Positions 1 to 64,000 of a DNA stretch of 64,000 bases are shown here, piece after piece. The DNA lies in contig NW_027191415.1 of assembly GCF_041146345.1 (NCBI RefSeq), forward strand, positions 1,116,001 through 1,180,000. Reading direction: 5' to 3'. The notes under the pieces are model-generated. The model saw only the letters and a list, made by a program, of their open reading frames with translations. It did no database searches and was not told the origin of the DNA. The position numbers and the translations under genes are program-made. Source of the DNA: Neodothiora populina (Eukaryota). The first letter of the stretch is position 1, and each line of letters opens with the position of its first letter.

Positions 1-115
1 GAGTTTTCCCGGCTTCCACCCCGCTGCACTGTTGCTTGGCACCTTGATACGTCGTCATACGGGACTGGTATAGACATTAGACAACCAGGTAGGTTCCAAT
101 AGGTGTCACGCCGCA

Positions 116-3100
116 ATGCTGTCCGCCTTTCGGCCTGAAGCTATCTATGAGCTCAGACAACAGGACAAGTCCAAGATAGAGTCCGTTCTTGCATACGGTG
201 ACAGACTCCTCGTAGGCCTCAATTCAGGCAGCCTTCGAATCTACCGCATCAACGAACCCTCAGACCCGTCTCGAGATGGCAGCAGCACAGAACCCCGAAC
301 GAAAAAGCCCAAGGCAGTGGAGCTTCTCCGGGAAGAGGAAAAGTTCTCCCGTCGAGCTGTCTTACAATTGGCCATAATCAAAGAAGCCAACATTCTCATC
401 TCTCTGTCCGACTCGTACGTCTCGATCCACAATCGCCAAACATTTGCCTTGCAAGAGAAACTCGAAAGGACAAAAGGCGCGTCCAGCTTTGCCGTCACCA
501 GTAATGTCGTGAACGATGCGGAAACCGGAGTGCCGAGTCTGGTCAGTAGATTGGCCGTGGCCGTAAAGAGGAGAATCATCTGGTGGACCTGGCGAGACAC
601 GGAGCTGGAAGACGACGTGCGCGAGATTTCTCTTCCCCACAGCGTCAAGTCATTGCTCTGGGCGGACGGCACCAATATCATGGTCGGCATGGATCCAGGA
701 TTCACACTTGTCGACATCACATCCAACGCGACAGTCGACATCTACAAATCGAGCACTGCAGGAGAGGCCACCGCTGCAGGTCAGACGGGCGCAGTCCGAT
801 TTGCTGCCGTCAGTAGCAGCGGCATGGGATACATGGGTATGGGATCTTGGGTTCCGAAGCCAATGTCTACCAACCTTCGTGAAGGAGAAGTCTTGCTCGC
901 AAAGGACGTCAACACGCTGTTTGTCAACGCCCAAGGCAAGCCATTGGAGAAGCGACAGATCCCATGGCACAGCCCCCCGGAAGCTATTGGCTATTCCTAC
1001 CCATATCTTTTGAGTTTACGACAGTCCAACACAACCAAGGAGGGCGCTCTGGACGTCAGAAACCCTGCTACCTTGAGCTTACTGCAAACAATCCCCCTAC
1101 CAAATGCGTCAATCCTGCATGTGCCTCGGCCGAATATAAGTCTTGCCCACGCCGGTAAAGGATTCCTGGTGGCCAGCGACAGAGTCATCTGGCGTATGGC
1201 TGCCTTGAGCTACGAAGAGCAAATCGACGAGCTTGTGTCAAAACAAAAGCTAGACGAGGCCATCAGTCTACTAGAGCAACTGGAAGATACTCTGCTCGAC
1301 GACAAAAAAGGCAAGATGAGAGAAATCCGCATCACCAAGGCCAAACTTTTGTTCGAGCAACAGAAATACAGACCTGCCCTGGATCTGTTTACTGACGCAC
1401 AAGCTCCGCCCGCCAGAGTCATAGCTCTGTACCCCAGGACTATCGCTGGAGATCTATCCAAGATCGAAGACGAACAAGATACCGAAGCCGAACAATCATC
1501 AGACGAGCAACCTTCGAATGACAGCGAGACCACAGATGACGACAAAAAGAAAGCATCGCCTGAGCCAGCTGAAACGTCTCAGGACACCCCCATCTCTGCA
1601 CAAAAGTCGATGTTCGGTCGACTAAAGGGCCAAGCAAAAAAGATCGATTCAGATGCCGCATCAATTTCCTCAGTCCGGACTGCAGCAACGGCAAGGTCCA
1701 TCACGAGGCCACTCGAAGGTCCAGATCTGAAGGCCGCCGTCATGGCGCTTTGCTCATTCCTGGCGTATGCCCGTGTTGAAATCCAAAAATATCTCAACAC
1801 TGACGGCACACTCAAAGTTCCTGTCGAAGACAACAAGCCTCCATTCGAATACCTCATTGACCTGACACAAGTCGACCAGCCCGACTGGCAAGAAGAGCTA
1901 CTGCAAGTCGCAAAACTAGTCGACACCACTCTGTTCCGCAGCTACATGCACGCGCTGCCATCCCTCGCCGGCCCCCTGTTCCGTCTCGACAACTTTTGCG
2001 ATCCGCACGTCGTCGAAGAAAAGCTGTACGAGCAAGGTCGATACCAGGACCTTATTGATTTTCTGTACGGCAAGAAACTGCATCGTGAAGCGCTTGAAGA
2101 GCTGGCGCGATTCGGCAAGAACGAAGCCGCAGATGAAGTCATGCCGGCACTCCGAGGACCCAGCCGGACCGTCAGTTATCTTCAAGCCTTGCCACCTGAT
2201 ATGATTGACATCATCCTTGAATTTGCCGAGTGGCCTTTGAGGACAGAGCCTGACATCGGCATGGAAATCTTCATCGCCGACACGGAGAATGCAGAGCAAT
2301 TGCCCAGGGATCAGGTGCTCAAGTTTCTGGCTGGCATCGACAAGATCCTCGCCGTCAGGTATCTCGAGCATATCATCTCCGAGTTGAGCGACTCGACGCC
2401 AGAGTTCCACCAGCGACTCGTTGATTTTTACCTCGAGCAGCTGAAATCGGGCGAGCTTGCCGACGACGAGGCCAAGGACGAGGCCAGAGAAAAGCTGGAA
2501 GAGTTCCTGAGGACGAGTGACCGCTACAACAAGGCAAAGACGTTCAATCAGCTGCCCTCCGATGGTAAGTCACCCGTGTCCTTCTTCATACAATCACTAA
2601 CGATTCAGATCCCGCTTTATACGAGTCTCGTGCAATCGTTCTCTCCGCCATGGGCAACCACAAGCAAGCCCTGCAGATCTATGTCTTCCAGATCCAAAAC
2701 TACGAAAAAGCCGAGACTTACTGCAACAAAATCTACCTCGCCTCACAACAAACCGCCAACACTCCCGGCACTCCAAGCTCTGTGACTTCTCCCACCGAAA
2801 CCAGCGGCAGAGCCAAACGTCTTGGTTTTGGCACGGCAGTAGCACAAGACAAGAAAGCGTTCAACCCATACGACGCCGACGACTCCACGCCAAACATATA
2901 CACCACTCTTCTCTCATTGTACCTCCGTCCACCTCCTCCCCACCAAAAACAAGTCCTCTGGCCTCCTGCGCTTGACCTCCTCTCCAAACACGGCGCCCGA
3001 CTCCCCGCATCAGCGACACTAGACCTCATGCCCAACGACCTCCTCATCCGCGAGCTAGAAGCCTACTTCTGCGGCCGCGTCCGAAACGCCAACAGTGTGC

Positions 3101-3390
3101 GCAACGAAGAGCGCATCACCAAGGGCCTCGAGGGCGTGAGGAAAGTCGAGCTAGAACGAGAGTTACTCCTCGGCGGCGGAGCAGTCAAGGGCACAAAGGG
3201 ACGTAATCGACGAGTCGTGATCAGAGAAGACGACCATTGCAAGGTCTGCCACAAGCGGTTCGGCAATTCGGCCATCAGGGTCTATCCTGATAACGAGGTC
3301 ATTCATTATGGCTGTGTCGGCAGGAGTGGAGTCAAGCGTATGGCTGCGGGCGGTGATTTCGATGCCATGAGGAGGATGCCGTGGAGCTGA
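116..3390 (+). CDS. VPS39: HOPS complex subunit Vam6/Vps39 (AvaB); intron 2565-2608
   Basis: N-terminal CNH-type beta-propeller, VDTTLFRSY and LIDFLYGKKLHREAL segments, C-terminal CKVCHKRFGNS..HYGC zinc finger. A GTAAGT..CTAAC..CAG intron joins ORFs 116..2785 and 2650..3390 in frame (LPSD|DPALYESRAIVLSAMG). Confidence 0.95.
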
Positions 3391-3528
3391 GTTGGTTTCT
3401 GTTGTTGCTGTATATACCCCATGACTGTTAGCTCACTCGAATCGACTTTCTCACTCGCTTGTATTGTGCATGCTGTAATGTGACCCAAGTGAATTGAAGA
3501 GTTCATCGAATGTGAAAGCACTGACCAG

Positions 3529-3726
3529 TTGTGCCTGGGTCTTCTGGACACTGGTGACTTCAAGACTTATTTCGAAGACCTTCTGACCAAAAAGGTCGCC
3601 TTATACATTTGCTTTCTGGAAGCCAGAAAGGGCCTAGCCGTCAAGACCAGTAAAGGCAAATTGCCGACATTCGGGACCGTTTATGACATACTCACAGCCC
3701 AAGACACGCCCAGCAGACACTGTTGA
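3529..3726 (+). pseudogene. Fragment paralogous to the N-terminal part of the SNF2-like pseudogene at 17357
   Basis: LGLLDTGDFKTYFEDLLTKKVALYICFLEARKGLAVKTSKGKLPTFGTVYDILT aligns without gaps to LGLLGTRDFKAYFRDHLAKKMALYFCFSKTRKGLDFKTTKGKLPSFDVLYDALT in ORF 16740..17357. Confidence 0.8.
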
Positions 3727-3777
3727 CGACCCTGTAACGCCAGCCTAAGACGCCGGGCTCCGGCCCCCAAGAAACAA

Positions 3778-3905
3778 GATCTCAAGCAATAGCAATTATG
3801 GATATGGACTTCTGGAGCATGTCACAGTAGTAAATTTTCTCTTGTAAAGTCTTTGAGATACGACTAAGTTTGGGCGCGTGCCTGGAGGGTTTGCCTCTTC
3901 CCAAA
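3778..3905 (-). repeat. Copy A of a ~110-130 bp coding-derived repeat (others at ~5098-5222 and ~18720-18860)
   Basis: Shared gatat.gac..c.g.agcatgtcaca and gcgYgtgcctgg.gg blocks; minus-strand translation PPGTR ... YCDMLQ.SISI. Confidence 0.75.
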
Positions 3906-4954
3906 CGCAATGATAATTCGTTGTAAATCTGCGCTGTCCCTTGCATAGGCATTTCTTTTTTTTTTGCCATGTTGAGCTGAAAGATTCCGGAGACATGACG
4001 ACAATGTCACCTCTACAATGGAATTGTCGAGGGATCTTGGTATAGTTTAATGTGATTAGTGCATTTGTTGTCACACTACAACAAAGTTGTCGTGAGATTG
4101 TAGTCTGAAGCAGAGAGATCCTAACACTTCAAGTGCTTGAAAGTAATTGGAAAGTGGCAAGCTGTCCATGTACTTGCAAGACTGGAAATTACCAGCTTCA
4201 TCAGCTCTGTGCAAGGGTTTGTGCCTTCCTGTTAGGGTTCTGCAGATGCAACGCCGCTATTCCCAAGTCCACAATGTTGATGGGGTGGACATGCCACATG
4301 GCATCGTGTCGACAAGTCATCACGTCGTCATCTTTCAATCTTGACATGGTGCAAGGGAAGCATGTAGCTTCGACTTAGAAGTCTCTCGTAACATGATTTG
4401 GATGCAACGAATCTGGCCGGCGCTTCATATCACATAAGATGATCAGAATTTTATCGCCGAGCTTCATAACCGCCAATTATCAAGTTATTCCAACTCCGAA
4501 GTTTGTCATGAAGCGGGTGAAAGTAGAACGAGGAGGGCTAGAGGCTGCTCACTCAAGGTTGGCACTTCACTGCAAATTTGAGCTAATGTTCTAGGGCAGG
4601 GCAGCAAACGAGGGGCCAGCCACCGCTACACTGTAGAGGTGTACGTTGAATAAGCATGTGATCTGATTGGACCAGCCACTTCACGTCCACTTGAGTAGAA
4701 CAAGGCAGCCTTGTGTTTAGGTCGATGCGGCATACGTGATAAAACTCTCATTTTCTCTCAACAGCCTCCTGTAGAACTTCATCTCAGGTTACTTCCTTCT
4801 CTGCTTCCCTTTTCTCCTACCTGCATCCTTCTCTGTCTTTCGTCTCCTGCAGCTTTGCTGGCACTCCCCTCTCTGCTTACTTCCTCCTCCTTACCCTTCT
4901 CTATCTTTCTCTGCTCCAGCTTTGCTGTGACTCCCGTTACACCTCTTTGGTACC

Positions 4955-5049
4955 ATGATGGCACCAAAGAGCAGATATTCCAACGCTTTGGGCACCTCTA
5001 TAGAGGTGCCTAATCTATCCCTGAAAATAATTGCACGAGAATGTCTGGG
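4955..5049 (+). pseudogene. Second fragment paralogous to the start of the SNF2-like pseudogene
   Basis: MAPKSRYSNALGTSIEVPNLSLKIIA versus MAPKSRYVNNMGTSIEVPSCSIQNIA at 17357; preceded by a CT-rich promoter/5'UTR-like tract (~4770-4950). Confidence 0.8.
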
Positions 5050-5140
5050 GACAAGGAATCAGGCACACGCGCCAGGCACCAGCGTCGCAGTGACGAATCT
5101 CGAATACTATAGGGATATTGATATAGACATCCGGAGCATG

Positions 5141-5842
5141 TCACAGCAATATCTTCATTCTATCAAGTTGCTGAGAGACAGCGGAGATTGTGCGTGTGCC
5201 TGGAGGTTGCGCCTCTCCCAATTGCGGCTCTTTACGTACGAGGTCATCCTCTTTACTCGCTAGCGTCGCCCTGACTCTGCCTGTAGATTGTTGGTTGAGA
5301 GTGATGATGGTCTCGAGCTCCTCTATTTTTCGATCCTTCTGGTCAGCGTCGGCTTTAGCTTGATATGTCGCCTTCTCTGATTCGATGAGTTTCAGGGTAG
5401 CGTTCTCCAATTCATCTTGCTGTTGCGTGTATGAGTTGATCAGGCGATTGTGTGCGGCGACAAGGGTTTTTGACTTTTCTAATTCAGAGTCATAAGCCTG
5501 AGAAAAATGAGAGATTGTTTCGTCTTTGGCCTCAAGTGCCATACGAGATGTGTTCAGTTTCTCTTGATGGTCAATCAAAGTTGCCTTTGCTTCCTGCATC
5601 TCGTGTGAGTGCTGCTGTTCTGAGCAATGCAGTGCTTTTTGAAGTCTGTAGATCTCAGCCATCGCTGCAACTTTCGAAGCTTCTGCGTTTTTAAGCTGGA
5701 GTTCAAGCTTACCCTGATCCACCATGGCATCGTGATACTTGTATGAGATACTCTGAGATTCAATCAATGCATTTTTTGTCTCCTGTATTCTTCCTTCGAG
5801 TTTCTTGCATTCTTCACGGGCCTTTGCATAGATTGCAGTCAA
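5141..5842 (-). pseudogene. Orphan coiled-coil ORF, no ATG start (5' truncated); C-terminus is repeat copy B
   Basis: 233 open codons rich in E/K/Q/L/A heptads, ending PPGTRTISAVSQQLD. Confidence 0.6.
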
Positions 5843-6015
5843 TTAATCCTGGAGAGATGAGATGATGGAGGAAACAGCGAGATCGTCTCCAGTAAGGAAG
5901 CGGCGGTGTGGTTCTCGTCCGAAGCCAAGTACAACGGGACCGTAGTGAATCTCAATCACTCAGTTGCACAGCACAGTGAGCATGAAGATCAAAACCAGCT
6001 TGATGCTCCCACCTG

Positions 6016-7159
6016 TTGATCAAGCATCTTTGCCAGACGATAGACGCCGCCTACGTGGACATGAGACAGGCTCATCGACGAGTGGTGTGCCTAAGAGCTC
6101 CTCCCAACCTGCCACCGCTCCCAGTACTCAAGCAGATCCTCCTGCTGGAAGCCCAGTCGCTCAACAGGGGAGAGGGACGACCCCCAGGCTCGCGACTAAT
6201 TCTCGCCGTGTCTCAATGACTTGGCAGAATTCCAAGGAATATGCAGAAGCAACTGGAACATATCCAAAATGGTATTGTAAAGATTGTGACTGTATGGGAC
6301 GAGGTGTTCCAGATCAAGGATTTTCTCGACAAAACCCTCAACAAGTGTAGAAGGCGGACCTTTGAGAGTGCTTTCACTGAATATCCAGCGGTTCGAGGTG
6401 GTCTAATAGATTACTTGAAAGGGTTGCTAGTCAGCGCTCAAGCTCGTTCGAAAGATCATCCAAATGAGGCCAAAAATGCTACAGTAGCGTTAGAGAAGCT
6501 CAATTGAGTTGAAACATGTGCAACAGTCCTTGGCCAGCACGCAAGATACCTCGAGAAGGCATTGCCACCAGTCTGAAGATGCCAGGACGGCATACGACAA
6601 GGTCGGTTAAGAATTAACAGAGATGCGTAAGTCAACACATGAGATGGTTGAATGGTTGGGATCTAGAAATTATTGCTCGACGATTGCTCAGTGACCACAA
6701 CGTGAATTTGTAACAACTGCAGAGTGTTTGAAAGTGAATTCCCGAAAACTGCTCGATGATTGCTCAGTGATCAGAGAGTCAGTAAATCCCCAATGACCGT
6801 GAAGTGAACGATCAGCGACAGCAATTATCCAGAAAAAGGTAATCGAAGACTTTGGCCTCCTGAGGAAGGAGCCTGATGAGGACAAGGAGGAAATATTCAA
6901 GACTTGCGCAGCGTTTATTGACCAGTGGCAAGAGATCATGGATGGAAATTTGAACATGCTTGATGAAGTGCAGAGGATGGGGCACATGCAGACTTTCGAA
7001 GAGGAAAAGGCTAGACTTTTACAATTAGAGGACCGTCTGAAAAATGACGGTGTCGACGATTGCCTGAGACAGATAGGCTATATAAACACCGATGAAAACG
7101 AGCAGGTCATGGAGGAGACACAGGAGGAAGAGGACATGGACAACGAGGACAAGAATTAG
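6016..7159 (+). pseudogene. Degenerate orphan coding remnants with acidic tail
   Basis: ORFs 6016..6219 and 6241..6507 share a frame across a stop; ~6824-7159 reads as helical protein with an E/D-rich end. No family recognised. Confidence 0.35.
6672..6822 (+). repeat. Degenerate 11-bp-based array related to 9781-9940, forward orientation
   Basis: tgctcgaYgattgctcagtga at 6674 and 6750; resembles the reverse complement of the 9781-9940 units. Confidence 0.6.
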
Positions 7160-8783
7160 GTGAACATGGAGGAAGAGGATGTTGAGAATGAAGTGGATAA
7201 GGTATGGAGGAAGAGGAGGTGAGCCAAGACCTGTGACTTACCAGGAGGTCGGGACAGGATGCCGTACATTACCTTACCTTAGTGTTTGATGCGGACGGCG
7301 TTAGGGATGATGTCCAACTACTGTAGCTTTGGTTCATTCACGCAGGACGAAATCGTTCTCAAGGCTCAGTCTCCCACGGAAGATTGTCAATCGATTACAT
7401 ACGGGATCCCGTGAACCTCGATCACCGACTGTATTTGGGCGCGGATGTTCGAACATACCGACAATCTGAGCCTGAGTCCGAGTCCGGGTCTGATTCTCCA
7501 GCCAGATCACGGCTCACTAGAATCATAATTGCTCGGGCATGGAGCTCTGGAGTAACGAAGACCGACGTCGGTCAGATTGAGTGTCGAAGGATTCGATCCA
7601 CCGCAGTCTACAGGAAGGGGCGCCTTTCAGCCAGCGGCTTCAGTCGTAGGAATACAAGAGTCCTGCTCCGGATCCTGCTCCTTGAACATGGCCACAGGTG
7701 CCAGCATGGTATAGTGTCGTCAAGACGTCGAGACCTGAGACTCATGGACGAGGCTTCCTTGAGATACTTGATCTTGCTCCCTTCGTAAGATATATCTGCT
7801 CGTACATCCAAGACAGCCCAACCGAATATAATGCGCTATCCGTACGAGGAAACCCTTTGACGAACCGAGGTCATGCTGTTGCTGTCTGTACCAGCTGAGG
7901 GGACGACTGCCTGCTTCCACGTATCTCGAGACGAAAGACTGGTCCTGTCAGTGAAGTGCTTGTTCATATCTGCTCAGGGTCAGAGCTTCTTCGTGTCCTA
8001 CAGTAAAGGGTTCGGGGTATGAGCTCGGACCTACTTGCCGACATTGTGGTACCGCCTCAGCACATACCCCGAGGTACGTACCATGCCTGGAATCTGTATA
8101 CCTCCAGGTACCTTATACCATAGCACAACAAGATGGCGCTGCCATTCACAGGGAGCATCGAAGTCGGATCACACAGGATGATGTGTATGATCTGGATGTT
8201 AGCTTTCTTTCAACACGAGTTACCAGATGACCAGACACTGACATCCACCTCCATGCGCTGACCACGGCAGATCCAGCTTCTACGCCAGTTCGGACACAGT
8301 GTATATACAACAAACCGCAAGACTGCCACCATTCCGCGACAACACAATATGGTTGGAGTACATATATAGGGTTGAAGGTATTCTGAAAGTGACCCGAACG
8401 ACTTCATCTATGGTCACGAAAAACTAGGCGCTGACGTCTGTGATTACGTACTGACCACACTCAGTCCACACAGGAACTAGCTCGCTCTACACAAGCTGTC
8501 TTTCCCTCTCCTTTCACTTACTCCCTAAGTTGATTGTATTAGCTTCAGCGCTTGTATGTCGTCCAAAGCAGGATGATAGCATCGTGCGTCTGCTGATCAT
8601 TGTAGCAATGGCGTATAATAGCAAACAACACCTAGAGGCGAAGGCGTGACCTTTCTCTTTCTCTCATCCTCCAGATGTCCCGGCTCGGCGTATTTCTTAA
8701 GATTCCGCTTTCAAAGCAGCGATATCAGCATCACGGGCAGCGATAGTCTGATGCTGCAGCCTGATTGTATCCTCTTTGCACTC

Positions 8784-9523
8784 CTATTCCTCTGCTCTTC
8801 TCTTGAGGTCGCCTGATAAAGTATAGTTACTGGCGATGAGTGTTGTTCTCTCCTCACTGAGAGCGTTGTTGCTTTCCACAAGAAGGCCATTCTGCGCACT
8901 AAGATTGTCACGCTCTTCTGCAAGGATGTGAATTTGCTCTTGGAGACTCTTCATGTCTGCTTGTTGCTTTGAGATTTTCTGATCGCGGCGCTCGATTCGA
9001 GACAGTAGTTCCTCTATGGCGGTTTCCAGACCCGCACTCTTCTCGGTACTCAAATCTGTTGTTACCTTGGAGATATGCATCTGCTCTGCTATCGTCTCGT
9101 CTCTAGCAACAATGGCGCGGCGGGAGGCTTCCCTATCTTGGTCTCTTTGGACTTCGAGATCGTACAGTCGCCGGTGCAACAACTGAGCGGAACCCTTCTG
9201 CTCTGTAAGTTTATAGTCTGATTGGTCGAGCGTCTCTTGATGCGAAGTCACCATTTCATCAAGTTTCGCCTGACTTGAATTTTTCGCTCTGTCTAAAGCG
9301 GATTCCAGCTCGGCGTATTTCTGATGCAAAGCATCAAAAGCTGTTTGTTTTTCCTCCAGCTCCTTCTGATGCGTCGCCCGTTCGGAAGCCAGCTTGCTCA
9401 TGTATTCATCTTCTATGTCTCTCAGCTTCTTCACCACAGAGTTATTGTTTGCTGTTGTCACGTTAGACTCATTCAGCAAGAATATGTAAGCGCTTCCGCC
9501 GGGCTCATACCTGAATTTGACAT
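8784..9523 (-). pseudogene. Spliced orphan coiled-coil gene (intron 9452-9510) with probable premature stop
   Basis: ATG 9523 and a GTATGA..CTAAC..CAG intron give MSNSA-NNNSVVKK in frame with ORF 8784..9479. Coiled-coil-like sequence continues after the TAG (ECKEDTIRLQHQTIAARDADIAALKAES*). Confidence 0.6.
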
Positions 9524-9614
9524 GACTGAGTTTACGTCCAATAGAATTGGAAGTGTTAGGGTAGTTGTATGAATTTTCGGTAGAGGAAGATGTCTATATG
9601 GGTAAGATGCTCAT

Positions 9615-9729
9615 GTGAGGTTCAACAAGTTAATCTAGAGAAGGAAGTCGCGCAGAGTTTTCATGTACACGGTAAGGTACCCCTCAAGTGAGGTTCAACA
9701 AGTCAGTCTGGAGAAGGAAGTCGCGCAGA
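9615..9729. repeat. 42-bp direct repeat, 73 bp offset
   Basis: gtgaggttcaacaagtYaRtctRgagaaggaagtcgcgcaga at 9615-9656 and 9688-9729; 3 mismatches, all transitions. Confidence 0.9.
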
Positions 9730-9780
9730 CTTTTCTCAGACTCTATTAGCGCTCTCCCATCTGCCTAGGAGGACCTACGG

Positions 9781-9940
9781 TATAATCATTGAGCAGTCAC
9801 TGAGACCTTCACTGTAGTTGTGAAGCGATCATTAAGGATTCGCACTGTAGTTATTGAGCAGTCATTCAGCACTCACAATGAAGTAATTGAGCCGGCAGTA
9901 AGGGCACAAATTATAGTCATCAGGCAGTCTCTGAGATCTG
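9781..9940 (-). repeat. 33-bp-period array (3 x 11 bp), reverse orientation
   Basis: Units start at 9781, 9813, 9846, 9879, 9912; core tRtagtYattgagcagtca. Confidence 0.75.
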
Positions 9941-10168
9941 GCTGTGTTGCCTCCATATACAGTCCCTGACCCCGACCATCAACATCACCCAGGGGCCGAA
10001 TACCTTGACGCCGAATGCCAGGCATTTATCTAGCAGTTCTACCCGGGGTGCATACAATCTCCGTCACCAGCGGCTTATCGATATGAGATTCTGGAGCGTC
10101 TAGTAACAGAGTGAGTGGAGGTGACATATTACATTATATCATAAGTCTCTGTGATGTGAAAGGGGGTA

Positions 10169-12426
10169 TCAACTCTGTCCCATCCGTCGCCTGCCCTCCT
10201 TACTACCCTTGACACTCCTCATGCTGACCCTCGGTCTCGACTTGCCTCTCGTCGTGCTAGCACCTGCTTTCTCCCTTTTGGCATTTAAAAGCCATGCGTT
10301 CATCGGAGGACGCACAGCGACGAATTTGCCTTCTGGGGAGAAGACTTCGATTTTAGGGACCTGGTCGTTTTGGTCTTCGATACTGGACGGAGAGAGGAGG
10401 GGTTTGAAGATTGAGATTCGAGGTGGTGATGCAGGTTCGGTTTCAGTCGAAGATTGGGTGTCGTAAGGCTTGTTCCTCGAGATCGAGTCGTCCTTTTGTT
10501 CATCTTGTTGAATGGAGTCGGTTTCCTCCTCGATCGCAGAGGTTTGTGTCTTCTTTCGGACTTGTGCAACGAGCTCTACCCATCCGACACCTTCAATGAG
10601 CACGTCCGCCCCATAGACCTTAAAGGCCAGCTTCTCGGGTCTGAGCTTTGCTGCACTGGGGTCGGTCAAAGGTCCCACTCGCTTCCTCGTCACGTCCCAT
10701 TGCAGCTTGAACGTGCCTGCGCTCTTAATCTTTGTGTCTGCCTGACCCAGCACACCGTCGGCAACAATCCTGTCGATGCCTCCAGTCGTCTTCATCTCCC
10801 TCTCGCCAGTCTCGATGCCCTCGGCTTTCGCTGTAGCGGTAACGTGAGGCTGTAGCGGTACAAATGGGTAAGCTAGCACTACGAGCTCTTGCTCTTTGGG
10901 TGGCGTGATACGTATGAGACCACCGCCGAGAAGAAGTGACTGTCCGGGCTTGATGACGTGTTGCTCTGGAGTTATTCTGTTCTTCATTACGAGCGTGTCA
11001 CGGTGCTCAGGCTTTACATATTCTTCGAGATTGCTGCGGGCGATGCCAGGAAGGTCGATGAGCTCGCCACGGCCAGATCCGAAGGGAATGCGGATGGGCG
11101 ATGCGGTCGTTCCAGGCAGAGACGATATGATTGGCATGACGGGGTACTGGGTTTCGTTTCGAGCAGGTGGCAAAAGGGAGACAGAGTCAAAATCTTCGTC
11201 TTCGTCGAGTAGAGCGTCCTCTTCCTCTGTGCGTGCGATTTCCGTTTCCTTTCCTTCGATGGTGGTTCCCATGTCAGTGTTGATTTCCCCCGGAAAATCC
11301 GCGGAGTGTCCACTAGTAGACGGTGCAGGCGTGAACTGCTCTAGTCTCTCCTTTCGTCTCAACTCATCAATGCTCAGGGCCTCACCCCCTCTTCCTTTCG
11401 GGAAGACAGCCTCAAAGAAGCCACTCTTTCCTACGTTGACTTTTCCTACCATCCAGCCTGCTCCGCCCCTGTCCCATACGTCCTCCTTGACCGTCTTCGT
11501 CCACCAACCTCGCTTGCTGCTGACGCAGCGGACGTTCCCTAGTCGCGCCTTCTCTCCCGTCTTTCCCAACGCTTCACGCAACGTCTCCCGCAGGTACGGC
11601 ATCAGACCATCGACCTGTTCCTTTTGCGGGGCGAGGAGATCTGAACGGGTGATAATGAAAGAAACTTCGGCGACCCGGCCCTTGAGGAATCGTTTGTCTT
11701 TGGATCTTCGATTCTGCGTCCGAAGACGAGGTAGTCGAAGCGCAGAGGTTAGATTCGGAATCACAGACATGGGGAAATCAGCAGCATCTATGATGTGGTA
11801 GATGTGATTTTCTTTGTGTGGCGAATCCTCGATGATGCTTTGGATGGACTCGATCGAGGGGTGTAAGATAGGCGTGCTGGTACTCCCAGAGTGATGAATC
11901 AAGTCATGGCAACGATCACATATCGGCGTCTGCCTCTGGACCTCTGCTTCTGCACAAAGATTAGTTTAATGGCATCTTTGCATGATCCAAAAAACTCACT
12001 GGTAGCTTTGATTCCATCTTTCAACCCAAGGGCAGACAAGACTTTCTTGTCCACATTCTGTAAGGCATCTGCCATGACCTTGTCTTGCTCATCTACATCT
12101 TCTCTGATGAAGTTCTTCACTCCCGATCGATTTAGGTTATAAAAGCCAGCTTCCTCGGGCGAGATGGCTTGACTGGGTGCTCCACAGCCCGGGCATGATA
12201 GAGGTAGACGTGTCGTCTTTGCCTGGATGCTATGAGGATCTTCTGAAGGATGGGGTGCCGATTCAAGTGCAATACAAAACTTCCTTGAGCTTGAAAATGA
12301 TCTCACGGCACAGGCTAGAGCACCTTGGTGGATCACCGGCCCCGTCAAACATGGCCTGGCGACATGTGGAGAGTGATCAGCAATCTGCCGTGCTATTTTT
12401 CTTTGATGTCGCCAGATGGACCTCAT
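10169..12426 (-). CDS. GEP3: Mitochondrial circularly permuted GTPase Gep3/Mtg3 (YqeH/NOA1 family); intron 11950-11999
   Basis: CPGC..CDRC zinc finger restored by splicing; TRSDLL (G4), VGKVNVGKS (G1), SSLPGTT (G2), DLPG (G3); basic presequence. Confidence 0.92.
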
Positions 12427-12695
12427 CTTGTTGATTCACAGGGAAATGGTCGTCGACTCTAGATGGATTGTGACTTTATTCGCAATGATGCCAGTCAAAG
12501 TGGCCAAAGGTCTTGACCCGAACTTGGCCGCATTCGAGCCACTGCCGAGCTCCGACTCGCCGAAACGGAAGGACCCTGGACCCTGGATCCGAGAACGTCC
12601 ACTCATGAATCACTTCCTTCCTATCTTTGCCATCAACGTCACTATACAAGAACAATCGTATCAAGAAGACAATCAAACAAATCAAGTTCATCACA

Positions 12696-13163
12696 ATGGC
12701 AGCAGCAAGACTACCGCGCGCTCTCAGCAATCGCCTGACTTCCATCTCTCGGCGTTCTTTCTCCTCAAGTCTCGCCACCCGCTCGTCCTGGTCTTCCGGT
12801 CCAGCGCCACCACGTCTCCCCAAAGAAGACCAAGCCGTGTTCGAGGACCTTCAGCGCCAGTCTTCTGTTTCCGGCGCCTTCTCTCAGCCAAAGCAGCCCG
12901 CTGCCGAGTCGACCACGTCCTTCTCCCGCCCTCAGATCAACCAGTCACCCCATTCAGAACCCACGGCAGAAGAAGCACTCAATGCCAAAGTAGAAGCCTC
13001 GGGCGAAGGAGAGCTTCATCCGAATGTGAGGAGAGGCGCAAAGCCCGAGTTCGAGGGAGATGTCAACCCGAAGACAGGCGAGGTCGGTGGACCAAAGAAC
13101 GAACCCCTGCGATGGGGACACAGCAGTGACTGGAGCTACAATGGACGCGTCACGGATTTCTGA
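12696..13163 (+). CDS. SDH8: Succinate dehydrogenase assembly factor 4 (DUF1674)
   Basis: C-terminal GDVNPKTGEVGGPKNEPLRWG..DWSYNGRVTDF signature; R/S-rich presequence from ATG 12696. Confidence 0.93.
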   Translation: MAAARLPRALSNRLTSISRRSFSSSLATRSSWSSGPAPPRLPKEDQAVFEDLQRQSSVSGAFSQPKQPAAESTTSFSRPQINQSPHSEPTAEEALNAKVEASGEGELHPNVRRGAKPEFEGDVNPKTGEVGGPKNEPLRWGHSSDWSYNGRVTDF

Positions 13164-13646
13164 AGGAGAGACCGACCTAGACAGGATATGAGAGCAATCT
13201 GAAGCATAGACCGAGTCGAGTGTCAGCCGAGTCTGTAAAATCGAAAATCATCAAAAACATCAAAATCATTCATCCACTACATCCAAAAAGGGGGGTCCAG
13301 ATCTATTCAATGTCCGCTTTCATCCTTATTTGGAGATACCCAACTAGTCTCCAGTGCGTCGACCGTTATATGAATAGTGTTATACGCTACGTGGCTCGAA
13401 AACAGCCTGTAGCACAGGAGTAGCCATAATAGTAGTGCGAAGAAGAACCGAATCATGCTACTAGAGGGCTACATTTTCCTTTCAATCGCGACAAGTAAAA
13501 TTTCCTGCGGGATGGGGAGGCTCAGATACGTTTATTGATCAATTTTCGATTTGTCAAAACCATGTAGTTATTCAGAGGACCGCATGTCAAGTGTCCGCAT
13601 TTCTATTGTGCCCCTTCTCTGTAATCTGCCATTCACGGTCACGCTC

Positions 13647-16600
13647 TCAATCCTCCTCATGACGTCCTATGAGAAATGCCCTTGGAATGCCGAATGTGCT
13701 AGAGACAATGTCCGTGGGCGAGAGAGATCCTCCAGCATCGTCTCCGTCCTGCTCACCCTGGCGGCGCTTGATGAACGAGAGTGCAGCCGTGATCGAGTAG
13801 TTTTTATCCCATAGTCGAGATTCATACATTTCCATGGCGGTATTTCTCACGAAATAGCGGTGAGCAATCTGACTTCCCACTGTGCCGACACGGTGAACTC
13901 GCATGATTGACTGCCTCTCGATCGCAGCGCTGCAAGCTTGCTCGCCTAGCAGCACAGTAGTGCACTTCGTGTGCATGTCGTATCCGTTAACGGATACACC
14001 ATATAAACAGATACACACCAGTGTTTCGTCGCCGTTGTTGAATCGCTTGTCTACTTCTGGCCACCGTTTCTGGATGGGCATCCTGCTGGACAGAAATAGT
14101 GTTTTGATACCCATCCATCTCAACAGCTTGTCGAAAGCCGCAGCGGAGATGTGTTGCTGGAAGAACACCAAGACCTTGTTGGCCCCTGTATCCTTCTTAT
14201 CTTCAATGAACTTGAAGACATCGAGTAGCATTTGGCGCATTTTCGGAGACCCCTGTAAGAATTCTACAACGACCCTGGAGTGGTCGGTGGTCATGCTGGC
14301 ATTTCTGTTCTTCTTGAGCTTCATGCGATACAAAAGGGCCGCCAGATTCTCCTTGTCCCAGGACTGAATGACGCGTAGCTTGTTCTGGCGAAACGCGTGA
14401 AGACCAAGGTGGGTGCAGTTGACAGTGCACTGATTGAAACGCGAGCCCAGCTTCTTGTTGTTCTCTGCTGCATGAGGGCCGTCCATGTCTGCTTCATCGG
14501 CAGTGAGTGTGACGTTCAAATCTCGTCCGCATTCCTTTTCCTGCTTATTGTACATGGCCAGATTCTCGGGCGACAATTGTACATCTATGCGCCTCCTCAC
14601 GATGGGTGGGATCGTGTCTGTGACCTGTCGAACAACCCCATCGGCATCGATGTAATCGGACTCTGAGTTGCGAGAGAGCATGCATTTACTGATGGCATAG
14701 CACATTCGTTGAGCTACCAGATGCTTTTTGGATTCTCCCAGCCTTTCCAGAGACAGGATGTGGTATCGTATTGCCTCGGGAGTCAGGCATCTTCTCCACT
14801 TTGCGTTGCCCTTCTGGATGAAACTGTATGGATTCATAGTAAAAGGAGGCTTCACAATCTCGTCTTTACCCGCGAGTTTTCCATCTATGCCTAATCTTCT
14901 GTCTGTGGCAGCACTGGCGGATTTCTTCGCGCTGTAGAAGTAAGCGGGCCCGAGGTGGGAGCATATCCAGTTCGGGTTTTTGACAAAGTCGCGGCGGTCC
15001 TGTGGGCTCACTAACTCGATGCTTGAGCAGCGCCGCTGCAATGCGTCCCATTCCACCCCAGAGGCAGCAGACGGAGCGAGTCGTTCTGAGTATCTACCAG
15101 CGTGATATCCTTCACTGAGATCAAATCTTTCTGGCTCGGCCAGCGCTGGAGCAATAAACTCATCCATATAGTCATCCACATGCTTGTCCCTGCCTGCATT
15201 GATATCCGCGTTGACGAACCGTAGGCGGTCTTCTTGCTCTCTCCGGTGTTCTTGCAGAAAATGTCCATGCAATTCGCAAGTTCACCAATGCCGTTAATAA
15301 AAGGAGTTCCGGTGACAATCCATGTGATATCGGCTTCGAAGTGTCTGAGTACCAGACCACGTTTAGTCTTCATACCATTCCGAATGTTGTGACCCTCGTC
15401 CATGATGATACGGTAGAAGAGACCGCTGAAATTTGGCTTGGGATGGAGGGCTCCAAGCTTCTCGTAACTGATTAGCAGAATGTTTTGAGCTGTATCCTTA
15501 CTTGTGAAACACTGGTTCTCGCGAGTGAAGACGATGTTCACCTCTTTAAATACCCCCTTTGGCTGGCTGCTTGTGTCTACCATAAAGAAACAGGTGAAAG
15601 TTCGGCAAACTGCGAAGGATTTCTGCCTTAGTTCTTTCCAGCAGCATCGCCGGCACAACAATCAAAGTAGGACGCGTCACAGGCCTCTTGAGATTCCTCC
15701 ACATCACATTGCTTGCATAGATGAGACTCAGGTAGAGGTGGGGTTTCCCAATCCCATCTCGTCAGCGATGAAACCAAAACCAAGGTCTATCTCTTGTCTG
15801 AGACACCATGCAAGCGCAAGGACCTGGCTGTCTCGATGCGCCTGACCAGTATCGCTGCCGCCAGTCTCAAGATTTGGCCGCGGTGGCAGACAACCTTGGA
15901 TAAGATGGTCACCAAGCATCCTGGAGAGTTCAGACTGTGCCATCTTCAGATCCCGACTTTGTTCGTGATTTGTCTCGGTATAAGCTGCCGCTCTTTTCAT
16001 CACATCGACGTTGGCATAGCTGTACTCTTGACTTCCATCATCAACATTGGTCACAGAAGCTGAGAATGCGGCATCTTTGTTGAATGCTTCGACGGGCTTC
16101 TCCAGTCGCTCGTTCTCTCCGCAAGACTGCTTGACTTTGGCGAGTGTGTCGCGAATCCATTTTCCACTTCGTCTAGGGTCTTTGAACCAGCCAGTCCCAG
16201 CCAGATGATTGGGGCAGCACAGTGATGGCTGCGCCTCTCTCGGGTTCGGCTGTGCCATCGGTATGATCATGGGTCACAGAGAGCTTGGCTTGAGACCGGA
16301 GAGTTGTCCATGCCCGTTCAATTTCATTCGTCCAGTCTTCGTCTGTCGATATTCGATGTAAAGCATCGACGTCATTCGGGCTAACACTTTCGACAGCTGT
16401 GATGATGTCGCACCTGGGATCAAGTTCGAAACCTTCAAAGAGCCAGTCATTCAATGCTCTCACAATCTGCACGTTTTTGGCATCTGTGACGCATGTACGT
16501 GTTGGTCCAATGAAAGAGACTAGCGAGCATGGACCTGCACGTTCATGTGGTGCGCGTTTCGATCATCGGTCGAGCTTAAAGACTGTTCGCTCCTTTTTCT

Positions 16601-17357
16601 GCGGTTTTGACGCGGTCGCGACGCTTGGCTTGTCGTAGCACCAGTTGCTAGCTCCTCGCCGAAGAAATGCTGCAAAGCATCAAAATCACCATGGTCTAAT
16701 GTTAACTTGTTAGCCAAATTTACAGAGGAATAAGGACACTCAACCATACTCACCACTCTCGTAATCAGTAACAATGTTTCTCAACCATGCATTGTCAGTA
16801 CGGCCATAATGCAACCAGCGTGCTTGTGAACGCACAGCGCTTTGGTAGCACATGTCTCTGTTGATCGCCAGAAGAATCTGAAACGCGATGGCGTATTTCT
16901 CACGCCGCTTCTCAGCGTATCTGCTGATGTATGTAGGGGTGTGATGACGCTTTGCGTCTGTCTGAAGGTTGCTAGCAGCAAGAAGACTTGCATTCTGCTC
17001 CAGATCACAGACAATTCGACGAATGGTGAACGCAGCCACCTCCTCAATTCCGCAGAACTCTCTTGGATCAGGGCCGTCCGCTGTGAGTCTGCTCGGTGCA
17101 TCTAGAGGTGTGAGAGCATCATAAAGGACGTCGAAGCTTGGCAATTTTCCTTTGGTGGTCTTGAAATCCAGGCCTTTTCTCGTTTTCGAGAAGCAGAAGT
17201 ATAAGGCCATTTTCTTTGCTAGATGATCTCTGAAATAAGCCTTGAAGTCACGAGTGCCCAGAAGACCCAGGCCTAGCTGCGCGATGTTCTGTATAGAACA
17301 CGACGGCACTTCTATCGAAGTGCCCATGTTGTTCACATAACGTGATTTAGGAGCCAT
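13647..17357 (-). pseudogene. Large SNF2-family ATPase/helicase gene broken by multiple frameshifts
   Basis: Motif I GFIADEMGLG; motif Ia RPTLIVVP in a shifted frame; ISYE; motif II RIIMDEGHNIRN; motif III TGTPFIN; HELICc SPKM..KVLVFFQ..QSIMRVHRVG. Frame changes near 15740, 15555 and 15260, and further upstream. Joining the 5' ORFs (16270-17357) to it is inferred. Confidence 0.85.
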
Positions 17358-18429
17358 TGAGACTTCGAGGAGTTTGTAAGACTGACAAGGGGAAGTTTTC
17401 GTAAAGTAGAAATCATAATGAGGTTGTTGAGCATAAGGTACCTTAAGGAAGGTTGAATCCCAGATGCAGTCGTAAGCGTGTCGCCAGTAGTAACTCCATC
17501 CTCTGCTGGAGTGTTCTGCGCCTTTTCAAGCTCTCGGGCCGCAGCAGCCTTCTTTTCAGCAGCTCTCTGTCTGCGCGATCTTTTTAGATGACCCTTTCCA
17601 GCAGGGTTCAGGACCGGATCGAACATCCAGTTGTATGATCCTGGTGTCTGTAGAGGCGCCATTTCGTGCTGAAGAAAGACCAGGGAACGGGAATGGTAGT
17701 CCCGTACAGCAAAGCTGGGGTACTGGTGCAATAACGAGATGAAGGTAGAGATATACAGGTGTTGATGCGAGGGAATAGGATCGATAGGAAGTAAAGTTGT
17801 CCAATGGTAGAGATGGAAGTAGAGAAAGATGGCAGATGACGCGAGGGAACAAAATTGATAGTGTCTCACACCAAAGCTGTGGTACTGATTCAATAGCGAG
17901 ATGAAAGCTAAGTGAGGTCGGTTATTGTGATGCAGACGCTAATCTGTATAGAAGTCAGAGATTGATACAGCTCTCACTCTGGCATCAGACGTGAACCCAT
18001 CACTTCTGCTATTGATAAGTGAATGCATCGCTGCTATTAAAAGGACTTACTAGCAAGAACATCTTGGCGATTGTACTAATGAGTGCTGTCTCCTCTAATT
18101 TCACTGACACTGTGAATTGATAGCATGGACAGGGTGAGATATACGTGAGATCTATAGCCTTGCACAGCGCGTAAAGTGAGGCCTCTTAGTATACGACTAG
18201 TGGAAAACAACTGCATCCTAAAGTACCTCACTACCAGACTACTCTTGACAGTGCAGTGAGACCAAGGTCAAGGCACCTTGGTGTTCCTTCCACGATCGGA
18301 GCGATTAATCTTACAAGAAGAACTTTTTCCTCTGCCGTCGACTGACTGACTTTATATCATCAACACTCAATCGACAATTACACGTTATTCTCACCTGATC
18401 GATCATAGTCTACAATATGGCTCGTATGT

Positions 18430-18940
18430 GCAGAGTCAACTCAAATATGTATTGTCGTGATGCCTTGGCTGCAAACGAAGTGAGCGGGCGCTTTCGCCTG
18501 CTCAGACAAGTCTCCAGTCTGCAATACCAGGTGAGATGACTTCTTGTAGCTAAGTAAGGATGTTCGACTCACGTATGAACCCCAAGCTCGACGGCGCCAA
18601 TGACGATGACGACGATTATAAGCCCAGTCAGCCACCATCCAGCATGCGATCGCGGGTAGGATCAACGTCGAGCAAGAGAGGGCCTCTCACGCGCACCTGG
18701 CACCAGCACCGAAATCTCAGATCTCAATCAATAGCGTTATATTGATATAGACCTCTGAAGCATGTCACAATAGTATAACATATTATCAAGTCTTTGAGAT
18801 GCGGCAGACTTTGGGCGTGTGCCTGGGGGTCGTGCCTGGGGGTCATGCCCCTCCCCAGACTGGAGGTAGGCTGACGTAACAGCAATCCTCTGCATTCTCC
18901 GTGTAGTTTCTAGGAAGGCTGGGTCTCTGTTTTGGGCCAT
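18430..18940 (-). pseudogene. Remnant of a small membrane-anchored protein gene containing repeat copy C
   Basis: MAQNRD..PPGTRPKSAASQRLDNMLYYCDMLQRSISI*, followed after stops by hydrophobic WWLTGLIIVVIVIGAV. Confidence 0.4.
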
Positions 18941-19467
18941 TTTGATTGGTATACAACAACGAAGTTGTTGTGAGGTAAAGTGACGGAGTGCAAGGTGATC
19001 GAGATTGCAAGAAGGGATCCGGTTGGAATTGAATCCAAAGCTGGCGATAGAAACACTCGCATAAATGGAAGTCGCAGGCTGCCTATATCGGAGGCACCTT
19101 GTTGGAAACTGCAAGCTCGCTAATGCTGCATTGCCTTTCCCTGCCTTCCTATCTTGCCGCAGATCCATCGCTGCTACTACACCGTCGCTGAGTGATGGTT
19201 GAAGTCATGATCGAGGACATTGTGGGATGGCAGCTGTATTGGAAAAAGGGTAACTGGGGGTATCTCATTTATAGTAGTCTCTAGAAGGGTAAAAAAGAGG
19301 AAAAGCTGGCTGGTCAGTCATATGCTGATCGTCCATCCGTTTATCTACACCGCGTTATCGTTCCGTGGACAGGTGTCCCTTACAAGCCACATATGTACAG
19401 CGTCTGTCGTTGCGTCGAGCAAGACGAGGTCTCAAGCCATGTACAAGCAAATAGCCAAAAAGAAGAA

Positions 19468-21115
19468 TCAAACGCCGCTTCGGGGCTGCACACTCCCGCC
19501 GATCCCCTTTTCCAAATCATACGAAGCGTGATTGTTGTAGTCTTGACTCAGCGTTGACGATGAGTGGGATTCCTGGGGCGGTCGCACGAGGTCTCTGCTT
19601 CTCTGATGGTTCGTGGACGGATGGAGATGCGATTGGTGCTGTTGATAATAGGTGTGGTTTCCTTCTTCAGCTTCTAGCACGCTCATCTCGATCGTCGTCT
19701 CGGCGCGGATCCCGTCCGCAAACACCATCTCGATACTCGACGAGTCGTTGGACAGCGACGAGGAACTCGAGCCGCGGTCGTGACCTGTTCCGTTTCCGCC
19801 AGCTTCGATTCGGCTGCGATAAGGTCGCACTTCTCTGACGCCCGTCTCTCCAGTCGATTTTGTTGTTGTCGACGTCGCATGCGAAATCGCCGAGCCCTCG
19901 ACAATCTTTTGGAATTCGTCCAGCGAATGTCGCGTCACGTTCGTGCGCGTGCCGAGACCTCTTGTCATGGGGCCCGTGCTGGTCACCGTGCCTCCGTGCG
20001 TGCCATGTGGGTGGCGGCGTTTGTACATGTTCGACGACACAAATCCGGGTGTCCATGATTTTAATACTGGCAATGCTTCGCGAAGTAGAGGCCAGATGCA
20101 TGGTAGGTTTGCGACGTAGACTGCGACCGAGGCTTCGCGCGTGTACCAGAACATGTACGAGTCGGCGTAGACGGAAATGAAGAACTCGGCTTTTGTCAGG
20201 GCGGCGGCGACGATGACGAATATCCCCATGGAGAAAATGACCAGGAGGATGACTTTTTGTTTCAGAGGCACTGATACTTGTAGGATGAGCGGCAGAGGAA
20301 CGAGCATCATGAACAGATCCGAAGAGATGTTAAATATTCCTTGCACGATGGCGTAGTCGTATAGGACCATGCAGTTCCCTGTAAAGCTACCATTAGCATA
20401 GAAATTAGGATGACGAGAAACAAACTCACTCGGTGGCGAAGGCACAATTTGCCAATACTGACTGAACGGGATACATTCGCAGAAGAAGGCCAATTGGCAA
20501 GCGACATAGCCGACAGCAACATAAATAGCTATAGCTTTGACCGCGAGGTGCTGCCTCAAGCCCATGGTGAGGCGGTTGTACAACAACAGCATGCATACTT
20601 TTAGCGTCCATATCACATTAAGCATGGACTGGAAATGGTCAGCTTTGTGAATAGTAATGAAAACAGAGAAGACTTTACCTGTTCGGCAACCAAATCAATC
20701 TTCGCACCCCTTTCCCTCAATTTGATCTGAATCTCCGTCAGAATAGACACATCTTCCCCAGGCATAGCAAGCGCGGAGCCTCCACCTTGGGCAGTAAGGT
20801 TCAACGTGACTATAAGCGTTGTATACCACGCCTATAACCAAACAACGAATTAGCAAACCGTTGCGTAAGTAAGTCGCAGTGACACGAAACGTACTGCAGC
20901 TAAGAAAATAAGGTAGTCATCAATCTCCAGACCCCTCCATGACATTTTGCGTATTCTAGCGAACCTAATATCTGTCAGCGAAAAGGAAGCACAAAAGCGG
21001 CGGAGTCCACCGACGTTCTCAAGGCTATTACGAGAATGCCGAGCGTATACAACGCCCACGACTCCCGTTCTAGTTCATGCTGGAATGAAATGGGAAATGC
21101 TTGATAAGTAGCCAT
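19468..21115 (-). CDS. Pth11-like (fungal rhodopsin-domain) integral membrane protein; introns 20965-21014, 20832-20894, 20629-20678, 20379-20429
   Basis: Spliced ESWALYTLGILVIALRTFAR..DDYL..WTLKVCMLLLYNRL..CIPFSQYWQ..NISSDL..REASVAVYVANLP; seven hydrophobic segments. Confidence 0.9.
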
Positions 21116-22418
21116 CTCGGCCGTCTTCTACAACTACTCCAACACAAAAAAAAGAAAGAGAAAACCGCAGAGAAGGAACGGTTGGTATGTGTATCTCGAG
21201 ATCAGCGGACACGCGACCGACACGCCGTAATCGGGCTGTGCTTGCGGAAAGAGACCAGAGAATGTGAGACTTTTGATATAAAAAGATCGACTGGCACGAT
21301 TTGTCTTTCGCGAGTTGTCCGCGCTTGATGAAGAAAAGATCAAAACATAGTTGTCTCTATTTCGTTATAGTGAGAGGAGGAAAAGGACCCGGGGTGGTTC
21401 AAGGGTTTTCAATGTGACTCGCGCCTAATTTGCACACACAAATGCTGCGAACCATGTGACAATAGGTATATCGTAAAAACCAAAAGGCAGTTCGGGGACT
21501 GGCCACGGTCACTAAAAGCTCGAGCGTGCCCTTTGATTTGTCTACTGCCGCCCCGCCGCATCACACACACGTACCACACACAGACGCGGATCTAAGTGTT
21601 TCTATCGACGAAAAGGGAAGTCACCAGGGATGAGTGGAGCTGGGTTCGGCGGGGCGGGTCTTGTGTGTATCTAGAGTGTGGTTGGCTGCGGACTGCATAT
21701 TGCTTGAACTAAATTCATACGTTCTTCTCGAACATAGGCGCTGCAAGGCAACGACGCTTGCCGTAGCTCCGCGGGCTAATGCCAGTCTAGCGCCGGTGCT
21801 TCGTGGTCCTGCGATCAAGCGATCCCACGTGGATGAGCAGGGGTGGCATTTTTGATTGCCTGTTATCCATTGATCTCCCAAGCAGTCGGAACTGGTATAC
21901 GAGACGAGTCCAGACAAGCCTTGTTTCCTCTTGAGTGCAAGACAGTCAATATTAGTCGGCCGTGTGGGGAGAAAGTCAAGATACACAAAAGAGCAAAAGA
22001 AGTGGACCCGGACCCGAGGTTTTGCACGGAGTTTTGACTTGGTACGAACAAGAGGTCTTACAAGCTTTCGAAGCTGTTAAGCCGAAGGTTTAATTGTTCT
22101 CGCTTGGCAACAGTTCCACCCGACTTCCACAGCTGTACTGTAGGATGCAGAGCGTGTGTTTCAGCCCAAAAGTCTATACAGAGGCCCTGATGGAAGGACG
22201 ACGACAGGGTCAACAAGCCACTATAGAGGACTGGAAAACACAGCAACAAGGAGCGAGCGGCATCTCAGTGAATTGATCGAAGATACAACAGAATCCGATC
22301 GCGGCAAGTAGACCAACTTTTGCTTATTTCCACCTGCTCCACATAGGTAGCATCTCCACCCTATCTGCTAAGGTACTGTGACTGCAAGCGCAAAATACGG
22401 CAACAGACCAGAGAAGTA

Positions 22419-22576
22419 TAAAGGAGCTCAATGTTAGTTAATGACTTCTCAATAAATGGTCGATGAGTCCCTAATCGACAGTCGATGAACCTCTCGTGAA
22501 AAGTCAATGAGTTTTGAGTTAACAGTCAGTGAAATTGCAATGAATAGTCAATGACTTTCCGATGAATGGTCAACGA
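22419..22576 (+). repeat. 22-bp-period array, forward, with terminal motif
   Basis: Units start at 22441, 22463, 22485, 22507, 22529, 22551, 22573 (exact 22-bp phase); preceded by TA-TA-AAGGAGCTC. Confidence 0.9.
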
Positions 22577-23484
22577 TGGAAAACGAGTTCCTCTGTAGTA
22601 GAAATCTCATTCAGTAGCGGGCGACGCGACTTTCTATCAAGGCGACCATGTTCCCAGCAAGGAAACAGACGCGACGGCAAACTAAAAAGAAAATCGCTCC
22701 ATGAGCTGCTGCCACCCACTGACTCGTGGGTTTCACATGCAGTCGGGTCGACTTGACTTTGACCGTGGGACTCGAAAATCTGACGCAACGTGTGTAGATC
22801 ATACAGTGACAGGGTGTGCTTTGCAGATCATCATACTCGACCGACCGAAATACCGACCTACCGACTCTCAGGTTCATGGCAGTCAGCCAGCCCAGCCAGC
22901 CATACCACGTCGCCGCAAGAGGGAGGGAACATGATGAATCCGTGCATCCGTTTCTTTGGTGTCCTTGCCCCACCCGTCCCATCCATCCACATCAATTGAC
23001 CCTCGCTCTCCACCCTCGCCTTCCCTGTTCGGCTCGTGACTTCCGAACGCCAATAAATCGCAAGGGTAGCACCTAGATTAAAAATGTGGAAATTGGTACA
23101 AGGTCACGATGTAAAATGCAGAGGAAGGGGAATCGTATCTGTAGGAGACTGCCTGGGTACCGTATGTATATGTATACGGAGCGCGCCGCAGTATCCTATC
23201 TTTCGGCATCTCCGTCGATATGCGCTCTTTGTTCTCGCCGAGGTATAAGGAGAGAAAGAGATTATGAATTCGAACAGCAGAGCAGGGTGCACGAGTAATG
23301 TCATGGCATCTTCGCAATCGACAGAAGTCTAAATTATCAAATACCCTCGAAGATCACCAGATTGCCATGGTTGACCCGATCTCGATATGAATCGAAAAAA
23401 GAGTATCTGACGTGCTCTTGCGAGAGTGCGAGGGAGGGGCCTGAAAAGAGAACCACGACTCGTACACAAAGGAACTCGTTCTTA

Positions 23485-23679
23485 GGCATTGACCATTTAC
23501 TGGGGAGTGATTGACAGTTCATGCGCTAGTCCTCGCCATTGGTTCATTGACAATTCATGCGCTATTCATTCACTGCTCGCTGAAGAGTCATTGACCATTC
23601 ATTCGGGAATCGAAGACCCTTCATGGAGGAGTCATTGCATATTCATTGTGGAGTCGTTGATCAAATCCAAGCTCCTTCG
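23485..23679 (-). repeat. 22-bp-period array, reverse, with terminal motif
   Basis: Unit ends at 23489, 23511, 23533, then (after one 14-bp step) 23547, 23569, 23591, 23613, 23635, 23657. Confidence 0.88.
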
Positions 23680-23906
23680 TAGTCAGTCGCCGACAGAAAA
23701 GCTTGGATAGCAGCAGCATTGATGATCACACACGAATTTGGGATCTATTTCGGCCGTGGAGAATAAACTTCAAGTCGTGGGGGTGAGGGCGATTATCATA
23801 TCAATCTGATCATTGTTCTACTGAATCCTGCTCGCTTGCTTCATTAAAAACGCCTCGCTCATCTAATTATACTTATTTGCTCAAAGCTCGTGGGCGGTTC
23901 GTTCTT

Positions 23907-25236
23907 CTAGACCTCGTCGTCCAGTTCCATACCCATAAGGTAGCTATGCGAGTCAGCAGATGAATTGCAAAATAAGGGGGTGGCTTACCCTTCGTGGATA
24001 CGCATAAACTTGGCGACGAACGCCTCGAGATGGAATATGACTTTCTGTTCGCTGTCAGCTGCACATCAGGCAGAATCGGGGTGGTGGACTGACGCTTCCA
24101 TTGCGAATACGATGCTCATAAAACGCAGCCCATTTCACGATTTCTGCTCTAAGCCATTCGTCGATCTTGGGCAAGAGTTTAAACGTCAGGGTCTAGTATA
24201 GTCTTGTCAGAGAAGTGGTTCGGTTGGCTCAGGGGGGAAACATACCTTTAGAATGACCGTGGCGGGAATGCAGTGTGTCAACAAGTCGTAAAGCTTCGCT
24301 CTGACTTGCAGTATCCTGGCTGGGGTGTGCTCGTCAATAATGTCTTGGGCGATCTGAGATATCAATGCTTCCCAGTCCGGTGGCGGGATGGGGGTTTTCT
24401 CATTGACTTGCTCACTGCGAGGCAAGGTCAGCTGTTGCTTTGGTGACCTGCTTAACAATACCACATACTTTTGCGCGTGCACTGCTTCAAACATCAGGAG
24501 GGCGCGCCTCAGATTGCGACCGCTCTCCACGGCGATTCTTCTTTCTAATGCTTCGCTTCGTGGGTAGTTTTCTTTCTTGCCTACTTTGGCCAAGACATCG
24601 CAGATCTGGTCTTCGGTGGGTGCAGCGACTCTCACCAACAACGTTCGACTGCGGATAGGGGCAATGATATTGCTTGTGCTGTTGGCCAGCAGAATAAGAC
24701 GGAGATTGGGACTGTATTTCTCCATTGTGCGTCTCAGAGCAGCCTGGGCGTCTCTGGTGAGATGATCTGCCTCGTTGATGACGACAACCTTGAATCGCTG
24801 TTTTGCATTGAGATCGACTTGTTGTGTTTGTGCCACCTCTTTCAGCAGATCCTGAACGACGACTCTGTCGTAATTTCCGACATCGCTGGGAGTGATTTCG
24901 AGGTGGTAGTTGGACGAGACGATGTTGAATTCGAGTTTGCGGTTGCTGGTGGTTTGGAAGACACGAGCGTCAATCTTGATTTTCTCCACACCAGGTCCAT
25001 ATAGAGCTCTCAATGTGGCTGTGATGCGTGTCTTTTTGCCTGCTCCAGATGGACCATAGATCAAGAGATGTGGAAAGTCGCCGCTTTGTGCCTTGAGAGG
25101 AGGTGGCTTGTCAGTGTGGTGACTTTGGGAGGAGAAAAAACGGTCTTACCAGAGCTCGGAGTCTGTCTGATAAATCATGATGATACGTCAAGGCTTCGAG
25201 AGAGCGAGGACGGTGTTTATCGACGAGTAGAGACAT
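23907..25236 (-). CDS. RFC5: Replication factor C subunit 5 (yeast RFC5, human RFC3); 5 introns
   Basis: MSLLVDKHRPRSL, GDFPHLLIYGPSGAGKKT, NEADHLTRDAQAALRRTMEKY, KVIFHLEAFVAKFM; introns 25092-25149, 24415-24468, 24193-24245, 24045-24093, 23944-23988. Confidence 0.96.
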
Positions 25237-25638
25237 GATGATGGCGATGATGTGTTGGTGGTGGATGAATTGTTCAGTTTCTGTCTCTTTCTCTCAAGCA
25301 GCAGCAGATGGCGGACGCGTTCAAATGAGGCAAGAGCGCGTTCCACTTTACGCGACGTCACCACGCGCTCACCTTGGCGGGGCTTTCCTCATTGAGAGCA
25401 TCTGTTACACCTCACATTTTGATATATACGTTCCAAGACCGACTCGCATGCAGGCGTGTGAATGTATGTCAGTCGGCATTCGTGTAAGATCTTTGATGTA
25501 AACAAGACAGCAGACAGCTTATCAGACTTCGATCTCGGTCCGCAGTGTTGCGCCATGTCCCAAACCAAGTCCCCATGACAAAATCATAAATCATTATTCC
25601 ACATCATGTTCATCGTAGCTCATTGACGCAAAAGAAAA

Positions 25639-26088
25639 TCACTCTAGATTGCCACCCATCCTCAACGCCGCCTCCTCAGCATCCACCACTCCAGACTCAA
25701 TCAGGGCAAAGACTTCCTCCAGCACAAAAATGTCCCTCCACATGACTTCGGCCCAGGTCTGCAAGTCGCCAAAGTCCTTGAGCGCCTCGGTCGCAGAGGC
25801 CATCATTTTCTCCGAGTCGTCGGCTTTGTGTTTGAGTATTGAAGTCTGTCGATCCAGGTACCGAATGTCGTTTGACAAGTCGCTGGATGACAAGGTCTCG
25901 TCGCTCGTTGTGGGAGATGTGCTGACGGGACAAGAGGGTTGAGAGGGGTTCAGTATTGCCTGGAGGGCTGACTTTGCATCTGCATGTCTTTGTTGTGAAA
26001 AGCCATCTGGCGACGAGGTTTGTATCGGCATCGAGCCATTCGTGTAAGCGGCACCTTGCTTCCATGAAGAGATCCAAGGCCAAGGCAT
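25639..26088 (-). CDS. BLOC-1 subunit 1 (BLOS1/GCN5L1)-like protein
   Basis: ALKDFGDLQTWAEVMWRDIFVLEE resembles the LKEIGDVQNWAE.LE.D family motif; short coiled coil. Confidence 0.75.
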   Translation of the reverse strand: MPWPWISSWKQGAAYTNGSMPIQTSSPDGFSQQRHADAKSALQAILNPSQPSCPVSTSPTTSDETLSSSDLSNDIRYLDRQTSILKHKADDSEKMMASATEALKDFGDLQTWAEVMWRDIFVLEEVFALIESGVVDAEEAALRMGGNLE

Positions 26089-27308
26089 TTTATTTTGGTT
26101 CTGTCAAGAGATGCGACGAGCAATGGCGAGGATGCACTGCGTGAATATATATTCAAAAATTGGTAGCACAAAGAAAATAGCTAGATACATGACTCTTGTC
26201 TCTCCGGCTCGTGAGTATGTGTCTGCCTTGGAACACAGCGCATATGGCACTGTCCTGTCCATCCCATTGGTTCACGCGGTCTTGGACTCCGGTGCTGAGG
26301 TGGCATTTTTACCCCCACCCTCCATCAATGCAGGGCTTACCTGCAGTCAGTGTGATTTAGATTAATTTAGATCGGTCACACGGAAGAAGAGCTTGGATGA
26401 ATCAAGAAGTAAAGACGCTCCTGACCTTTTGGCTGTCTAGTATCAGTTGGCAAGCAGGCAATATGAATCATTTTCGGGAAAGAGTGCAAGTGGCTGATAC
26501 TTAATCCATAACCTCACTGCCGGGCCATCCACCGCATGCTCGGCATTCACACCGTACACTATACCATGTGTCGATACCCCGCAGCAGCCGGGCAGCAAGA
26601 CCTGTATTTTATCCTCCGACGATCAGAGAAAAAGAAGACTCGTGCAGCATCGTGGTATCTTTATAATCAAAAGACACGGAGATTCAGCTACAGTAGTAGG
26701 CAATCACGCGAGTCAATCAATCATATCTCCAATGATGTGGAGAATCCCTGTTCCTTTTTCCCCTCCCGTTCGAGCCTGCTACTGTACCCTTGTCTCTAGT
26801 ACGTTTCTTCCCCCTCCTTCACGCCACTTTTTGTTGTTGATCAGTGACCTCACCAGGGCGTTTTGGAACCTTGGGGGTCGTTCGGTGACTTGTTTCATAG
26901 CTTGTGGTTTTTGATGGACGTTGACTGTGAAATGTAATGGTCTGTTTTTCTCGTCTTAGCAAGACTGTTCCTCTGCATTCAAGCTTCTGTTGTCGTTGAT
27001 ATCATACTTGCGACGCCTGTCGTACGCTGAAGCATTACTGTGTCGATTGTCGTGTGGCAAAAGAGCTGCGTCAAGAGCTGCTGACCGCGAAGGCGAGCTG
27101 CGCCCTTCGAACACGTGGTTTTGTTTTCAGCGCGACTCCATATTCCAGAGCGAGGATAAATAGTCAGACGAACATAAGCAGGCTCATACACAGGTGTTGT
27201 GAGATCAAGTGTTACTCACCAGAGACCTGGCTGTTTCAAAAGGCGTCTATTGTACGGACACGATCCTGCGACACTCATACCAGAAGTTGAAGAAAGGCAC
27301 AAGCCATC

Positions 27309-28484
27309 ATGAAGTTCACCAGAAGACAAATCGCCACGACCCTGAGCGTCATAGTAAGAGCGAACCTCAAAGACAGCCTTTCCTGTAGATCTAGCTGATG
27401 AAAACCACAGTACCTCGCTGTAATGACAGCGCTAGCTGCGTGAGTGATATAAATCAGCCTCTTCGTCTACAGCAGTCCATGGCAGCTAATAATCATTTTC
27501 GACTAACCCATTGACAAGCTACGCCCTCCACCAGTCCCATCACTACGCCGTACCCATAAGCTCAACACTCACATCCCTAACCCTGGCCCTTCCCCTCCTG
27601 GCAGGTCTAAGTCTCGAGACATCGACCGCGCTGGCCCGCTCCCTATCGACATCCAAAAAGTTCCGGCACCGGCACGCATCGAACATCCCCGCGGTGCTGC
27701 TGCCCTCGACCCTAACAGTGCTAGGTCTGCTCATGTACACGACCGTCGTCGCGACACTAGCAGGGACGCACATCTCGCCCGTCGGCGGCCTGAGCTGCGC
27801 CCTGCGAGAGAAATGGCAGAGCCTGTTCCGCGACAAGAACGGTAACCAGTTACGTCAGATCCAGGACGGGCTCGAGTGCTGTGGTTTTCGCACCGTGCGT
27901 GACATGCCGTTTCCGTTTCCTGCAGCTGGCAGAGGTGTCGGCGTCGACGAGTGTACGCGGTTGTGGCCTGAGCGGCTGCATAGGAGCTGTGAGGCTGGAT
28001 GGAGGGGCGTGGAAAGGACTAGTGCGGGGTGTATCCTCGCTGTTGCGATCGGGACGTTTTTCTGGATGGTGAGCCCCCCTTTGATTTTCTTTCTACACAC
28101 GAGACCTAACCCGGCATCAAGGCGATAATAGTAGCCATCCCAGCAATCCACCCGACGTGGGCGCGCGACTCTCTCCGTCTCTCATCCTCGTCCGCATCCT
28201 CCAAACCCCGCAACGCAGCCCTGCTCGAAGCAGCAACAGGAGGAAACTACGACGGCGCAAACGACGCCGAAGACCAGCACCGCAGAATCACAGATTACAA
28301 CGATGACGACGAAATCGACGAGGAGCCCTATAGAGATAACCCTGCCGAGACAGAGCAGGATCGGCAGGATCGTCTGCGCGAGATCGCGGCGTTGAATAAT
28401 GATTCGAGACTTGCGCTCCAGGTCGAGTCGAGTCGCGAACATCATCCTTCGAGACTTATGCGTGAGGTTGGGGATAGGGAGTGA
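27309..28484 (+). CDS. Fungal tetraspanin (Tsp3-like); introns 27354-27410, 27440-27518, 28069-28121
   Basis: Four hydrophobic segments, IQDGLECCGF motif, acidic C-terminal tail; all exons join in frame. Confidence 0.8.
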
Positions 28485-29162
28485 GAGGTGGGGGTGGGGC
28501 TTCTAGACGGGATCGGGAAGGAAGGAAGGTGGAGGTCAAAGGGGATGGGGCAGCGTCTTTTTTATCTCTCCTGCTCTGGTCGTTTTCTCTGTCTCCTGAT
28601 TTCAATTCTTGGGCTTGAGTACGGTGATCGCAGCGTTGGACCGGATGCACGAATGTGTCCATCTTGATGAGCTTTGCCTGAATTTCGCGGGAAGGAACAA
28701 ACTTAATTCAATGACCATCGTTTTATTCACAAACGGACTGGATTTATGCGTGGATGCATGCACGCCGTATCTCTATCGTGTCAGTAGATACCCCTGGGCC
28801 AGATGCGCCGTTGGCTAAGGTGCGATCTTTTCTTTTTCCGTCTTGCTGTCGCTGCTGTCACCGCATCGATGACCAAGAATTACAGGACACAATCACCAAT
28901 AGACAATTTCAATGCACAAGGTGGCCGGGACGGTCAGGAGGGTTGGTAGCAACTAAAAATCTTAAAAGAATTATGTCAACTATATAGCTATGAAAAAGTG
29001 AGAAAAACCATAAAACGGGTCGTGATTACGTCCAGTGGACGTTAATGTCGTGAGTAACTTCTGGCAGTAAGAAAAAGAAAAGGTTCGTTATGCATGCACG
29101 TGTGCTCCCGTCAACGCCGCCGCTTTGCTCCTTGTCCATACTCCGACTCGCTTCGAATACAT

Positions 29163-32100
29163 CTAGAAATGGATGACGTTGCCCAAACCATCCCCGAGTC
29201 CAGTGACTAAGTCACCGAGGCCCTCGCCGAGGTCGTTCAGCAAGTTGTCGGCTTCTTGAGTGGTCTCGCCGACGAAGCTCAGGACGGGCTTAACGACACC
29301 GTAGAGGTTGATGGCGGGAACAGAGCCAGTGGGAAGTTGGATGTAGATGGTCGAGGTCACCGTTGTGGCTGCTCCTACGCTCGCGGTAGATGTACCGCAC
29401 ATCAGGACGGCGCCGCAGAAGCTGATGCTCTCGGTAGGTAGAGTCAAGGGATCGCTGATGGGCAGAGGCGTGACGGATGGCACAGTTGTTGGAAGCGCGA
29501 GGGCAGAAGAAGGAACGCCAGCTACAATGCTGCTGACAATACCGGAGAGGTCAGAGGAAAGAGAAGACAGCTGTGCGCCGATAGCCACGCTAGGCAGGCT
29601 GAAGGAAGGAAGAGTTGCGCTGGCGCTGATTCCAGAGGCAATGGCGGAAATCTCAGACTGAATCGAACTGACTTGGGCAGTGGGCAATGTGATGCTCAAG
29701 CTTGGAAGTAGTGTAGGAAGAGCGAGTACACTCGAGACGTCTCCAGCCAAGGACGAAATCTCTGCACCGATACTAGGCAGGGCAGGAAGAGTCTCACTCG
29801 GGAGAGCAATCGTGGGAAGAGTAACGCTGGGAAGGCCAACACTAGGAAGACCAAGACTAGGAAGGGTGACGCTGGGAACACCCGACAGAGCAGCCGACAA
29901 CTGAGACGACAAGGCCGCAATATCAGAGGTAGGAACAGTAAAGCTAGGCAGGGTAGCACTGGCCTGAATACCGCTGATGAGGCTGGAAATGTCGGACTGG
30001 ATTCCTCCCAGAGATCCTGTGGGAAGGGTAAGACTGAGCGAAGGAACTGCAGTAGGCAGAGCAAGGACGCTAGTGATCTCGGCAGAAAGCGAACCAAGAG
30101 CAGCAGTAGCGCTGGAGGGGTCAAGACTAGGAAGGGCAATGCTAGGCAATGCTGCACTGGGAAGACCAGACTCAATGCTTGCGAGTGCAGAAGACAGAGC
30201 ACCGACTTGAAGCGAAGGCAAGGTGAATGCAGGGAGTGTGGCACTGGCACTGATGCCGCTGAGGAGACTGCTAGCATCGGCCGCGATACTGCTGAGTAGA
30301 GCGGTAGGGACAGCCAAAGACAGGCTAGGGTCAATGGTGGGGAGTGCGAGAAGGCTGGTAGCTTCGGAGACGAGATTTCCGAGGTTGGAAGTGGCAGCAC
30401 CAATGACTGCGCTACCAGCTGGGAGACTTGCACCAGCAATGACGCTAGAGACCTGTGCACCCAGAGAAGAGATCGCTGCAGTTGGGACGACAAATCCAGG
30501 GAGAGTTGCGCTGGCAACGACACCACTCTCAACGCTAGAGAGCTGACTGGCCAGAGAAGACAACGCACCAGTGGGAAGTCCAAGAGTTGGTAGAGCGAGG
30601 ACGGCGCTGACATCGGATGCAGCGTTGCCCAATGCCGACGTCGCGCTGGCTACAGCAGGATCAAGATTGGGGAGTGTTGCTCCAGCCAAAACGCTTGAAA
30701 ATTGTGCGGATAGAGACGACAACTCGCCTGTGGGTAGAGCGAACCCAGGAAGACTTGCGCTCGCGACGATGCTGGACAATTGGGACTGTAGGCTGCTCAA
30801 TGCAGATGGTACAACACCAGTGGCTGTAGGGATCGCAGCACCAATCGCAGAGGTAAGGCTTCCGGCCTCAGCAGTGGCGGCTGCGAGGATCGAAGATTGC
30901 GCACCGGGAAGTCCGCTAACGATAGCGCCGACCTGGCTCTGGATCGAAGACAATTCCAACGTCGGCAAGCTTGGGAGGAGCGTATTCGATCCCAGAGCGC
31001 CAGTAATGCTCGTCAACTCGTTGGACAAGATGCTCAATTGGGGAACGTTAACAGAAACACCCGCGCTGACGGTCGGCAGGGCAAGCAAGCTCGTAACTTC
31101 AGAGATGAGGCTGCCAGCTTGGGAGGTGGCGCTGGCAACAGCGGCGCCCACAGTGCTCTGAACACCAGCAGCAACCACAGACACCTCAGAACTGATGGAG
31201 GACAGAATCGAGACGGGAAGAGGTGTAACACCTGCCAAGATAGCACTCTGGACGCTTGAGAGCTGGCCAGAGATGCCAGAAAGCTGCGGAGTTGGGACAC
31301 CGACAGCAACGCCTAAGCTCACGCTAGGAAGAGCGAGCAAACTGCTCACTTGGGAAGCAAGAACTGCCGCATCCGATGACGCGGCCGAGGCAGCAGAACC
31401 AACGGCGGCACCGGCGTTGTTACCGAGCCCGGATGCAGCGCTAGAGACCTGAGCAGCAACACTGGAGATGGCGGCGGTAGGAGCAGTGAATCCAGGCAAT
31501 GTTGCGCTGACTGCGACGCCAGATAAGATGCTAGAAAGCTGAGCGCTGATTGACGCCACAGCAGATGTGGGAAGAGCGACTCCGGGCAATGTAGCACCAG
31601 CAGCGACACCGCTGGCCAAGCTGGAGAATTGCGAGATGACACTAGATAGTGCGGCAGTAGGCAGAGCCACAGCAGTGGGGGGGATTGTTACGCCCGCAGC
31701 AATGCTGGAAACTTGGGCGGCGACACTCGAAATGGCTGCAGTCGGCACAGTGAAGCCTGGCAAGGTCGCGCTCGCCGAGATGCCCGATATGATGCTGGAG
31801 AATTGTGCACCAGCAGACGCAACAGCAGAGGCTGGGGCCGCAGTACCAACGCTAGCGAGACTGGACAGTTGAGAAGCGAGACCAGACAGAGCCGAAGTTG
31901 GAGCTGCAATCCCGATGGATGGAAGACTGAGAGTAGGAAGATTAATGGTAGGAACACTGAGACTAGGCAGGCCGACACCGGGGAGGCTGAGAGTAGGCAG
32001 CTGTGCAGCGACACTCGAGACTTGAGCGGCGACACTAGAGATTGCGGCGGTAGGTGCAGTGAAGCTTGGTAGGGTTGCACTGGCCGCAACACCAGAAATA

Positions 32101-33235
32101 ATGCTCGATAGTTGTGCGCTAGCTGATGAAACAGCGGCCGAAGGAGCACCCGCGGCAGCAAGGCTAGAAATCTGGGAGGCAAGGCCAGAGAGAGCCGAGG
32201 TTGGAGCTGCGACTACGATAGACGGAATGCTGAAGGTAGGTAAAGCAACACTCGCGCCCGGAACGCTGAGGGTAGGAAGAGCAATGCTGACGCTAGGGAC
32301 GCTGAGAGTAGGAAGAGTGACGCTGGCACCAGGAATGCTCAGAGTGGGAAGACCGAGGGTAGGGAGCTGTGCAGCAACACTCGAGACCTGAGCAGCGACA
32401 CTAGAGATTGCAGCCGTGGGTGCGGTAAAGCTCGGTAAGGTTGCACTGGCCGCAACACCAGAAAGAATGCTAGATAGTTGTTTGCTAGCAGATGAAACCG
32501 CGGCCGAAGGGGCACCCGCGGCAGCGAGGCTAGAGATCTGAGAGGCAAGACCAGATAGAGCCGAAGTTGGAGCTGCAACCGCAATCGACGGGATGCTGAA
32601 CGTAGGAACGCTGACAGCAGGGATACTGAGAGTAGGAAGCTGTGCAGCCGCACTCGAAACCTGAGCTGCCACATTGGAAATTGCAGCCGTAGGTGCAGTG
32701 AAGCTCGGCAAGGTCGCGCTTGCTGCAACACCGGACAGTATGCTAGAGAGCTGTGCGCTAGCTGCAGAAACAACAGACGAGGGTGCACCAGCAGAAGCAA
32801 CGCTAGACAGCTGAGAAGCAAGACTAGACAAGGCCGCGGTTGGAGCTGCAATTGCAATAGAGGGAAGGGTTGGAAGAGCCCCCAGAGAAAGAGTCGGAAC
32901 GCGAACACTGAGCTGCGAGCTGAGCGATGACAGAGCTGGCGCTATCGACGAGGTTGGAAGAGCAGCAGCGACTGTGACGATGGAGATCTGGGTGGTAGTA
33001 GAAACAGCCGCACTTTTGACTGTCAGTAAATGTGAGTTATGGTAGGTTCTTTCAGTTCATACCAAGTTGAAGCACCTATAGAGACGGAAACTGGCGCCAC
33101 ACTTGCTTTGCTGCTCGAGGATAATCCGAGGAGGGCGCCGAGAAGTTGACGGCGTTCATTGTTTGCATATCTTTCTGCTGGGAGAGCAAAGACTTCCAGC
33201 ACGAAGAGTGCGGTCGGTAGCCAAGTGATGCGCAT
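29163..33235 (-). CDS. 1340-aa secreted Ser/Ala/Leu/Pro-rich repetitive protein; intron 33013-33062
   Basis: Signal peptide MRITWLPTALFVLEVFA, dibasic NERR site, many PT-A(L/I)SS(L/V)ASQ(L/I/V)SS repeats with SATLPxFT linkers; splicing keeps the frame into ORF 29163..32831. Confidence 0.88.
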
Positions 33236-35466
33236 GATTGTGATAGAAAGCCTGGATGCAAATTGTTGATGGATTGTCACAGAAATGGTGTCCACCACCG
33301 ATCTTTATATATCGGTGTCGAATATTCCATCAAGGTTGATAGACGGTCGGCAGAGGCCCAGCCATATCACGGCATCATTACCATTGAACGATTCAACCGC
33401 AGATAATGTTTCATCCTTCCTTGGGAAAACGATACAGTCAGTGATGGAACTGATCTCGCATCAATACCTATCCATAAGACAGGGTAAACACAACGTTGAA
33501 GGTATTATCCGATAGTGTGCACATCGGCGGGAGTTGAACCCCAGTGTCGGAGTCGATACGACAGTATACGAGCTCTATCGATCAGTTGGTGGCTGATGAG
33601 TTTAAAATCAAGCATGTTCATAGCGTCAGTCTGGTTTCACCTGGAAGGAGCATCTTGCTAAGAGCTTTGCAAGAGGACCACCACAACGATGGTGGGTTTC
33701 TACAAGCTTACGTTGTTCCATTGCCTCGGGAGGTGTCGTCAAAACCCGAAGGTAGCCAGATCGGTTGACGAGATTGAGGCCATCGTTCGATAAGACCAGC
33801 TTTGGGACCATCGTACATGATCAGCGGACAGTGACCACCTTGTGCAGCGGAAAATCGAAGTAGTGTTTCCCTTCTGGCCTGGCCTCCCAGTATACATCTG
33901 CTGTTGATGATGCTGTAAACAAGTCATTACCCCCATGGTTCACAGATGTCGCCTATTCGGATAGCGGGACGGGCCACCCGTTTAGTGACAAGCTCATGTC
34001 AACCTAGACTTAATGCGGTCCTGCGACGGTTTCGGTCTTGGAGCATATACACCGCTGAACGTCGGTCGTTTTCATGAGGATCTTGTGTGTAGAGAAACAA
34101 CGTCCGGATGAAGGCGAGCATCGGTTAAACGGCTTTAGAGGATATGAGATAGGATCAAGGATGTCTTAGACACGTTCCCTTTGTTTAGAAGGCGCCCGCA
34201 CTTACCGCCGAGGCTACTTGACTCGGAACGACAGCTGCATGCAGTGCATATCGAGCTCGAGTCAGCGTATACCAGCGTTTGACATGTGGGGAATGTCCGA
34301 CAGGAAAGCTTGCGGTTGAGGCCCGTGGCCGTCGCGATGATTTGGTAAAGTGTTGCGAGTCAGGCACTTACCCAATCTGTCGTCGATCTCTCATCTGCTT
34401 TCCATCTGCAATAAATATGCGTGCATGCGCTCTACAGCCACATGGAAGTGATTGATCTGCATACTCGCCGGGATGGCTACGTCAGTTTAGCAGGGAATTG
34501 TTCCGGAACTTCTCGAATACCTTGGAGTTTTATTGCTGGTGACCCATCCAAGCATATCTACCTTTCATCAGCACAACAGGAGGGCAAACAGCCCCTTCAC
34601 GCTATACGATCGGTGCAAGATGCTCCATGATAACCCCGTCTCGGAGTTCGCTAGAGGATGCGATTTTACCATATCTGTGGCTTCTCAACGATCACGATTT
34701 CAGAATGCGTCGAAGCGGCCAGACAATTCCATGTTCGCAGCCTCGGCATGAACCGACATTGGCAAAGAGGATGAAGAAACAAGTCTACCTTCAACGTCCA
34801 TGCAGAACGCTAGAAGAGATACTGAATGTATCGGACAGCACGACGAAACAGTATTAGCCAGTACACCGACACACTGGTAGGTCAAAGACGACAATAGTAG
34901 AGATTCGCCTGCTTGCGGTTTAGCTTGTCTGTGCGTTGTTCGGATTGGGTGAAAAGTGGGGAAGAACCCGCACCAAACCAGTTCGCTGAACAATCTCAAC
35001 GGGTTCAGGGTTTGGGGGGGAAACCCTGAAATGGATCCTACTCCGAGATTACCTTTCCATCTAGGAAATGACGACGAGATGGTCGGGCCTCTCGCCGATC
35101 AGAAATTAACACGAAGAAAGTTACCTCCGAAATGTCCATCCTTTTCAGAGCACGACATCTTGCAACGGTCTTTGTGAAAGGCAAAGGTCCCCAAAGGATT
35201 CATGCCCCTAGCCCGGACCGACATGGAACTTTGTGCTGTGGGACAGTTGAGATGAGGTGCTTAACCGGGACACACTTCCAGCCTCCTGGGCTCTGAGTTA
35301 CGACAGTTATGATGGATGGATCACTTGTGCATGATGCAATTTTGTCGATCCGGTTGAAGTCGGTACTGCACGGTCGTCTCCCCTGTAATTTGTGATAGGC
35401 CTGATCCGTGGCACTCTGAATCTAGTCGTCCAATGTATAGCGGCAACGATACAGAGTCGATCGCCT

Positions 35467-36945
35467 TCACCGACCCGATTCTAGCCTCTCTACTTCTTCT
35501 CTGACCTTGGCGATCTCTTCTTTCACTGCCTTGACATCTTCGACGACCTTTTCCAGTCCCCTGCCTTTGCTTTCAAGTTCTTCGAGCATTGCTTCTCGCC
35601 TCCTCAAGATATTCACAACTCTACGGCCTTCGTCTTGGACCTCGTCCATCTTGTGGATCAAGACTTGTTGAGTTTGTTTGTCGTAGACTTGACTGACGAC
35701 TTGCGCCTTTAGCACTGCAAACTTCTTTTCCATTCCCTCAGCCACAACGGCCAGGTAAGCTGCCTTGGCCCGCGTATGTCGTGCTACTTTGCCGTGGATG
35801 ACCTGCTCAAGGACGCGAATTAGAGTTTCATACAGTCGGGTGTGGATTATCAGTAGACTAGAGATCTGTGTCCCCAGCTCGATTCGGGAAGCACTGAGTG
35901 CGGCGCGATTCGTGTCAAGGGCGATCTTGAGATTGGTAGTATGTTCCAGCAAATCGTTGGGTGGATCGCTCGGATCTAGATGACAATCAGTCTTCGCGCC
36001 GCCCCTAAAGGACCGAGGTATTGGATGATGCAGACCCGCGGCTGTAGAGATCAGTTCAACGTTTCGTTGTAGGTGGTCGCCGATCACAGGCGCAATGGTG
36101 TCAATCTCTTCCTATAGCGTTCGATTCAGTATACATATCCACGTATTGCGTCGGCAAAAGCCAATTTGGACAATCGCTGGTTTGTGAATTCTTACCATGA
36201 AGTATTCGATCTCCCCATCGATGATTTCTCCATCTGCATCATTCACATTCCCATCAAGCTGGGCAGAAACGATTTGCATGACCTGTTGAAGCTGTCATGA
36301 GATCAGCAAAGGATTGCTCGCAGATTGCGGCTGTGAAACGAAGAAGCAAAAGAGAACCAAGACAGCGTCTGAGAGATTAGGTCATGTAGTCGATCTTTTG
36401 TGAAGAACGCGCCCTTGCATCGTGCTAAATGGCCCAGTAAACAGAACATGACCCATTGACGGAATGTTGGAAAACTGACTGCCGAATCGAGTAAGAAAAC
36501 GTACCTCTTCCGGCACCACGCCTTGTTCAAAAGCTACCACTCGTAGGGAATCCCGAAGGATGGCATTTTTTGCTTCTCGGACACGTACTTCGTGTAGTGC
36601 CTGCGTCATAGGGATATGTTGATCAGCGACTTGAACTGACTGCTGCGTCATTGTGTCTTTGCGCCGAGCGACTGTCATCGGAGAGGGCTACATTGACATA
36701 GTAATGCTGGGACATGGCGACACCATTCGGATCGTAGCAACGGTGAATGCGAAAGAATGAATGACCGAAGATGCCAATACTTAGGAACGGCCTACCTTTT
36801 GGAACTCGTTACTTTTCTTCAATTCTTTCAAGTCCCTCAGCTTCGACGCGCCATTTCCATGTAACCGATTCTTCTGCAGATCAGAGTATAGAGCCGCGAA
36901 TTGAGGATTTGCGCTCAACACATCTAGATCTGGATGAGGAAGCAT
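35467..36945 (-). CDS. Conserved fungal coiled-coil protein, HAUS4/augmin-like; introns 36601-36795, 36292-36504, 36112-36195
   Basis: Spliced MLPHPDLDVLSANPQFAALYSDL..K|ALHEVR..EE|LQQVMQIVSAQL..YFM|EEIDTIAPV..LEQVIHGKVARHTRAKAAYLAVVAEGMEKK. Family assignment is from recalled similarity only. Confidence 0.65.
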
Positions 36946-37841
36946 CTTCGTGTATTGTTTTCCTCAAGAGGTACAGGGTCGGGACGCCGAATACTGCTCG
37001 TTAACTTTAGGTAGGTCGCTCCACCAACACAGCTGGAGCACAACGAATAGAACAATGCGACTCCTTTGACTCGGTCTCTACTCTCGGTCCGAGTGCGATT
37101 GAGCTAGCAAAGATGAGATACAAGATTCCAATGGCGTGCGCAATCGTCAAGCTACAATGGTAAGTAGAACCAGACTAAGTAAAGATAGAGTCGAGCGTCA
37201 TGTCCGTGCGCGATACAATCGGCCATCCCTCGGTGATCTACAGGGTCTGTTATTCTTGGCATCCTCCGTCCGAGTGCAGCAAATACCAAGGACAAGCCAC
37301 AATCATCTTCAACTGACAGGAAAAGGCAGGCACAACAACGTCAAGGCAGTTTATTTCATTTCTCGTGTGCCAAAGGCTTGATCTGCACAGCCCTCAGCCC
37401 GCTGGGACTGCTTGAAAAGTGTAAGAAGAAGAGTAATGTACAGTACAAAGGGCGTTCCTCCATGCTTGGGTCTCGTCTCCATCATCCTCGTTTCATTCTC
37501 CATCAAAAACTCAACGCTGTACTTTCGCAATCCACAATTATTCGGCCAACTTCTAGAAGCGCTATTCAAAAAAGCAAATAGTCTGATCCTGCTCTCCGTC
37601 CTCCCCATTCCGGAAAAGACAAGGGAGGAGAAAATGATCATGCAAGTAAGTCGTCATCGTGCGCTGGAGAAATAGTTTACAATGAGGGGTATTACTGATA
37701 ACGGCTTGCAGGTAAAAGGATCAATCGTTTTGTGCCAAGATAGAGCAGGCAAGAACGAAAGTTGTCGGAAGAGGCAAGACAAGCGACAGTCATTAACCTG
37801 TCTCTGCAATGACGTGCATAAGGACAGCAGCAGCGATCCGT

Positions 37842-40672
37842 CTACTCTTCTTCACTGCTCTCACTGTCTTCCTCGTCACTGCTGTCTTTCTTGGCTTGTA
37901 CAGCTGGGGCAGCAGCCTTCTGGTTGCCAGAGAGGCCACCCTGAAGACGTGACATCTGCTCCTGAAGCTCTTTGATGCGCGACTCCTGCTCGTGTTTCTT
38001 CATGGGCTTGTGCTTCTTCTTGCCCGAGCGAGCGGCAGGGCGTTCAGGCTCGTAGTCGTCGTCGATGGCGTTACCGTCGTCGCTTTCTGGCTTGGGTGGG
38101 AAGAGAGAACGGACGTAACGTAGCAACTTGTGCTGAACATCATTGGGCAGATCATCAATCTCAAGCTCGACATCTTCAGCATCCATGTCCTAGGCTCTGT
38201 TAGTGTTGGTCGGTCAAAAAAGGAATCGCGGACATACCTTGTACTTGGCAACATTTTCCGTAATAATGTTGGTGAGCTTGGCAATCTGATCGTCATTCAT
38301 GTTCTCGGTGGCGCTAGAAATTTCCTGTTTCTCCTCGTAGGTGACTTGGCGCTGTTTCTTAGGCTTGGGCTTGATCGTGGGCTTGGGAGCTGACACGCTG
38401 GACTTCTTGACGGGCTTGGAAGAAGTCGAGGTGCTCTTCTTCTTCTTGTTGCCGCTGCTGCTAGACTTTGCTGGCTTGGCTCCGCTAATCGATGCGATGG
38501 TGTTTTGCATGGTCTCGAGCTGTTTCCTGAGCATGGCAATGGTGGCTTCATTAGAATCGATTTCGCCACCCTCCTCTTCTGCATCGGACTCTTCACCGTC
38601 GGACTCGGCGTCAGATGCGGGACTGGCACGCTGGGACTGCGGGGTGTTCTTCTTGACCCACAACTCCTTCTTGGACCACTCGCGCTCGAAGGCGGCCCTC
38701 AGCTCCTTGCCCTGCTCATGGACCGGGTTGCCAGGAGGGTTGAAGGCGAAGCAGTTGTCGAGCATGAGTACAAAGTCATCCTTGAACTCGACAGCGGTGC
38801 CATATTGGCCAGTCTTGAGCTTGTTGGTCATTGTCTGCAGGTCCATGGGTCGCTTGACAACAGAAAAGTAGTTGGGGATGTTTAGGGCCACAGGATCGAC
38901 TGGGACAAGGAAAGCCGATGTCAGCTTGATGTTCCTGGGCTTTTTGAATTCATCGAGGATGTGTTCGCAGAACTTCAAGGCAATCTGGTTCTCCTTTCGC
39001 TTGGGTTTGGGTGCAGTATATGGCAGATCACGTTGAGGCTTTATGATGTCACGTTTGGGTCGGCCTGCAGAGTCATCGCGTCGGATCATTGGAGTACCGC
39101 CGGGCAGTAATGCGTAGGTGTTACTTGGTTCGACCGGAGAGCGCGCTGCACCGGGGACAGCATGCGTGCGGGACTCCCTACGAGCTGAAGGAGGCTTGGG
39201 AGATGCCTTCTTGGGCTTGGGTGGAGCCACGCTTGCGCTGGATCCAACAGGTACGGTCTCCATCTGTTTCAGGAAATATGCGCGCAGATTCTGACCGGCG
39301 ACGGCGACGGGATGCTGGGGACCGTTGAAGGTAATGCAGTTGGTGATCATCAACTCAAAGTCGGCAACAAAGTCATCTACAGAGGAGTACACATCCGCCT
39401 TCAATTTTCTTTCCATGGTACCGAGATCCATTGGCTGCGTGATAATGGTAGTATAATGAGGAATGTTCTGGGCAACGGGATCGACGGGCTTCGTGAAGAA
39501 TGCTGCGGACTTGACCTTTTTCGTGTTCTTGATCTTTTCCGACAGGACCGCCTTTTGCGTGGGCTTCATAGGCTCATTGCTAAAGTGGGTAGTGCTAGGT
39601 GCCAGGGCAGCAGCAGCGGGAGGGGCCACAGCGGTAGGAGCAGGAGCAGCAGCGGGAGCAGCAGGGGCAGAGGGATGCGCACCAGTACCGTTGGTCGTGG
39701 CTGCAGCAGGAGCTGGAGTCGGTGCGGCTGTTGCCGGGGCTGCTTGCTCCTTTACTGCTGGCTCTGTCGCAGGGACTGAGGCATCCTTTGCAGGCTCCTC
39801 GGTCCTGGCACGCTTCGCGGCAGGCTCGTCATCACCATCAACTTCGTCACGCGGTCTTACAGTACCCGACGAAGGTGTGTCCATCATCGGCTGATCAGCG
39901 AGCTCGGCGACCTTGGGCGCTGTTGAGTCTGGAGCAGTAGTGGCAGCTGAGACTTCCTCAAGAGGCTTCGACGCAGTCTCGCTTTCGTCTGTCTTGACTT
40001 CAGCAACGGTGGGCTTGTCATCCGGCATCTCAGGCTTCTCTGCAGGAGGCGTAGGGACTGATTTCTCGGGTGCCGTGGCGGAAGAAATGCCTTCTGCGAT
40101 CTGAGCTTCCGACTTTGATGGACGTGCAGAGTCGGTCAATTCAGAAGCAGCAGCTTGCGGAGGGGCATCATTCATCTGCGTGTCCTTGTCTACACTCACC
40201 TCACCAGTGGCAAGAGGTTCGGAAGGTGACACGGGCGGCTGATCTAACTTGGCTTCCGACGGGACGGACTGCGCCACGGGTGCGATACCAGACGCGTTCT
40301 CGGCCACAGGAGCTGGCTCAGAGGTAGGTCTTTGGTCTACTGAGTCCGGGATGGCAGCAGGCTGTTGTTCCGTCGAAGTTGCCACTCTTGCCTTGGATTC
40401 AACAGGTTTAGTTGATTCAGAGGGTTCGTCGCCAAATAGATCATCACTTGGCTCATTGGCAGCCTTGCCGTCAGGTAGTGGGTTTTGATTCAGTCTGGAA
40501 GGTTATCTTAATATTTACATTTCTTTGACAAAGGTACAGACAGACATAAAAGGGTGACAGTAACAGAAACGGTGCAGGTAAGGGTGTAAGAGGAAAAGAA
40601 AAAGAAAAAAAGAATTCAGACTCACCCTTCGCCAGAGGGCAACTCCGGTTGCAGCGTCGAGGAGTCTGACAT
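37842..40672 (-). CDS. BDF1: BET-family double bromodomain protein; introns 40495-40625, 38190-38237
   Basis: Two bromodomains (PVDPVAQNIPHY..PMDLGT..NCITFN; PVDPVALNIPNY..PMDLQT..NCFAFN), ET domain (TYEEKQEIS..ELEIDDL), SEED tail. Confidence 0.95.
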
Positions 40673-42303
40673 TGTGTTTGATGTGTAGTAAATAAAAAGA
40701 AAAGGAAGAAACACGTGACGCGCTCAAGGCGTCGGTCGATGATGGTGATATAGAACCTCAAGTCTTGGCTGTTTGTCGCGACGTGTAGAGGTTACGAATG
40801 TTGCGCCAGGACGGTCAAGGAGTTTTGGGTAATTATTAGAGGATGGAATGACGTGTTTTTATGATTGATGTTTATTGGGAATGACGGGGTTTTAGTAAAG
40901 TGTTGCGACGCGACTAGCGAAAACACAAGTTGGAACGCGGATGGTCGGTGGATGAAGGGAAAAAAGTGGGCGTGTCGCGAAGTTGTTTGCGGCGGAGACG
41001 CGCCGAAGCAAAGCGGAAGATGCAGATGAATGTGAGCGAGTAGAGATGGGAATTTATCTCGCTTAAGGCAGAAGCTACGGGCGCTAGTGCCAACGGGACG
41101 AGTATTCGGTCACGTGCTTACGGGAACTTCGCCACTTTAGGCAGTCACCTTGTAATCCTTTCTCACAGTGGCGCCGCAAGTTTTGTGAGTGAGAAATGAA
41201 GAGCGAGAGAAGGACAAGTGGATCAGAAGTTTGAAAGAGAGAAATGAAGAGGGCAGCATGTCCTGGACAGCCCGACAATCAATGACGACCAGCCAGGAGA
41301 TCGTCGGAAGCAGCTGGGTAGAGGTGCGCCGGACTGTGGTTCAAGGGAAAAGTCTTGGCTGGTGATTTCCCGAATCCGTGCAACCGGGGTTCGTGTTGAA
41401 TTCGAAGGCAGAACGTGCAGCGAATAGAAAAGAAGAGCCAGCGTTTGAAGCGCAGATACACCTACCTCTGCAACTTGTCTTGTTTTAATTGAGCCGGCGC
41501 GAACAGGCTGCGCGCGGGCGGTGTGTCTTGACCGGTGGCGAGCAGGCAGCTCTCAGGAGTAGTCGGGCAGCAGCAAAAGACGTCGACCAGGAGGCTTGGC
41601 TGAGCATCTTACTGAAACCTTGTAGTGACAGAAGATGCAGGGGTGAAGGAGAGCAGCCACGCAGACTGCGAGTTGGAGCCAAGGGGTGGCCGGTCATGAG
41701 AAGAGAGTGGATAGCAGCATGTTGTCCACCAGGAGATATGTGATGAAAAGACAGAAAAGAATCGAGTATGGTTTGCTATGTGCGATGACGGAAAGGAGAG
41801 TCTGTCCGAAGCGGGGAGCAAGGCAAAACCCCTGAAAGAAAAAAAAACTTGCTGCCGTCTCTGCCTATTCTCCAGTCGGTTTCTGAACTGGACTCGTTCC
41901 GGCGTAGTGTAGTGGTCGGGGTCGGGGGTTGGGGGCAGACAGAGTCAAATGGGACAAACAGCGAGTGTGAGGACTCCATCGGCGTATCTTGAGGTACAGA
42001 CAGTACGTACAGTACAGTATACTGTAGCACAGCACAATACAAATGGAACAAAAGACATGCAGGTGCAAGTAAGAGGGAAAGAGAGAGCGAGCTCGGGCCA
42101 TGGCTGCACGGGCGCTAAACCCAATCAGAAGTTCAGAAGTTTTCTTGAGCGGCTTTAGTGTAAGAAAGTTGAAAGTTGAAGTTGTGCAGCAAATAATTCA
42201 TTCGTCCATCACCACCGCTTTGCAATTCCTTCCCCCCAAGGCAGCAATCCTTTTTTCGACAGTCTACGCCATCGGAGACTTCGACTCAAGAGCCCACTCA
42301 GCC

Positions 42304-43698
42304 ATGAGTGCCGCCAAGCGATCCCGTGGTCGCCAGTCCGATCCCACTGCGACGCCCTCGTTACCACCAACCAAGAAAGTAAAGACTTCCAAGGCCGGTC
42401 TTTCCTTCCTCACCGACGAGAGCAAGCGAGCTGGCAAGACGCTCAATGCGCAACTCACAAACGGCGTCAAGGACTCCAAAGCCAACCGGGTAGACGAGTC
42501 CAAGGCTGTCGTCGCCGACAACGACACCGACGCAGCAGCAACGAAAGAAATCGTCGAGATCTCGAGTGGAGGAGAAGAGTCGAGCGACTACGAGAGCTCA
42601 GGAGACGAGGCGGAGGTGGACGCAGAGAAAGAGTCGGCCAAACAACTGACAAATGGTCTGAGTGAGAGCGTCGATGCCGCTGCGGCTGCCACTGCTGGAG
42701 CCGACGACGACGACGTTGCCATGGATGATGCAGACAAGGACGCAGAGGAAGACGACAAGACCGGCCGCTCATTCGGGGATCTGCTACAGGCTTCGCATCC
42801 AGAGACAATCGATGTCCAAGCTGCCTTCGCCGACCGGAACGCCGAGGATCAGGCTCTGATTCCCATCAACGGCAACGGTGTGCTCTCTGCTCCCTCTGCC
42901 ACCTCTCTCGGTACTGTCCTCACTCAAGCTCTCCGCACAAACGACAAGGATCTCCTCGAGTCGTGCTTCCAGACCCGCGAGATTCAGAGCATCCGCTCGA
43001 CCATCCAGAGACTCCAGTCACCTCTTGTTGCAGACCTTCTCCAAAGACTCGCCGAGCGATTGCACAAACGCCCTGGACGCGCCGGCAGCCTGATGGTGTG
43101 GGTGCAATGGTCCCTGGTCGCCCATGGAGGTTATCTCGCAGGCCAGCCTCAGGTTCTCAAGAAGCTCAAGGCTCTGTCGCAGGTCGTCAAACAGCGTGCC
43201 AGCGGTCTTCAATCACTCATGACCCTGAAGGGCAAGCTAGACATGCTCGGTGCTCAGCTCGAGCTGCGCCAGTCCATGCAAGCATCAAGAGACAACATGT
43301 TCGATGACGACGAGGAAGATCCGAATGTCATCTACATCGAGGGCGAGGACGACGACAAGTCCTCGGACGAAGAATCCGCACCACGCAAGCAAAAGAAACT
43401 CACCGGCGAGCGCTCCGCTGATGATGACAGTGACGAGGACATTGATGATCTACCCATGACCAACGGTGTTGCCGATCACTCTGGGGATGACTCTGATGAT
43501 GGCGAAGACGAAGACGGCGGTCTCATCGATGACGAAGCCGAGGTGACGTCCGACGAGGAGGAAGAAGACTCCGACGATGATGTCGACGAGGACGAAGAGG
43601 TGTCGGAAGACGATGGCGATGAGTCTGCGAGCGAAGACGAGGGTCCCCCACCAGTCAGACCGCCCAAGCCTCAGCGCGCCTCTGGCCGAAGACGATGA
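42304..43698 (+). CDS. UTP5: SSU processome component Utp5 (Dip2/Utp12 domain)
   Basis: SLGTVLTQALRTNDKDLLESC..RPGRAGSLMVWVQWSLVAHGGYL..LKGKLDML; acidic tail; first ATG 42304. Confidence 0.88.
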   Translation: MSAAKRSRGRQSDPTATPSLPPTKKVKTSKAGLSFLTDESKRAGKTLNAQLTNGVKDSKANRVDESKAVVADNDTDAAATKEIVEISSGGEESSDYESSGDEAEVDAEKESAKQLTNGLSESVDAAAAATAGADDDDVAMDDADKDAEEDDKTGRSFGDLLQASHPETIDVQAAFADRNAEDQALIPINGNGVLSAPSATSLGTVLTQALRTNDKDLLESCFQTREIQSIRSTIQRLQSPLVADLLQRLAERLHKRPGRAGSLMVWVQWSLVAHGGYLAGQPQVLKKLKALSQVVKQRASGLQSLMTLKGKLDMLGAQLELRQSMQASRDNMFDDDEEDPNVIYIEGEDDDKSSDEESAPRKQKKLTGERSADDDSDEDIDDLPMTNGVADHSGDDSDDGEDEDGGLIDDEAEVTSDEEEEDSDDDVDEDEEVSEDDGDESASEDEGPPPVRPPKPQRASGRRR

Positions 43699-44359
43699 GC
43701 CAATTCATAGACCTACAGTCGCCATATACCGCAATTTCGATTCCAAACTAAAATCAATATTGTTCAGCCACAACGGCCTGCCTCTAGAAAAAGACAATGC
43801 TAAGCTGATGTGGAACGGGCGTTGTCCAGCACGTACATGGGGCTACGAGTGTACAGGAGTTTCCATTCGATGGCCAGGCGTCAGAGGATATATACTATCA
43901 TACATGCTTGCAGTCTTGCATAGCGTCGGTTGCTTTTTTTTCTTTTCTTTTTTTCTATGGGCGCAATTCCATTTCCATTTCCATCCGTCCTTGTAAGCAA
44001 TCAAAATGTACCTATTTTCAAGTTCTCGTTGTCCCAGGTTTCTGTCTGCCTGGGTAAAAGCTAGGCGGTAGCTAGTAGACCAAAGGGGAAGGTGTGACCG
44101 CCACAGGACTTCTTGACTCTAGCATCTCGTTCGCCAATGCCACAACGCAGTTGCCTCTCTTTGTTCCTCATCGGCAGGCTCCTCGATCCCTTCTTGATAG
44201 TAGAGGAAAGAGCGACTCGTCCGGGTAGACTGGCTGTTGATCTACTACTACCTGCAGTATTGCAATACCCTTCTTTTCAAATGATTCATGGACACGATTC
44301 GGTGTCCCATACCCATCAGTATGCGGATAAAAAAGGTTTACCATTTGCTAAGTAGTTTT

Positions 44360-44491
44360 TGGCCAGTCATCCAGGAGTCATCGATCTGTCATTGAAGACT
44401 CATCGACTATGCTACAGAAATTCGTCGACTATTCGTTGTAGACTCAGCGACTATTCATTGTGGAGTCATTGACTAATCATGAGCTTCTTGA
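44360..44491 (-). repeat. 22-bp-period array, reverse, with terminal motif
   Basis: Unit ends at 44381, 44403, 44425, 44447, 44469; then GAGCTTCTT-GA-TA (44481-44493). Confidence 0.9.
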
Positions 44492-44796
44492 TACCGCATA
44501 TTGACGGGACCGTGGAGGACATGGATGCCTGGGTTCTATGGACCGACGTTCCCTCAGCTCTGGGAGCTCTGTGAGCTGTCTAGCGTTCCCTTGTATTCAC
44601 ACCCATTTTTTCTGATTTTTCCCTTGTATCTAATTCTAACCCCCAGCCAATCAAGACGCCGACGAAAGGTAATCCATAAACTTGCACACGATGTCTCTAT
44701 CTCAGCTCTGCTCGCAAGGTCCAGCCTGGCGGAGCGAGAAACTAAAAGACCCCGAAGTTCGAAAAAAAGGAAACAACAGAGTCACAAAGTAAACCC

Positions 44797-46521
44797 CTAC
44801 AATCCCCGTTCAGCACCATCAAAATTCCCCTCGAAAACCCTCATGACTTTCTTCCTGGCCCTGCCTGCCTTTGACAAGCCCGTCTCCAACACAGAAGCCA
44901 TTCTGCGTGGCGCTGTTCCGGCGCGGAGTCTCAAGCTGACTGTGCCGAATTTGGACGTGATTTGCTGCTGCTGGGGGTTTGAAGGGAGTAGAGACGAGGG
45001 CAAGTGTTTGCTTACTTGGAGGTGGGTTTTGTATTCTCCTGGAGTAGTGGCGGTTGAGGCTGGCGCAGGGACTGCTGGTGCGGCGAGAGAGGGGTGGTAC
45101 GCTGTGTATCTTTTCTCGTGCTGCTCGATGTACGCTGGTCCATGGTGCGAACTCAGTGGTTCTGGCTCTAGAGACTCGTCACTAAAAAAAGCAGGAGTTT
45201 TCACGCTCACTGTCTTGGTCCTCTCGATCGGTTGACTCACCTTGTTCGTCCCGTACGGCGCTGCACGTTGACGACCACGAGGCAGGAAGGGCATGTTCTC
45301 GAGTCTCAGGGCAGTCATCTCTGGGATGTGGGACGCTTCGCGCTCGGGAACAGGGGTCTGGGTGACGGTAAAGGAGTAGGTGGATCGGATGAGGGTGTAG
45401 GCTTCGTAGCCTGGGTCAACGTATTTGGGGAACGGCTCGGTCTTCTCAGGTTTTATCTGAGCAGTATATGGCACTGTGAATTCTTCCGCGGGCTCTGTTG
45501 TGCCCGGAGTAATGAATTGGGATTCCGCTCCGTTGAGTGAGCTCGGTGAACCATTGACTGCAGATACGATCGAATCAGAGGTGGATTGCAATGCCAGCTC
45601 ATTACTCTCGACAAATTCATCGATACTGAAAACGTCTGGAGTCGCGGGGGTGAGGGTAGCCTTGCTAAATTGGCTTCTTGGACCCCGGGGCACTACCTTG
45701 GGCGTACTGACCTGACCCAGCTCTGCCTCCTCGTAAGGATCGAACAGGGGTTGATAGGCTGAAACGGGTAGGCCCGTCGACTTGTACTGCGATGTATGTT
45801 TGAGATTAGCAACGATGTTGGCACTGTAGTCGGGAGGCGGCAGATGTGCCACAACAGCGCCGTTAGGGAGAGGCTTCCTCTTGATTTTGAACTCCGTCGA
45901 TGCAGGTCTGCCATTAGGTCTCAGAGGAGCCGGCCATGGGCTTCCTGCCTGTTCCACTTTATGCATCGTCGTTGTAGCCGGAGCGAACGACGCGCCGCCC
46001 GCAACCGCGATGTCCCTAGGATCAATAGGACGCAGACGCGAGATTTCAGGAAGAGCAGGCAATGCCACGTTCTTCATCGGCAAAGCCTTGTTTCCAGAAC
46101 CAAGCTCCGTCGTCGACTCGAACGTCGAAAACGCAACACTACTAGCCGGCGTCCCAGCACTCTGGTTGACGACGTGAAGCAGAGGCGTCGCATCGCTCGC
46201 AGCAGTCTCTCGTCTACCAGAGACGTGATCCTGCATCAGCACCGAAACGCGCGCCATGTCTCCGATACGGCGCAGCTCCCAGACACTCGACGACGCGACT
46301 GAAGAGTCTGCAAATGGACCCTCGTTGTCCCACAACAGCCTCTCGGAGCGCGGCACTGAGCGGAGGACCGCGGATTCGGAGGTGTAGCACGCCATTGCAT
46401 GTCCTGCATCAATGGCGGTTCTGATGAATGATGACTGGGTCAGCGCGCGGTAGGCTTGCCAGTTGACTCCTGCGACGACGTCGCGGAGGCGGCTGGATGG
46501 GATGGTGTTTTCGGTGGCCAT
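44797..46521 (-). CDS. Hypothetical S/P/T-rich, probably disordered protein (~574 aa)
   Basis: Long uninterrupted ORF from ATG 46521; no domain recognised. Confidence 0.65.
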   Translation of the reverse strand: MATENTIPSSRLRDVVAGVNWQAYRALTQSSFIRTAIDAGHAMACYTSESAVLRSVPRSERLLWDNEGPFADSSVASSSVWELRRIGDMARVSVLMQDHVSGRRETAASDATPLLHVVNQSAGTPASSVAFSTFESTTELGSGNKALPMKNVALPALPEISRLRPIDPRDIAVAGGASFAPATTTMHKVEQAGSPWPAPLRPNGRPASTEFKIKRKPLPNGAVVAHLPPPDYSANIVANLKHTSQYKSTGLPVSAYQPLFDPYEEAELGQVSTPKVVPRGPRSQFSKATLTPATPDVFSIDEFVESNELALQSTSDSIVSAVNGSPSSLNGAESQFITPGTTEPAEEFTVPYTAQIKPEKTEPFPKYVDPGYEAYTLIRSTYSFTVTQTPVPEREASHIPEMTALRLENMPFLPRGRQRAAPYGTNKVSQPIERTKTVSVKTPAFFSDESLEPEPLSSHHGPAYIEQHEKRYTAYHPSLAAPAVPAPASTATTPGEYKTHLQVSKHLPSSLLPSNPQQQQITSKFGTVSLRLRAGTAPRRMASVLETGLSKAGRARKKVMRVFEGNFDGAERGL

Positions 46522-47302
46522 TGTCACTTGTCAAGGTTAGGGCGTCGATTGGTGTGGCAGAAAGGGAGACTCGGATCAACAGAGTCTAAGAATCTGCAAC
46601 ACAGTGGGTAAGGTGGAGAGAAATTGTCGATTGGTGTTGGAAGGCCAAAAGGGAAAAACACACTCCAACATATCGAGTATATATGCACTTGGTCTTGGTC
46701 TTTGCTTCGAGGCGAACAAGGGAACAAAGACGTTGTGTGTTCTCAACAAAGAGCATGGCTACAACACATGGACAAAAGGTGCGGACGGGAAAGGGTCTTT
46801 GACAAAGAGCGATACAAAGAATGGACAAAGGTATTGATAAAAGCCACGTATCTGACAAGACGTACTGCTGGAGCAGAACAAAGACCATTGAACACGAAAA
46901 ACATATGGAGTTTCGAATAGAAGGGATGGTTGGATATACAGGATACAAGAAGAATTTCGAATTGTTGCGGGAGGTGTTTCTAGGTATTCAATTCTTAGGC
47001 TGAGACATGTAGGAGCCAGCCTACCCAGCTGACCAACCATCTTAAAGAGATGTCCAGCGCTTATCCTATGTGGAGCCAATGCCGTTGCTTTGACGAGCAG
47101 AGTAACACTTTTCATTGAGTAACACTCAGTGCGAGTGAGCAATCTACTGTCCGTAGGGCTAGCTGTGTATGCGAACGTCGTAGAAGCTCTGGTCGGTACA
47201 TGACTCTCAAGCCAGCGGTGCGTTCTCGTCTCGTAAGATGCCAGCTGTGTCGCTCGCCGCGAGCCTTGCATGCTTCCATATCGAAAGACGTCGAGACTCG
47301 AT

Positions 47303-48304
47303 CTACAGCAACAGCGGCTGGTTCAAATCTATGTTCTCGCCAACAGAGAGCTGAGGAACCTGGGGATAATTGGACGAGCGCAAACAATAGCGCGTGTCCT
47401 GAAGAGCCTGATAGTTCAAAAGTCAACAACCTTCAGCGGAGTCAAGAAAACAAATCGCAAAACGACAAACCTCGATATACGTAGGATTAGGCACCCTCTT
47501 CATCGTCTCCAAGAAAGCCCAGGACATGGCGCCCTCATTGACGCCATTGATCTTAGCGTCGGCGCTGGTCTGCTCGTCCCTGCATCCACTGAACATGGTG
47601 ACCATTTTGTTCTCGGCCCCGTACTCTGACGCGAACCCGCTCTGGTCGAGTCCCGGTGCCTCGTCGTGTCCTCCCATATGCTTGAGGCCTCTGAAGAAAT
47701 TCGTCGCGCCAGCATAGAGATCCTTTGCCTCAGCCAACTTATTGAAACTGAACCCGCCACCGATCAAATCGGATGCTTCCTGCATGAGATGCACGCCTTC
47801 ACGCAGGTTATCAACAACATTGACATTTCCGTCGTCGTCGGAGCGGTACACGAACGGGAGCTCGAGCGCCGAGCCCGAATGGCAGCAGTCGAGAATAACG
47901 AAGAGCGTGCTGTTAGGCGCCAGGCGCGAGACGAGGTGCTCGTGCAGAGTGTCGCTATTGATTTGGCCTCTGGTCTGGAAATCCACGGGACATATCGTGT
48001 CGAGGAGGCCGGACGGGTGCATGCCCGTCGGGTCCTGCACTTGGCTGCCGTGGCCCGAGTAGTGCATGAAGTTACACGTGCCGGGCTCGCTGACCAGCCA
48101 GTCTATGGCGGCGAGGATGTTGTGGCCTGTCGGGTAATACTCATCTTGGCGGTCGTCGCGGAGTATAACTTGTGAACGAGGATCATCCGGGTAGCCGCGA
48201 TACATTAAGAATTCCGCAATATTCGCCACATCCTGGTGGCAGCCGTTGAGTTCGTTCTCGGTTCCCGTGTAGTTGATCCCGATCAACAGAGACTTTTTGC
48301 GCAT
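47303..48304 (-). CDS. Metacaspase (peptidase C14) lacking an N-terminal prodomain; intron 47408-47470
   Basis: KSLLIGINY..LNGC..D, HYSGHG, DCCHSGSALELP, FSGCRDEQTSAD, and final exon YPQVPQLS. Confidence 0.93.
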
Positions 48305-48561
48305 CTTTTGTCGTTGACGTGCAAGAGAGGACTTAGAGCGTAGGGTCAAGGCGGTAGAGTGGACGTTTAGAGATTAGCGGTGAAGGAGAGAAGGCCGAGG
48401 TGTTGGTATAATAAGCAAAACAACAACAACATGCTTCGGAGATTGCGGAAGTCGTCGATTCGGCACCTCGGTGCAGCCTTGTCTATATTGCTTGACCTCA
48501 GCATTACTTCATTTGTGACTGTCCGACAATTCATGTCACGTTTACAAAGGACATCGTTTTT

Positions 48562-48780
48562 GGTCATTGACCATTCAGAGTGGGGTCATAGGAAACTGAT
48601 CAACTGTCCTTAAAATTTTCATTGACTGCTTATTACGGAGTCTTTGCCTGTTGAGTAGAAAGACATTGCCTGTTGAACAGAAAGTCGCTCCTTGTTCACA
48701 AAGAACTCATTACTTATGCATAGGGAACTTCTTGTCAATTCATTGAAAAGTCATTGACTGAATAAAAACGAAACCCTTTG
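48562..48780 (-). repeat. 22-bp-period array, reverse
   Basis: Unit ends at 48567, 48589, then (after an 11-bp step) 48600, 48622, 48644, 48666, 48688, 48710, 48732, 48754; outer GAAACCCTT-TG-TA (48770-48782). Confidence 0.85.
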
Positions 48781-49041
48781 TAGCTGGAAGGGATGTCCAT
48801 GGAATGCGACTTTCTACTCGGTCGTGCGAGATGCGACACAATTCAAGGCGCAATGAACTTTTAATCAAGACAAAAAAAAAATCTAAATCACTAATGTTGA
48901 ATAATGACTGCGAATAAACATCCGCGTCACACAATGCAATGCGCGAGACTAGACCAGCTAGATCACGCACTGCCTTTTCCTAAGCGACTTGCTCGAATAC
49001 TAGCCCTGCCAGAGGACTGACTGCTAGATCATGCTCTACTT

Positions 49042-51012
49042 TCACGAGCTACAACCACAAAACCAAGTTGAGCATCTGTGTCTGGACCGGCCATTCTGGT
49101 TGGCGTGATTGCGTCCTCCAATACCTCTGTCTTCATTTGCACTCGTACGGCCGCCCTCAGACAAGGGTGAACCATCAGTGAAATGAGACTCAGCAGTGTC
49201 GACCGAGGAAGCATTTCGCACATGCAACTTTCCCTTCTTGATAACAAACTTCTTGCTGACGAACCCAGGCGGTGTCGTTGGAGCCAGCCGCATCGGTGGC
49301 TTGGGAGCCTGTCGAGGGGTAGTGAACCATTCACTACTGCCAGTGGTGCTTTCGTGGAGAGTGAGGGGCTTACTGATCAGTGAATGGCATGATTTGCTGG
49401 CGGCAGTCGAGACCGGATTGTCAACGACTTCCCTGGACTGATCAGCGGCGATAGGTGTGACGCCTTTAGGGGGATTGGAACCGAGTGGGCGAGGATGGTT
49501 GTGACGAGCCATCAATTCCAAGCTAGCAGTTTCACGAGTTGCTCTGGAGTCAAGGACGGGTGAGGCGTACGAAGAGACAGGCTGTGATGAGCCTGCCTTT
49601 CTTTCACGAGAACGTCTTATCTCCATGTTTGCGACGACGTTACCGTCCCTGGGAAAAGTGACCAACGAACTGCCCATGTCAGGGACGAGGTTCTGAGGGA
49701 CACAGAAATCGTTGCCTAGCAGTAATCTTGTGGGCATGGACTGACAGATGTGACAGATCTGAGTGACATTAGTATACGTGATGCCTCCACCTTTACACGC
49801 ACTCCGCCTTGCTGGAACGTATAAATTCATAATAACACACTGCGAAGAACTCACGCTAGATCCGGTGATTAATGTGTAATCGAGAGACCTTCTAGCCTTG
49901 TATCGATGAGCGTAGGAAAGGTGTTGCAGAAGCCAGGATTCACTTACTAGGCTGGTTGAGGCACTTGTGTCGAGACAAGCAACCACGGGTGCGCTATTGA
50001 GTGAGAGCTGAACGTAGGTGTCCATGGAGAAACAGGTGTTGTAGGCACCAACATGGTCAATGCGGACATTCGATACAACAACCTCACGTGAAGTTGGACC
50101 GATCTGTCGACTCTCTCGATGAACTATCACTCTCCTCACTGCAGTACGTGAAGTTCTGTAGGGTAGCGTGAGCGAGATCTGTACGTCGGCGATTGAACGC
50201 GCAGGCACAACACGGGTCGAACCAAAGATACCAGGCCCCAGGGAGATGTCAGGAGCGATGATGATGAATACGTGATGCTGAGGATCCAGCCCACGCGATG
50301 GGGCACCACCATGCTCACCCTGCTTCACAGATGATGTTGAGCGTTGTAGAAGGGGAAAGTCTGGGTTTTTGTAGCCGTCCAGCTCAATCTGCGCATTACC
50401 ACATCTCCCCAGAACGGCAGTCATCGTAGGCAACAAGATGGAAACTCGTTGTGTCTCGATAAAGCCTGTGCCCAGCAGGATTGCAACCCCTCGGGGCAGG
50501 CCAATGTCGCGAACGAACAACACTGTCATGGTTTTGGCCAATGCATGTTGTCCGTTCTTCTCACAAGGAAGAAAAAGCGTCGCTACCACGTACTGGCTGG
50601 TGGCCACGAGGCCTGAGGCGGTACCAGATTCCAACGGAACAGAAACCTGCCTGATGTCAGAAGAATTGAAGTTGGTCTTTGCTTGGTAGGAGGAAATGAA
50701 GGAAGCACAAGAGGCTGTATCGAAGCAAGCAATCGTGTTCTCGCCCACAGTCTCACGCAACTTCACCTCGGCAGTGACCAACGAATGCGTGCAGTAGCTC
50801 GCCTCGATGTGTTTTGTGCCGGGGGCGGTGGATTCGATGATGCGACTACGGGAGACGGAGGATGTGTAAAGATGAGGACTACCTCTAGGCTGCGGGATGT
50901 CAAATTCGGCGGGAGGCGAGATAGAGGGGGTGGCTACAGACTCACCATCGTTGAAAGTGTCGACGAGGACAGGCTTGGAGATTACAAGAGAGCAGGACCG
51001 CGACTAGACCTT
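49042..51012 (-). CDS. ORF with two tandem retropepsin-like aspartic protease domains; start unresolved, possibly a pseudogene
   Basis: ACFDTASCASFIS..ILLGTGFI and ACLDTSASTSLVS..LLLGNDFC match the Ty3/gypsy-type protease pattern. Frame is open from 51012 with no early ATG; no RT or integrase follows. Confidence 0.65.
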
Positions 51013-51790
51013 CTACCAGAGAGGCGACGGGTCATGCTCTTGAATGTTTTGTGAATAGAACCTTGTCTCTCCATTGCGCCGTTAGTTCTCCCAGCACTAT
51101 GAGTCGAATGTTTCCTGTGAGTGAAATTGGGTAGTCGGCCAGAAGTTTATGCGATAGTGTCTCGACGGTGACCTAATCTCTGTTGTTAGTGCACCAAAGG
51201 TCGTCGTCCGGGTCCAGATGAAGAGAAGTGTTGTGAGACCTGTGTTTATATCCTACCTTGAGGGCCTCGACGTGTTGCCTTTGTTCTCTTTGATATGGTC
51301 TAGACACAAAGGCTACATCGTAGAACAACGCCATGATTGTCTTTCACTGTGCGTGACAAAGGGCGCATGACAAAAGGCGCAACGAACAATGCCACTACCT
51401 CGACTTTTGCGCCTTGACAAAGCTTGATCAAGGTAAGGTAGCCTATGCAAATACCTGAGAAAGCCTTACACAAACCAACCGTTGCGATTGCCGCGATACG
51501 ACTATCATATCCGAAGCGTCGCTTCTTTATCCTCGATCTCAACACAGCAACACGCACCATCACACCTCTTTTCAAGCATGATCCCCAACTTCAGCTGCTT
51601 ACCCAAGGGTTGGATGACTCCAGACACGCCACAAAGACACCCAGACTCATGCCCCGGCGGATGTGTAGTACACAGGGGCTCTCATTATCTTCTGTTGATA
51701 GTAATAAGGCATTGGGAGACCTCAAGGTTATCTATCAAATGCTCGGAGAAGTCTAGTTTCTTGGAGGTAGGCAACAGTCACGCTCTACTA

Positions 51791-51978
51791 CAGAGGGGCT
51801 CCTCTTTCTCGTTGTTGGTAGAGAAATCCTCAACGAGTAGTCGGTGACTCCCCACTGAGTGGTTAAGAATTCCTAATGAGTAGTCGATAAGTCTCCGATT
51901 AAGGTTCAATGATTTCGTAGTGAATAGTCGATGGCTCTCCAATCAAAGCTTAATGAATTCATGGCGAATAGCCAATCA
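51791..51978 (+). repeat. 22-bp-period array, forward, with Tc1-like terminus
   Basis: Units start at 51822, 51844, 51866, 51887, 51909, 51931, 51953, 51975; upstream TA-CAGAGGGGCTC (51789-51801). Confidence 0.88.
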
Positions 51979-52110
51979 TATTTGCCTCAACAACGAACTT
52001 GGATCGTCGCGTTGGCAAGTCACAGGAACCAAAAAACTACTAGTCGAGGGATAATGCACGTAGGAAGTCCGTAAGTCGTTAGCTTTCCGTTTGATTAGAG
52101 GCTAGTCACC

Positions 52111-53105
52111 CTATGAAGGCTTCTGGTACCCGTCAACATCAGTGCTGTTGGACAGCTTCTCAAACTTCTTGACGCTCTCTCTGTACGTGTCAAGCTTGCC
52201 GTTGATGGCGGCATACGCGTCTGTACCGACAACGCAGCGCAAGGGAGGGTCTTTCATGACAGCCAGTTCTGGAAAACGTTAGCAACTCCGTCTTCACAAT
52301 TCTCATGATATTAAGAGCGAAGAAAAGGAGCTCACCATAGAACGCCAGCGCACCCTTATGCGGATCGCCGGCCTGAGTACCATTCCTCTCGCCCATCTGC
52401 TTCTTCGCATCAATATGATCATAAGCCGCACACTTCTCCTCTCCGAAATCCATGCTTCTGCCGGCCCAGTCGGTCCTGAAACCACCAGGTTCGATGCACG
52501 TGAACTTGATGCCCCACTCGGGCTTGACCTCTTGGCTGATGGCTTCGGTGAAGCCCTCGACAGCCCACTTCGAGGCGCAGTAGACGCTGAAGATAGGCAC
52601 GCCGCGCTGGCCGCCGATGGAGGTGACTTGTTGGATCACGCCTCCCGGGGGCGAGTTGCGCTCGCGCATGATCTGCATGGCTTTGCGGGTACAGTCTAGG
52701 AGGCCGAAGAAATTGATTTCCATCTTTTTGTTTCGGGACATTAGTATCTTATAAGAAAAGAGAAATGCAGGTAAGAGAGAGGAAATGAAATACCTGTGTC
52801 CTGATCTGCTTCTCACTGAGACTTTCAAACTCGCCGCCGAGGCCGTACCCAGCATTGTTAACCACGACGTCGATGCGACCAAAGTGCTCATATGCCGTCT
52901 CAAAGGCCTTTTCGATTGACTCTTTCTTCGTCACGTCGAGGTCGACGGCGAGATAGTTCTTGTCTGTTGCGCCTTCTGGCGGCGAGAGTTTGGACGAGTT
53001 GCGTGCTGTGGCGCATACGCTGTCGCCCTTGGAGATGGCGATCTTGGTCAGTTCGAGGCCGAAGCCTGTGCTGGTTCCTGTGATGAAGAAGACGCGGGGA
53101 GACAT
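52111..53105 (-). CDS. Short-chain dehydrogenase/reductase; introns 52724-52793, 52269-52335
   Basis: TGTSTGFG, DVVVNNAGYG, YCASK, IEPGGFRTDW. Confidence 0.95.
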
Positions 53106-53668
53106 TTTTCCTGTGTTTCTTTTCTGTTGTCAAAAGAAAGAGCTGTCCGTCTTCTCTATCTACTCTATATATACCTGCCCATCATCATGTTGCATTGAGT
53201 TCACCCATCGACGTCAGTAAGACCGGGGGTAACGGACATTAGCCCGACGACGACAATACCCCAACTTTTTGACTTCCTACAGATATCTTATCGGTCGTAG
53301 TACAAAGTGTATGTGCCGGCGGCAGCAGCAACGATGATGAACGATGCATACACAGGAAGCGGGATACTATTCGATCATCTCGAACCTTTTTTTCCTATGT
53401 CTCGTGGTGACGTTTGTATGTCATCAAGTCTTCCCAGAAGGCCACCTCAGCTCAGCTAGCAGAGTGCGCCTGCTCTTGCCTGGCCTGGGGAACTCGACAA
53501 CTCCGAGGATTTGCGTACATTATTTCGATGCCACTGTCCTGCAAATAGCAAAGAAATGGCCAATCGTGGGAGTGGGAGCGGGAGCGGGAGCGTTGCCAAT
53601 TTACCATACGTAAAACATCAATACTCTGCACCGTCAAACGAATCGCCTGCTACAATGGAGCCGTCGTT

Positions 53669-53850
53669 AGTCATTGACCATTTACTGGGTCGTCTTTGAG
53701 TAGTCATTGGCCAATCATGGACGAGTCGTTGACCTTTCAGTAAGTATCTATCAGCAATTCATCAAGGACTCGTGGACTGTTCATCAGGAAGTCGTTGACT
53801 ATCCTGCCAAGACTTATCGACTATTCATTGGAATCTCATTGATATTTACG
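53669..53850 (-). repeat. 22-bp-period array, reverse
   Basis: Unit ends at 53674, 53696, then (after an 11-bp step) 53707, 53729, 53751, 53773, 53795, 53817, 53839. Confidence 0.9.
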
Positions 53851-53941
53851 ATTGCAACGATGCTTGCTCGTCGTCGAATCCGATCCAAATGAAAATGACT
53901 TGAAATCATAAAACTCGATTAAGAGATCGAAGCTGCCCCGT

Positions 53942-55744
53942 TTAGTGCGCAAATCTAAAGTCCAGTCGCTTGTTACCCTGGTCTGTCGTAGTCCGCATGT
54001 AATGATCCTTCTCCTCCTTGCTCATAGCATTCCATACCAAGTCTCTCTTCCTACACGCAATCAATTAGCTTGAGTTCATTCGTATTCTCTCTGTGGCAAC
54101 GTACCTGTTGACGTAAACATAAAAGACCTTTGTACCAACAAACAACGCAATATTGTAGCAGGTCAAGCCGATCAGCACTTTGTTTCCCGTGTAGTAGAGC
54201 GGCTTGTCCGGCGCACGGTAAATGTTGTTGCCGATGATGTTGCTTCCCTGCACAAACATATTGTAGAGCGCACTTGCCACTGTCCTGGTCCGCACAGTGC
54301 CGGCATTGCGACTCGTGATGGCGACGAGAATGGCATGCACGTAGGGCTGCGCGAAGAGAAGAATGGCTAGTACCCACTGCACCCAGCCGCTACGTGTAGG
54401 TGGCAAGACTTCAAGGGCAATCAGAAGGGGAAGGACCCAAAATTGAGAGACGGTGCAGAGGAGGAATCGCTCATTGACTCGTTCGGACACCCAGGTCACC
54501 AGAAGGAGGAGTATGATGAACAAAGCGTAGGCCGGGATGCAGAGAAGATTCGTGGTGAAGGTCCCGAAGCCGACCGCCTTGAGTGTCAGAGTCAAGTACT
54601 GTTCTGATTGTCAGCGATGCCATGTCCGCATCTAGCGATGATGGCAAGAGCAAGAAGACTTACACTCGCCATGGGAATCTGTGGAAGCATCCAGGACAGC
54701 CCAATAAGATAGATGGGCCACATGTGATAATCTTGCAGACATTTCCAGAACATGCCAAAGTCAATAGCCTGTCTGTTGTGCATGTCTCCCTTGCTAGGAT
54801 CGTCACGCAAGATTCGGTTGACCATGATCTTTTCCTCGCGTTCATTGAACCAGCCATCCTTGCCCCTGAACTTCGATGCCGTCTGCGTCGGTGAAGGAGG
54901 GACATAGAAGTACGAGATGATGCCAATGATCCCTGTAAGTGTGCCTTCGAGGGCAAAGAGCCAGCGCCAGCCAGCCATTCCATTGATGCCGGCCATGTGA
55001 AGAATGCCAAAGGCAAGAAAAGCTGAGATGATGGAGGTGCTCTGATATGCCACCCAGAACCAGGAGAGTCGCATCGGTAGTTCCGACCCAGTGTACCAAT
55101 AAGACAGGTAAAGGATATTGTCCGGGATAAACCCACCCTCGATCAAACCCAACAGTGCTCGGCAGGCATAAAAGGACGATCTACCAGACAAGAAGGCTTG
55201 CATACTTGCGACCAAGCTCCAGGACACCATCTGAATCGGAATCCAATTGTCTGGGCCGATTCTCTTCGAGATTAGTTGAGACGGGAGCTCAGCAAAAAGA
55301 AAGGTGACGAAGAAAATCGTCTGGCCTGTATTGTACTGGTTCGTGGTCATGCCTAGGTCGTCGAGCATATGATCCGAAAGAGCTTGAGAAATGTTTCCAC
55401 GATCAAGCTGAAGCGCGAAGAACATCAAGCATACCCAACTGCATATCCTGTAGTCTATCTGCCAAGATCGTCAGTACTTGAGCGTGACATTCAAAGACAA
55501 AGAACATCACCTTTCTGACGAGTTTCTTCTCCTCCTGAGGCTCCCACTCGAACGAGGGGTCAAACCTATGGATACCCTCATACGTTTCTACAGGTCTGAA
55601 GTAGCTCTGGAAAGAGTCGCTGTCGAACGGCTTGTTGCCACTTTTCGCAAACAATGTCGGCTCATCGACTGCGGCGACCGGATACGCTTTCAAGTCGGGC
55701 GTATGTTGGTAATCATCCGAGTCTGAATCTTTAATCGAAGCCAT
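53942..55744 (-). CDS. MFS allantoate-permease-family transporter, Soa1-like (probable sulfonate uptake); introns 55459-55510, 54599-54663, 54051-54104
   Basis: FFALQLDRGNISQA, AELPSQLISK, EGGFIPD..YLSYWY, RILRDDPSKGDMHNRQ, terminal KRLDFRFAH. Confidence 0.9.
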
Positions 55745-56696
55745 GGCTGTAGTGGCTACAGTCTTGCAATGGTCAAGCTTTGCCAATATAAAAGCCAAAG
55801 GATGATGGAAATCTTGGTAAAAGTGGCGCAAGTCTTCGTTATGTACCACACCAGAAGAGAACGATTTCGCAATTGCTTCACTGCGCCTATGACATATTCA
55901 GCGGGTTCGCAAAACACGGTAACAAAACCCAAGGCCAGATCCATTGCGTGCCGGAGATGGACTGAAGGCCGAGTCTCGGTATGACCATTATCCTGGTCAC
56001 TAGCAGTTCAACGAAAGATCGAAACACGCGATCCACAGTCGCTGACCAGGTAAGCCCCCACGGACAAGTCGTCGAATTGAGCATTCTCTGATCAACAAGC
56101 GGCGCGACATGCGCTCGCGACAGCCAGCACGCGGGTGGTTTTGAGAATGCGAGGTGGATGAAACACCCAAAAGGGCAAAGACAGACGCATTGCGTGATTT
56201 TATGCAAAGCTGTGTTTGGTTATGAGGATGGCGACATATGAGTTACAGCGCTCGTCAAGTCTTATCGGTATTAAAGCATTTGCATTATGGGCGCTGCTAT
56301 AGGTTGACGGACGTAAGCGAGATCCATCGACATCCGCAAACACATGCAATGTTTATAGTGATTCCCCGGAGATAGGACCAACGCCCGGTCTTGGCGAGGC
56401 CCGATCAACACCAGAGCTGTCTTAAGCCATAAACATGATATGCAGTCGTGCGAGGGGTATACCAGCTTGCGTGTGCTGTAGACGATTCGATCGTGCATGG
56501 TAACGTGGTGGTGCGGCTCATCTTTCTCCACCTTGTATCACCGAGTATCGCCACGGCCGTATGGACACGACCCTTAAAAGACTCGGGTGGCCGCCATGAT
56601 CATCGCAGGCTCTTCTTATTCAGAGCAACCTTTGATATTCCACTCTTCTTGGTCTCCGAGATAAGAAAACTGTATCGTATAAGCTTACAAAACAAG

Positions 56697-57912
56697 ATGG
56701 CTCCCGCACTCATTGAGACTCCCCAACAGACCTCAGCAGACAAGGTTGCTGAGAAAGTGTTTGCCAAGGACAAGATACAGGCGGCCTACAAAGAGGCATT
56801 TGCCCAAGATGCAAAGACCACCAATTACGAGGGCGAGCTGAATGGAGTCGGCAATTTTGCACCAGCGAAGTATCCAAACTACTTGCCATTCTGGGATGAC
56901 ACCAAGTATCCACCCTATGAGCCATTCGAGGCCTACGACCATGGCAAAGACGCCGATGCTTCGTTCTCGAGCTTACTCCAGGGAGCTGAGGTCGAGGACC
57001 TTTGTGCAAACATCGGTGCCGAAGTCAAGGGCGTCCAATTGAGCAAGCTCAGCAAGGAAGGCAAGGATGAGCTTGCTCTGTTCGTGGCACAGAAGAAAGT
57101 CGTCGGTATGTACCAAGTTTCCCGAGTGTTGGCTCTGTTGCGGTATGAATCTGACACTTCGAAAAGCATTCCGTGATCAAGACTTGGCCGATCTGCCAAT
57201 TCAAGAGGCCCTCGACTTTGCCGAGTACTTTGGCCCTTCTCACATCCATCCTGCGAGTGGAGCTCCTAAAGGATTCCCAAAGGTGCATCTTGTTCACAGA
57301 TCTGCTGCCGACACGACGGCCAAGGACTTCTTCGAAGAGAGAACTAACAGCATTACGTGGCACTCCGACGTGACGTACGAGCAGCAGCCTCCGGGTACTA
57401 CCTTCCTCTATCTTCTTGACGGACCTACGGCAGGCGGCGATACAGCTTTCTGCAACCAGGCCGAGGCCTACCGACGACTTTCACCTGCATTCCAGCAGCG
57501 TTTGCACGGATTGAAGGCAATTCATTCTGGCCATGAGCAAGCCGCGAGTGCACTTGCCAGAGGTAGCATTGTCCGACGTGACCCAGTGGCCAACGAGCAT
57601 CCGATCGTTCGTACGCATCCAGTTACTGGAGAGAAAGCTCTCTTTGTCAATCCTCAATTCACGCGTAGAATCGTGGGACTCAAGAAGGAGGAATCCGACT
57701 ATCTGCTCAAGTTCCTGTTTGATCACATTGCACTGTCTCAGGATCTGCAGGCTAGAGTCAAGTGGGCGCCGGGTACAGTGATTGTATGGGACAATCGGGT
57801 GACTGCACACACGGCCATTCTCGACTGGCAGGATGGACAGAGGAGGCATCTTGCGCGGTTAACGCCAAGGGCAGAGCGGCCTTATGAGACCCCGTTCGAA
57901 GAGAAGGCCTAG
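56697..57912 (+). CDS. Alpha-ketoglutarate-dependent sulfonate/taurine dioxygenase (TauD/Jlp1 family); intron 57106-57166
   Basis: VAFRDQD after splicing, WHSDVTYE, GGDT, HPIVRTHPVTGEKALFVN, WDNRVTAH..R. Confidence 0.95.
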
Positions 57913-58599
57913 AATGGTGCTAGGACTGCCTGATGCGTGTCTGATGTCTTTCATTTTAAAGTCCGTTCATATTGGGATATAGCTTCCAGTACACAGATGC
58001 TGTTCAACGAGTGGTTTTTCGTCTCTGACCGTGCGTGACGGGTCTGCAGAATGGCGTCCCTGTAATCATAATTCAGCGCCGGATATTGTGAGATCGCCCA
58101 TCCCGTTCGCTTAGGTGTATTGCATATTGTTTCTGCACTCTTTAGAAGCAGGATGTTGCTTGTCATGCAAAAGATTTAGTGCCTGAGTTGCTGGTTTCTT
58201 TGTCTGCAGGGCTGCGTGCTTTCCCCACTTTCAATGTCATCACTCGCTTCGACCTGCAGTGAGGAATAGAGAAAGTAGAATAGGCAGACCTGCAAAGTAT
58301 GAAACTCTCTGTCTTCCTTGAGCACAGTACTGTACATCAATCTTGACGCAAAGGATTTATTCAGTACTTTGAGCTCTGTCTTCAGTACTCGCTTCATATG
58401 TGACGTGGGGACAGGTCTTTGCTGGAGCTAAAGTATACAGCTCCACTAGAACCATTCACACGTTCAATATCCGATAAGGCGCGGCTGGGTGCTTCGACAA
58501 GTCATTAATCTAGGTTGCGTGTCCATTAGTGTTGCGAGGAACGAACCCCTATGTAATACCGTCAGACAGTCTTACGTTCTTATCAGCGAATGAATTGAC

Positions 58600-59342
58600 A
58601 TGATATCCCATTACGTCGATTGCTGGAACCGTGTTTCTAACAGGTCTCTGTCCAGGAGTATGATGCTCTTCATAGCTCAACTGCATCGAGGGCATCGACG
58701 CATTTGAGTATTATACAACGCGTGGCGTGAGGGGCTGGCTGCAGTCTGTGTTCACGAAGCGAGACTGAATTCGACTCGAATGTCTGTCTATTAACTGCGC
58801 ATGAGCAATGTACTTCGCAGCAAGGTGTTCCGCTGATGGTCCCACATCTGGCTTCAGCATATACTCTAGCTTATATAATTTAGTTTCGACGGACAAATAT
58901 GTTCCATAGGGTTGACTTGAACAAGGACATCCCTGCTTAGGAAGACGCAAAATACTCGCCAGCAGCATCAGAGTGAACTGATATTCTCATATCCTCTGAC
59001 ATTAGGAATTCCAAGGTCTTTCTTAAGGCATCGTCTGTGACCTCTTCCAGAGCAATCACAAATGAAGGGCCAGCGTGATTGCATCCGTAGACATTTGCAA
59101 ATTGCGTCTTCGCGGATGCAGGGACAGATTTCTCAATTTTCCAAGGCGACACCCTCCCCACTGGTTGTAGAGCTGCATGCTTTGTTAGAACTTACGATCC
59201 GGTTATATTGAAGCATGATTAAAAGGAGCTTGAAGCAACATCCACCGGACTCCTCGTTCACTTTGTGCCATTCTTGTCCTGGAGCACTTCCATTTGTCCA
59301 TGCTGAGCTGTTGATCATATTTGTTGAGTAGTAACTAGCCAT
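58600..59342 (-). pseudogene. Degenerate coding remnant, possibly BTB/POZ-type
   Basis: Overlapping broken ORFs with IALEEVTDDALRKTLEFL, KLYKLEY and YEEHHTPGQRPVRNTV; weak resemblance only. Confidence 0.3.
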
Positions 59343-59403
59343 TCGATCCTTATGTTATTGATCAATCTTTCTTCTGCTTACCTTGAGAATATACTAAGGA
59401 GAA

Positions 59404-59519
59404 TGACCGTTTACCGGGCGGTCGTTAGCTAGTCATCAATGAGTCATTTATCATTGACCGAAGACTGATTGACGAATCATTCAGGACTGGGCAGTCATTG
59501 GCCAAGAACGAGTCCTTTA
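59404..59519 (-). repeat. 22-bp-period array, reverse, with terminal motif
   Basis: Unit ends at 59425, 59447, 59469, 59491; first unit tgaccgtttaccggg; outer GAGTCCTT-TA-TA (59510-59521). Confidence 0.85.
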
Positions 59520-59810
59520 TAGCCAGTGTTTCTCGACGATTGTTTTGGCTTGACAAAGGGTAAGGTGTGGCGCAGTAAACCGTTGTAGTATTCGTCCGAT
59601 CTCTAGCCTGTTAGAGGTAATTTGGTTTCCCCTCTTCACGACGTCATGGTCCACTCACGTCAGTAAAACTCTCGTCCCGCTTGTACCTTACAGAAGTAGG
59701 ACCATTCACGTATATGACCCCCAGATCCACTTGTGCTGATCTCTCCACGTCTTCAATAATAACAACCTACCAATTATACAAGTACAGACCACACAAAAAC
59801 ATCCGGCAAT

Positions 59811-60249
59811 ATGTACATTCCCACTCCCCAGAGCATCCTCACCGCTGGCATGGCCCTATCGGGTGCTATGATCAAGCGTGCGTATCGCCACTATCTTCTG
59901 GTCTGTTACAGGTCAACTAATTCATCAATCAGCCTCCTCCGTTGCATCCGGCAAGATCCTTGACTTTGCTGTCGAGAAGTGTATCGACGCCGATGGCAAT
60001 CAGCGTTGCAGCAAGCCGTTCCTTGTAACAAAGTCTACTTGCTACAACATTGAGTGGACCACCGAGGGAAGACTTTCACACACAACAGTCGAGGTGCGCG
60101 ATGCAGGCAGTGATGAGCTCGTTTTCTACCGTGATACCGACGGTGAATGGACACCCGAGAAGGGCGAGTTGGTCTACCTTGACTTCAAGCCCAAGGTCTG
60201 GAAGACTGGCAACGACACTGTGGAGTACAAGGTCAAGACTTGCGAGTAA
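59811..60249 (+). CDS. Small (127 aa) probably secreted 4-Cys protein; intron 59878-59932
   Basis: GTGCGT..CTAAT..CAG intron joins MYIPTPQSILTAGMALSGAMIK-P-SSVASGKILDFAVEKC in frame. Confidence 0.8.
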
Positions 60250-60941
60250 AGTGTTGAGCAGCATATTGTGTTCTTTGCATGTCTCAATTGAATGGGTTTC
60301 ACTGGAGTCTGGATTTGCATTGCTCAGCCGCGAAGCATTCTAAATAGCCCGTTCAATTTTAAGATGACTGTTATCTCGTACTTGTAATATGTGCATACTG
60401 TGTATGCCACTGTTCACATCAACTCCATACACGTCTCTATCTTGGACTATCATCTGAACAAACTCTTGAGCATGTCTGTCGTCTTCGTCCTTGCTGTAAA
60501 CTGCTGTCTTGAGCAAGGTGTTTTGCCTGCCATCGGGGTAGTTTCCCCGGATCTACTGACATCATCGTTAAGCAGACCCTTGAAGCCAAAAGTCTCATTT
60601 CTTTTAGTCAAGGCCTTTCCTTCTTCGGGCATTCGCACCGACTTCTAACACGAGCTTCTGGAGCAACATTTCCATCATGTAATATCCGCCTGTTTGACAC
60701 ACTCAAAACCCCATCTCTTCTACAAATCATCGTCATCGACTGCTATTTGTGCCTGTAAATCCGCTTCTGCTCCAAAACGCTCGGCGGGCTCGCCATTAGA
60801 TGAAAAACTTATTGGTAGGTGAGGTGATACAATGTAGGTGCTCTGTCTGCACGTTCTCTGCTTTCTCCTTGTCTGTTCGAAAAACAGAGAATCAATGCTG
60901 CGACTACCATTTTAACAAATGGCACTCCCAGTCTGTTCCTT

Positions 60942-62662
60942 ATGACCTGTGATCACGAACTGGAGCTGCCTTTGATGTCCAATTTTGTCGCACTGCAAGA
61001 ACCTGTCGACATGGATCATAAGACTGGTGAAAAGGTAGAGGAGCTGTCCTGGAATGGCGACAATGATTCGCAGAACCCGATGAATTGGCCTTCTGCCAAA
61101 AAGTGGACGGTAATGCTGACGGCGACTTTCATGTGAGCTTCTTCATGGAACCACAAAGCATGCATCCGTCACTGATTAAATATGATAGTATGTTCGTGGT
61201 AGAATTGAATGCAACCTCAATCACATCTGCGGCAGTCGAAATCAACGAGATATTCTCCGTCTCGGACGACAGCTTTCCCAATAGCTACTGGCCTGTGACC
61301 TCGTGGACTTTCGCCGGCGCCATCTTTCCCATCATCCTTACTCCCATCATTGAAGATCGTGGCACGCGTCCAGGATTTCTTCTGACTTATGTTCTCTTTG
61401 CGCTTTTCGTGATTCCACAAGCAGTGGCTCACAACTTTGCTACGCTCATCGTTACACGCGCTGTAAGTGGAGCTTGTGGCGCAACGATAGCAGCGATTGT
61501 TGATGGCATTGCGGCCGATCTGTGGACGGAAGAAGGCGAGAGAGGCCGAGCAGTCACCGTGTATACCTTCGCTCTTGTGGGCGGATACACAGTAGGACCA
61601 GTCATTGGTGGAGCTGTCATCAGTGAACTTGGCTGGAGATGGATCTTCTACATCCAGCTAATCATCTACTTTTCGCTTCTGCCGCTTCTTTATCTTGTGC
61701 TTCAGGAAACAAGAAGCCCGGTCGTACTGACGGCGCTGGCACGTAAGCTACGGCAGGAACCACCTGGTCGACAGATCTACTCGCCCGCAGAATTGGCATC
61801 GACGAGTACATGGCAAGACCTGAAAGAAGGTCTGGTACGACCGACACAGCTCCTGTTCACTGAGCCTGTTCTAGCAAGCTTCACCCTCTGGTCTGCGTTC
61901 ACTCTCGGCATGATCTTTGTTTTCACGCAGTCTATCCCCCAAGTCTACACCGGATTGTATGACTGGTCGTCGTCCTCGACAGGCGTTGTTCAGATTGCAG
62001 TCTTTATCGGTCAATTCATTGGCTTTGTTGCCTGCTGGATTGCCAACGACATATACATACGCCGAAATCGCGCACCTCACAGCGATGCAAGGCTTGAGAC
62101 CCGTCTCTATCTCTCTATCCCGTCAACAATATTCGCCTTGTCCGGCGGCTTCTTTGTGTATGCATGGACCTCTTCGACTTCGTCTATTCACTGGATTCTT
62201 CCTACTCTCGGCCTCGCTCTTGTCGGCTTCGCCTCGATGGTGATTGTCACGGCTGTCGACATTTACATCACCGACTCGTACGCTAAATATGCGGGCTCAG
62301 CCATAGCGGCAGTCACATTTGGTGAAAACACGTTCAGTGCGTTCCTTCCTCTTGCGACACAGAGCATGTATTCCACGCTAGGCTTTCCATGGGCGAGCAG
62401 TCTGCTGGGGTTCGTTGGGCTGGCACTGGTGGTGGCGCCTATTGTTCTTGTCTGGAAAGGAGAGGCAGTCAGAGGGAGGAGTCGATTCATGAGTACTGGT
62501 CAATTGCTAGGGAGCAAAGCCGAAGAAGACGGCATGGACAGAGACGCACCATCACGTCCAAACCTGGCTCCTGTCGCTCAGAGGAAGAGCAACGAGACAG
62601 ACGATGCGAGTGTGTCTTCGTCGCGGACGTTGGTAGGTAACACGGCGATGGCTACAGTATAG
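60942..62662 (+). CDS. MFS drug:H+ antiporter (DHA1-like); intron 61133-61188; start uncertain
   Basis: WNGDNDSQNPMNWPSAKKW, GPVIGG..GWRWIF, ETR, RPTQLLFTEP, YITDSYAKYAGSAIAA. Confidence 0.92.
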
Positions 62663-62846
62663 AGCACACAATCTTACAATTTTCATCTTCAATCATTAAC
62701 GAAGTTCTCTGAAGTGATGTTACAGAGACGCGACACCCCCTACCTTTGACTAATGCGTTACTGCCTCCCGAGGCTCGACAATCGCTCGACTTGCGCATGC
62801 ACACACCCAGACTCACCTACCGATCAGGTCCCTCGTTTAGTACGCT

Positions 62847-62965
62847 AAGGGCCTCGTTATTGGGCAATGACTCCTAAATGAATAATCCATGAGTCCCTGA
62901 TGAATGGTAGATGAGTCCCTGGTAAATAGTCCATGAGTCCCTGATGAAGAGTCGATGACTTCTTA
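62847..62965 (+). repeat. 22-bp-period array, forward (best conserved copy)
   Basis: Units start at 62867, 62889, 62911, 62933, 62955; ATGAGTCCCTG occurs three times; upstream AAGGGCCTC at 62847. Confidence 0.95.
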
Positions 62966-63041
62966 AAGGCACGCAGCTGGACTTTGCCGTATCTCAAGAA
63001 TTTGCTACCACGAAACATGACTGTGACATCTCCAGAGGTCC

Positions 63042-63498
63042 TTAACGATGGGCCGCTAGTGCCTGGAGTCTTGCCATCTCGGTGCTGGTGCCCTGCTTTT
63101 CCAGTGTTTCAGCGAGGTCAGCGTTTGTGTTGGCCAGCGCGTCGATGGTCCCATCTCTGGTCCAGACAGTGTCATGGGATTGCTGCAAACCCGCCTGCAA
63201 CTGGGCATTCAAGTTCCCCTGTGCGTCGACTGCCTCTTGGGCATCGCGGCGAGCTCTCTCCACCTGCGCGTCATTGTCCGTCTTTGCTTGTGACAAGCTG
63301 CAAGCCTCTTATTGTGGCGTTGGCATCGGCGAGCTTTGTCCGCAGCTGACGGTTGGCATGCTCAATCGTTCTAGCCGACTCCGCAGCTCTGACAGCAACT
63401 TCGTACTCCCTACGTCTAGGTATCATCTGTCCATCGATCCACTGATCGGCAGCTGGTGGAGGGCGTGCGCTGCGAGAAGCTTGAGGTCAAGATGCCAT
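63042..63498 (-). pseudogene. Orphan coiled-coil pseudogene between two arrays
   Basis: ATG GCA TCT TGA (stop at codon 4), then coiled-coil-like sequence with a frameshift near 63300 into ORF 63042..63296. Confidence 0.5.
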
Positions 63499-63663
63499 TG
63501 TGTTGTGATCAAAAGCACGAATCACTGATCAAAGAATTCAAGGTAACGTGATTGATATATCTTTATGGTGATCTTGAGGTCTTTGAAAGCAAAGTTTTTG
63601 AAAGCGAGGAAAGAAAAGCGTGATCAAAAGATATTATAGCCGAGTTCACAGCCTCAAGTGCAG

Positions 63664-63772
63664 CATAGTCGACGAGTCCCTGCTGATAAGTCAATGAGTC
63701 TACTGGCATAAATGGCCAATGACTACTATATGACTACCGGGTCAATAGTCAATCACTAAAGTCGAGCTCCTT
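63664..63772 (+). repeat. 22-bp-period array, forward, degenerate
   Basis: Units start at 63672, 63694, 63719, 63730, 63752; GAGCTCCTT at 63764-63772. Confidence 0.8.
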
Positions 63773-64000
63773 CAATACATTACAGTGCTATTGAGAAGAC
63801 TGGATCAAGAATGTGAACCTAGTGATAGCGTCGAGATGCAGGAATAATCTGTACCTTGATTGTAGCTACTCGATATGGCTCAGGCATAATCAATGCCGTC
63901 GCAGCGACATTCTGTCAAGCATGCGTAGCCGCAGACCGCAAGGTCCGAAAACGAAAGGTTCACATCTTTGGCGTCGACATCATCATTCCATCAAGAATGT

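Follow-up and report, generated by a model that had tools for sequence, protein, structure and literature searches.

Phased 11-nt repeat arrays in an ascomycete locus: probable decayed copies of a small MITE-like element with its own inverted ends

Short repeat arrays that start at a defined terminus may be the arms of larger transposons, complete small elements or rows of host sites, and the question raised by the ascomycete DNA analysed here (64 kb in all, hereafter the window) is which of these its arrays represent. A profile search of the window found nine arrays of 130-240 bp each, all within 22.4-63.8 kb. The array-derived profile (nhmmer) matched the nine copies with E values from 1e-23 to 1e-45, four on the plus and five on the minus strand, and had no other strong match in the whole 64 kb. 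The first 22 kb and the interval from 24 to 44 kb are free of arrays, E1 and E2 being the sole copies in the first 44 kb, and the density is nine copies in 41 kb of gene-rich DNA. Two arrays, at 53651-53843 and 63634-63777, extend the list of the initial annotation, and a clear outer motif is absent in both. The copies are listed below, with ranks from a terminus weight matrix.

E1, 22417..22597, plus strand: complete, 181 bp, TA...TA enclosing 16 in-register 11-mers; outer terminus at 22417 (plus), TA-TA-AAGGAGCTC; E 3.9e-44
E1-E2 interval, 22598..23462, no strand: 865 bp, unique in the window; short ORFs only, none convincing
E2, 23463..23681, minus strand: complete, 219 bp; outer terminus at 23681 (reverse complement), TA-CG-AAGGAGCTT; E 1.3e-45
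E2 inner terminus, 23463-23480, inverted: TA 2 nt further out than usual; matrix rank 5
E44, 44335..44493, minus strand: outer terminus at 44493 (reverse complement), TA-TC-AAGAAGCTC, its TA at 44492-93; boundary near 44335 approximate, inner terminus unrecognisable; E 4.2e-38
E48, 48543..48782, minus strand: complete, 240 bp, best inverted terminus pair; outer terminus at 48782 (reverse complement), TA-CA-AAGGGTTTC; inner matrix rank 10; E 9.5e-39
E51, 51789..51988, plus strand: outer terminus at 51789 (plus), TA-CA-GAGGGGCTC; inner terminus unrecognisable; E 1.1e-36
E53, 53651..53843, minus strand: inner terminus TA-CA-ATGGAGCC at 53651; outer terminus missing or degenerate; E 7.2e-44
E59, 59392..59521, minus strand: short, 130 bp, TA at both ends; outer terminus at 59521 (reverse complement), TA-TA-AAGGACTC; E 3.2e-23
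E62, 62841..62970, plus strand: outer terminus at 62847 (plus), AAGGGCCTC, no TA at -4 and TA at -6, matrix rank 1; inner end missing; E 7e-32
E63, 63634..63777, plus strand: inner terminus 63761-63777, matrix rank 3; weak likeness to the motif at the outer end; E 7.9e-28

All arrays consist of 11-nt phased units that alternate as a 22-nt pair, a TGAATAGTC-type unit with a TGA(C/G)TCC-type unit, at 11-20 units per element and with no microsatellite. The body is non-coding, TGA at each 11 nt closing all frames on the array strand. Tiled 22-mers match each array at 0.42-0.71 in one phase versus 0.22-0.24 in the other phases, and TRF reports period-22 arrays at four of the nine. E62 has the best-kept 22-nt repeats (3.7 copies), and TGA opens 9 of the 16 in-register 11-mers of E1. 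TGA and GTC are the most conserved positions of the unit, as judged from an alignment of periodic sequence, which favours conserved-looking motif columns. Pairwise identity between arrays averages 0.57 (sd 0.05, 36 pairs), and by our own reading of the register table a single 11-nt register runs from end to end in about half of them (E1, E44, E53, E62). This kept register indicates that indels are scarcer than expected from simple neutral decay, and could reflect a constraint on phasing.

The initial annotation gave seven of the arrays an outer end resembling a Tc1/mariner terminus, and all seven termini are found at the coordinates it gave. Its further observation, that in five copies the motif lies 11 nt before the first AYGACT unit, is borne out for E1, E2, E44 and E62, and for E59 if the motif is taken to be one base shorter; the exceptions are E48, where the gap is 15, and E51, where AYGACT does not occur within 80 nt. 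The arrays do have a defined, conserved end that starts at TA. When the ends are aligned (10 rows, one of which, E59-R, is offset by 10 nt), the sharp change in conservation that the initial annotation proposed to look for is seen among the window copies, with conservation setting in abruptly at C(-5), T(-4) and A(-3) and falling to noise level further out. The 12-nt core of the terminus is not enriched in the window, where it occurs 9 times with at most two mismatches, versus 6.0 +/- 2.4 in Markov shuffles, and 71 times with at most three, versus 58.7 +/- 8.1. The array ends hold six of the nine best core matches.

Within one and the same array the outer-end motif, TA-YA-AAGGAGCTCGTT, occurs a second time at the inner end, in inverted orientation, a feature absent from the initial annotation. 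It closes the inner end in six of nine arrays (E1, E2, E48, E53, E59 and E63), although that of E59 is degenerate (TA-CT-AAGGAG). The weight matrix, whose training set was the seven outer ends only, the inner ends being untrained, ranks four inner ends 3 (63772-), 5 (23469+), 10 (48547+) and 29 (22593-) of about 128,000 positions, all four in inverted orientation. Compared over 18 positions, the outer and inner termini agree at 15 in E48 and, without gaps, at 12 in E1; when E1 and E2 are compared in inverted orientation, their strongest match ends exactly at their inner termini (22596 / 23466). Altogether 13 of 18 ends carry the motif, with both ends recognisable in E1, E2, E48 and E59; no terminus can be recognised at the inner ends of E44, E51 and E62 or the outer ends of E53 and E63. 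The termini are thus imperfect inverted sequences of about 14-18 bp that read the motif inward from either side. Because the inner end carries the inverted motif, the array can be understood as a self-contained, MITE-like element with a short inverted terminus on either side. The inner terminus seems akin to a TGAGTCC-type unit, and the termini look like inverted units. Motif copies near 48693-48700 may mean that E48 comprises two units in tandem.

The inner termini bear directly on the proposal of the initial annotation that each array is a long modular TIR, an arm of some larger non-autonomous element of the foldback or IR/DR type. Such elements would span 22417-23681 (1,265 bp) and 51789-53843 (2,055 bp), the remaining arrays being solo arms left after deletion. 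There are indeed two adjacent outward-facing pairs, E1/E2 and E51/E53, the former 865 bp apart and isolated in the first 44 kb. The spacer with E1 and E2 exceeds that of four syntenic relatives by 1.1-1.8 kb, a difference close to the pair's 1,265 bp, although spacer lengths are weak evidence at 72-75% identity in coding DNA. E1 and E2 are slightly more alike (0.62) than the mean of 0.57, but E51 and E53 are less alike (0.51), so that the supposed arms of one element are no more similar than those of different elements. Moreover, E51 and E53 surround a spliced, expressed short-chain dehydrogenase gene, and the 865 bp between E1 and E2 recur nowhere in the window. This interval has no Pfam match, no RNA family and no tRNA; it may be intergenic DNA of the ordinary sort, or else cargo carried by a composite element. 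For E44, E48 and E59 the window contains no partner array in inverted orientation, and E48 and E59 nonetheless have termini at both ends. With six of nine arrays closed by an inverted inner terminus and paired arrays no more alike than others, the proposal of long TIRs does not hold up as stated, and we regard it as unlikely, including its milder form in which two MITEs moved as a composite.

We consider it probable, if by no means certain, that the arrays are decayed copies of a small, non-coding MITE-like element, each copy a whole element with its own inverted ends and a mobility that we infer. At 130-240 bp they lie below the size of about 800 bp that bounds MITEs and have no coding capacity, they have terminal inverted repeats at the ends enumerated above, and they are dispersed in both orientations through intergenic DNA, with nine copies in the window and at least one on another contig. 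This further copy is on a contig of 25,166 nt in the same assembly; at its end the core is followed by 3 nt and a TA, beyond which the sequence bears no relation to the E44 flank. The initial annotation took the arrays for an old non-autonomous TIR family, and relics of such a family are what they look like; its statement that the window has no transposase agrees with our finding of a transposase domain in none of the 121 ORFs of at least 110 aa, and hence of no autonomous partner in the window. The copies would have spread by cut-and-paste, with the transposase supplied from another locus of the genome; TA would be the duplicated target, and the phased units may have offered the transposase extra binding sites. 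Gain or loss of 11- or 22-nt units would account for the differences in length, and the copies are probably immobile now.

Some observations count against reading the arrays as MITEs: five of 18 ends are without a terminus, the core is not over-represented and mean identity is only 0.57, while the register is kept in about half of the arrays and a position after stop codons is also what one would expect of a host element of gene 3' ends.

The superfamily to which such a MITE would belong depends on how the TA is interpreted. Of the 18 ends, 10 have a TA positioned 4 nt ahead of the core and three others have it at -5 or -6; TA marks both boundaries of E1, E48 and E59, and those of E2 with one at an offset. 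Its fixed offset at the two ends is compatible with target duplication, and just as compatible with a terminus that starts with TA. The public sequencing runs found, two in number, both derive from the source sample. If it is the duplicated target, the elements would fall within the Tc1/mariner/pogo group. MITEs derived from that group, such as the Stowaway-like families and mimp of Fusarium, are small and non-coding, with TA boundaries and a terminus that often has CA after the TA, and the elements described here share with them the TA at both boundaries, the frequent CA, the small size and the lack of coding capacity. To our knowledge, an internal phased array is no feature of the Stowaway-like or mimp families, and we know of no transposase whose own termini match those of this element.

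Alternatively, the MITEs could belong to another superfamily (e.g. hAT, PIF/Harbinger or Mutator-like), in which case the terminus would simply open with TA, and the true duplication would have decayed or be of other length. The position of TA is invariant relative to the core, as that of a terminal base pair would be, and C directly precedes it in 6 of 10 ends (our own count, with the E59-R row corrected), a hint that conservation may extend one base further; subterminal repeat arrays, moreover, are typical of hAT, CACTA and Mutator ends. However, inspection by eye found no direct repeat longer than TA flanking E1, E2, E48 or E59, except for a 5-nt TACGA at E2, which would cut into the E2 terminus, and CA directly follows TA in 5 of 10 aligned ends, as suits a TA|CA... 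cut site. An origin in another superfamily seems to us quite improbable.

The position of the arrays relative to genes suggests a different explanation, in which they are host cis-elements, rows of phased binding sites near gene 3' ends (terminator-proximal, insulator or regulatory), either never mobile or captured by the host from MITEs. All copies are intergenic, except one inside an untranslated part of a transcript; E63 lies inside the minus-strand RNA-derived contig piece 63409-63799. Six of the nine lie 180-310 bp downstream of a stop codon, five of these six in the sense of the gene by our reading, and several are within 50-300 bp of transcript ends: E44 starts 54 bp beyond the point (44281) at which an RNA-derived contig ends in an A-run, and E51 ends 73 bp past the point where the transcript contig of the dehydrogenase gene stops. 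At 11 nt, the spacing of the units is close to one helical turn, the register is unshifted in about half of the arrays despite an identity of 0.57, and the TGA(C/G)TC unit, whose TGA and GTC are its best-conserved positions, presumably resembles half of a Gcn4/AP-1 bZIP site. Against this, the orientation bias relative to the upstream gene is not significant (P ~0.11), the copies occur in both orientations and leave the first 22 kb and 24-44 kb empty, the alignment of periodic sequence itself favours conserved-looking columns, and the arrays possess inverted termini with TA at both ends.

The related fungi argue in the same direction. Run against 655 kb from related fungi (80 loci), the array profile has no match even with the threshold relaxed to E<=10, and TRF finds no period-22 array in these loci versus four in the window, although at 72-75% identity in coding DNA the relatives are distant enough for a young host element to be missed. 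Neighbouring gene order is the same in four of the loci (L003, L059, L065 and L068), yet the arrays are absent from all four, where the spacer measures 1.1-1.7 kb versus 2.87 kb in the window. The initial annotation had reasoned that arrays fixed at orthologous positions across species would favour a host cis-element; none is so fixed in the 80 loci, and we hold host cis-elements to have little likelihood.

There is also a slim chance that the body is a working, phase-constrained protein-binding platform of at least 12 sites one helical turn apart, with the termini as inverted sites, which would amount either to a new multi-site end architecture for eukaryotic cut-and-paste elements or to host-captured, poly(A)-adjacent elements. 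Such a platform would explain why the register is kept and why copies lie, mostly in sense, just past stop codons, and the multi-site ends of bacterial Tn7 or Mu offer a loose parallel.

If the arrays are MITEs, they constitute a dense, lineage-specific family in an ascomycete, of a kind that can serve as a source of regulatory sequence, as recombination substrates and as strain markers, and a simple system in which to study the origin of internal repeats within transposons. The kind of feature is ordinary; the body plan, wholly of 11-nt phased units with unit-like inverted termini, is unusual for fungal MITEs. For annotation, the arrays should be masked as single short elements, since joining them into long-TIR elements would swallow host genes, such as the dehydrogenase gene between E51 and E53.

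IR/DR Tc1-like elements, too, have short repeats stacked beside a defined outer terminus. Such repeats are also seen in the foldback-type element Tetris of Drosophila virilis, a class with which the initial annotation had compared the arrays and whose modular TIRs are outlined as having repeats of ~220 bp (PMC4079207). In foldback elements, however, the arrays form the two arms of one element, whereas here each array is closed by its own terminus, most are unpaired and the units are of 11/22 nt. Among fungi, the abstract on Epichloe festucae reports 13 degenerate MITE families with a moderate preference for 5' genic regions (PMC3227409). Those MITEs, as summarised there, are like the present elements in being short, non-coding, degenerate, lineage-restricted and intergenic near genes, including neighbourhoods of secondary-metabolism type, with autonomous parents absent or decayed. 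They differ in their 5' preference, six of nine copies here lying just past stop codons, and that abstract makes no mention of a body built wholly from 11-nt phased units. DTC84 of the clam Donax trunculus is outlined as having at most five core repeats, along with a microsatellite segment and a putative duplication of AA (PMC3879986). Like DTC84 and other pearl-like elements in that outline, the arrays combine a central tandem array of variable copy number with short-inverted-repeat flanks and a conserved terminal dinucleotide; unlike DTC84, they have 11-20 units of 11 nt, no microsatellite and TA, in a fungus rather than a mollusc. The likeness is one of architecture only, and in architecture the arrays answer to the description of a tandem repeat-containing MITE.

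Each of the nine repeat arrays in the window (E1, E2, E44, E48, E51, E53, E59, E62 and E63) is most likely a complete short element, as opposed to one arm of a long TIR. With all arrays written in a common orientation, the motif at the outer end, the end flagged by the initial annotation, reappears as an inverted copy at that array's inner end. To avoid circularity, we trained a weight matrix on the seven outer ends alone and scanned both strands (~128,000 positions). The untrained inner ends of E63, E2, E48 and E1 ranked 3, 5, 10 and 29, respectively, all four in inverted orientation, and three unrelated sites (42946, 57322 and 34597) also fell within the top 10. Weaker inner termini can be recognized by eye in E53 and E59. 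Without gaps, the termini of E48 agree at 15 of 18 positions and those of E1 at 12 of 18, while those of E2 require a 2-nt gap to align. Altogether, 13 of the 18 array ends carry the motif, and five have none that is recognizable (on the inner side of E44, E51 and E62; on the outer side of E53 and E63).

The 12-nt core of the motif, taken alone, is not enriched in the window relative to shuffled sequence (9 matches vs 6.0 ± 2.4 with at most two mismatches; 71 vs 58.7 ± 8.1 with at most three). The placement of its best matches is non-random, with six of the nine at the stricter threshold lying at array ends. From the printed rows, without statistics, the inner terminus appears to resemble a TGAGTCC-type unit. 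Inside E48, at 48693-48711, an inner-type and an outer-type motif stand back to back, and the 240-bp E48 may therefore represent two short units in tandem. A further terminus-like motif (matrix rank 27) had suggested a tenth element ending near 58551; it adjoins no array and was rejected.

A profile built from the arrays recovers nine copies in the window (E values from 1e-23 to 1e-45), four on the plus strand and five on the minus strand, including two, at 53651-53843 and 63634-63777, that the initial annotation had not listed. The arrays exceed chance by far. Tandem Repeats Finder (TRF) detects a repeat period of 22 in four of the nine copies, and a tiled 22-mer, composed of a TGA(C/G)TCC-type 11-nt unit and its partner, matches each array at 0.42-0.71 in one phase, at 0.37-0.45 when shifted by 11 and at 0.22-0.24 in the remaining phases. 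In E1, 16 units of 11 nt fit between the two TAs, the 11-nt register is kept from terminus to terminus, and TGA opens 9 of the 16 in-register 11-mers. The copies are strongly diverged, with a mean identity over profile columns of 0.57 (range 0.49-0.66), a value that must in part be due to the alignment of non-orthologous units. Elsewhere in the window the profile finds weak matches only. One of these (E = 0.0037, covering 9786-9889) falls in a tandem array of 3.5 copies of a 33-nt unit at 9772-9903 (65% matches), whose 11-nt sub-units, on the minus strand, are similar to the units and terminus of the elements.

The anatomy is that of a MITE: short inverted termini, a TA at each boundary and a non-coding body, within a length of 130-240 bp. 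The copies are intergenic, multi-copy, and present in either orientation. To assess the boundary, we aligned ten ends on the core (the row for the E59 inner end is 10 nt off, its true core being at 59396). Information does not rise above noise between -24 and -6, climbs at C(-5), T(-4) and A(-3), and continues high through the core. Of the 18 ends, 10 have TA at -4 and a further three have it at -5 or -6; CA follows directly after the TA in 5 of 10 ends. The same assembly has another copy on a different contig, of 25,166 nt, and RNA-derived contigs also contain part of this copy; its end shows the core, three bases and TA, followed by sequence unrelated to the E44 flank. Because this copy diverges from the E44 flank at that point, the drop at the TA holds outside the window as well. 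TA at both boundaries and the CA start fit a Tc1/mariner/pogo element, which makes the family a candidate member of that group with a putative TA duplication.

The seven termini described by the initial annotation are all present, with the positions and sequences it gave. Its 11-nt spacing between the motif and the first AYGACT was recovered in five of the seven (E1, E2, E44, E62 and E59, the last if its motif is taken one base shorter); the gap is 15 in E48, and no AYGACT is found within 80 nt in E51. None of the 121 ORFs of at least 110 aa in the window carries a transposase domain, again as claimed, and the proposal of old non-autonomous TIR elements whose ends are flanked by TA is upheld. 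The long-TIR architecture, in contrast, is not, because six of the nine arrays are closed by their own inverted terminus and each array is most likely a whole short element. That the arrays serve as arms of a larger element, or that E1 and E2 form a composite, appears improbable to us. E1 and E2 are the sole copies in the first 44 kb, and the spacer containing them measures 2.87 kb as against 1.1-1.7 kb in four syntenic relatives, as a composite might predict. However, the 865 bp between E1 and E2 are unique in the window, for E44, E48 and E59 the window offers no inverted partner array with which to form a larger element, and an expressed and spliced dehydrogenase gene lies between E51 and E53. 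Moreover, outward-facing pairs are no more alike than others (0.62 for E1-E2 and 0.51 for E51-E53, around the mean of 0.57). Aligned in inverted orientation, E1 and E2 match best over 57 nt (74%), and this match ends exactly at both inner termini. The 865-bp spacer holds only short ORFs, none convincing, and has no match to Pfam, an RNA family or a tRNA. Rfam and tRNA scans of the whole window likewise gave no matches; hence neither the arrays nor this spacer are known RNA genes.

Short elements of this kind near genes could alternatively be a conserved host element. Searching metagenomes with the replication factor C ORF that adjoins E2, we obtained 80 loci from related fungi (655 kb in all), whose coding DNA shares 72-75% identity with the window. 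The array profile has no match in these loci even at E ≤ 10, and TRF finds no period-22 arrays in them, compared with four in the window. Because these relatives are distant, the absence excludes an old host element and is compatible with a young one. Placement favors some constraint: by our reading, six of the nine arrays lie 180-310 bp downstream of a stop codon, five of these six in the sense of that gene (P ~0.11 for orientation alone), a transcript contig ends with an A-run 54 bp before the start of E44, and the end of E51 is 73 bp past the end of the dehydrogenase transcript contig. A register shift is absent in roughly half of the arrays, which points the same way.

The MITE reading places the family as a variant of known MITE-type TIR elements. 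The parts of the literature that we consulted describe degenerate, lineage-restricted fungal MITEs near genes in Epichloe (PMC3227409), bivalve DTC84 MITEs, in which flanks holding short inverted repeats enclose a central tandem array (PMC3879986), and the Drosophila foldback element Tetris, with tandem repeats inside its TIRs (PMC4079207). For the terms tried, the open-access literature yielded no description of a fungal MITE built of 11-nt phased units.

The surrounding DNA (GC ~50%) encodes ORFs matching Vps39, Utp12, a double bromodomain protein, replication factor C, a metacaspase, TauD, MFS transporters, a short-chain dehydrogenase and a fungal rhodopsin-type domain. The closest protein-atlas clusters to a 505-aa MFS transporter ORF are from Ascomycota. 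A metagenome search with ORF 49042-50529 found no relatives, and a phage collection gave no matches to the window, a result of no relevance for a fungus. The run search found window DNA in two public runs, both of the source sample. Contigs of one of these, X2, covering 44001-64000 and labelled 'DNA?', are joined across six intervals of 54-70 nt bordered by GT..AG or CT..AC, and show A-tails as well as adapter-like letters at contig ends. Because of the intron-like joints and the A-tails, we take X2 to be RNA-derived; the joints thus indicate splicing of the window genes like that of a filamentous ascomycete. Bins without RNA cover were given no weight as evidence on the arrays.

The deepest contig of the stretch examined (depth 131) is a small spliced transcript at 59779-60380 on the plus strand, containing an intron (59878-59932) and closed by a clear poly(A) tail (60380); E59 sits 258 bp upstream of its 5' end, and its ORF (59872-60246) has no Pfam match. 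On the minus strand, an open frame of great length (1,297 aa) occupies 29166-33056, also without a Pfam match; it has internal repeats of 15, 21, 36 and ~270-600 nt and lies in a strongly GC- and AT-skewed region where GC reaches 0.58. A second dispersed repeat, unrelated to the arrays, includes a piece of ~200 bp at 3533-3734, inverted relative to 17069-17272 (73%), and another of ~120-150 bp common to 3777-3904, 5064-5221 and 18688-18837 (73-77%).

Follow-up and report, generated by a model that had tools for sequence, protein, structure and literature searches.

Short TA-flanked elements with 11/22-bp phased interiors in a 64-kb stretch of the Neodothiora populina genome: a probable family of degenerate MITEs

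The analysed stretch of Neodothiora populina DNA (64,000 nt, hereafter the window) contains nine dispersed arrays of a 22-bp unit, in which 11-bp steps of the forms ATGAsTCyyyn and ATGAATrGTCr alternate around the core ATGAsT. Each array forms the inside of an element of 126-236 bp that ends in terminal inverted repeats (TIRs) of about 27 bp (consensus CAAAGGAGCTCGTTTTTGGTCAATGAC). Outside the span covered by the preliminary description, which had reported the nine correctly, are two related but weaker arrays, bringing the total in 64 kb to nine copies and two marginal ones. The features are as follows.

22419..22595, forward strand: complete 177-bp element (a22441F) with TA at 22417-18 and 22596-97; TIRs TAAAGGAGCTCAAT... 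and ...AACGAGTTCCTCTG, matching the consensus at 21/27 and 20/27 positions; array in one 11-bp register throughout (lag-22 z 9.3).
23465..23679, reverse strand: 215-bp element (a23489R) with TIR matches of 22/27 and 21/27 and one +3 phase shift; TA at 23680-81 and, immediately outside the CA that comes before CAAAGG at the other end, TA at 23463-64.
44330..44491, reverse strand: 162-bp element (a44360R) with TA at 44328-29 and 44492-93.
48545..48780, reverse strand: 236-bp element (a48567R) with TA at 48543-44 and 48781-82; TIR matches of 24/27 and 19/27.
51791..52007, forward strand: element of about 217 bp (a51822F) with a left TIR, TA at 51789-90 and one -1 phase shift; right end decayed, its boundary approximate.
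53653..53866, reverse strand: element of about 214 bp (a53674R) with a TIR, TA at 53651-52 and one register over 165 bp; second end decayed, its boundary approximate.
59394..59519, reverse strand: 126-bp element, the shortest (a59404R), with TA at 59392-93 and 59520-21; carries the family's only full TGASTCA heptamer.
62843..62989, forward strand: 147-bp element (a62867F) with TA at 62841-42 and 62990-91; the most regular array, with nine in-register half-units, three of them identical ATGAGTCCCTG, and a lag-22 identity of 0.73.
63650..63775, forward strand: element of about 126 bp (a63672F) with one TIR ending at 63774-75 and TA one base further; left end decayed; lies within an exon of a minus-strand transcript.
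6669..6818, forward strand: weak sister array with core ATGAyTGCTCA (nhmmer E 0.022; lag-11 z 4.3) and no recognisable TIR or TA.
9779..9903, reverse strand: second weak sister array, to which TRF assigns a period of 33 (three steps of 11 bp), nhmmer E 0.013; similar to the array at 6669 (local score 15 vs a shuffle maximum of 13).

The gene context of the elements is mixed: some lie downstream of genes that converge, others precede start sites, and a 5' exon also contains one; they sit within about 50-600 bp of mapped transcript ends. The gene ends were taken from one sequencing run that resembles poly-A cDNA, with spliced joints and A-tails, although none of the runs is registered as RNA. 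The arrays had been placed between genes; the copy a63672F, however, falls in an exon that is transcribed as part of a minus-strand gene. Among the surrounding reading frames, an unannotated 579-aa ORF (49042-50781) gave weak aspartyl-protease-like leads in a protein search and is irrelevant to the repeats.

In sliding 110-bp windows over the whole stretch, lag-22 self-identity rose above 0.45 in seven clusters, six of which are the arrays at 22.4, 23.5, 44.3, 48.5, 53.65 and 62.8 kb and the seventh a two-position blip at 44740. At lags of 20 and 23 the value of 0.45 was nowhere exceeded. All nine arrays gave a signal against 500 dinucleotide shuffles per array (z = 3.3-9.3 at lag 22 and 1.7-6.0 at lag 11), and their lag-22 identities (0.40-0.73) compare with a control maximum of 0.383 among 385 150-bp windows outside the arrays. 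TRF independently called period 22 at 22524, 44426, 53758 and 62878, with a consensus that agrees with the one first proposed. The 11/22-bp periodicity claimed in the preliminary description therefore stands above both the shuffles and the rest of the window. Its near-exact phase was likewise recovered: in five arrays the ATGA cores stay in a single mod-11 register from end to end, the three breaks of exactly one half-unit (A-A) lie at 48589/48600, 53696/53707 and 63719/63730 as reported, and the further breaks of 14, 21 and 25 (=36-11) bp were also found. The phase is preserved over up to 176 bp while in-register units average 50% identity, with ATGA conserved at 75-92% and T6 at 75%. Only some 5-7 phase-shifting indels occur in the roughly 1,170 bp of arrays.

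The arrays are homologous to one another. When a profile built from eight arrays was tested on the ninth, nhmmer recovered all nine in their reported orientations, with E values from 4e-27 to about 5e-11. In addition, the long words said to be common to distant arrays are present, as an 18-mer (23.49 and 53.67 kb) and a 16-mer (23.64 and 44.45 kb), and GTCAATGACT occurs five times in the window, always within arrays. No copy was found by nhmmer between 23.7 and 44.3 kb, where an array-free gap had been noted. Pieces of the element are also present on at least six other contig records of a source-like assembly. A pattern scan of metagenomes with GTCAATGACTYYNNNATGAATRGTC, a pattern that fits only two of the 11 window arrays, gave no matches.

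The arrays had been described without defined ends; they are bounded by terminal inverted repeats and TA. The ends are conserved across an alignment of all copies. At a threshold of at least 18/27, the TIR consensus has 11 matches in the window, compared with a mean of 1.07 and a maximum of 5 in 100 Markov-shuffled windows; 10 of the 11 lie at array edges and point inward, with 19-24 of the 27 consensus positions matched at each of these 10 ends. The scan is partly circular, since the consensus was built from these same ends, and the TIR evidence independent of it consists solely of the inverted-repeat pairs from a consensus-independent search. This search returned a 24-nt TIR pair in a48567R (48543-48566 and 48759-48782, 79% complementary). 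Only one TIR is recognisable in three of the nine copies. TA stands directly outside six of the 10 best ends (P ~5e-7 at a TA frequency of 0.037) and on both sides of six of the nine elements, and no longer target duplication is visible in the flanks read. The first core lies at a constant 21-26 nt (about 22 nt) from the element tip, so that the TIR itself amounts to one 22-bp unit. The consensus-independent search also showed that the flanks of a44360R (44312-44327 and 44494-44508) are inverted complements over 15 nt (87%). In an internal reconstruction, removal of this element would restore a palindromic empty site centred on a single TA. Three sequencing runs (one probably the source, one of the same sample and one of tiny share from a different study) yielded no second strain. 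A near-full-length, 83%-identical paralogue of a48567R on another contig of the source-like assembly (38 differences in 227) matches 48543-48769; the match begins at the TA by one TIR and ends 13 bp before the other TA.

Terminal inverted repeats and a duplicated TA are the signature of Tc1/mariner/pogo cut-and-paste elements ("Stowaway-like"). The elements described here have TIRs and TA flanks, the latter on both sides in six of nine copies, as in this superfamily, and they are short, non-coding, dispersed and multi-copy, as are MITEs. They have no coding capacity and no Pfam, Rfam or tRNA matches, and no transposase was detected among the 45 window ORFs scanned against Pfam. The arrays are thus most likely the bodies of small decayed non-coding mobile elements in a Dothideales-type fungus and not stand-alone regulatory platforms. 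We consider it probable that the family consists of degenerate TA-targeting Tc1/mariner-type MITEs, each built throughout as a lattice of ATGAsT cores with an 11-bp phase; assignment to the Tc1/mariner/pogo superfamily, mobilisation in trans and a binding role of the lattice are inferred. The preliminary description had suggested autonomous intergenic platforms for a multimeric protein, with a transposase among the candidate binders. The phased dispersed family is real and a transposase is still a candidate, but the arrays are not free-standing, being the interiors of TA-flanked, TIR-bounded MITE-like insertions. They probably represent insertions of one mobile-element family instead of nine independent regulatory platforms.

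Other classes of element were considered. Helitrons have 5'-TC and 3'-CTRR ends and insert between A and T without duplication; the present elements run from CAAAGG... to ...CCTTTG between two TA dinucleotides, and a Helitron origin was rejected. SINEs have a head that derives from tRNA or 5S and a tail that is A-rich or a simple repeat; here ARAGORN and Rfam returned nothing, no tRNA-like head is present and the ends are inverted repeats. A hairpin or structured RNA was also discarded, as the elements fold no better than shuffles and have no Rfam hit.

In the one paralogue pair compared, nine of 25 differences fall in core positions, with 11.4 expected (P=0.23). The cores are not spared, so that selection acting on the motif in place is not demonstrated; the phrase that spacing is conserved more than sequence holds as a description and does not extend to such selection. 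The even spread of paralogue differences over unit positions would be as expected for neutral decay after insertion. The phase-shifting indels seem few for pure neutral decay, and some constraint on phasing, either in master copies or in place, is possible. RIP was rejected as the source of the divergence, since transitions make up half of the tallied changes (14 of 28, from one sequencing run), which is not RIP-like.

Foldback elements carry long inverted arms of tandem repeats that fold into a long hairpin. The arrays might be the repeat-built arms of larger foldback-like or long-TIR transposons, the 22.4/23.5 and 51.8/53.7 kb pairs each being two arms and the solitary copies broken halves. 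Both adjacent pairs do run forward-then-reverse, 0.87 and 1.64 kb apart, but such an arrangement is very improbable: the two members of the first pair have their own TIR and TA at each end, inner ends included, the second pair surrounds a spliced, expressed short-chain dehydrogenase gene, and five of the nine copies are solitary. Moreover, the units within an element all run in one direction, and single strands fold like shuffles (DNA fold z -1.07, -1.40 and -0.08), which does not fit the foldback class either. That the arrays are ordinary minisatellites, produced by independent slippage at each site and alike by chance, is hardly credible. The TRF calls are short, at 2-3.7 copies only, and the three identical half-units of a62867F are what recent slippage would produce; independence is nevertheless refuted by the end alignment, the TIR scan and the leave-one-out nhmmer, in which homology (to E 4e-27) reaches into the non-repetitive ends, and the copies share 16-18-mers, TIRs and TA flanks.

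A host function could be proposed in which an oligomeric host protein, such as a transcription, boundary or origin factor, binds the ATGAsT cores along one helix face and selection maintains these docking arrays in place, the TIR-like ends being remnants of spread or part of the platform. The phase kept over up to 176 bp at 50% unit identity, the retention of ATGA and T6, the proximity to transcript ends and the concentration of ATGASTC/GASTCAT words (see below) are in its favour. It is improbable, however, given that the arrays have no uniform orientation or placement with respect to genes, that the cores are not spared in the paralogue pair and that the elements contain a single full AP-1/GCN4 heptamer. 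In addition, no array was found in 12 fungal Utp12-orthologue loci from metagenomes (~120 kb), where a lag-11/22 peak >0.45, a cluster of PWM hits and an nhmmer hit with E <1 were all absent; these are distant fungi (41-56% protein identity), too distant to serve as empty sites.

Under the MITE interpretation, a transposase encoded elsewhere would recognise a TIR-proximal GTCAATGAC module, and slippage or unequal exchange in active master copies might have multiplied this module in 11/22-bp steps, giving several binding sites on one helix face. Copies would then have inserted at TA in the short stretches that separate genes in a compact genome, and decayed afterwards. We attach a small probability to a further proposal, namely that the lattice, instead of being a side effect of slippage, is the working part of the element: a transposase, a domesticated protein or a host DNA-binding protein would polymerise along one helix face from TIR to TIR, and selection in masters or in place would keep the phase and the ATGAsT cores while the rest drifts.

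Small TA-targeting elements of this kind occur in other ascomycetes. The mimp elements of Fusarium were reportedly described by Dufresne in 2007 and are said to be Tc1/mariner-type ascomycete MITEs. In Epichloe festucae, EFT-9m, EFT-14m and EFT-5m are degenerate TA-flanked Tc1/mariner-type MITEs with 62-70% mean identity; MITEs of this species measure ~80-520 bp, have TIRs of 24-61 bp and often lack a parent element (PMC3227409). As far as these accounts go, the present elements resemble them in small size (126-236 bp), TA duplication, TIRs (~27 bp), low inter-copy identity and an intergenic position in a compact fungal genome. They differ in that the whole element is an 11/22-bp lattice of which the TIR is one unit, a distinction drawn from the published descriptions; in the Epichloe paper tandem repeats come up only as a masking step and in a reference, with no mention of internal subrepeats or an 11-bp periodicity (PMC3227409). 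Tandem arrays within small inverted-repeat ends have been reported for BrickBuilt of Porphyromonas gingivalis, with a 23-nt minisatellite (PMC4596501), and for the MITEs Xstir (Xenopus), (GTCY)n (insects) and BIV160 (bivalves) (PMC6947457). From what these reports describe, they share with the present family a tandem array between short inverted-repeat ends, many dispersed copies and an intergenic location, and the 23-nt BrickBuilt unit, like the 22-bp unit here, is near two helical turns. However, their hosts are bacteria and animals whereas the host here is a fungus, and in the present family the units have diverged strongly without losing phase and the array runs on into the TIR. A fungal MITE with an internal tandem array was not found in our search of the open literature, nor was any description of this family.

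Multiple subterminal transposase sites are known from Sleeping Beauty-type Tc1 elements (IR/DR), En/Spm (12-bp motifs), the P element, Mu and Tn7, whose ends carry 2-10 irregularly spaced sites followed by an unrelated interior. By analogy, the recurrence of a short motif from the TIR inwards makes binding of several transposase molecules plausible here; in contrast to those ends, the putative sites occupy the element from end to end, with a constant spacing of 11 bp. For eukaryotic MITEs it is unusual that the TIR is a unit of a helically phased lattice spanning the whole element and that the phase survives ~50% unit divergence. The family is a known kind of element with an unusual architecture and not a new element class, and it offers a simple system for asking whether several phased sites are read by transposases. 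If 9-11 copies per 64 kb held genome-wide (the density of this window may be atypical), these elements would be a major unannotated intergenic filler in a Dothideales-type fungus, with relevance to repeat masking, gene prediction and promoter analysis.

A bZIP-like TGASTCA binder had also been proposed. The GCN4/CpcA (AP-1-type bZIP) site has the consensus ATGA(C/G)TCAT, and one type of half-unit does read ATGA(C/G)TC; unlike that site, however, the palindrome is incomplete: among 106 in-register units, position 8, the base that follows ATGAsTC, is A in only 7%. The full TGASTCA heptamer occurs once in the nine elements (1,620 bp) and three times in the window, so the elements are not AP-1/GCN4-type clusters of palindromic TGA(C/G)TCA sites and the proposed binder is not supported. 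By placing groups of ATGA(C/G)TC words beside many genes, the family could also, with the small probability attached to the working-lattice proposal, have spread near-GCN4/CpcA-type sites through intergenic DNA in this lineage; 13 of the 26 ATGASTC/GASTCAT words of the window fall within the elements, which make up 2.5% of its length.

A preliminary description of this stretch reported nine intergenic arrays of strongly diverged units kept in a nearly exact 22-bp phase. In sliding 110-bp windows, self-identity at lag 22 rose above 0.45 only within these arrays, apart from a blip of two positions, and at lags 20 and 23 it never reached 0.45. Compared with 500 dinucleotide shuffles of each array, the lag-22 signal gave z values of 3.3-9.3 in the nine arrays, and the lag-22 identity was 0.40-0.73 against a maximum of 0.383 in 385 control windows. 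TRF listed period-22 arrays at 22524, 44426, 53758 and 62878, with the consensus ATGAATAGTCCATGAGTCCCTG. The proposed similarity between arrays was likewise borne out, as each of the nine was recovered in its stated orientation by a profile of the other eight (E from 4e-27 to 4.5e-11). Below E = 0.01, these leave-one-out profiles found nothing else in the window except opposite-strand self-matches of the nine copies, and the family profile had no match in 12 unrelated fungal loci. The long words common to distant arrays, the phase breaks of one half-unit, those of 14, 21 and 25 bp, and the stretch free of copies between 23.7 and 44.3 kb were all found as described.

Each array is the interior of an element of 126-236 bp with terminal inverted repeats (TIRs) of about 27 nt. 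When all copies and their flanks were aligned in one orientation, conserved termini appeared, 5' TA-CAAAGGAGCTCGTTnTTGGTCAATGAC... and ...GGTCAATGAnnnAAACGAGTTCCTTTG-TA 3', and the two termini are inverted repeats of each other. An ungapped 27-nt scan with the TIR consensus gave 11 matches at >=18/27, compared with a mean of 1.07 and a maximum of 5 in 100 Markov nulls, a scan that is partly circular, the consensus being derived from the same ends; ten of the 11 matches lie at array edges and are oriented inward. A consensus-free inverted-repeat search also found a 24-nt inverted pair at 48543-48566 and 48759-48782 (79%) at element a48567R (minus strand, 48545-48780). TA stands directly outside six of the ten best ends (window TA frequency 0.037, P ~5e-7) and, with gapped placement, on both sides of six of the nine elements; no longer target duplication was found in the element flanks. 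Only a single TIR is recognisable in three copies, at 51.8, 53.7 and 63.7 kb.

Signs of insertion were found as well. The flanks of the element a44360R outside its TAs, 44312-44326 and 44494-44508, are inverted complements (15 nt, 87%), and in a reconstruction from this one copy, removal of the element leaves a near-perfect palindrome with one TA at its centre, CCCATCAGTATGCGGA-TA-CCGCATATTGACGGG. The closed site is plausibly the original target, and such flanks are in keeping with an element that favours TA sites within palindromes. At >=80% identity over 44.0-64.0 kb, the contigs of the source-like run included six further records whose matches were confined to pieces of elements. One of them, a paralogue of a48567R, differs at 38 of 227 positions across 48543-48769. 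Its match begins at the TA next to one TIR, and 13 bp separate its far end from the TA next to the second TIR.

Pfam matches on long ORFs indicate a gene-dense filamentous ascomycete stretch, with genes for Vps39, Fung_rhodopsin, RFC, bromodomain, Utp12, metacaspase, SDR, TauD and two MFS transporters. The encoded Utp12 shares 71% identity with its Delphinella strobiligena counterpart and 56-58% with Aureobasidium proteins, which places the source fungus among Dothideales-type Dothideomycetes. Gene ends were set from spliced joints and A-tails in sequencing run X2, which behaves like poly-A cDNA. The elements that could be placed relative to genes are:

44330-44491, minus strand: element a44360R, beginning 49 bp past the poly-A site (44281) of the Utp12 gene, between convergent genes
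51791-52007, plus strand: element a51822F, on one side of the expressed SDR gene 52061-53080
53653-53866, minus strand: element a53674R, on the other side of the SDR gene, inverted relative to a51822F
59394-59519, minus strand: element a59404R, lying upstream of a small gene with high coverage, whose start (59779) is 260 bp from the element's end
62843-62989, plus strand: element a62867F, downstream of an MFS gene, ~180 bp past its stop codon
63650-63775, plus strand: element a63672F, within exon 63409-63799 of a minus-strand transcript (intron 63799-63855, run X2)

Placement and orientation relative to genes thus vary, which is what one expects if insertions are tolerated where a compact genome leaves short gaps between genes. 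The inverted pair around the SDR gene may have come about by chance (1 in 4) or may mark a composite arrangement. The element a63672F apparently lies upstream of an ATG at ~63497, in the 5' leader of that ORF, and since the a48567R paralogue is also present in an X2 contig, copies are carried in mRNAs. The SDR (short-chain dehydrogenase) gene is on the minus strand and spliced, with introns 52268-52336 and 52723-52794. The small plus-strand gene 59779-60380 has a 125-codon frame, an intron at 59877-59933 and an A-tail at 60380; its contig depth, 131, is the maximum of run X2, and Pfam gave no match.

Cutting the arrays by register alone, without a score filter, yielded 106 eleven-mers, in which positions 1-4 are A (75%), T (80%), G (79%) and A (92%), position 6 is T (75%), position 10 is C (63%), and the other positions are nearly free; their mean pairwise identity is 0.50. 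The 22-bp unit is an alternation of two half-unit types, ATGAsTCyyyn and ATGAATrGTCr, and within an element the identity between 22-mers is 54% in the same phase versus 43% at half phase. The palindrome GTCAWTGAC stands at the junction of the half-unit types, all six of its occurrences in the window being inside elements. Five elements hold a single mod-11 register throughout, for as much as 176 bp; in the remainder the register shifts once, by -1 or +3, except in a59404R, which has two shifts. In every clear-ended copy the first core is 21-26 nt from the tip, and therefore the TIR itself is one lattice unit. With units only 50% alike, the ~5-7 phase-shifting indels in ~1,170 bp of arrays look few for free decay. 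Either the phase is under constraint, or the variable positions already differed in the masters, in which case the copies are of more recent date than their divergence suggests. Between a48567R and its paralogue, nine of 25 differences fall at core positions (11.4 expected, P=0.23), so that no sparing of the core was seen in this small sample.

Judged from their sequences, the arrays quite probably represent a degenerate, TA-targeting MITE family of Tc1/mariner type, with the TA duplication and TIR structure as the basis of this putative superfamily assignment; a Pfam scan of 45 ORFs revealed no transposase gene in the window. Independent minisatellites are excluded by the shared termini and the leave-one-out homology. 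A hairpin or foldback element is ruled out, the units being unidirectional and the DNA fold z values -1.07, -1.40 and -0.08. Helitron ends do not fit, searches ruled out known RNA families and tRNA-derived elements, and a Pfam scan of ORFs did the same for a coding element.

The preliminary description suggested a protein-binding platform, with a bZIP-like binder of TGASTCA among the candidates. A cluster of bZIP sites was not upheld, as the nine elements hold the heptamer once in 1,620 bp, and A occupies position 8 in 7% of the units. For the MITE family, the lattice would most likely have arisen by 11/22-bp slippage of a TIR-proximal binding module in master copies, and it may act as a multi-site transposase platform. 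PMC3227409 describes degenerate, TA-flanked Tc1/mariner-type MITEs of 62-70% mean identity in Epichloe, which share TA flanks and degeneracy with the window family. In the open-access articles searched, we found neither a fungal family with such a lattice nor a Dothideales family of this kind. Internal tandem arrays are described in PMC4596501 for the BrickBuilt MITE of Porphyromonas, whose unit is 23 nt compared with 22 bp here, and in a review (PMC6947457) for MITEs of Xenopus, insects and bivalves.

Two weaker 11-bp-phased arrays with the core ATGAyTGCTCA lie outside the span of the preliminary description:

6669-6818, plus strand: weak array, family profile E 0.022
9779-9903, minus strand: weak array, TRF period 33, family profile E 0.013

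No TIR or TA was recognised at either, and their fit to the family profile is marginal. The two are alike (local score 15 versus a shuffle maximum of 13) and are probably a sister family. Separately, a minus-strand open frame of 1,297 codons (29163-33056) has no Pfam match and is packed with tandem repeats of 15, 21 and 36 bp, which TRF lists at 29803-32407; the DNA there is strongly skewed in GC and AT. The frame probably encodes a repeat protein of low complexity and has no relation to the MITE family.
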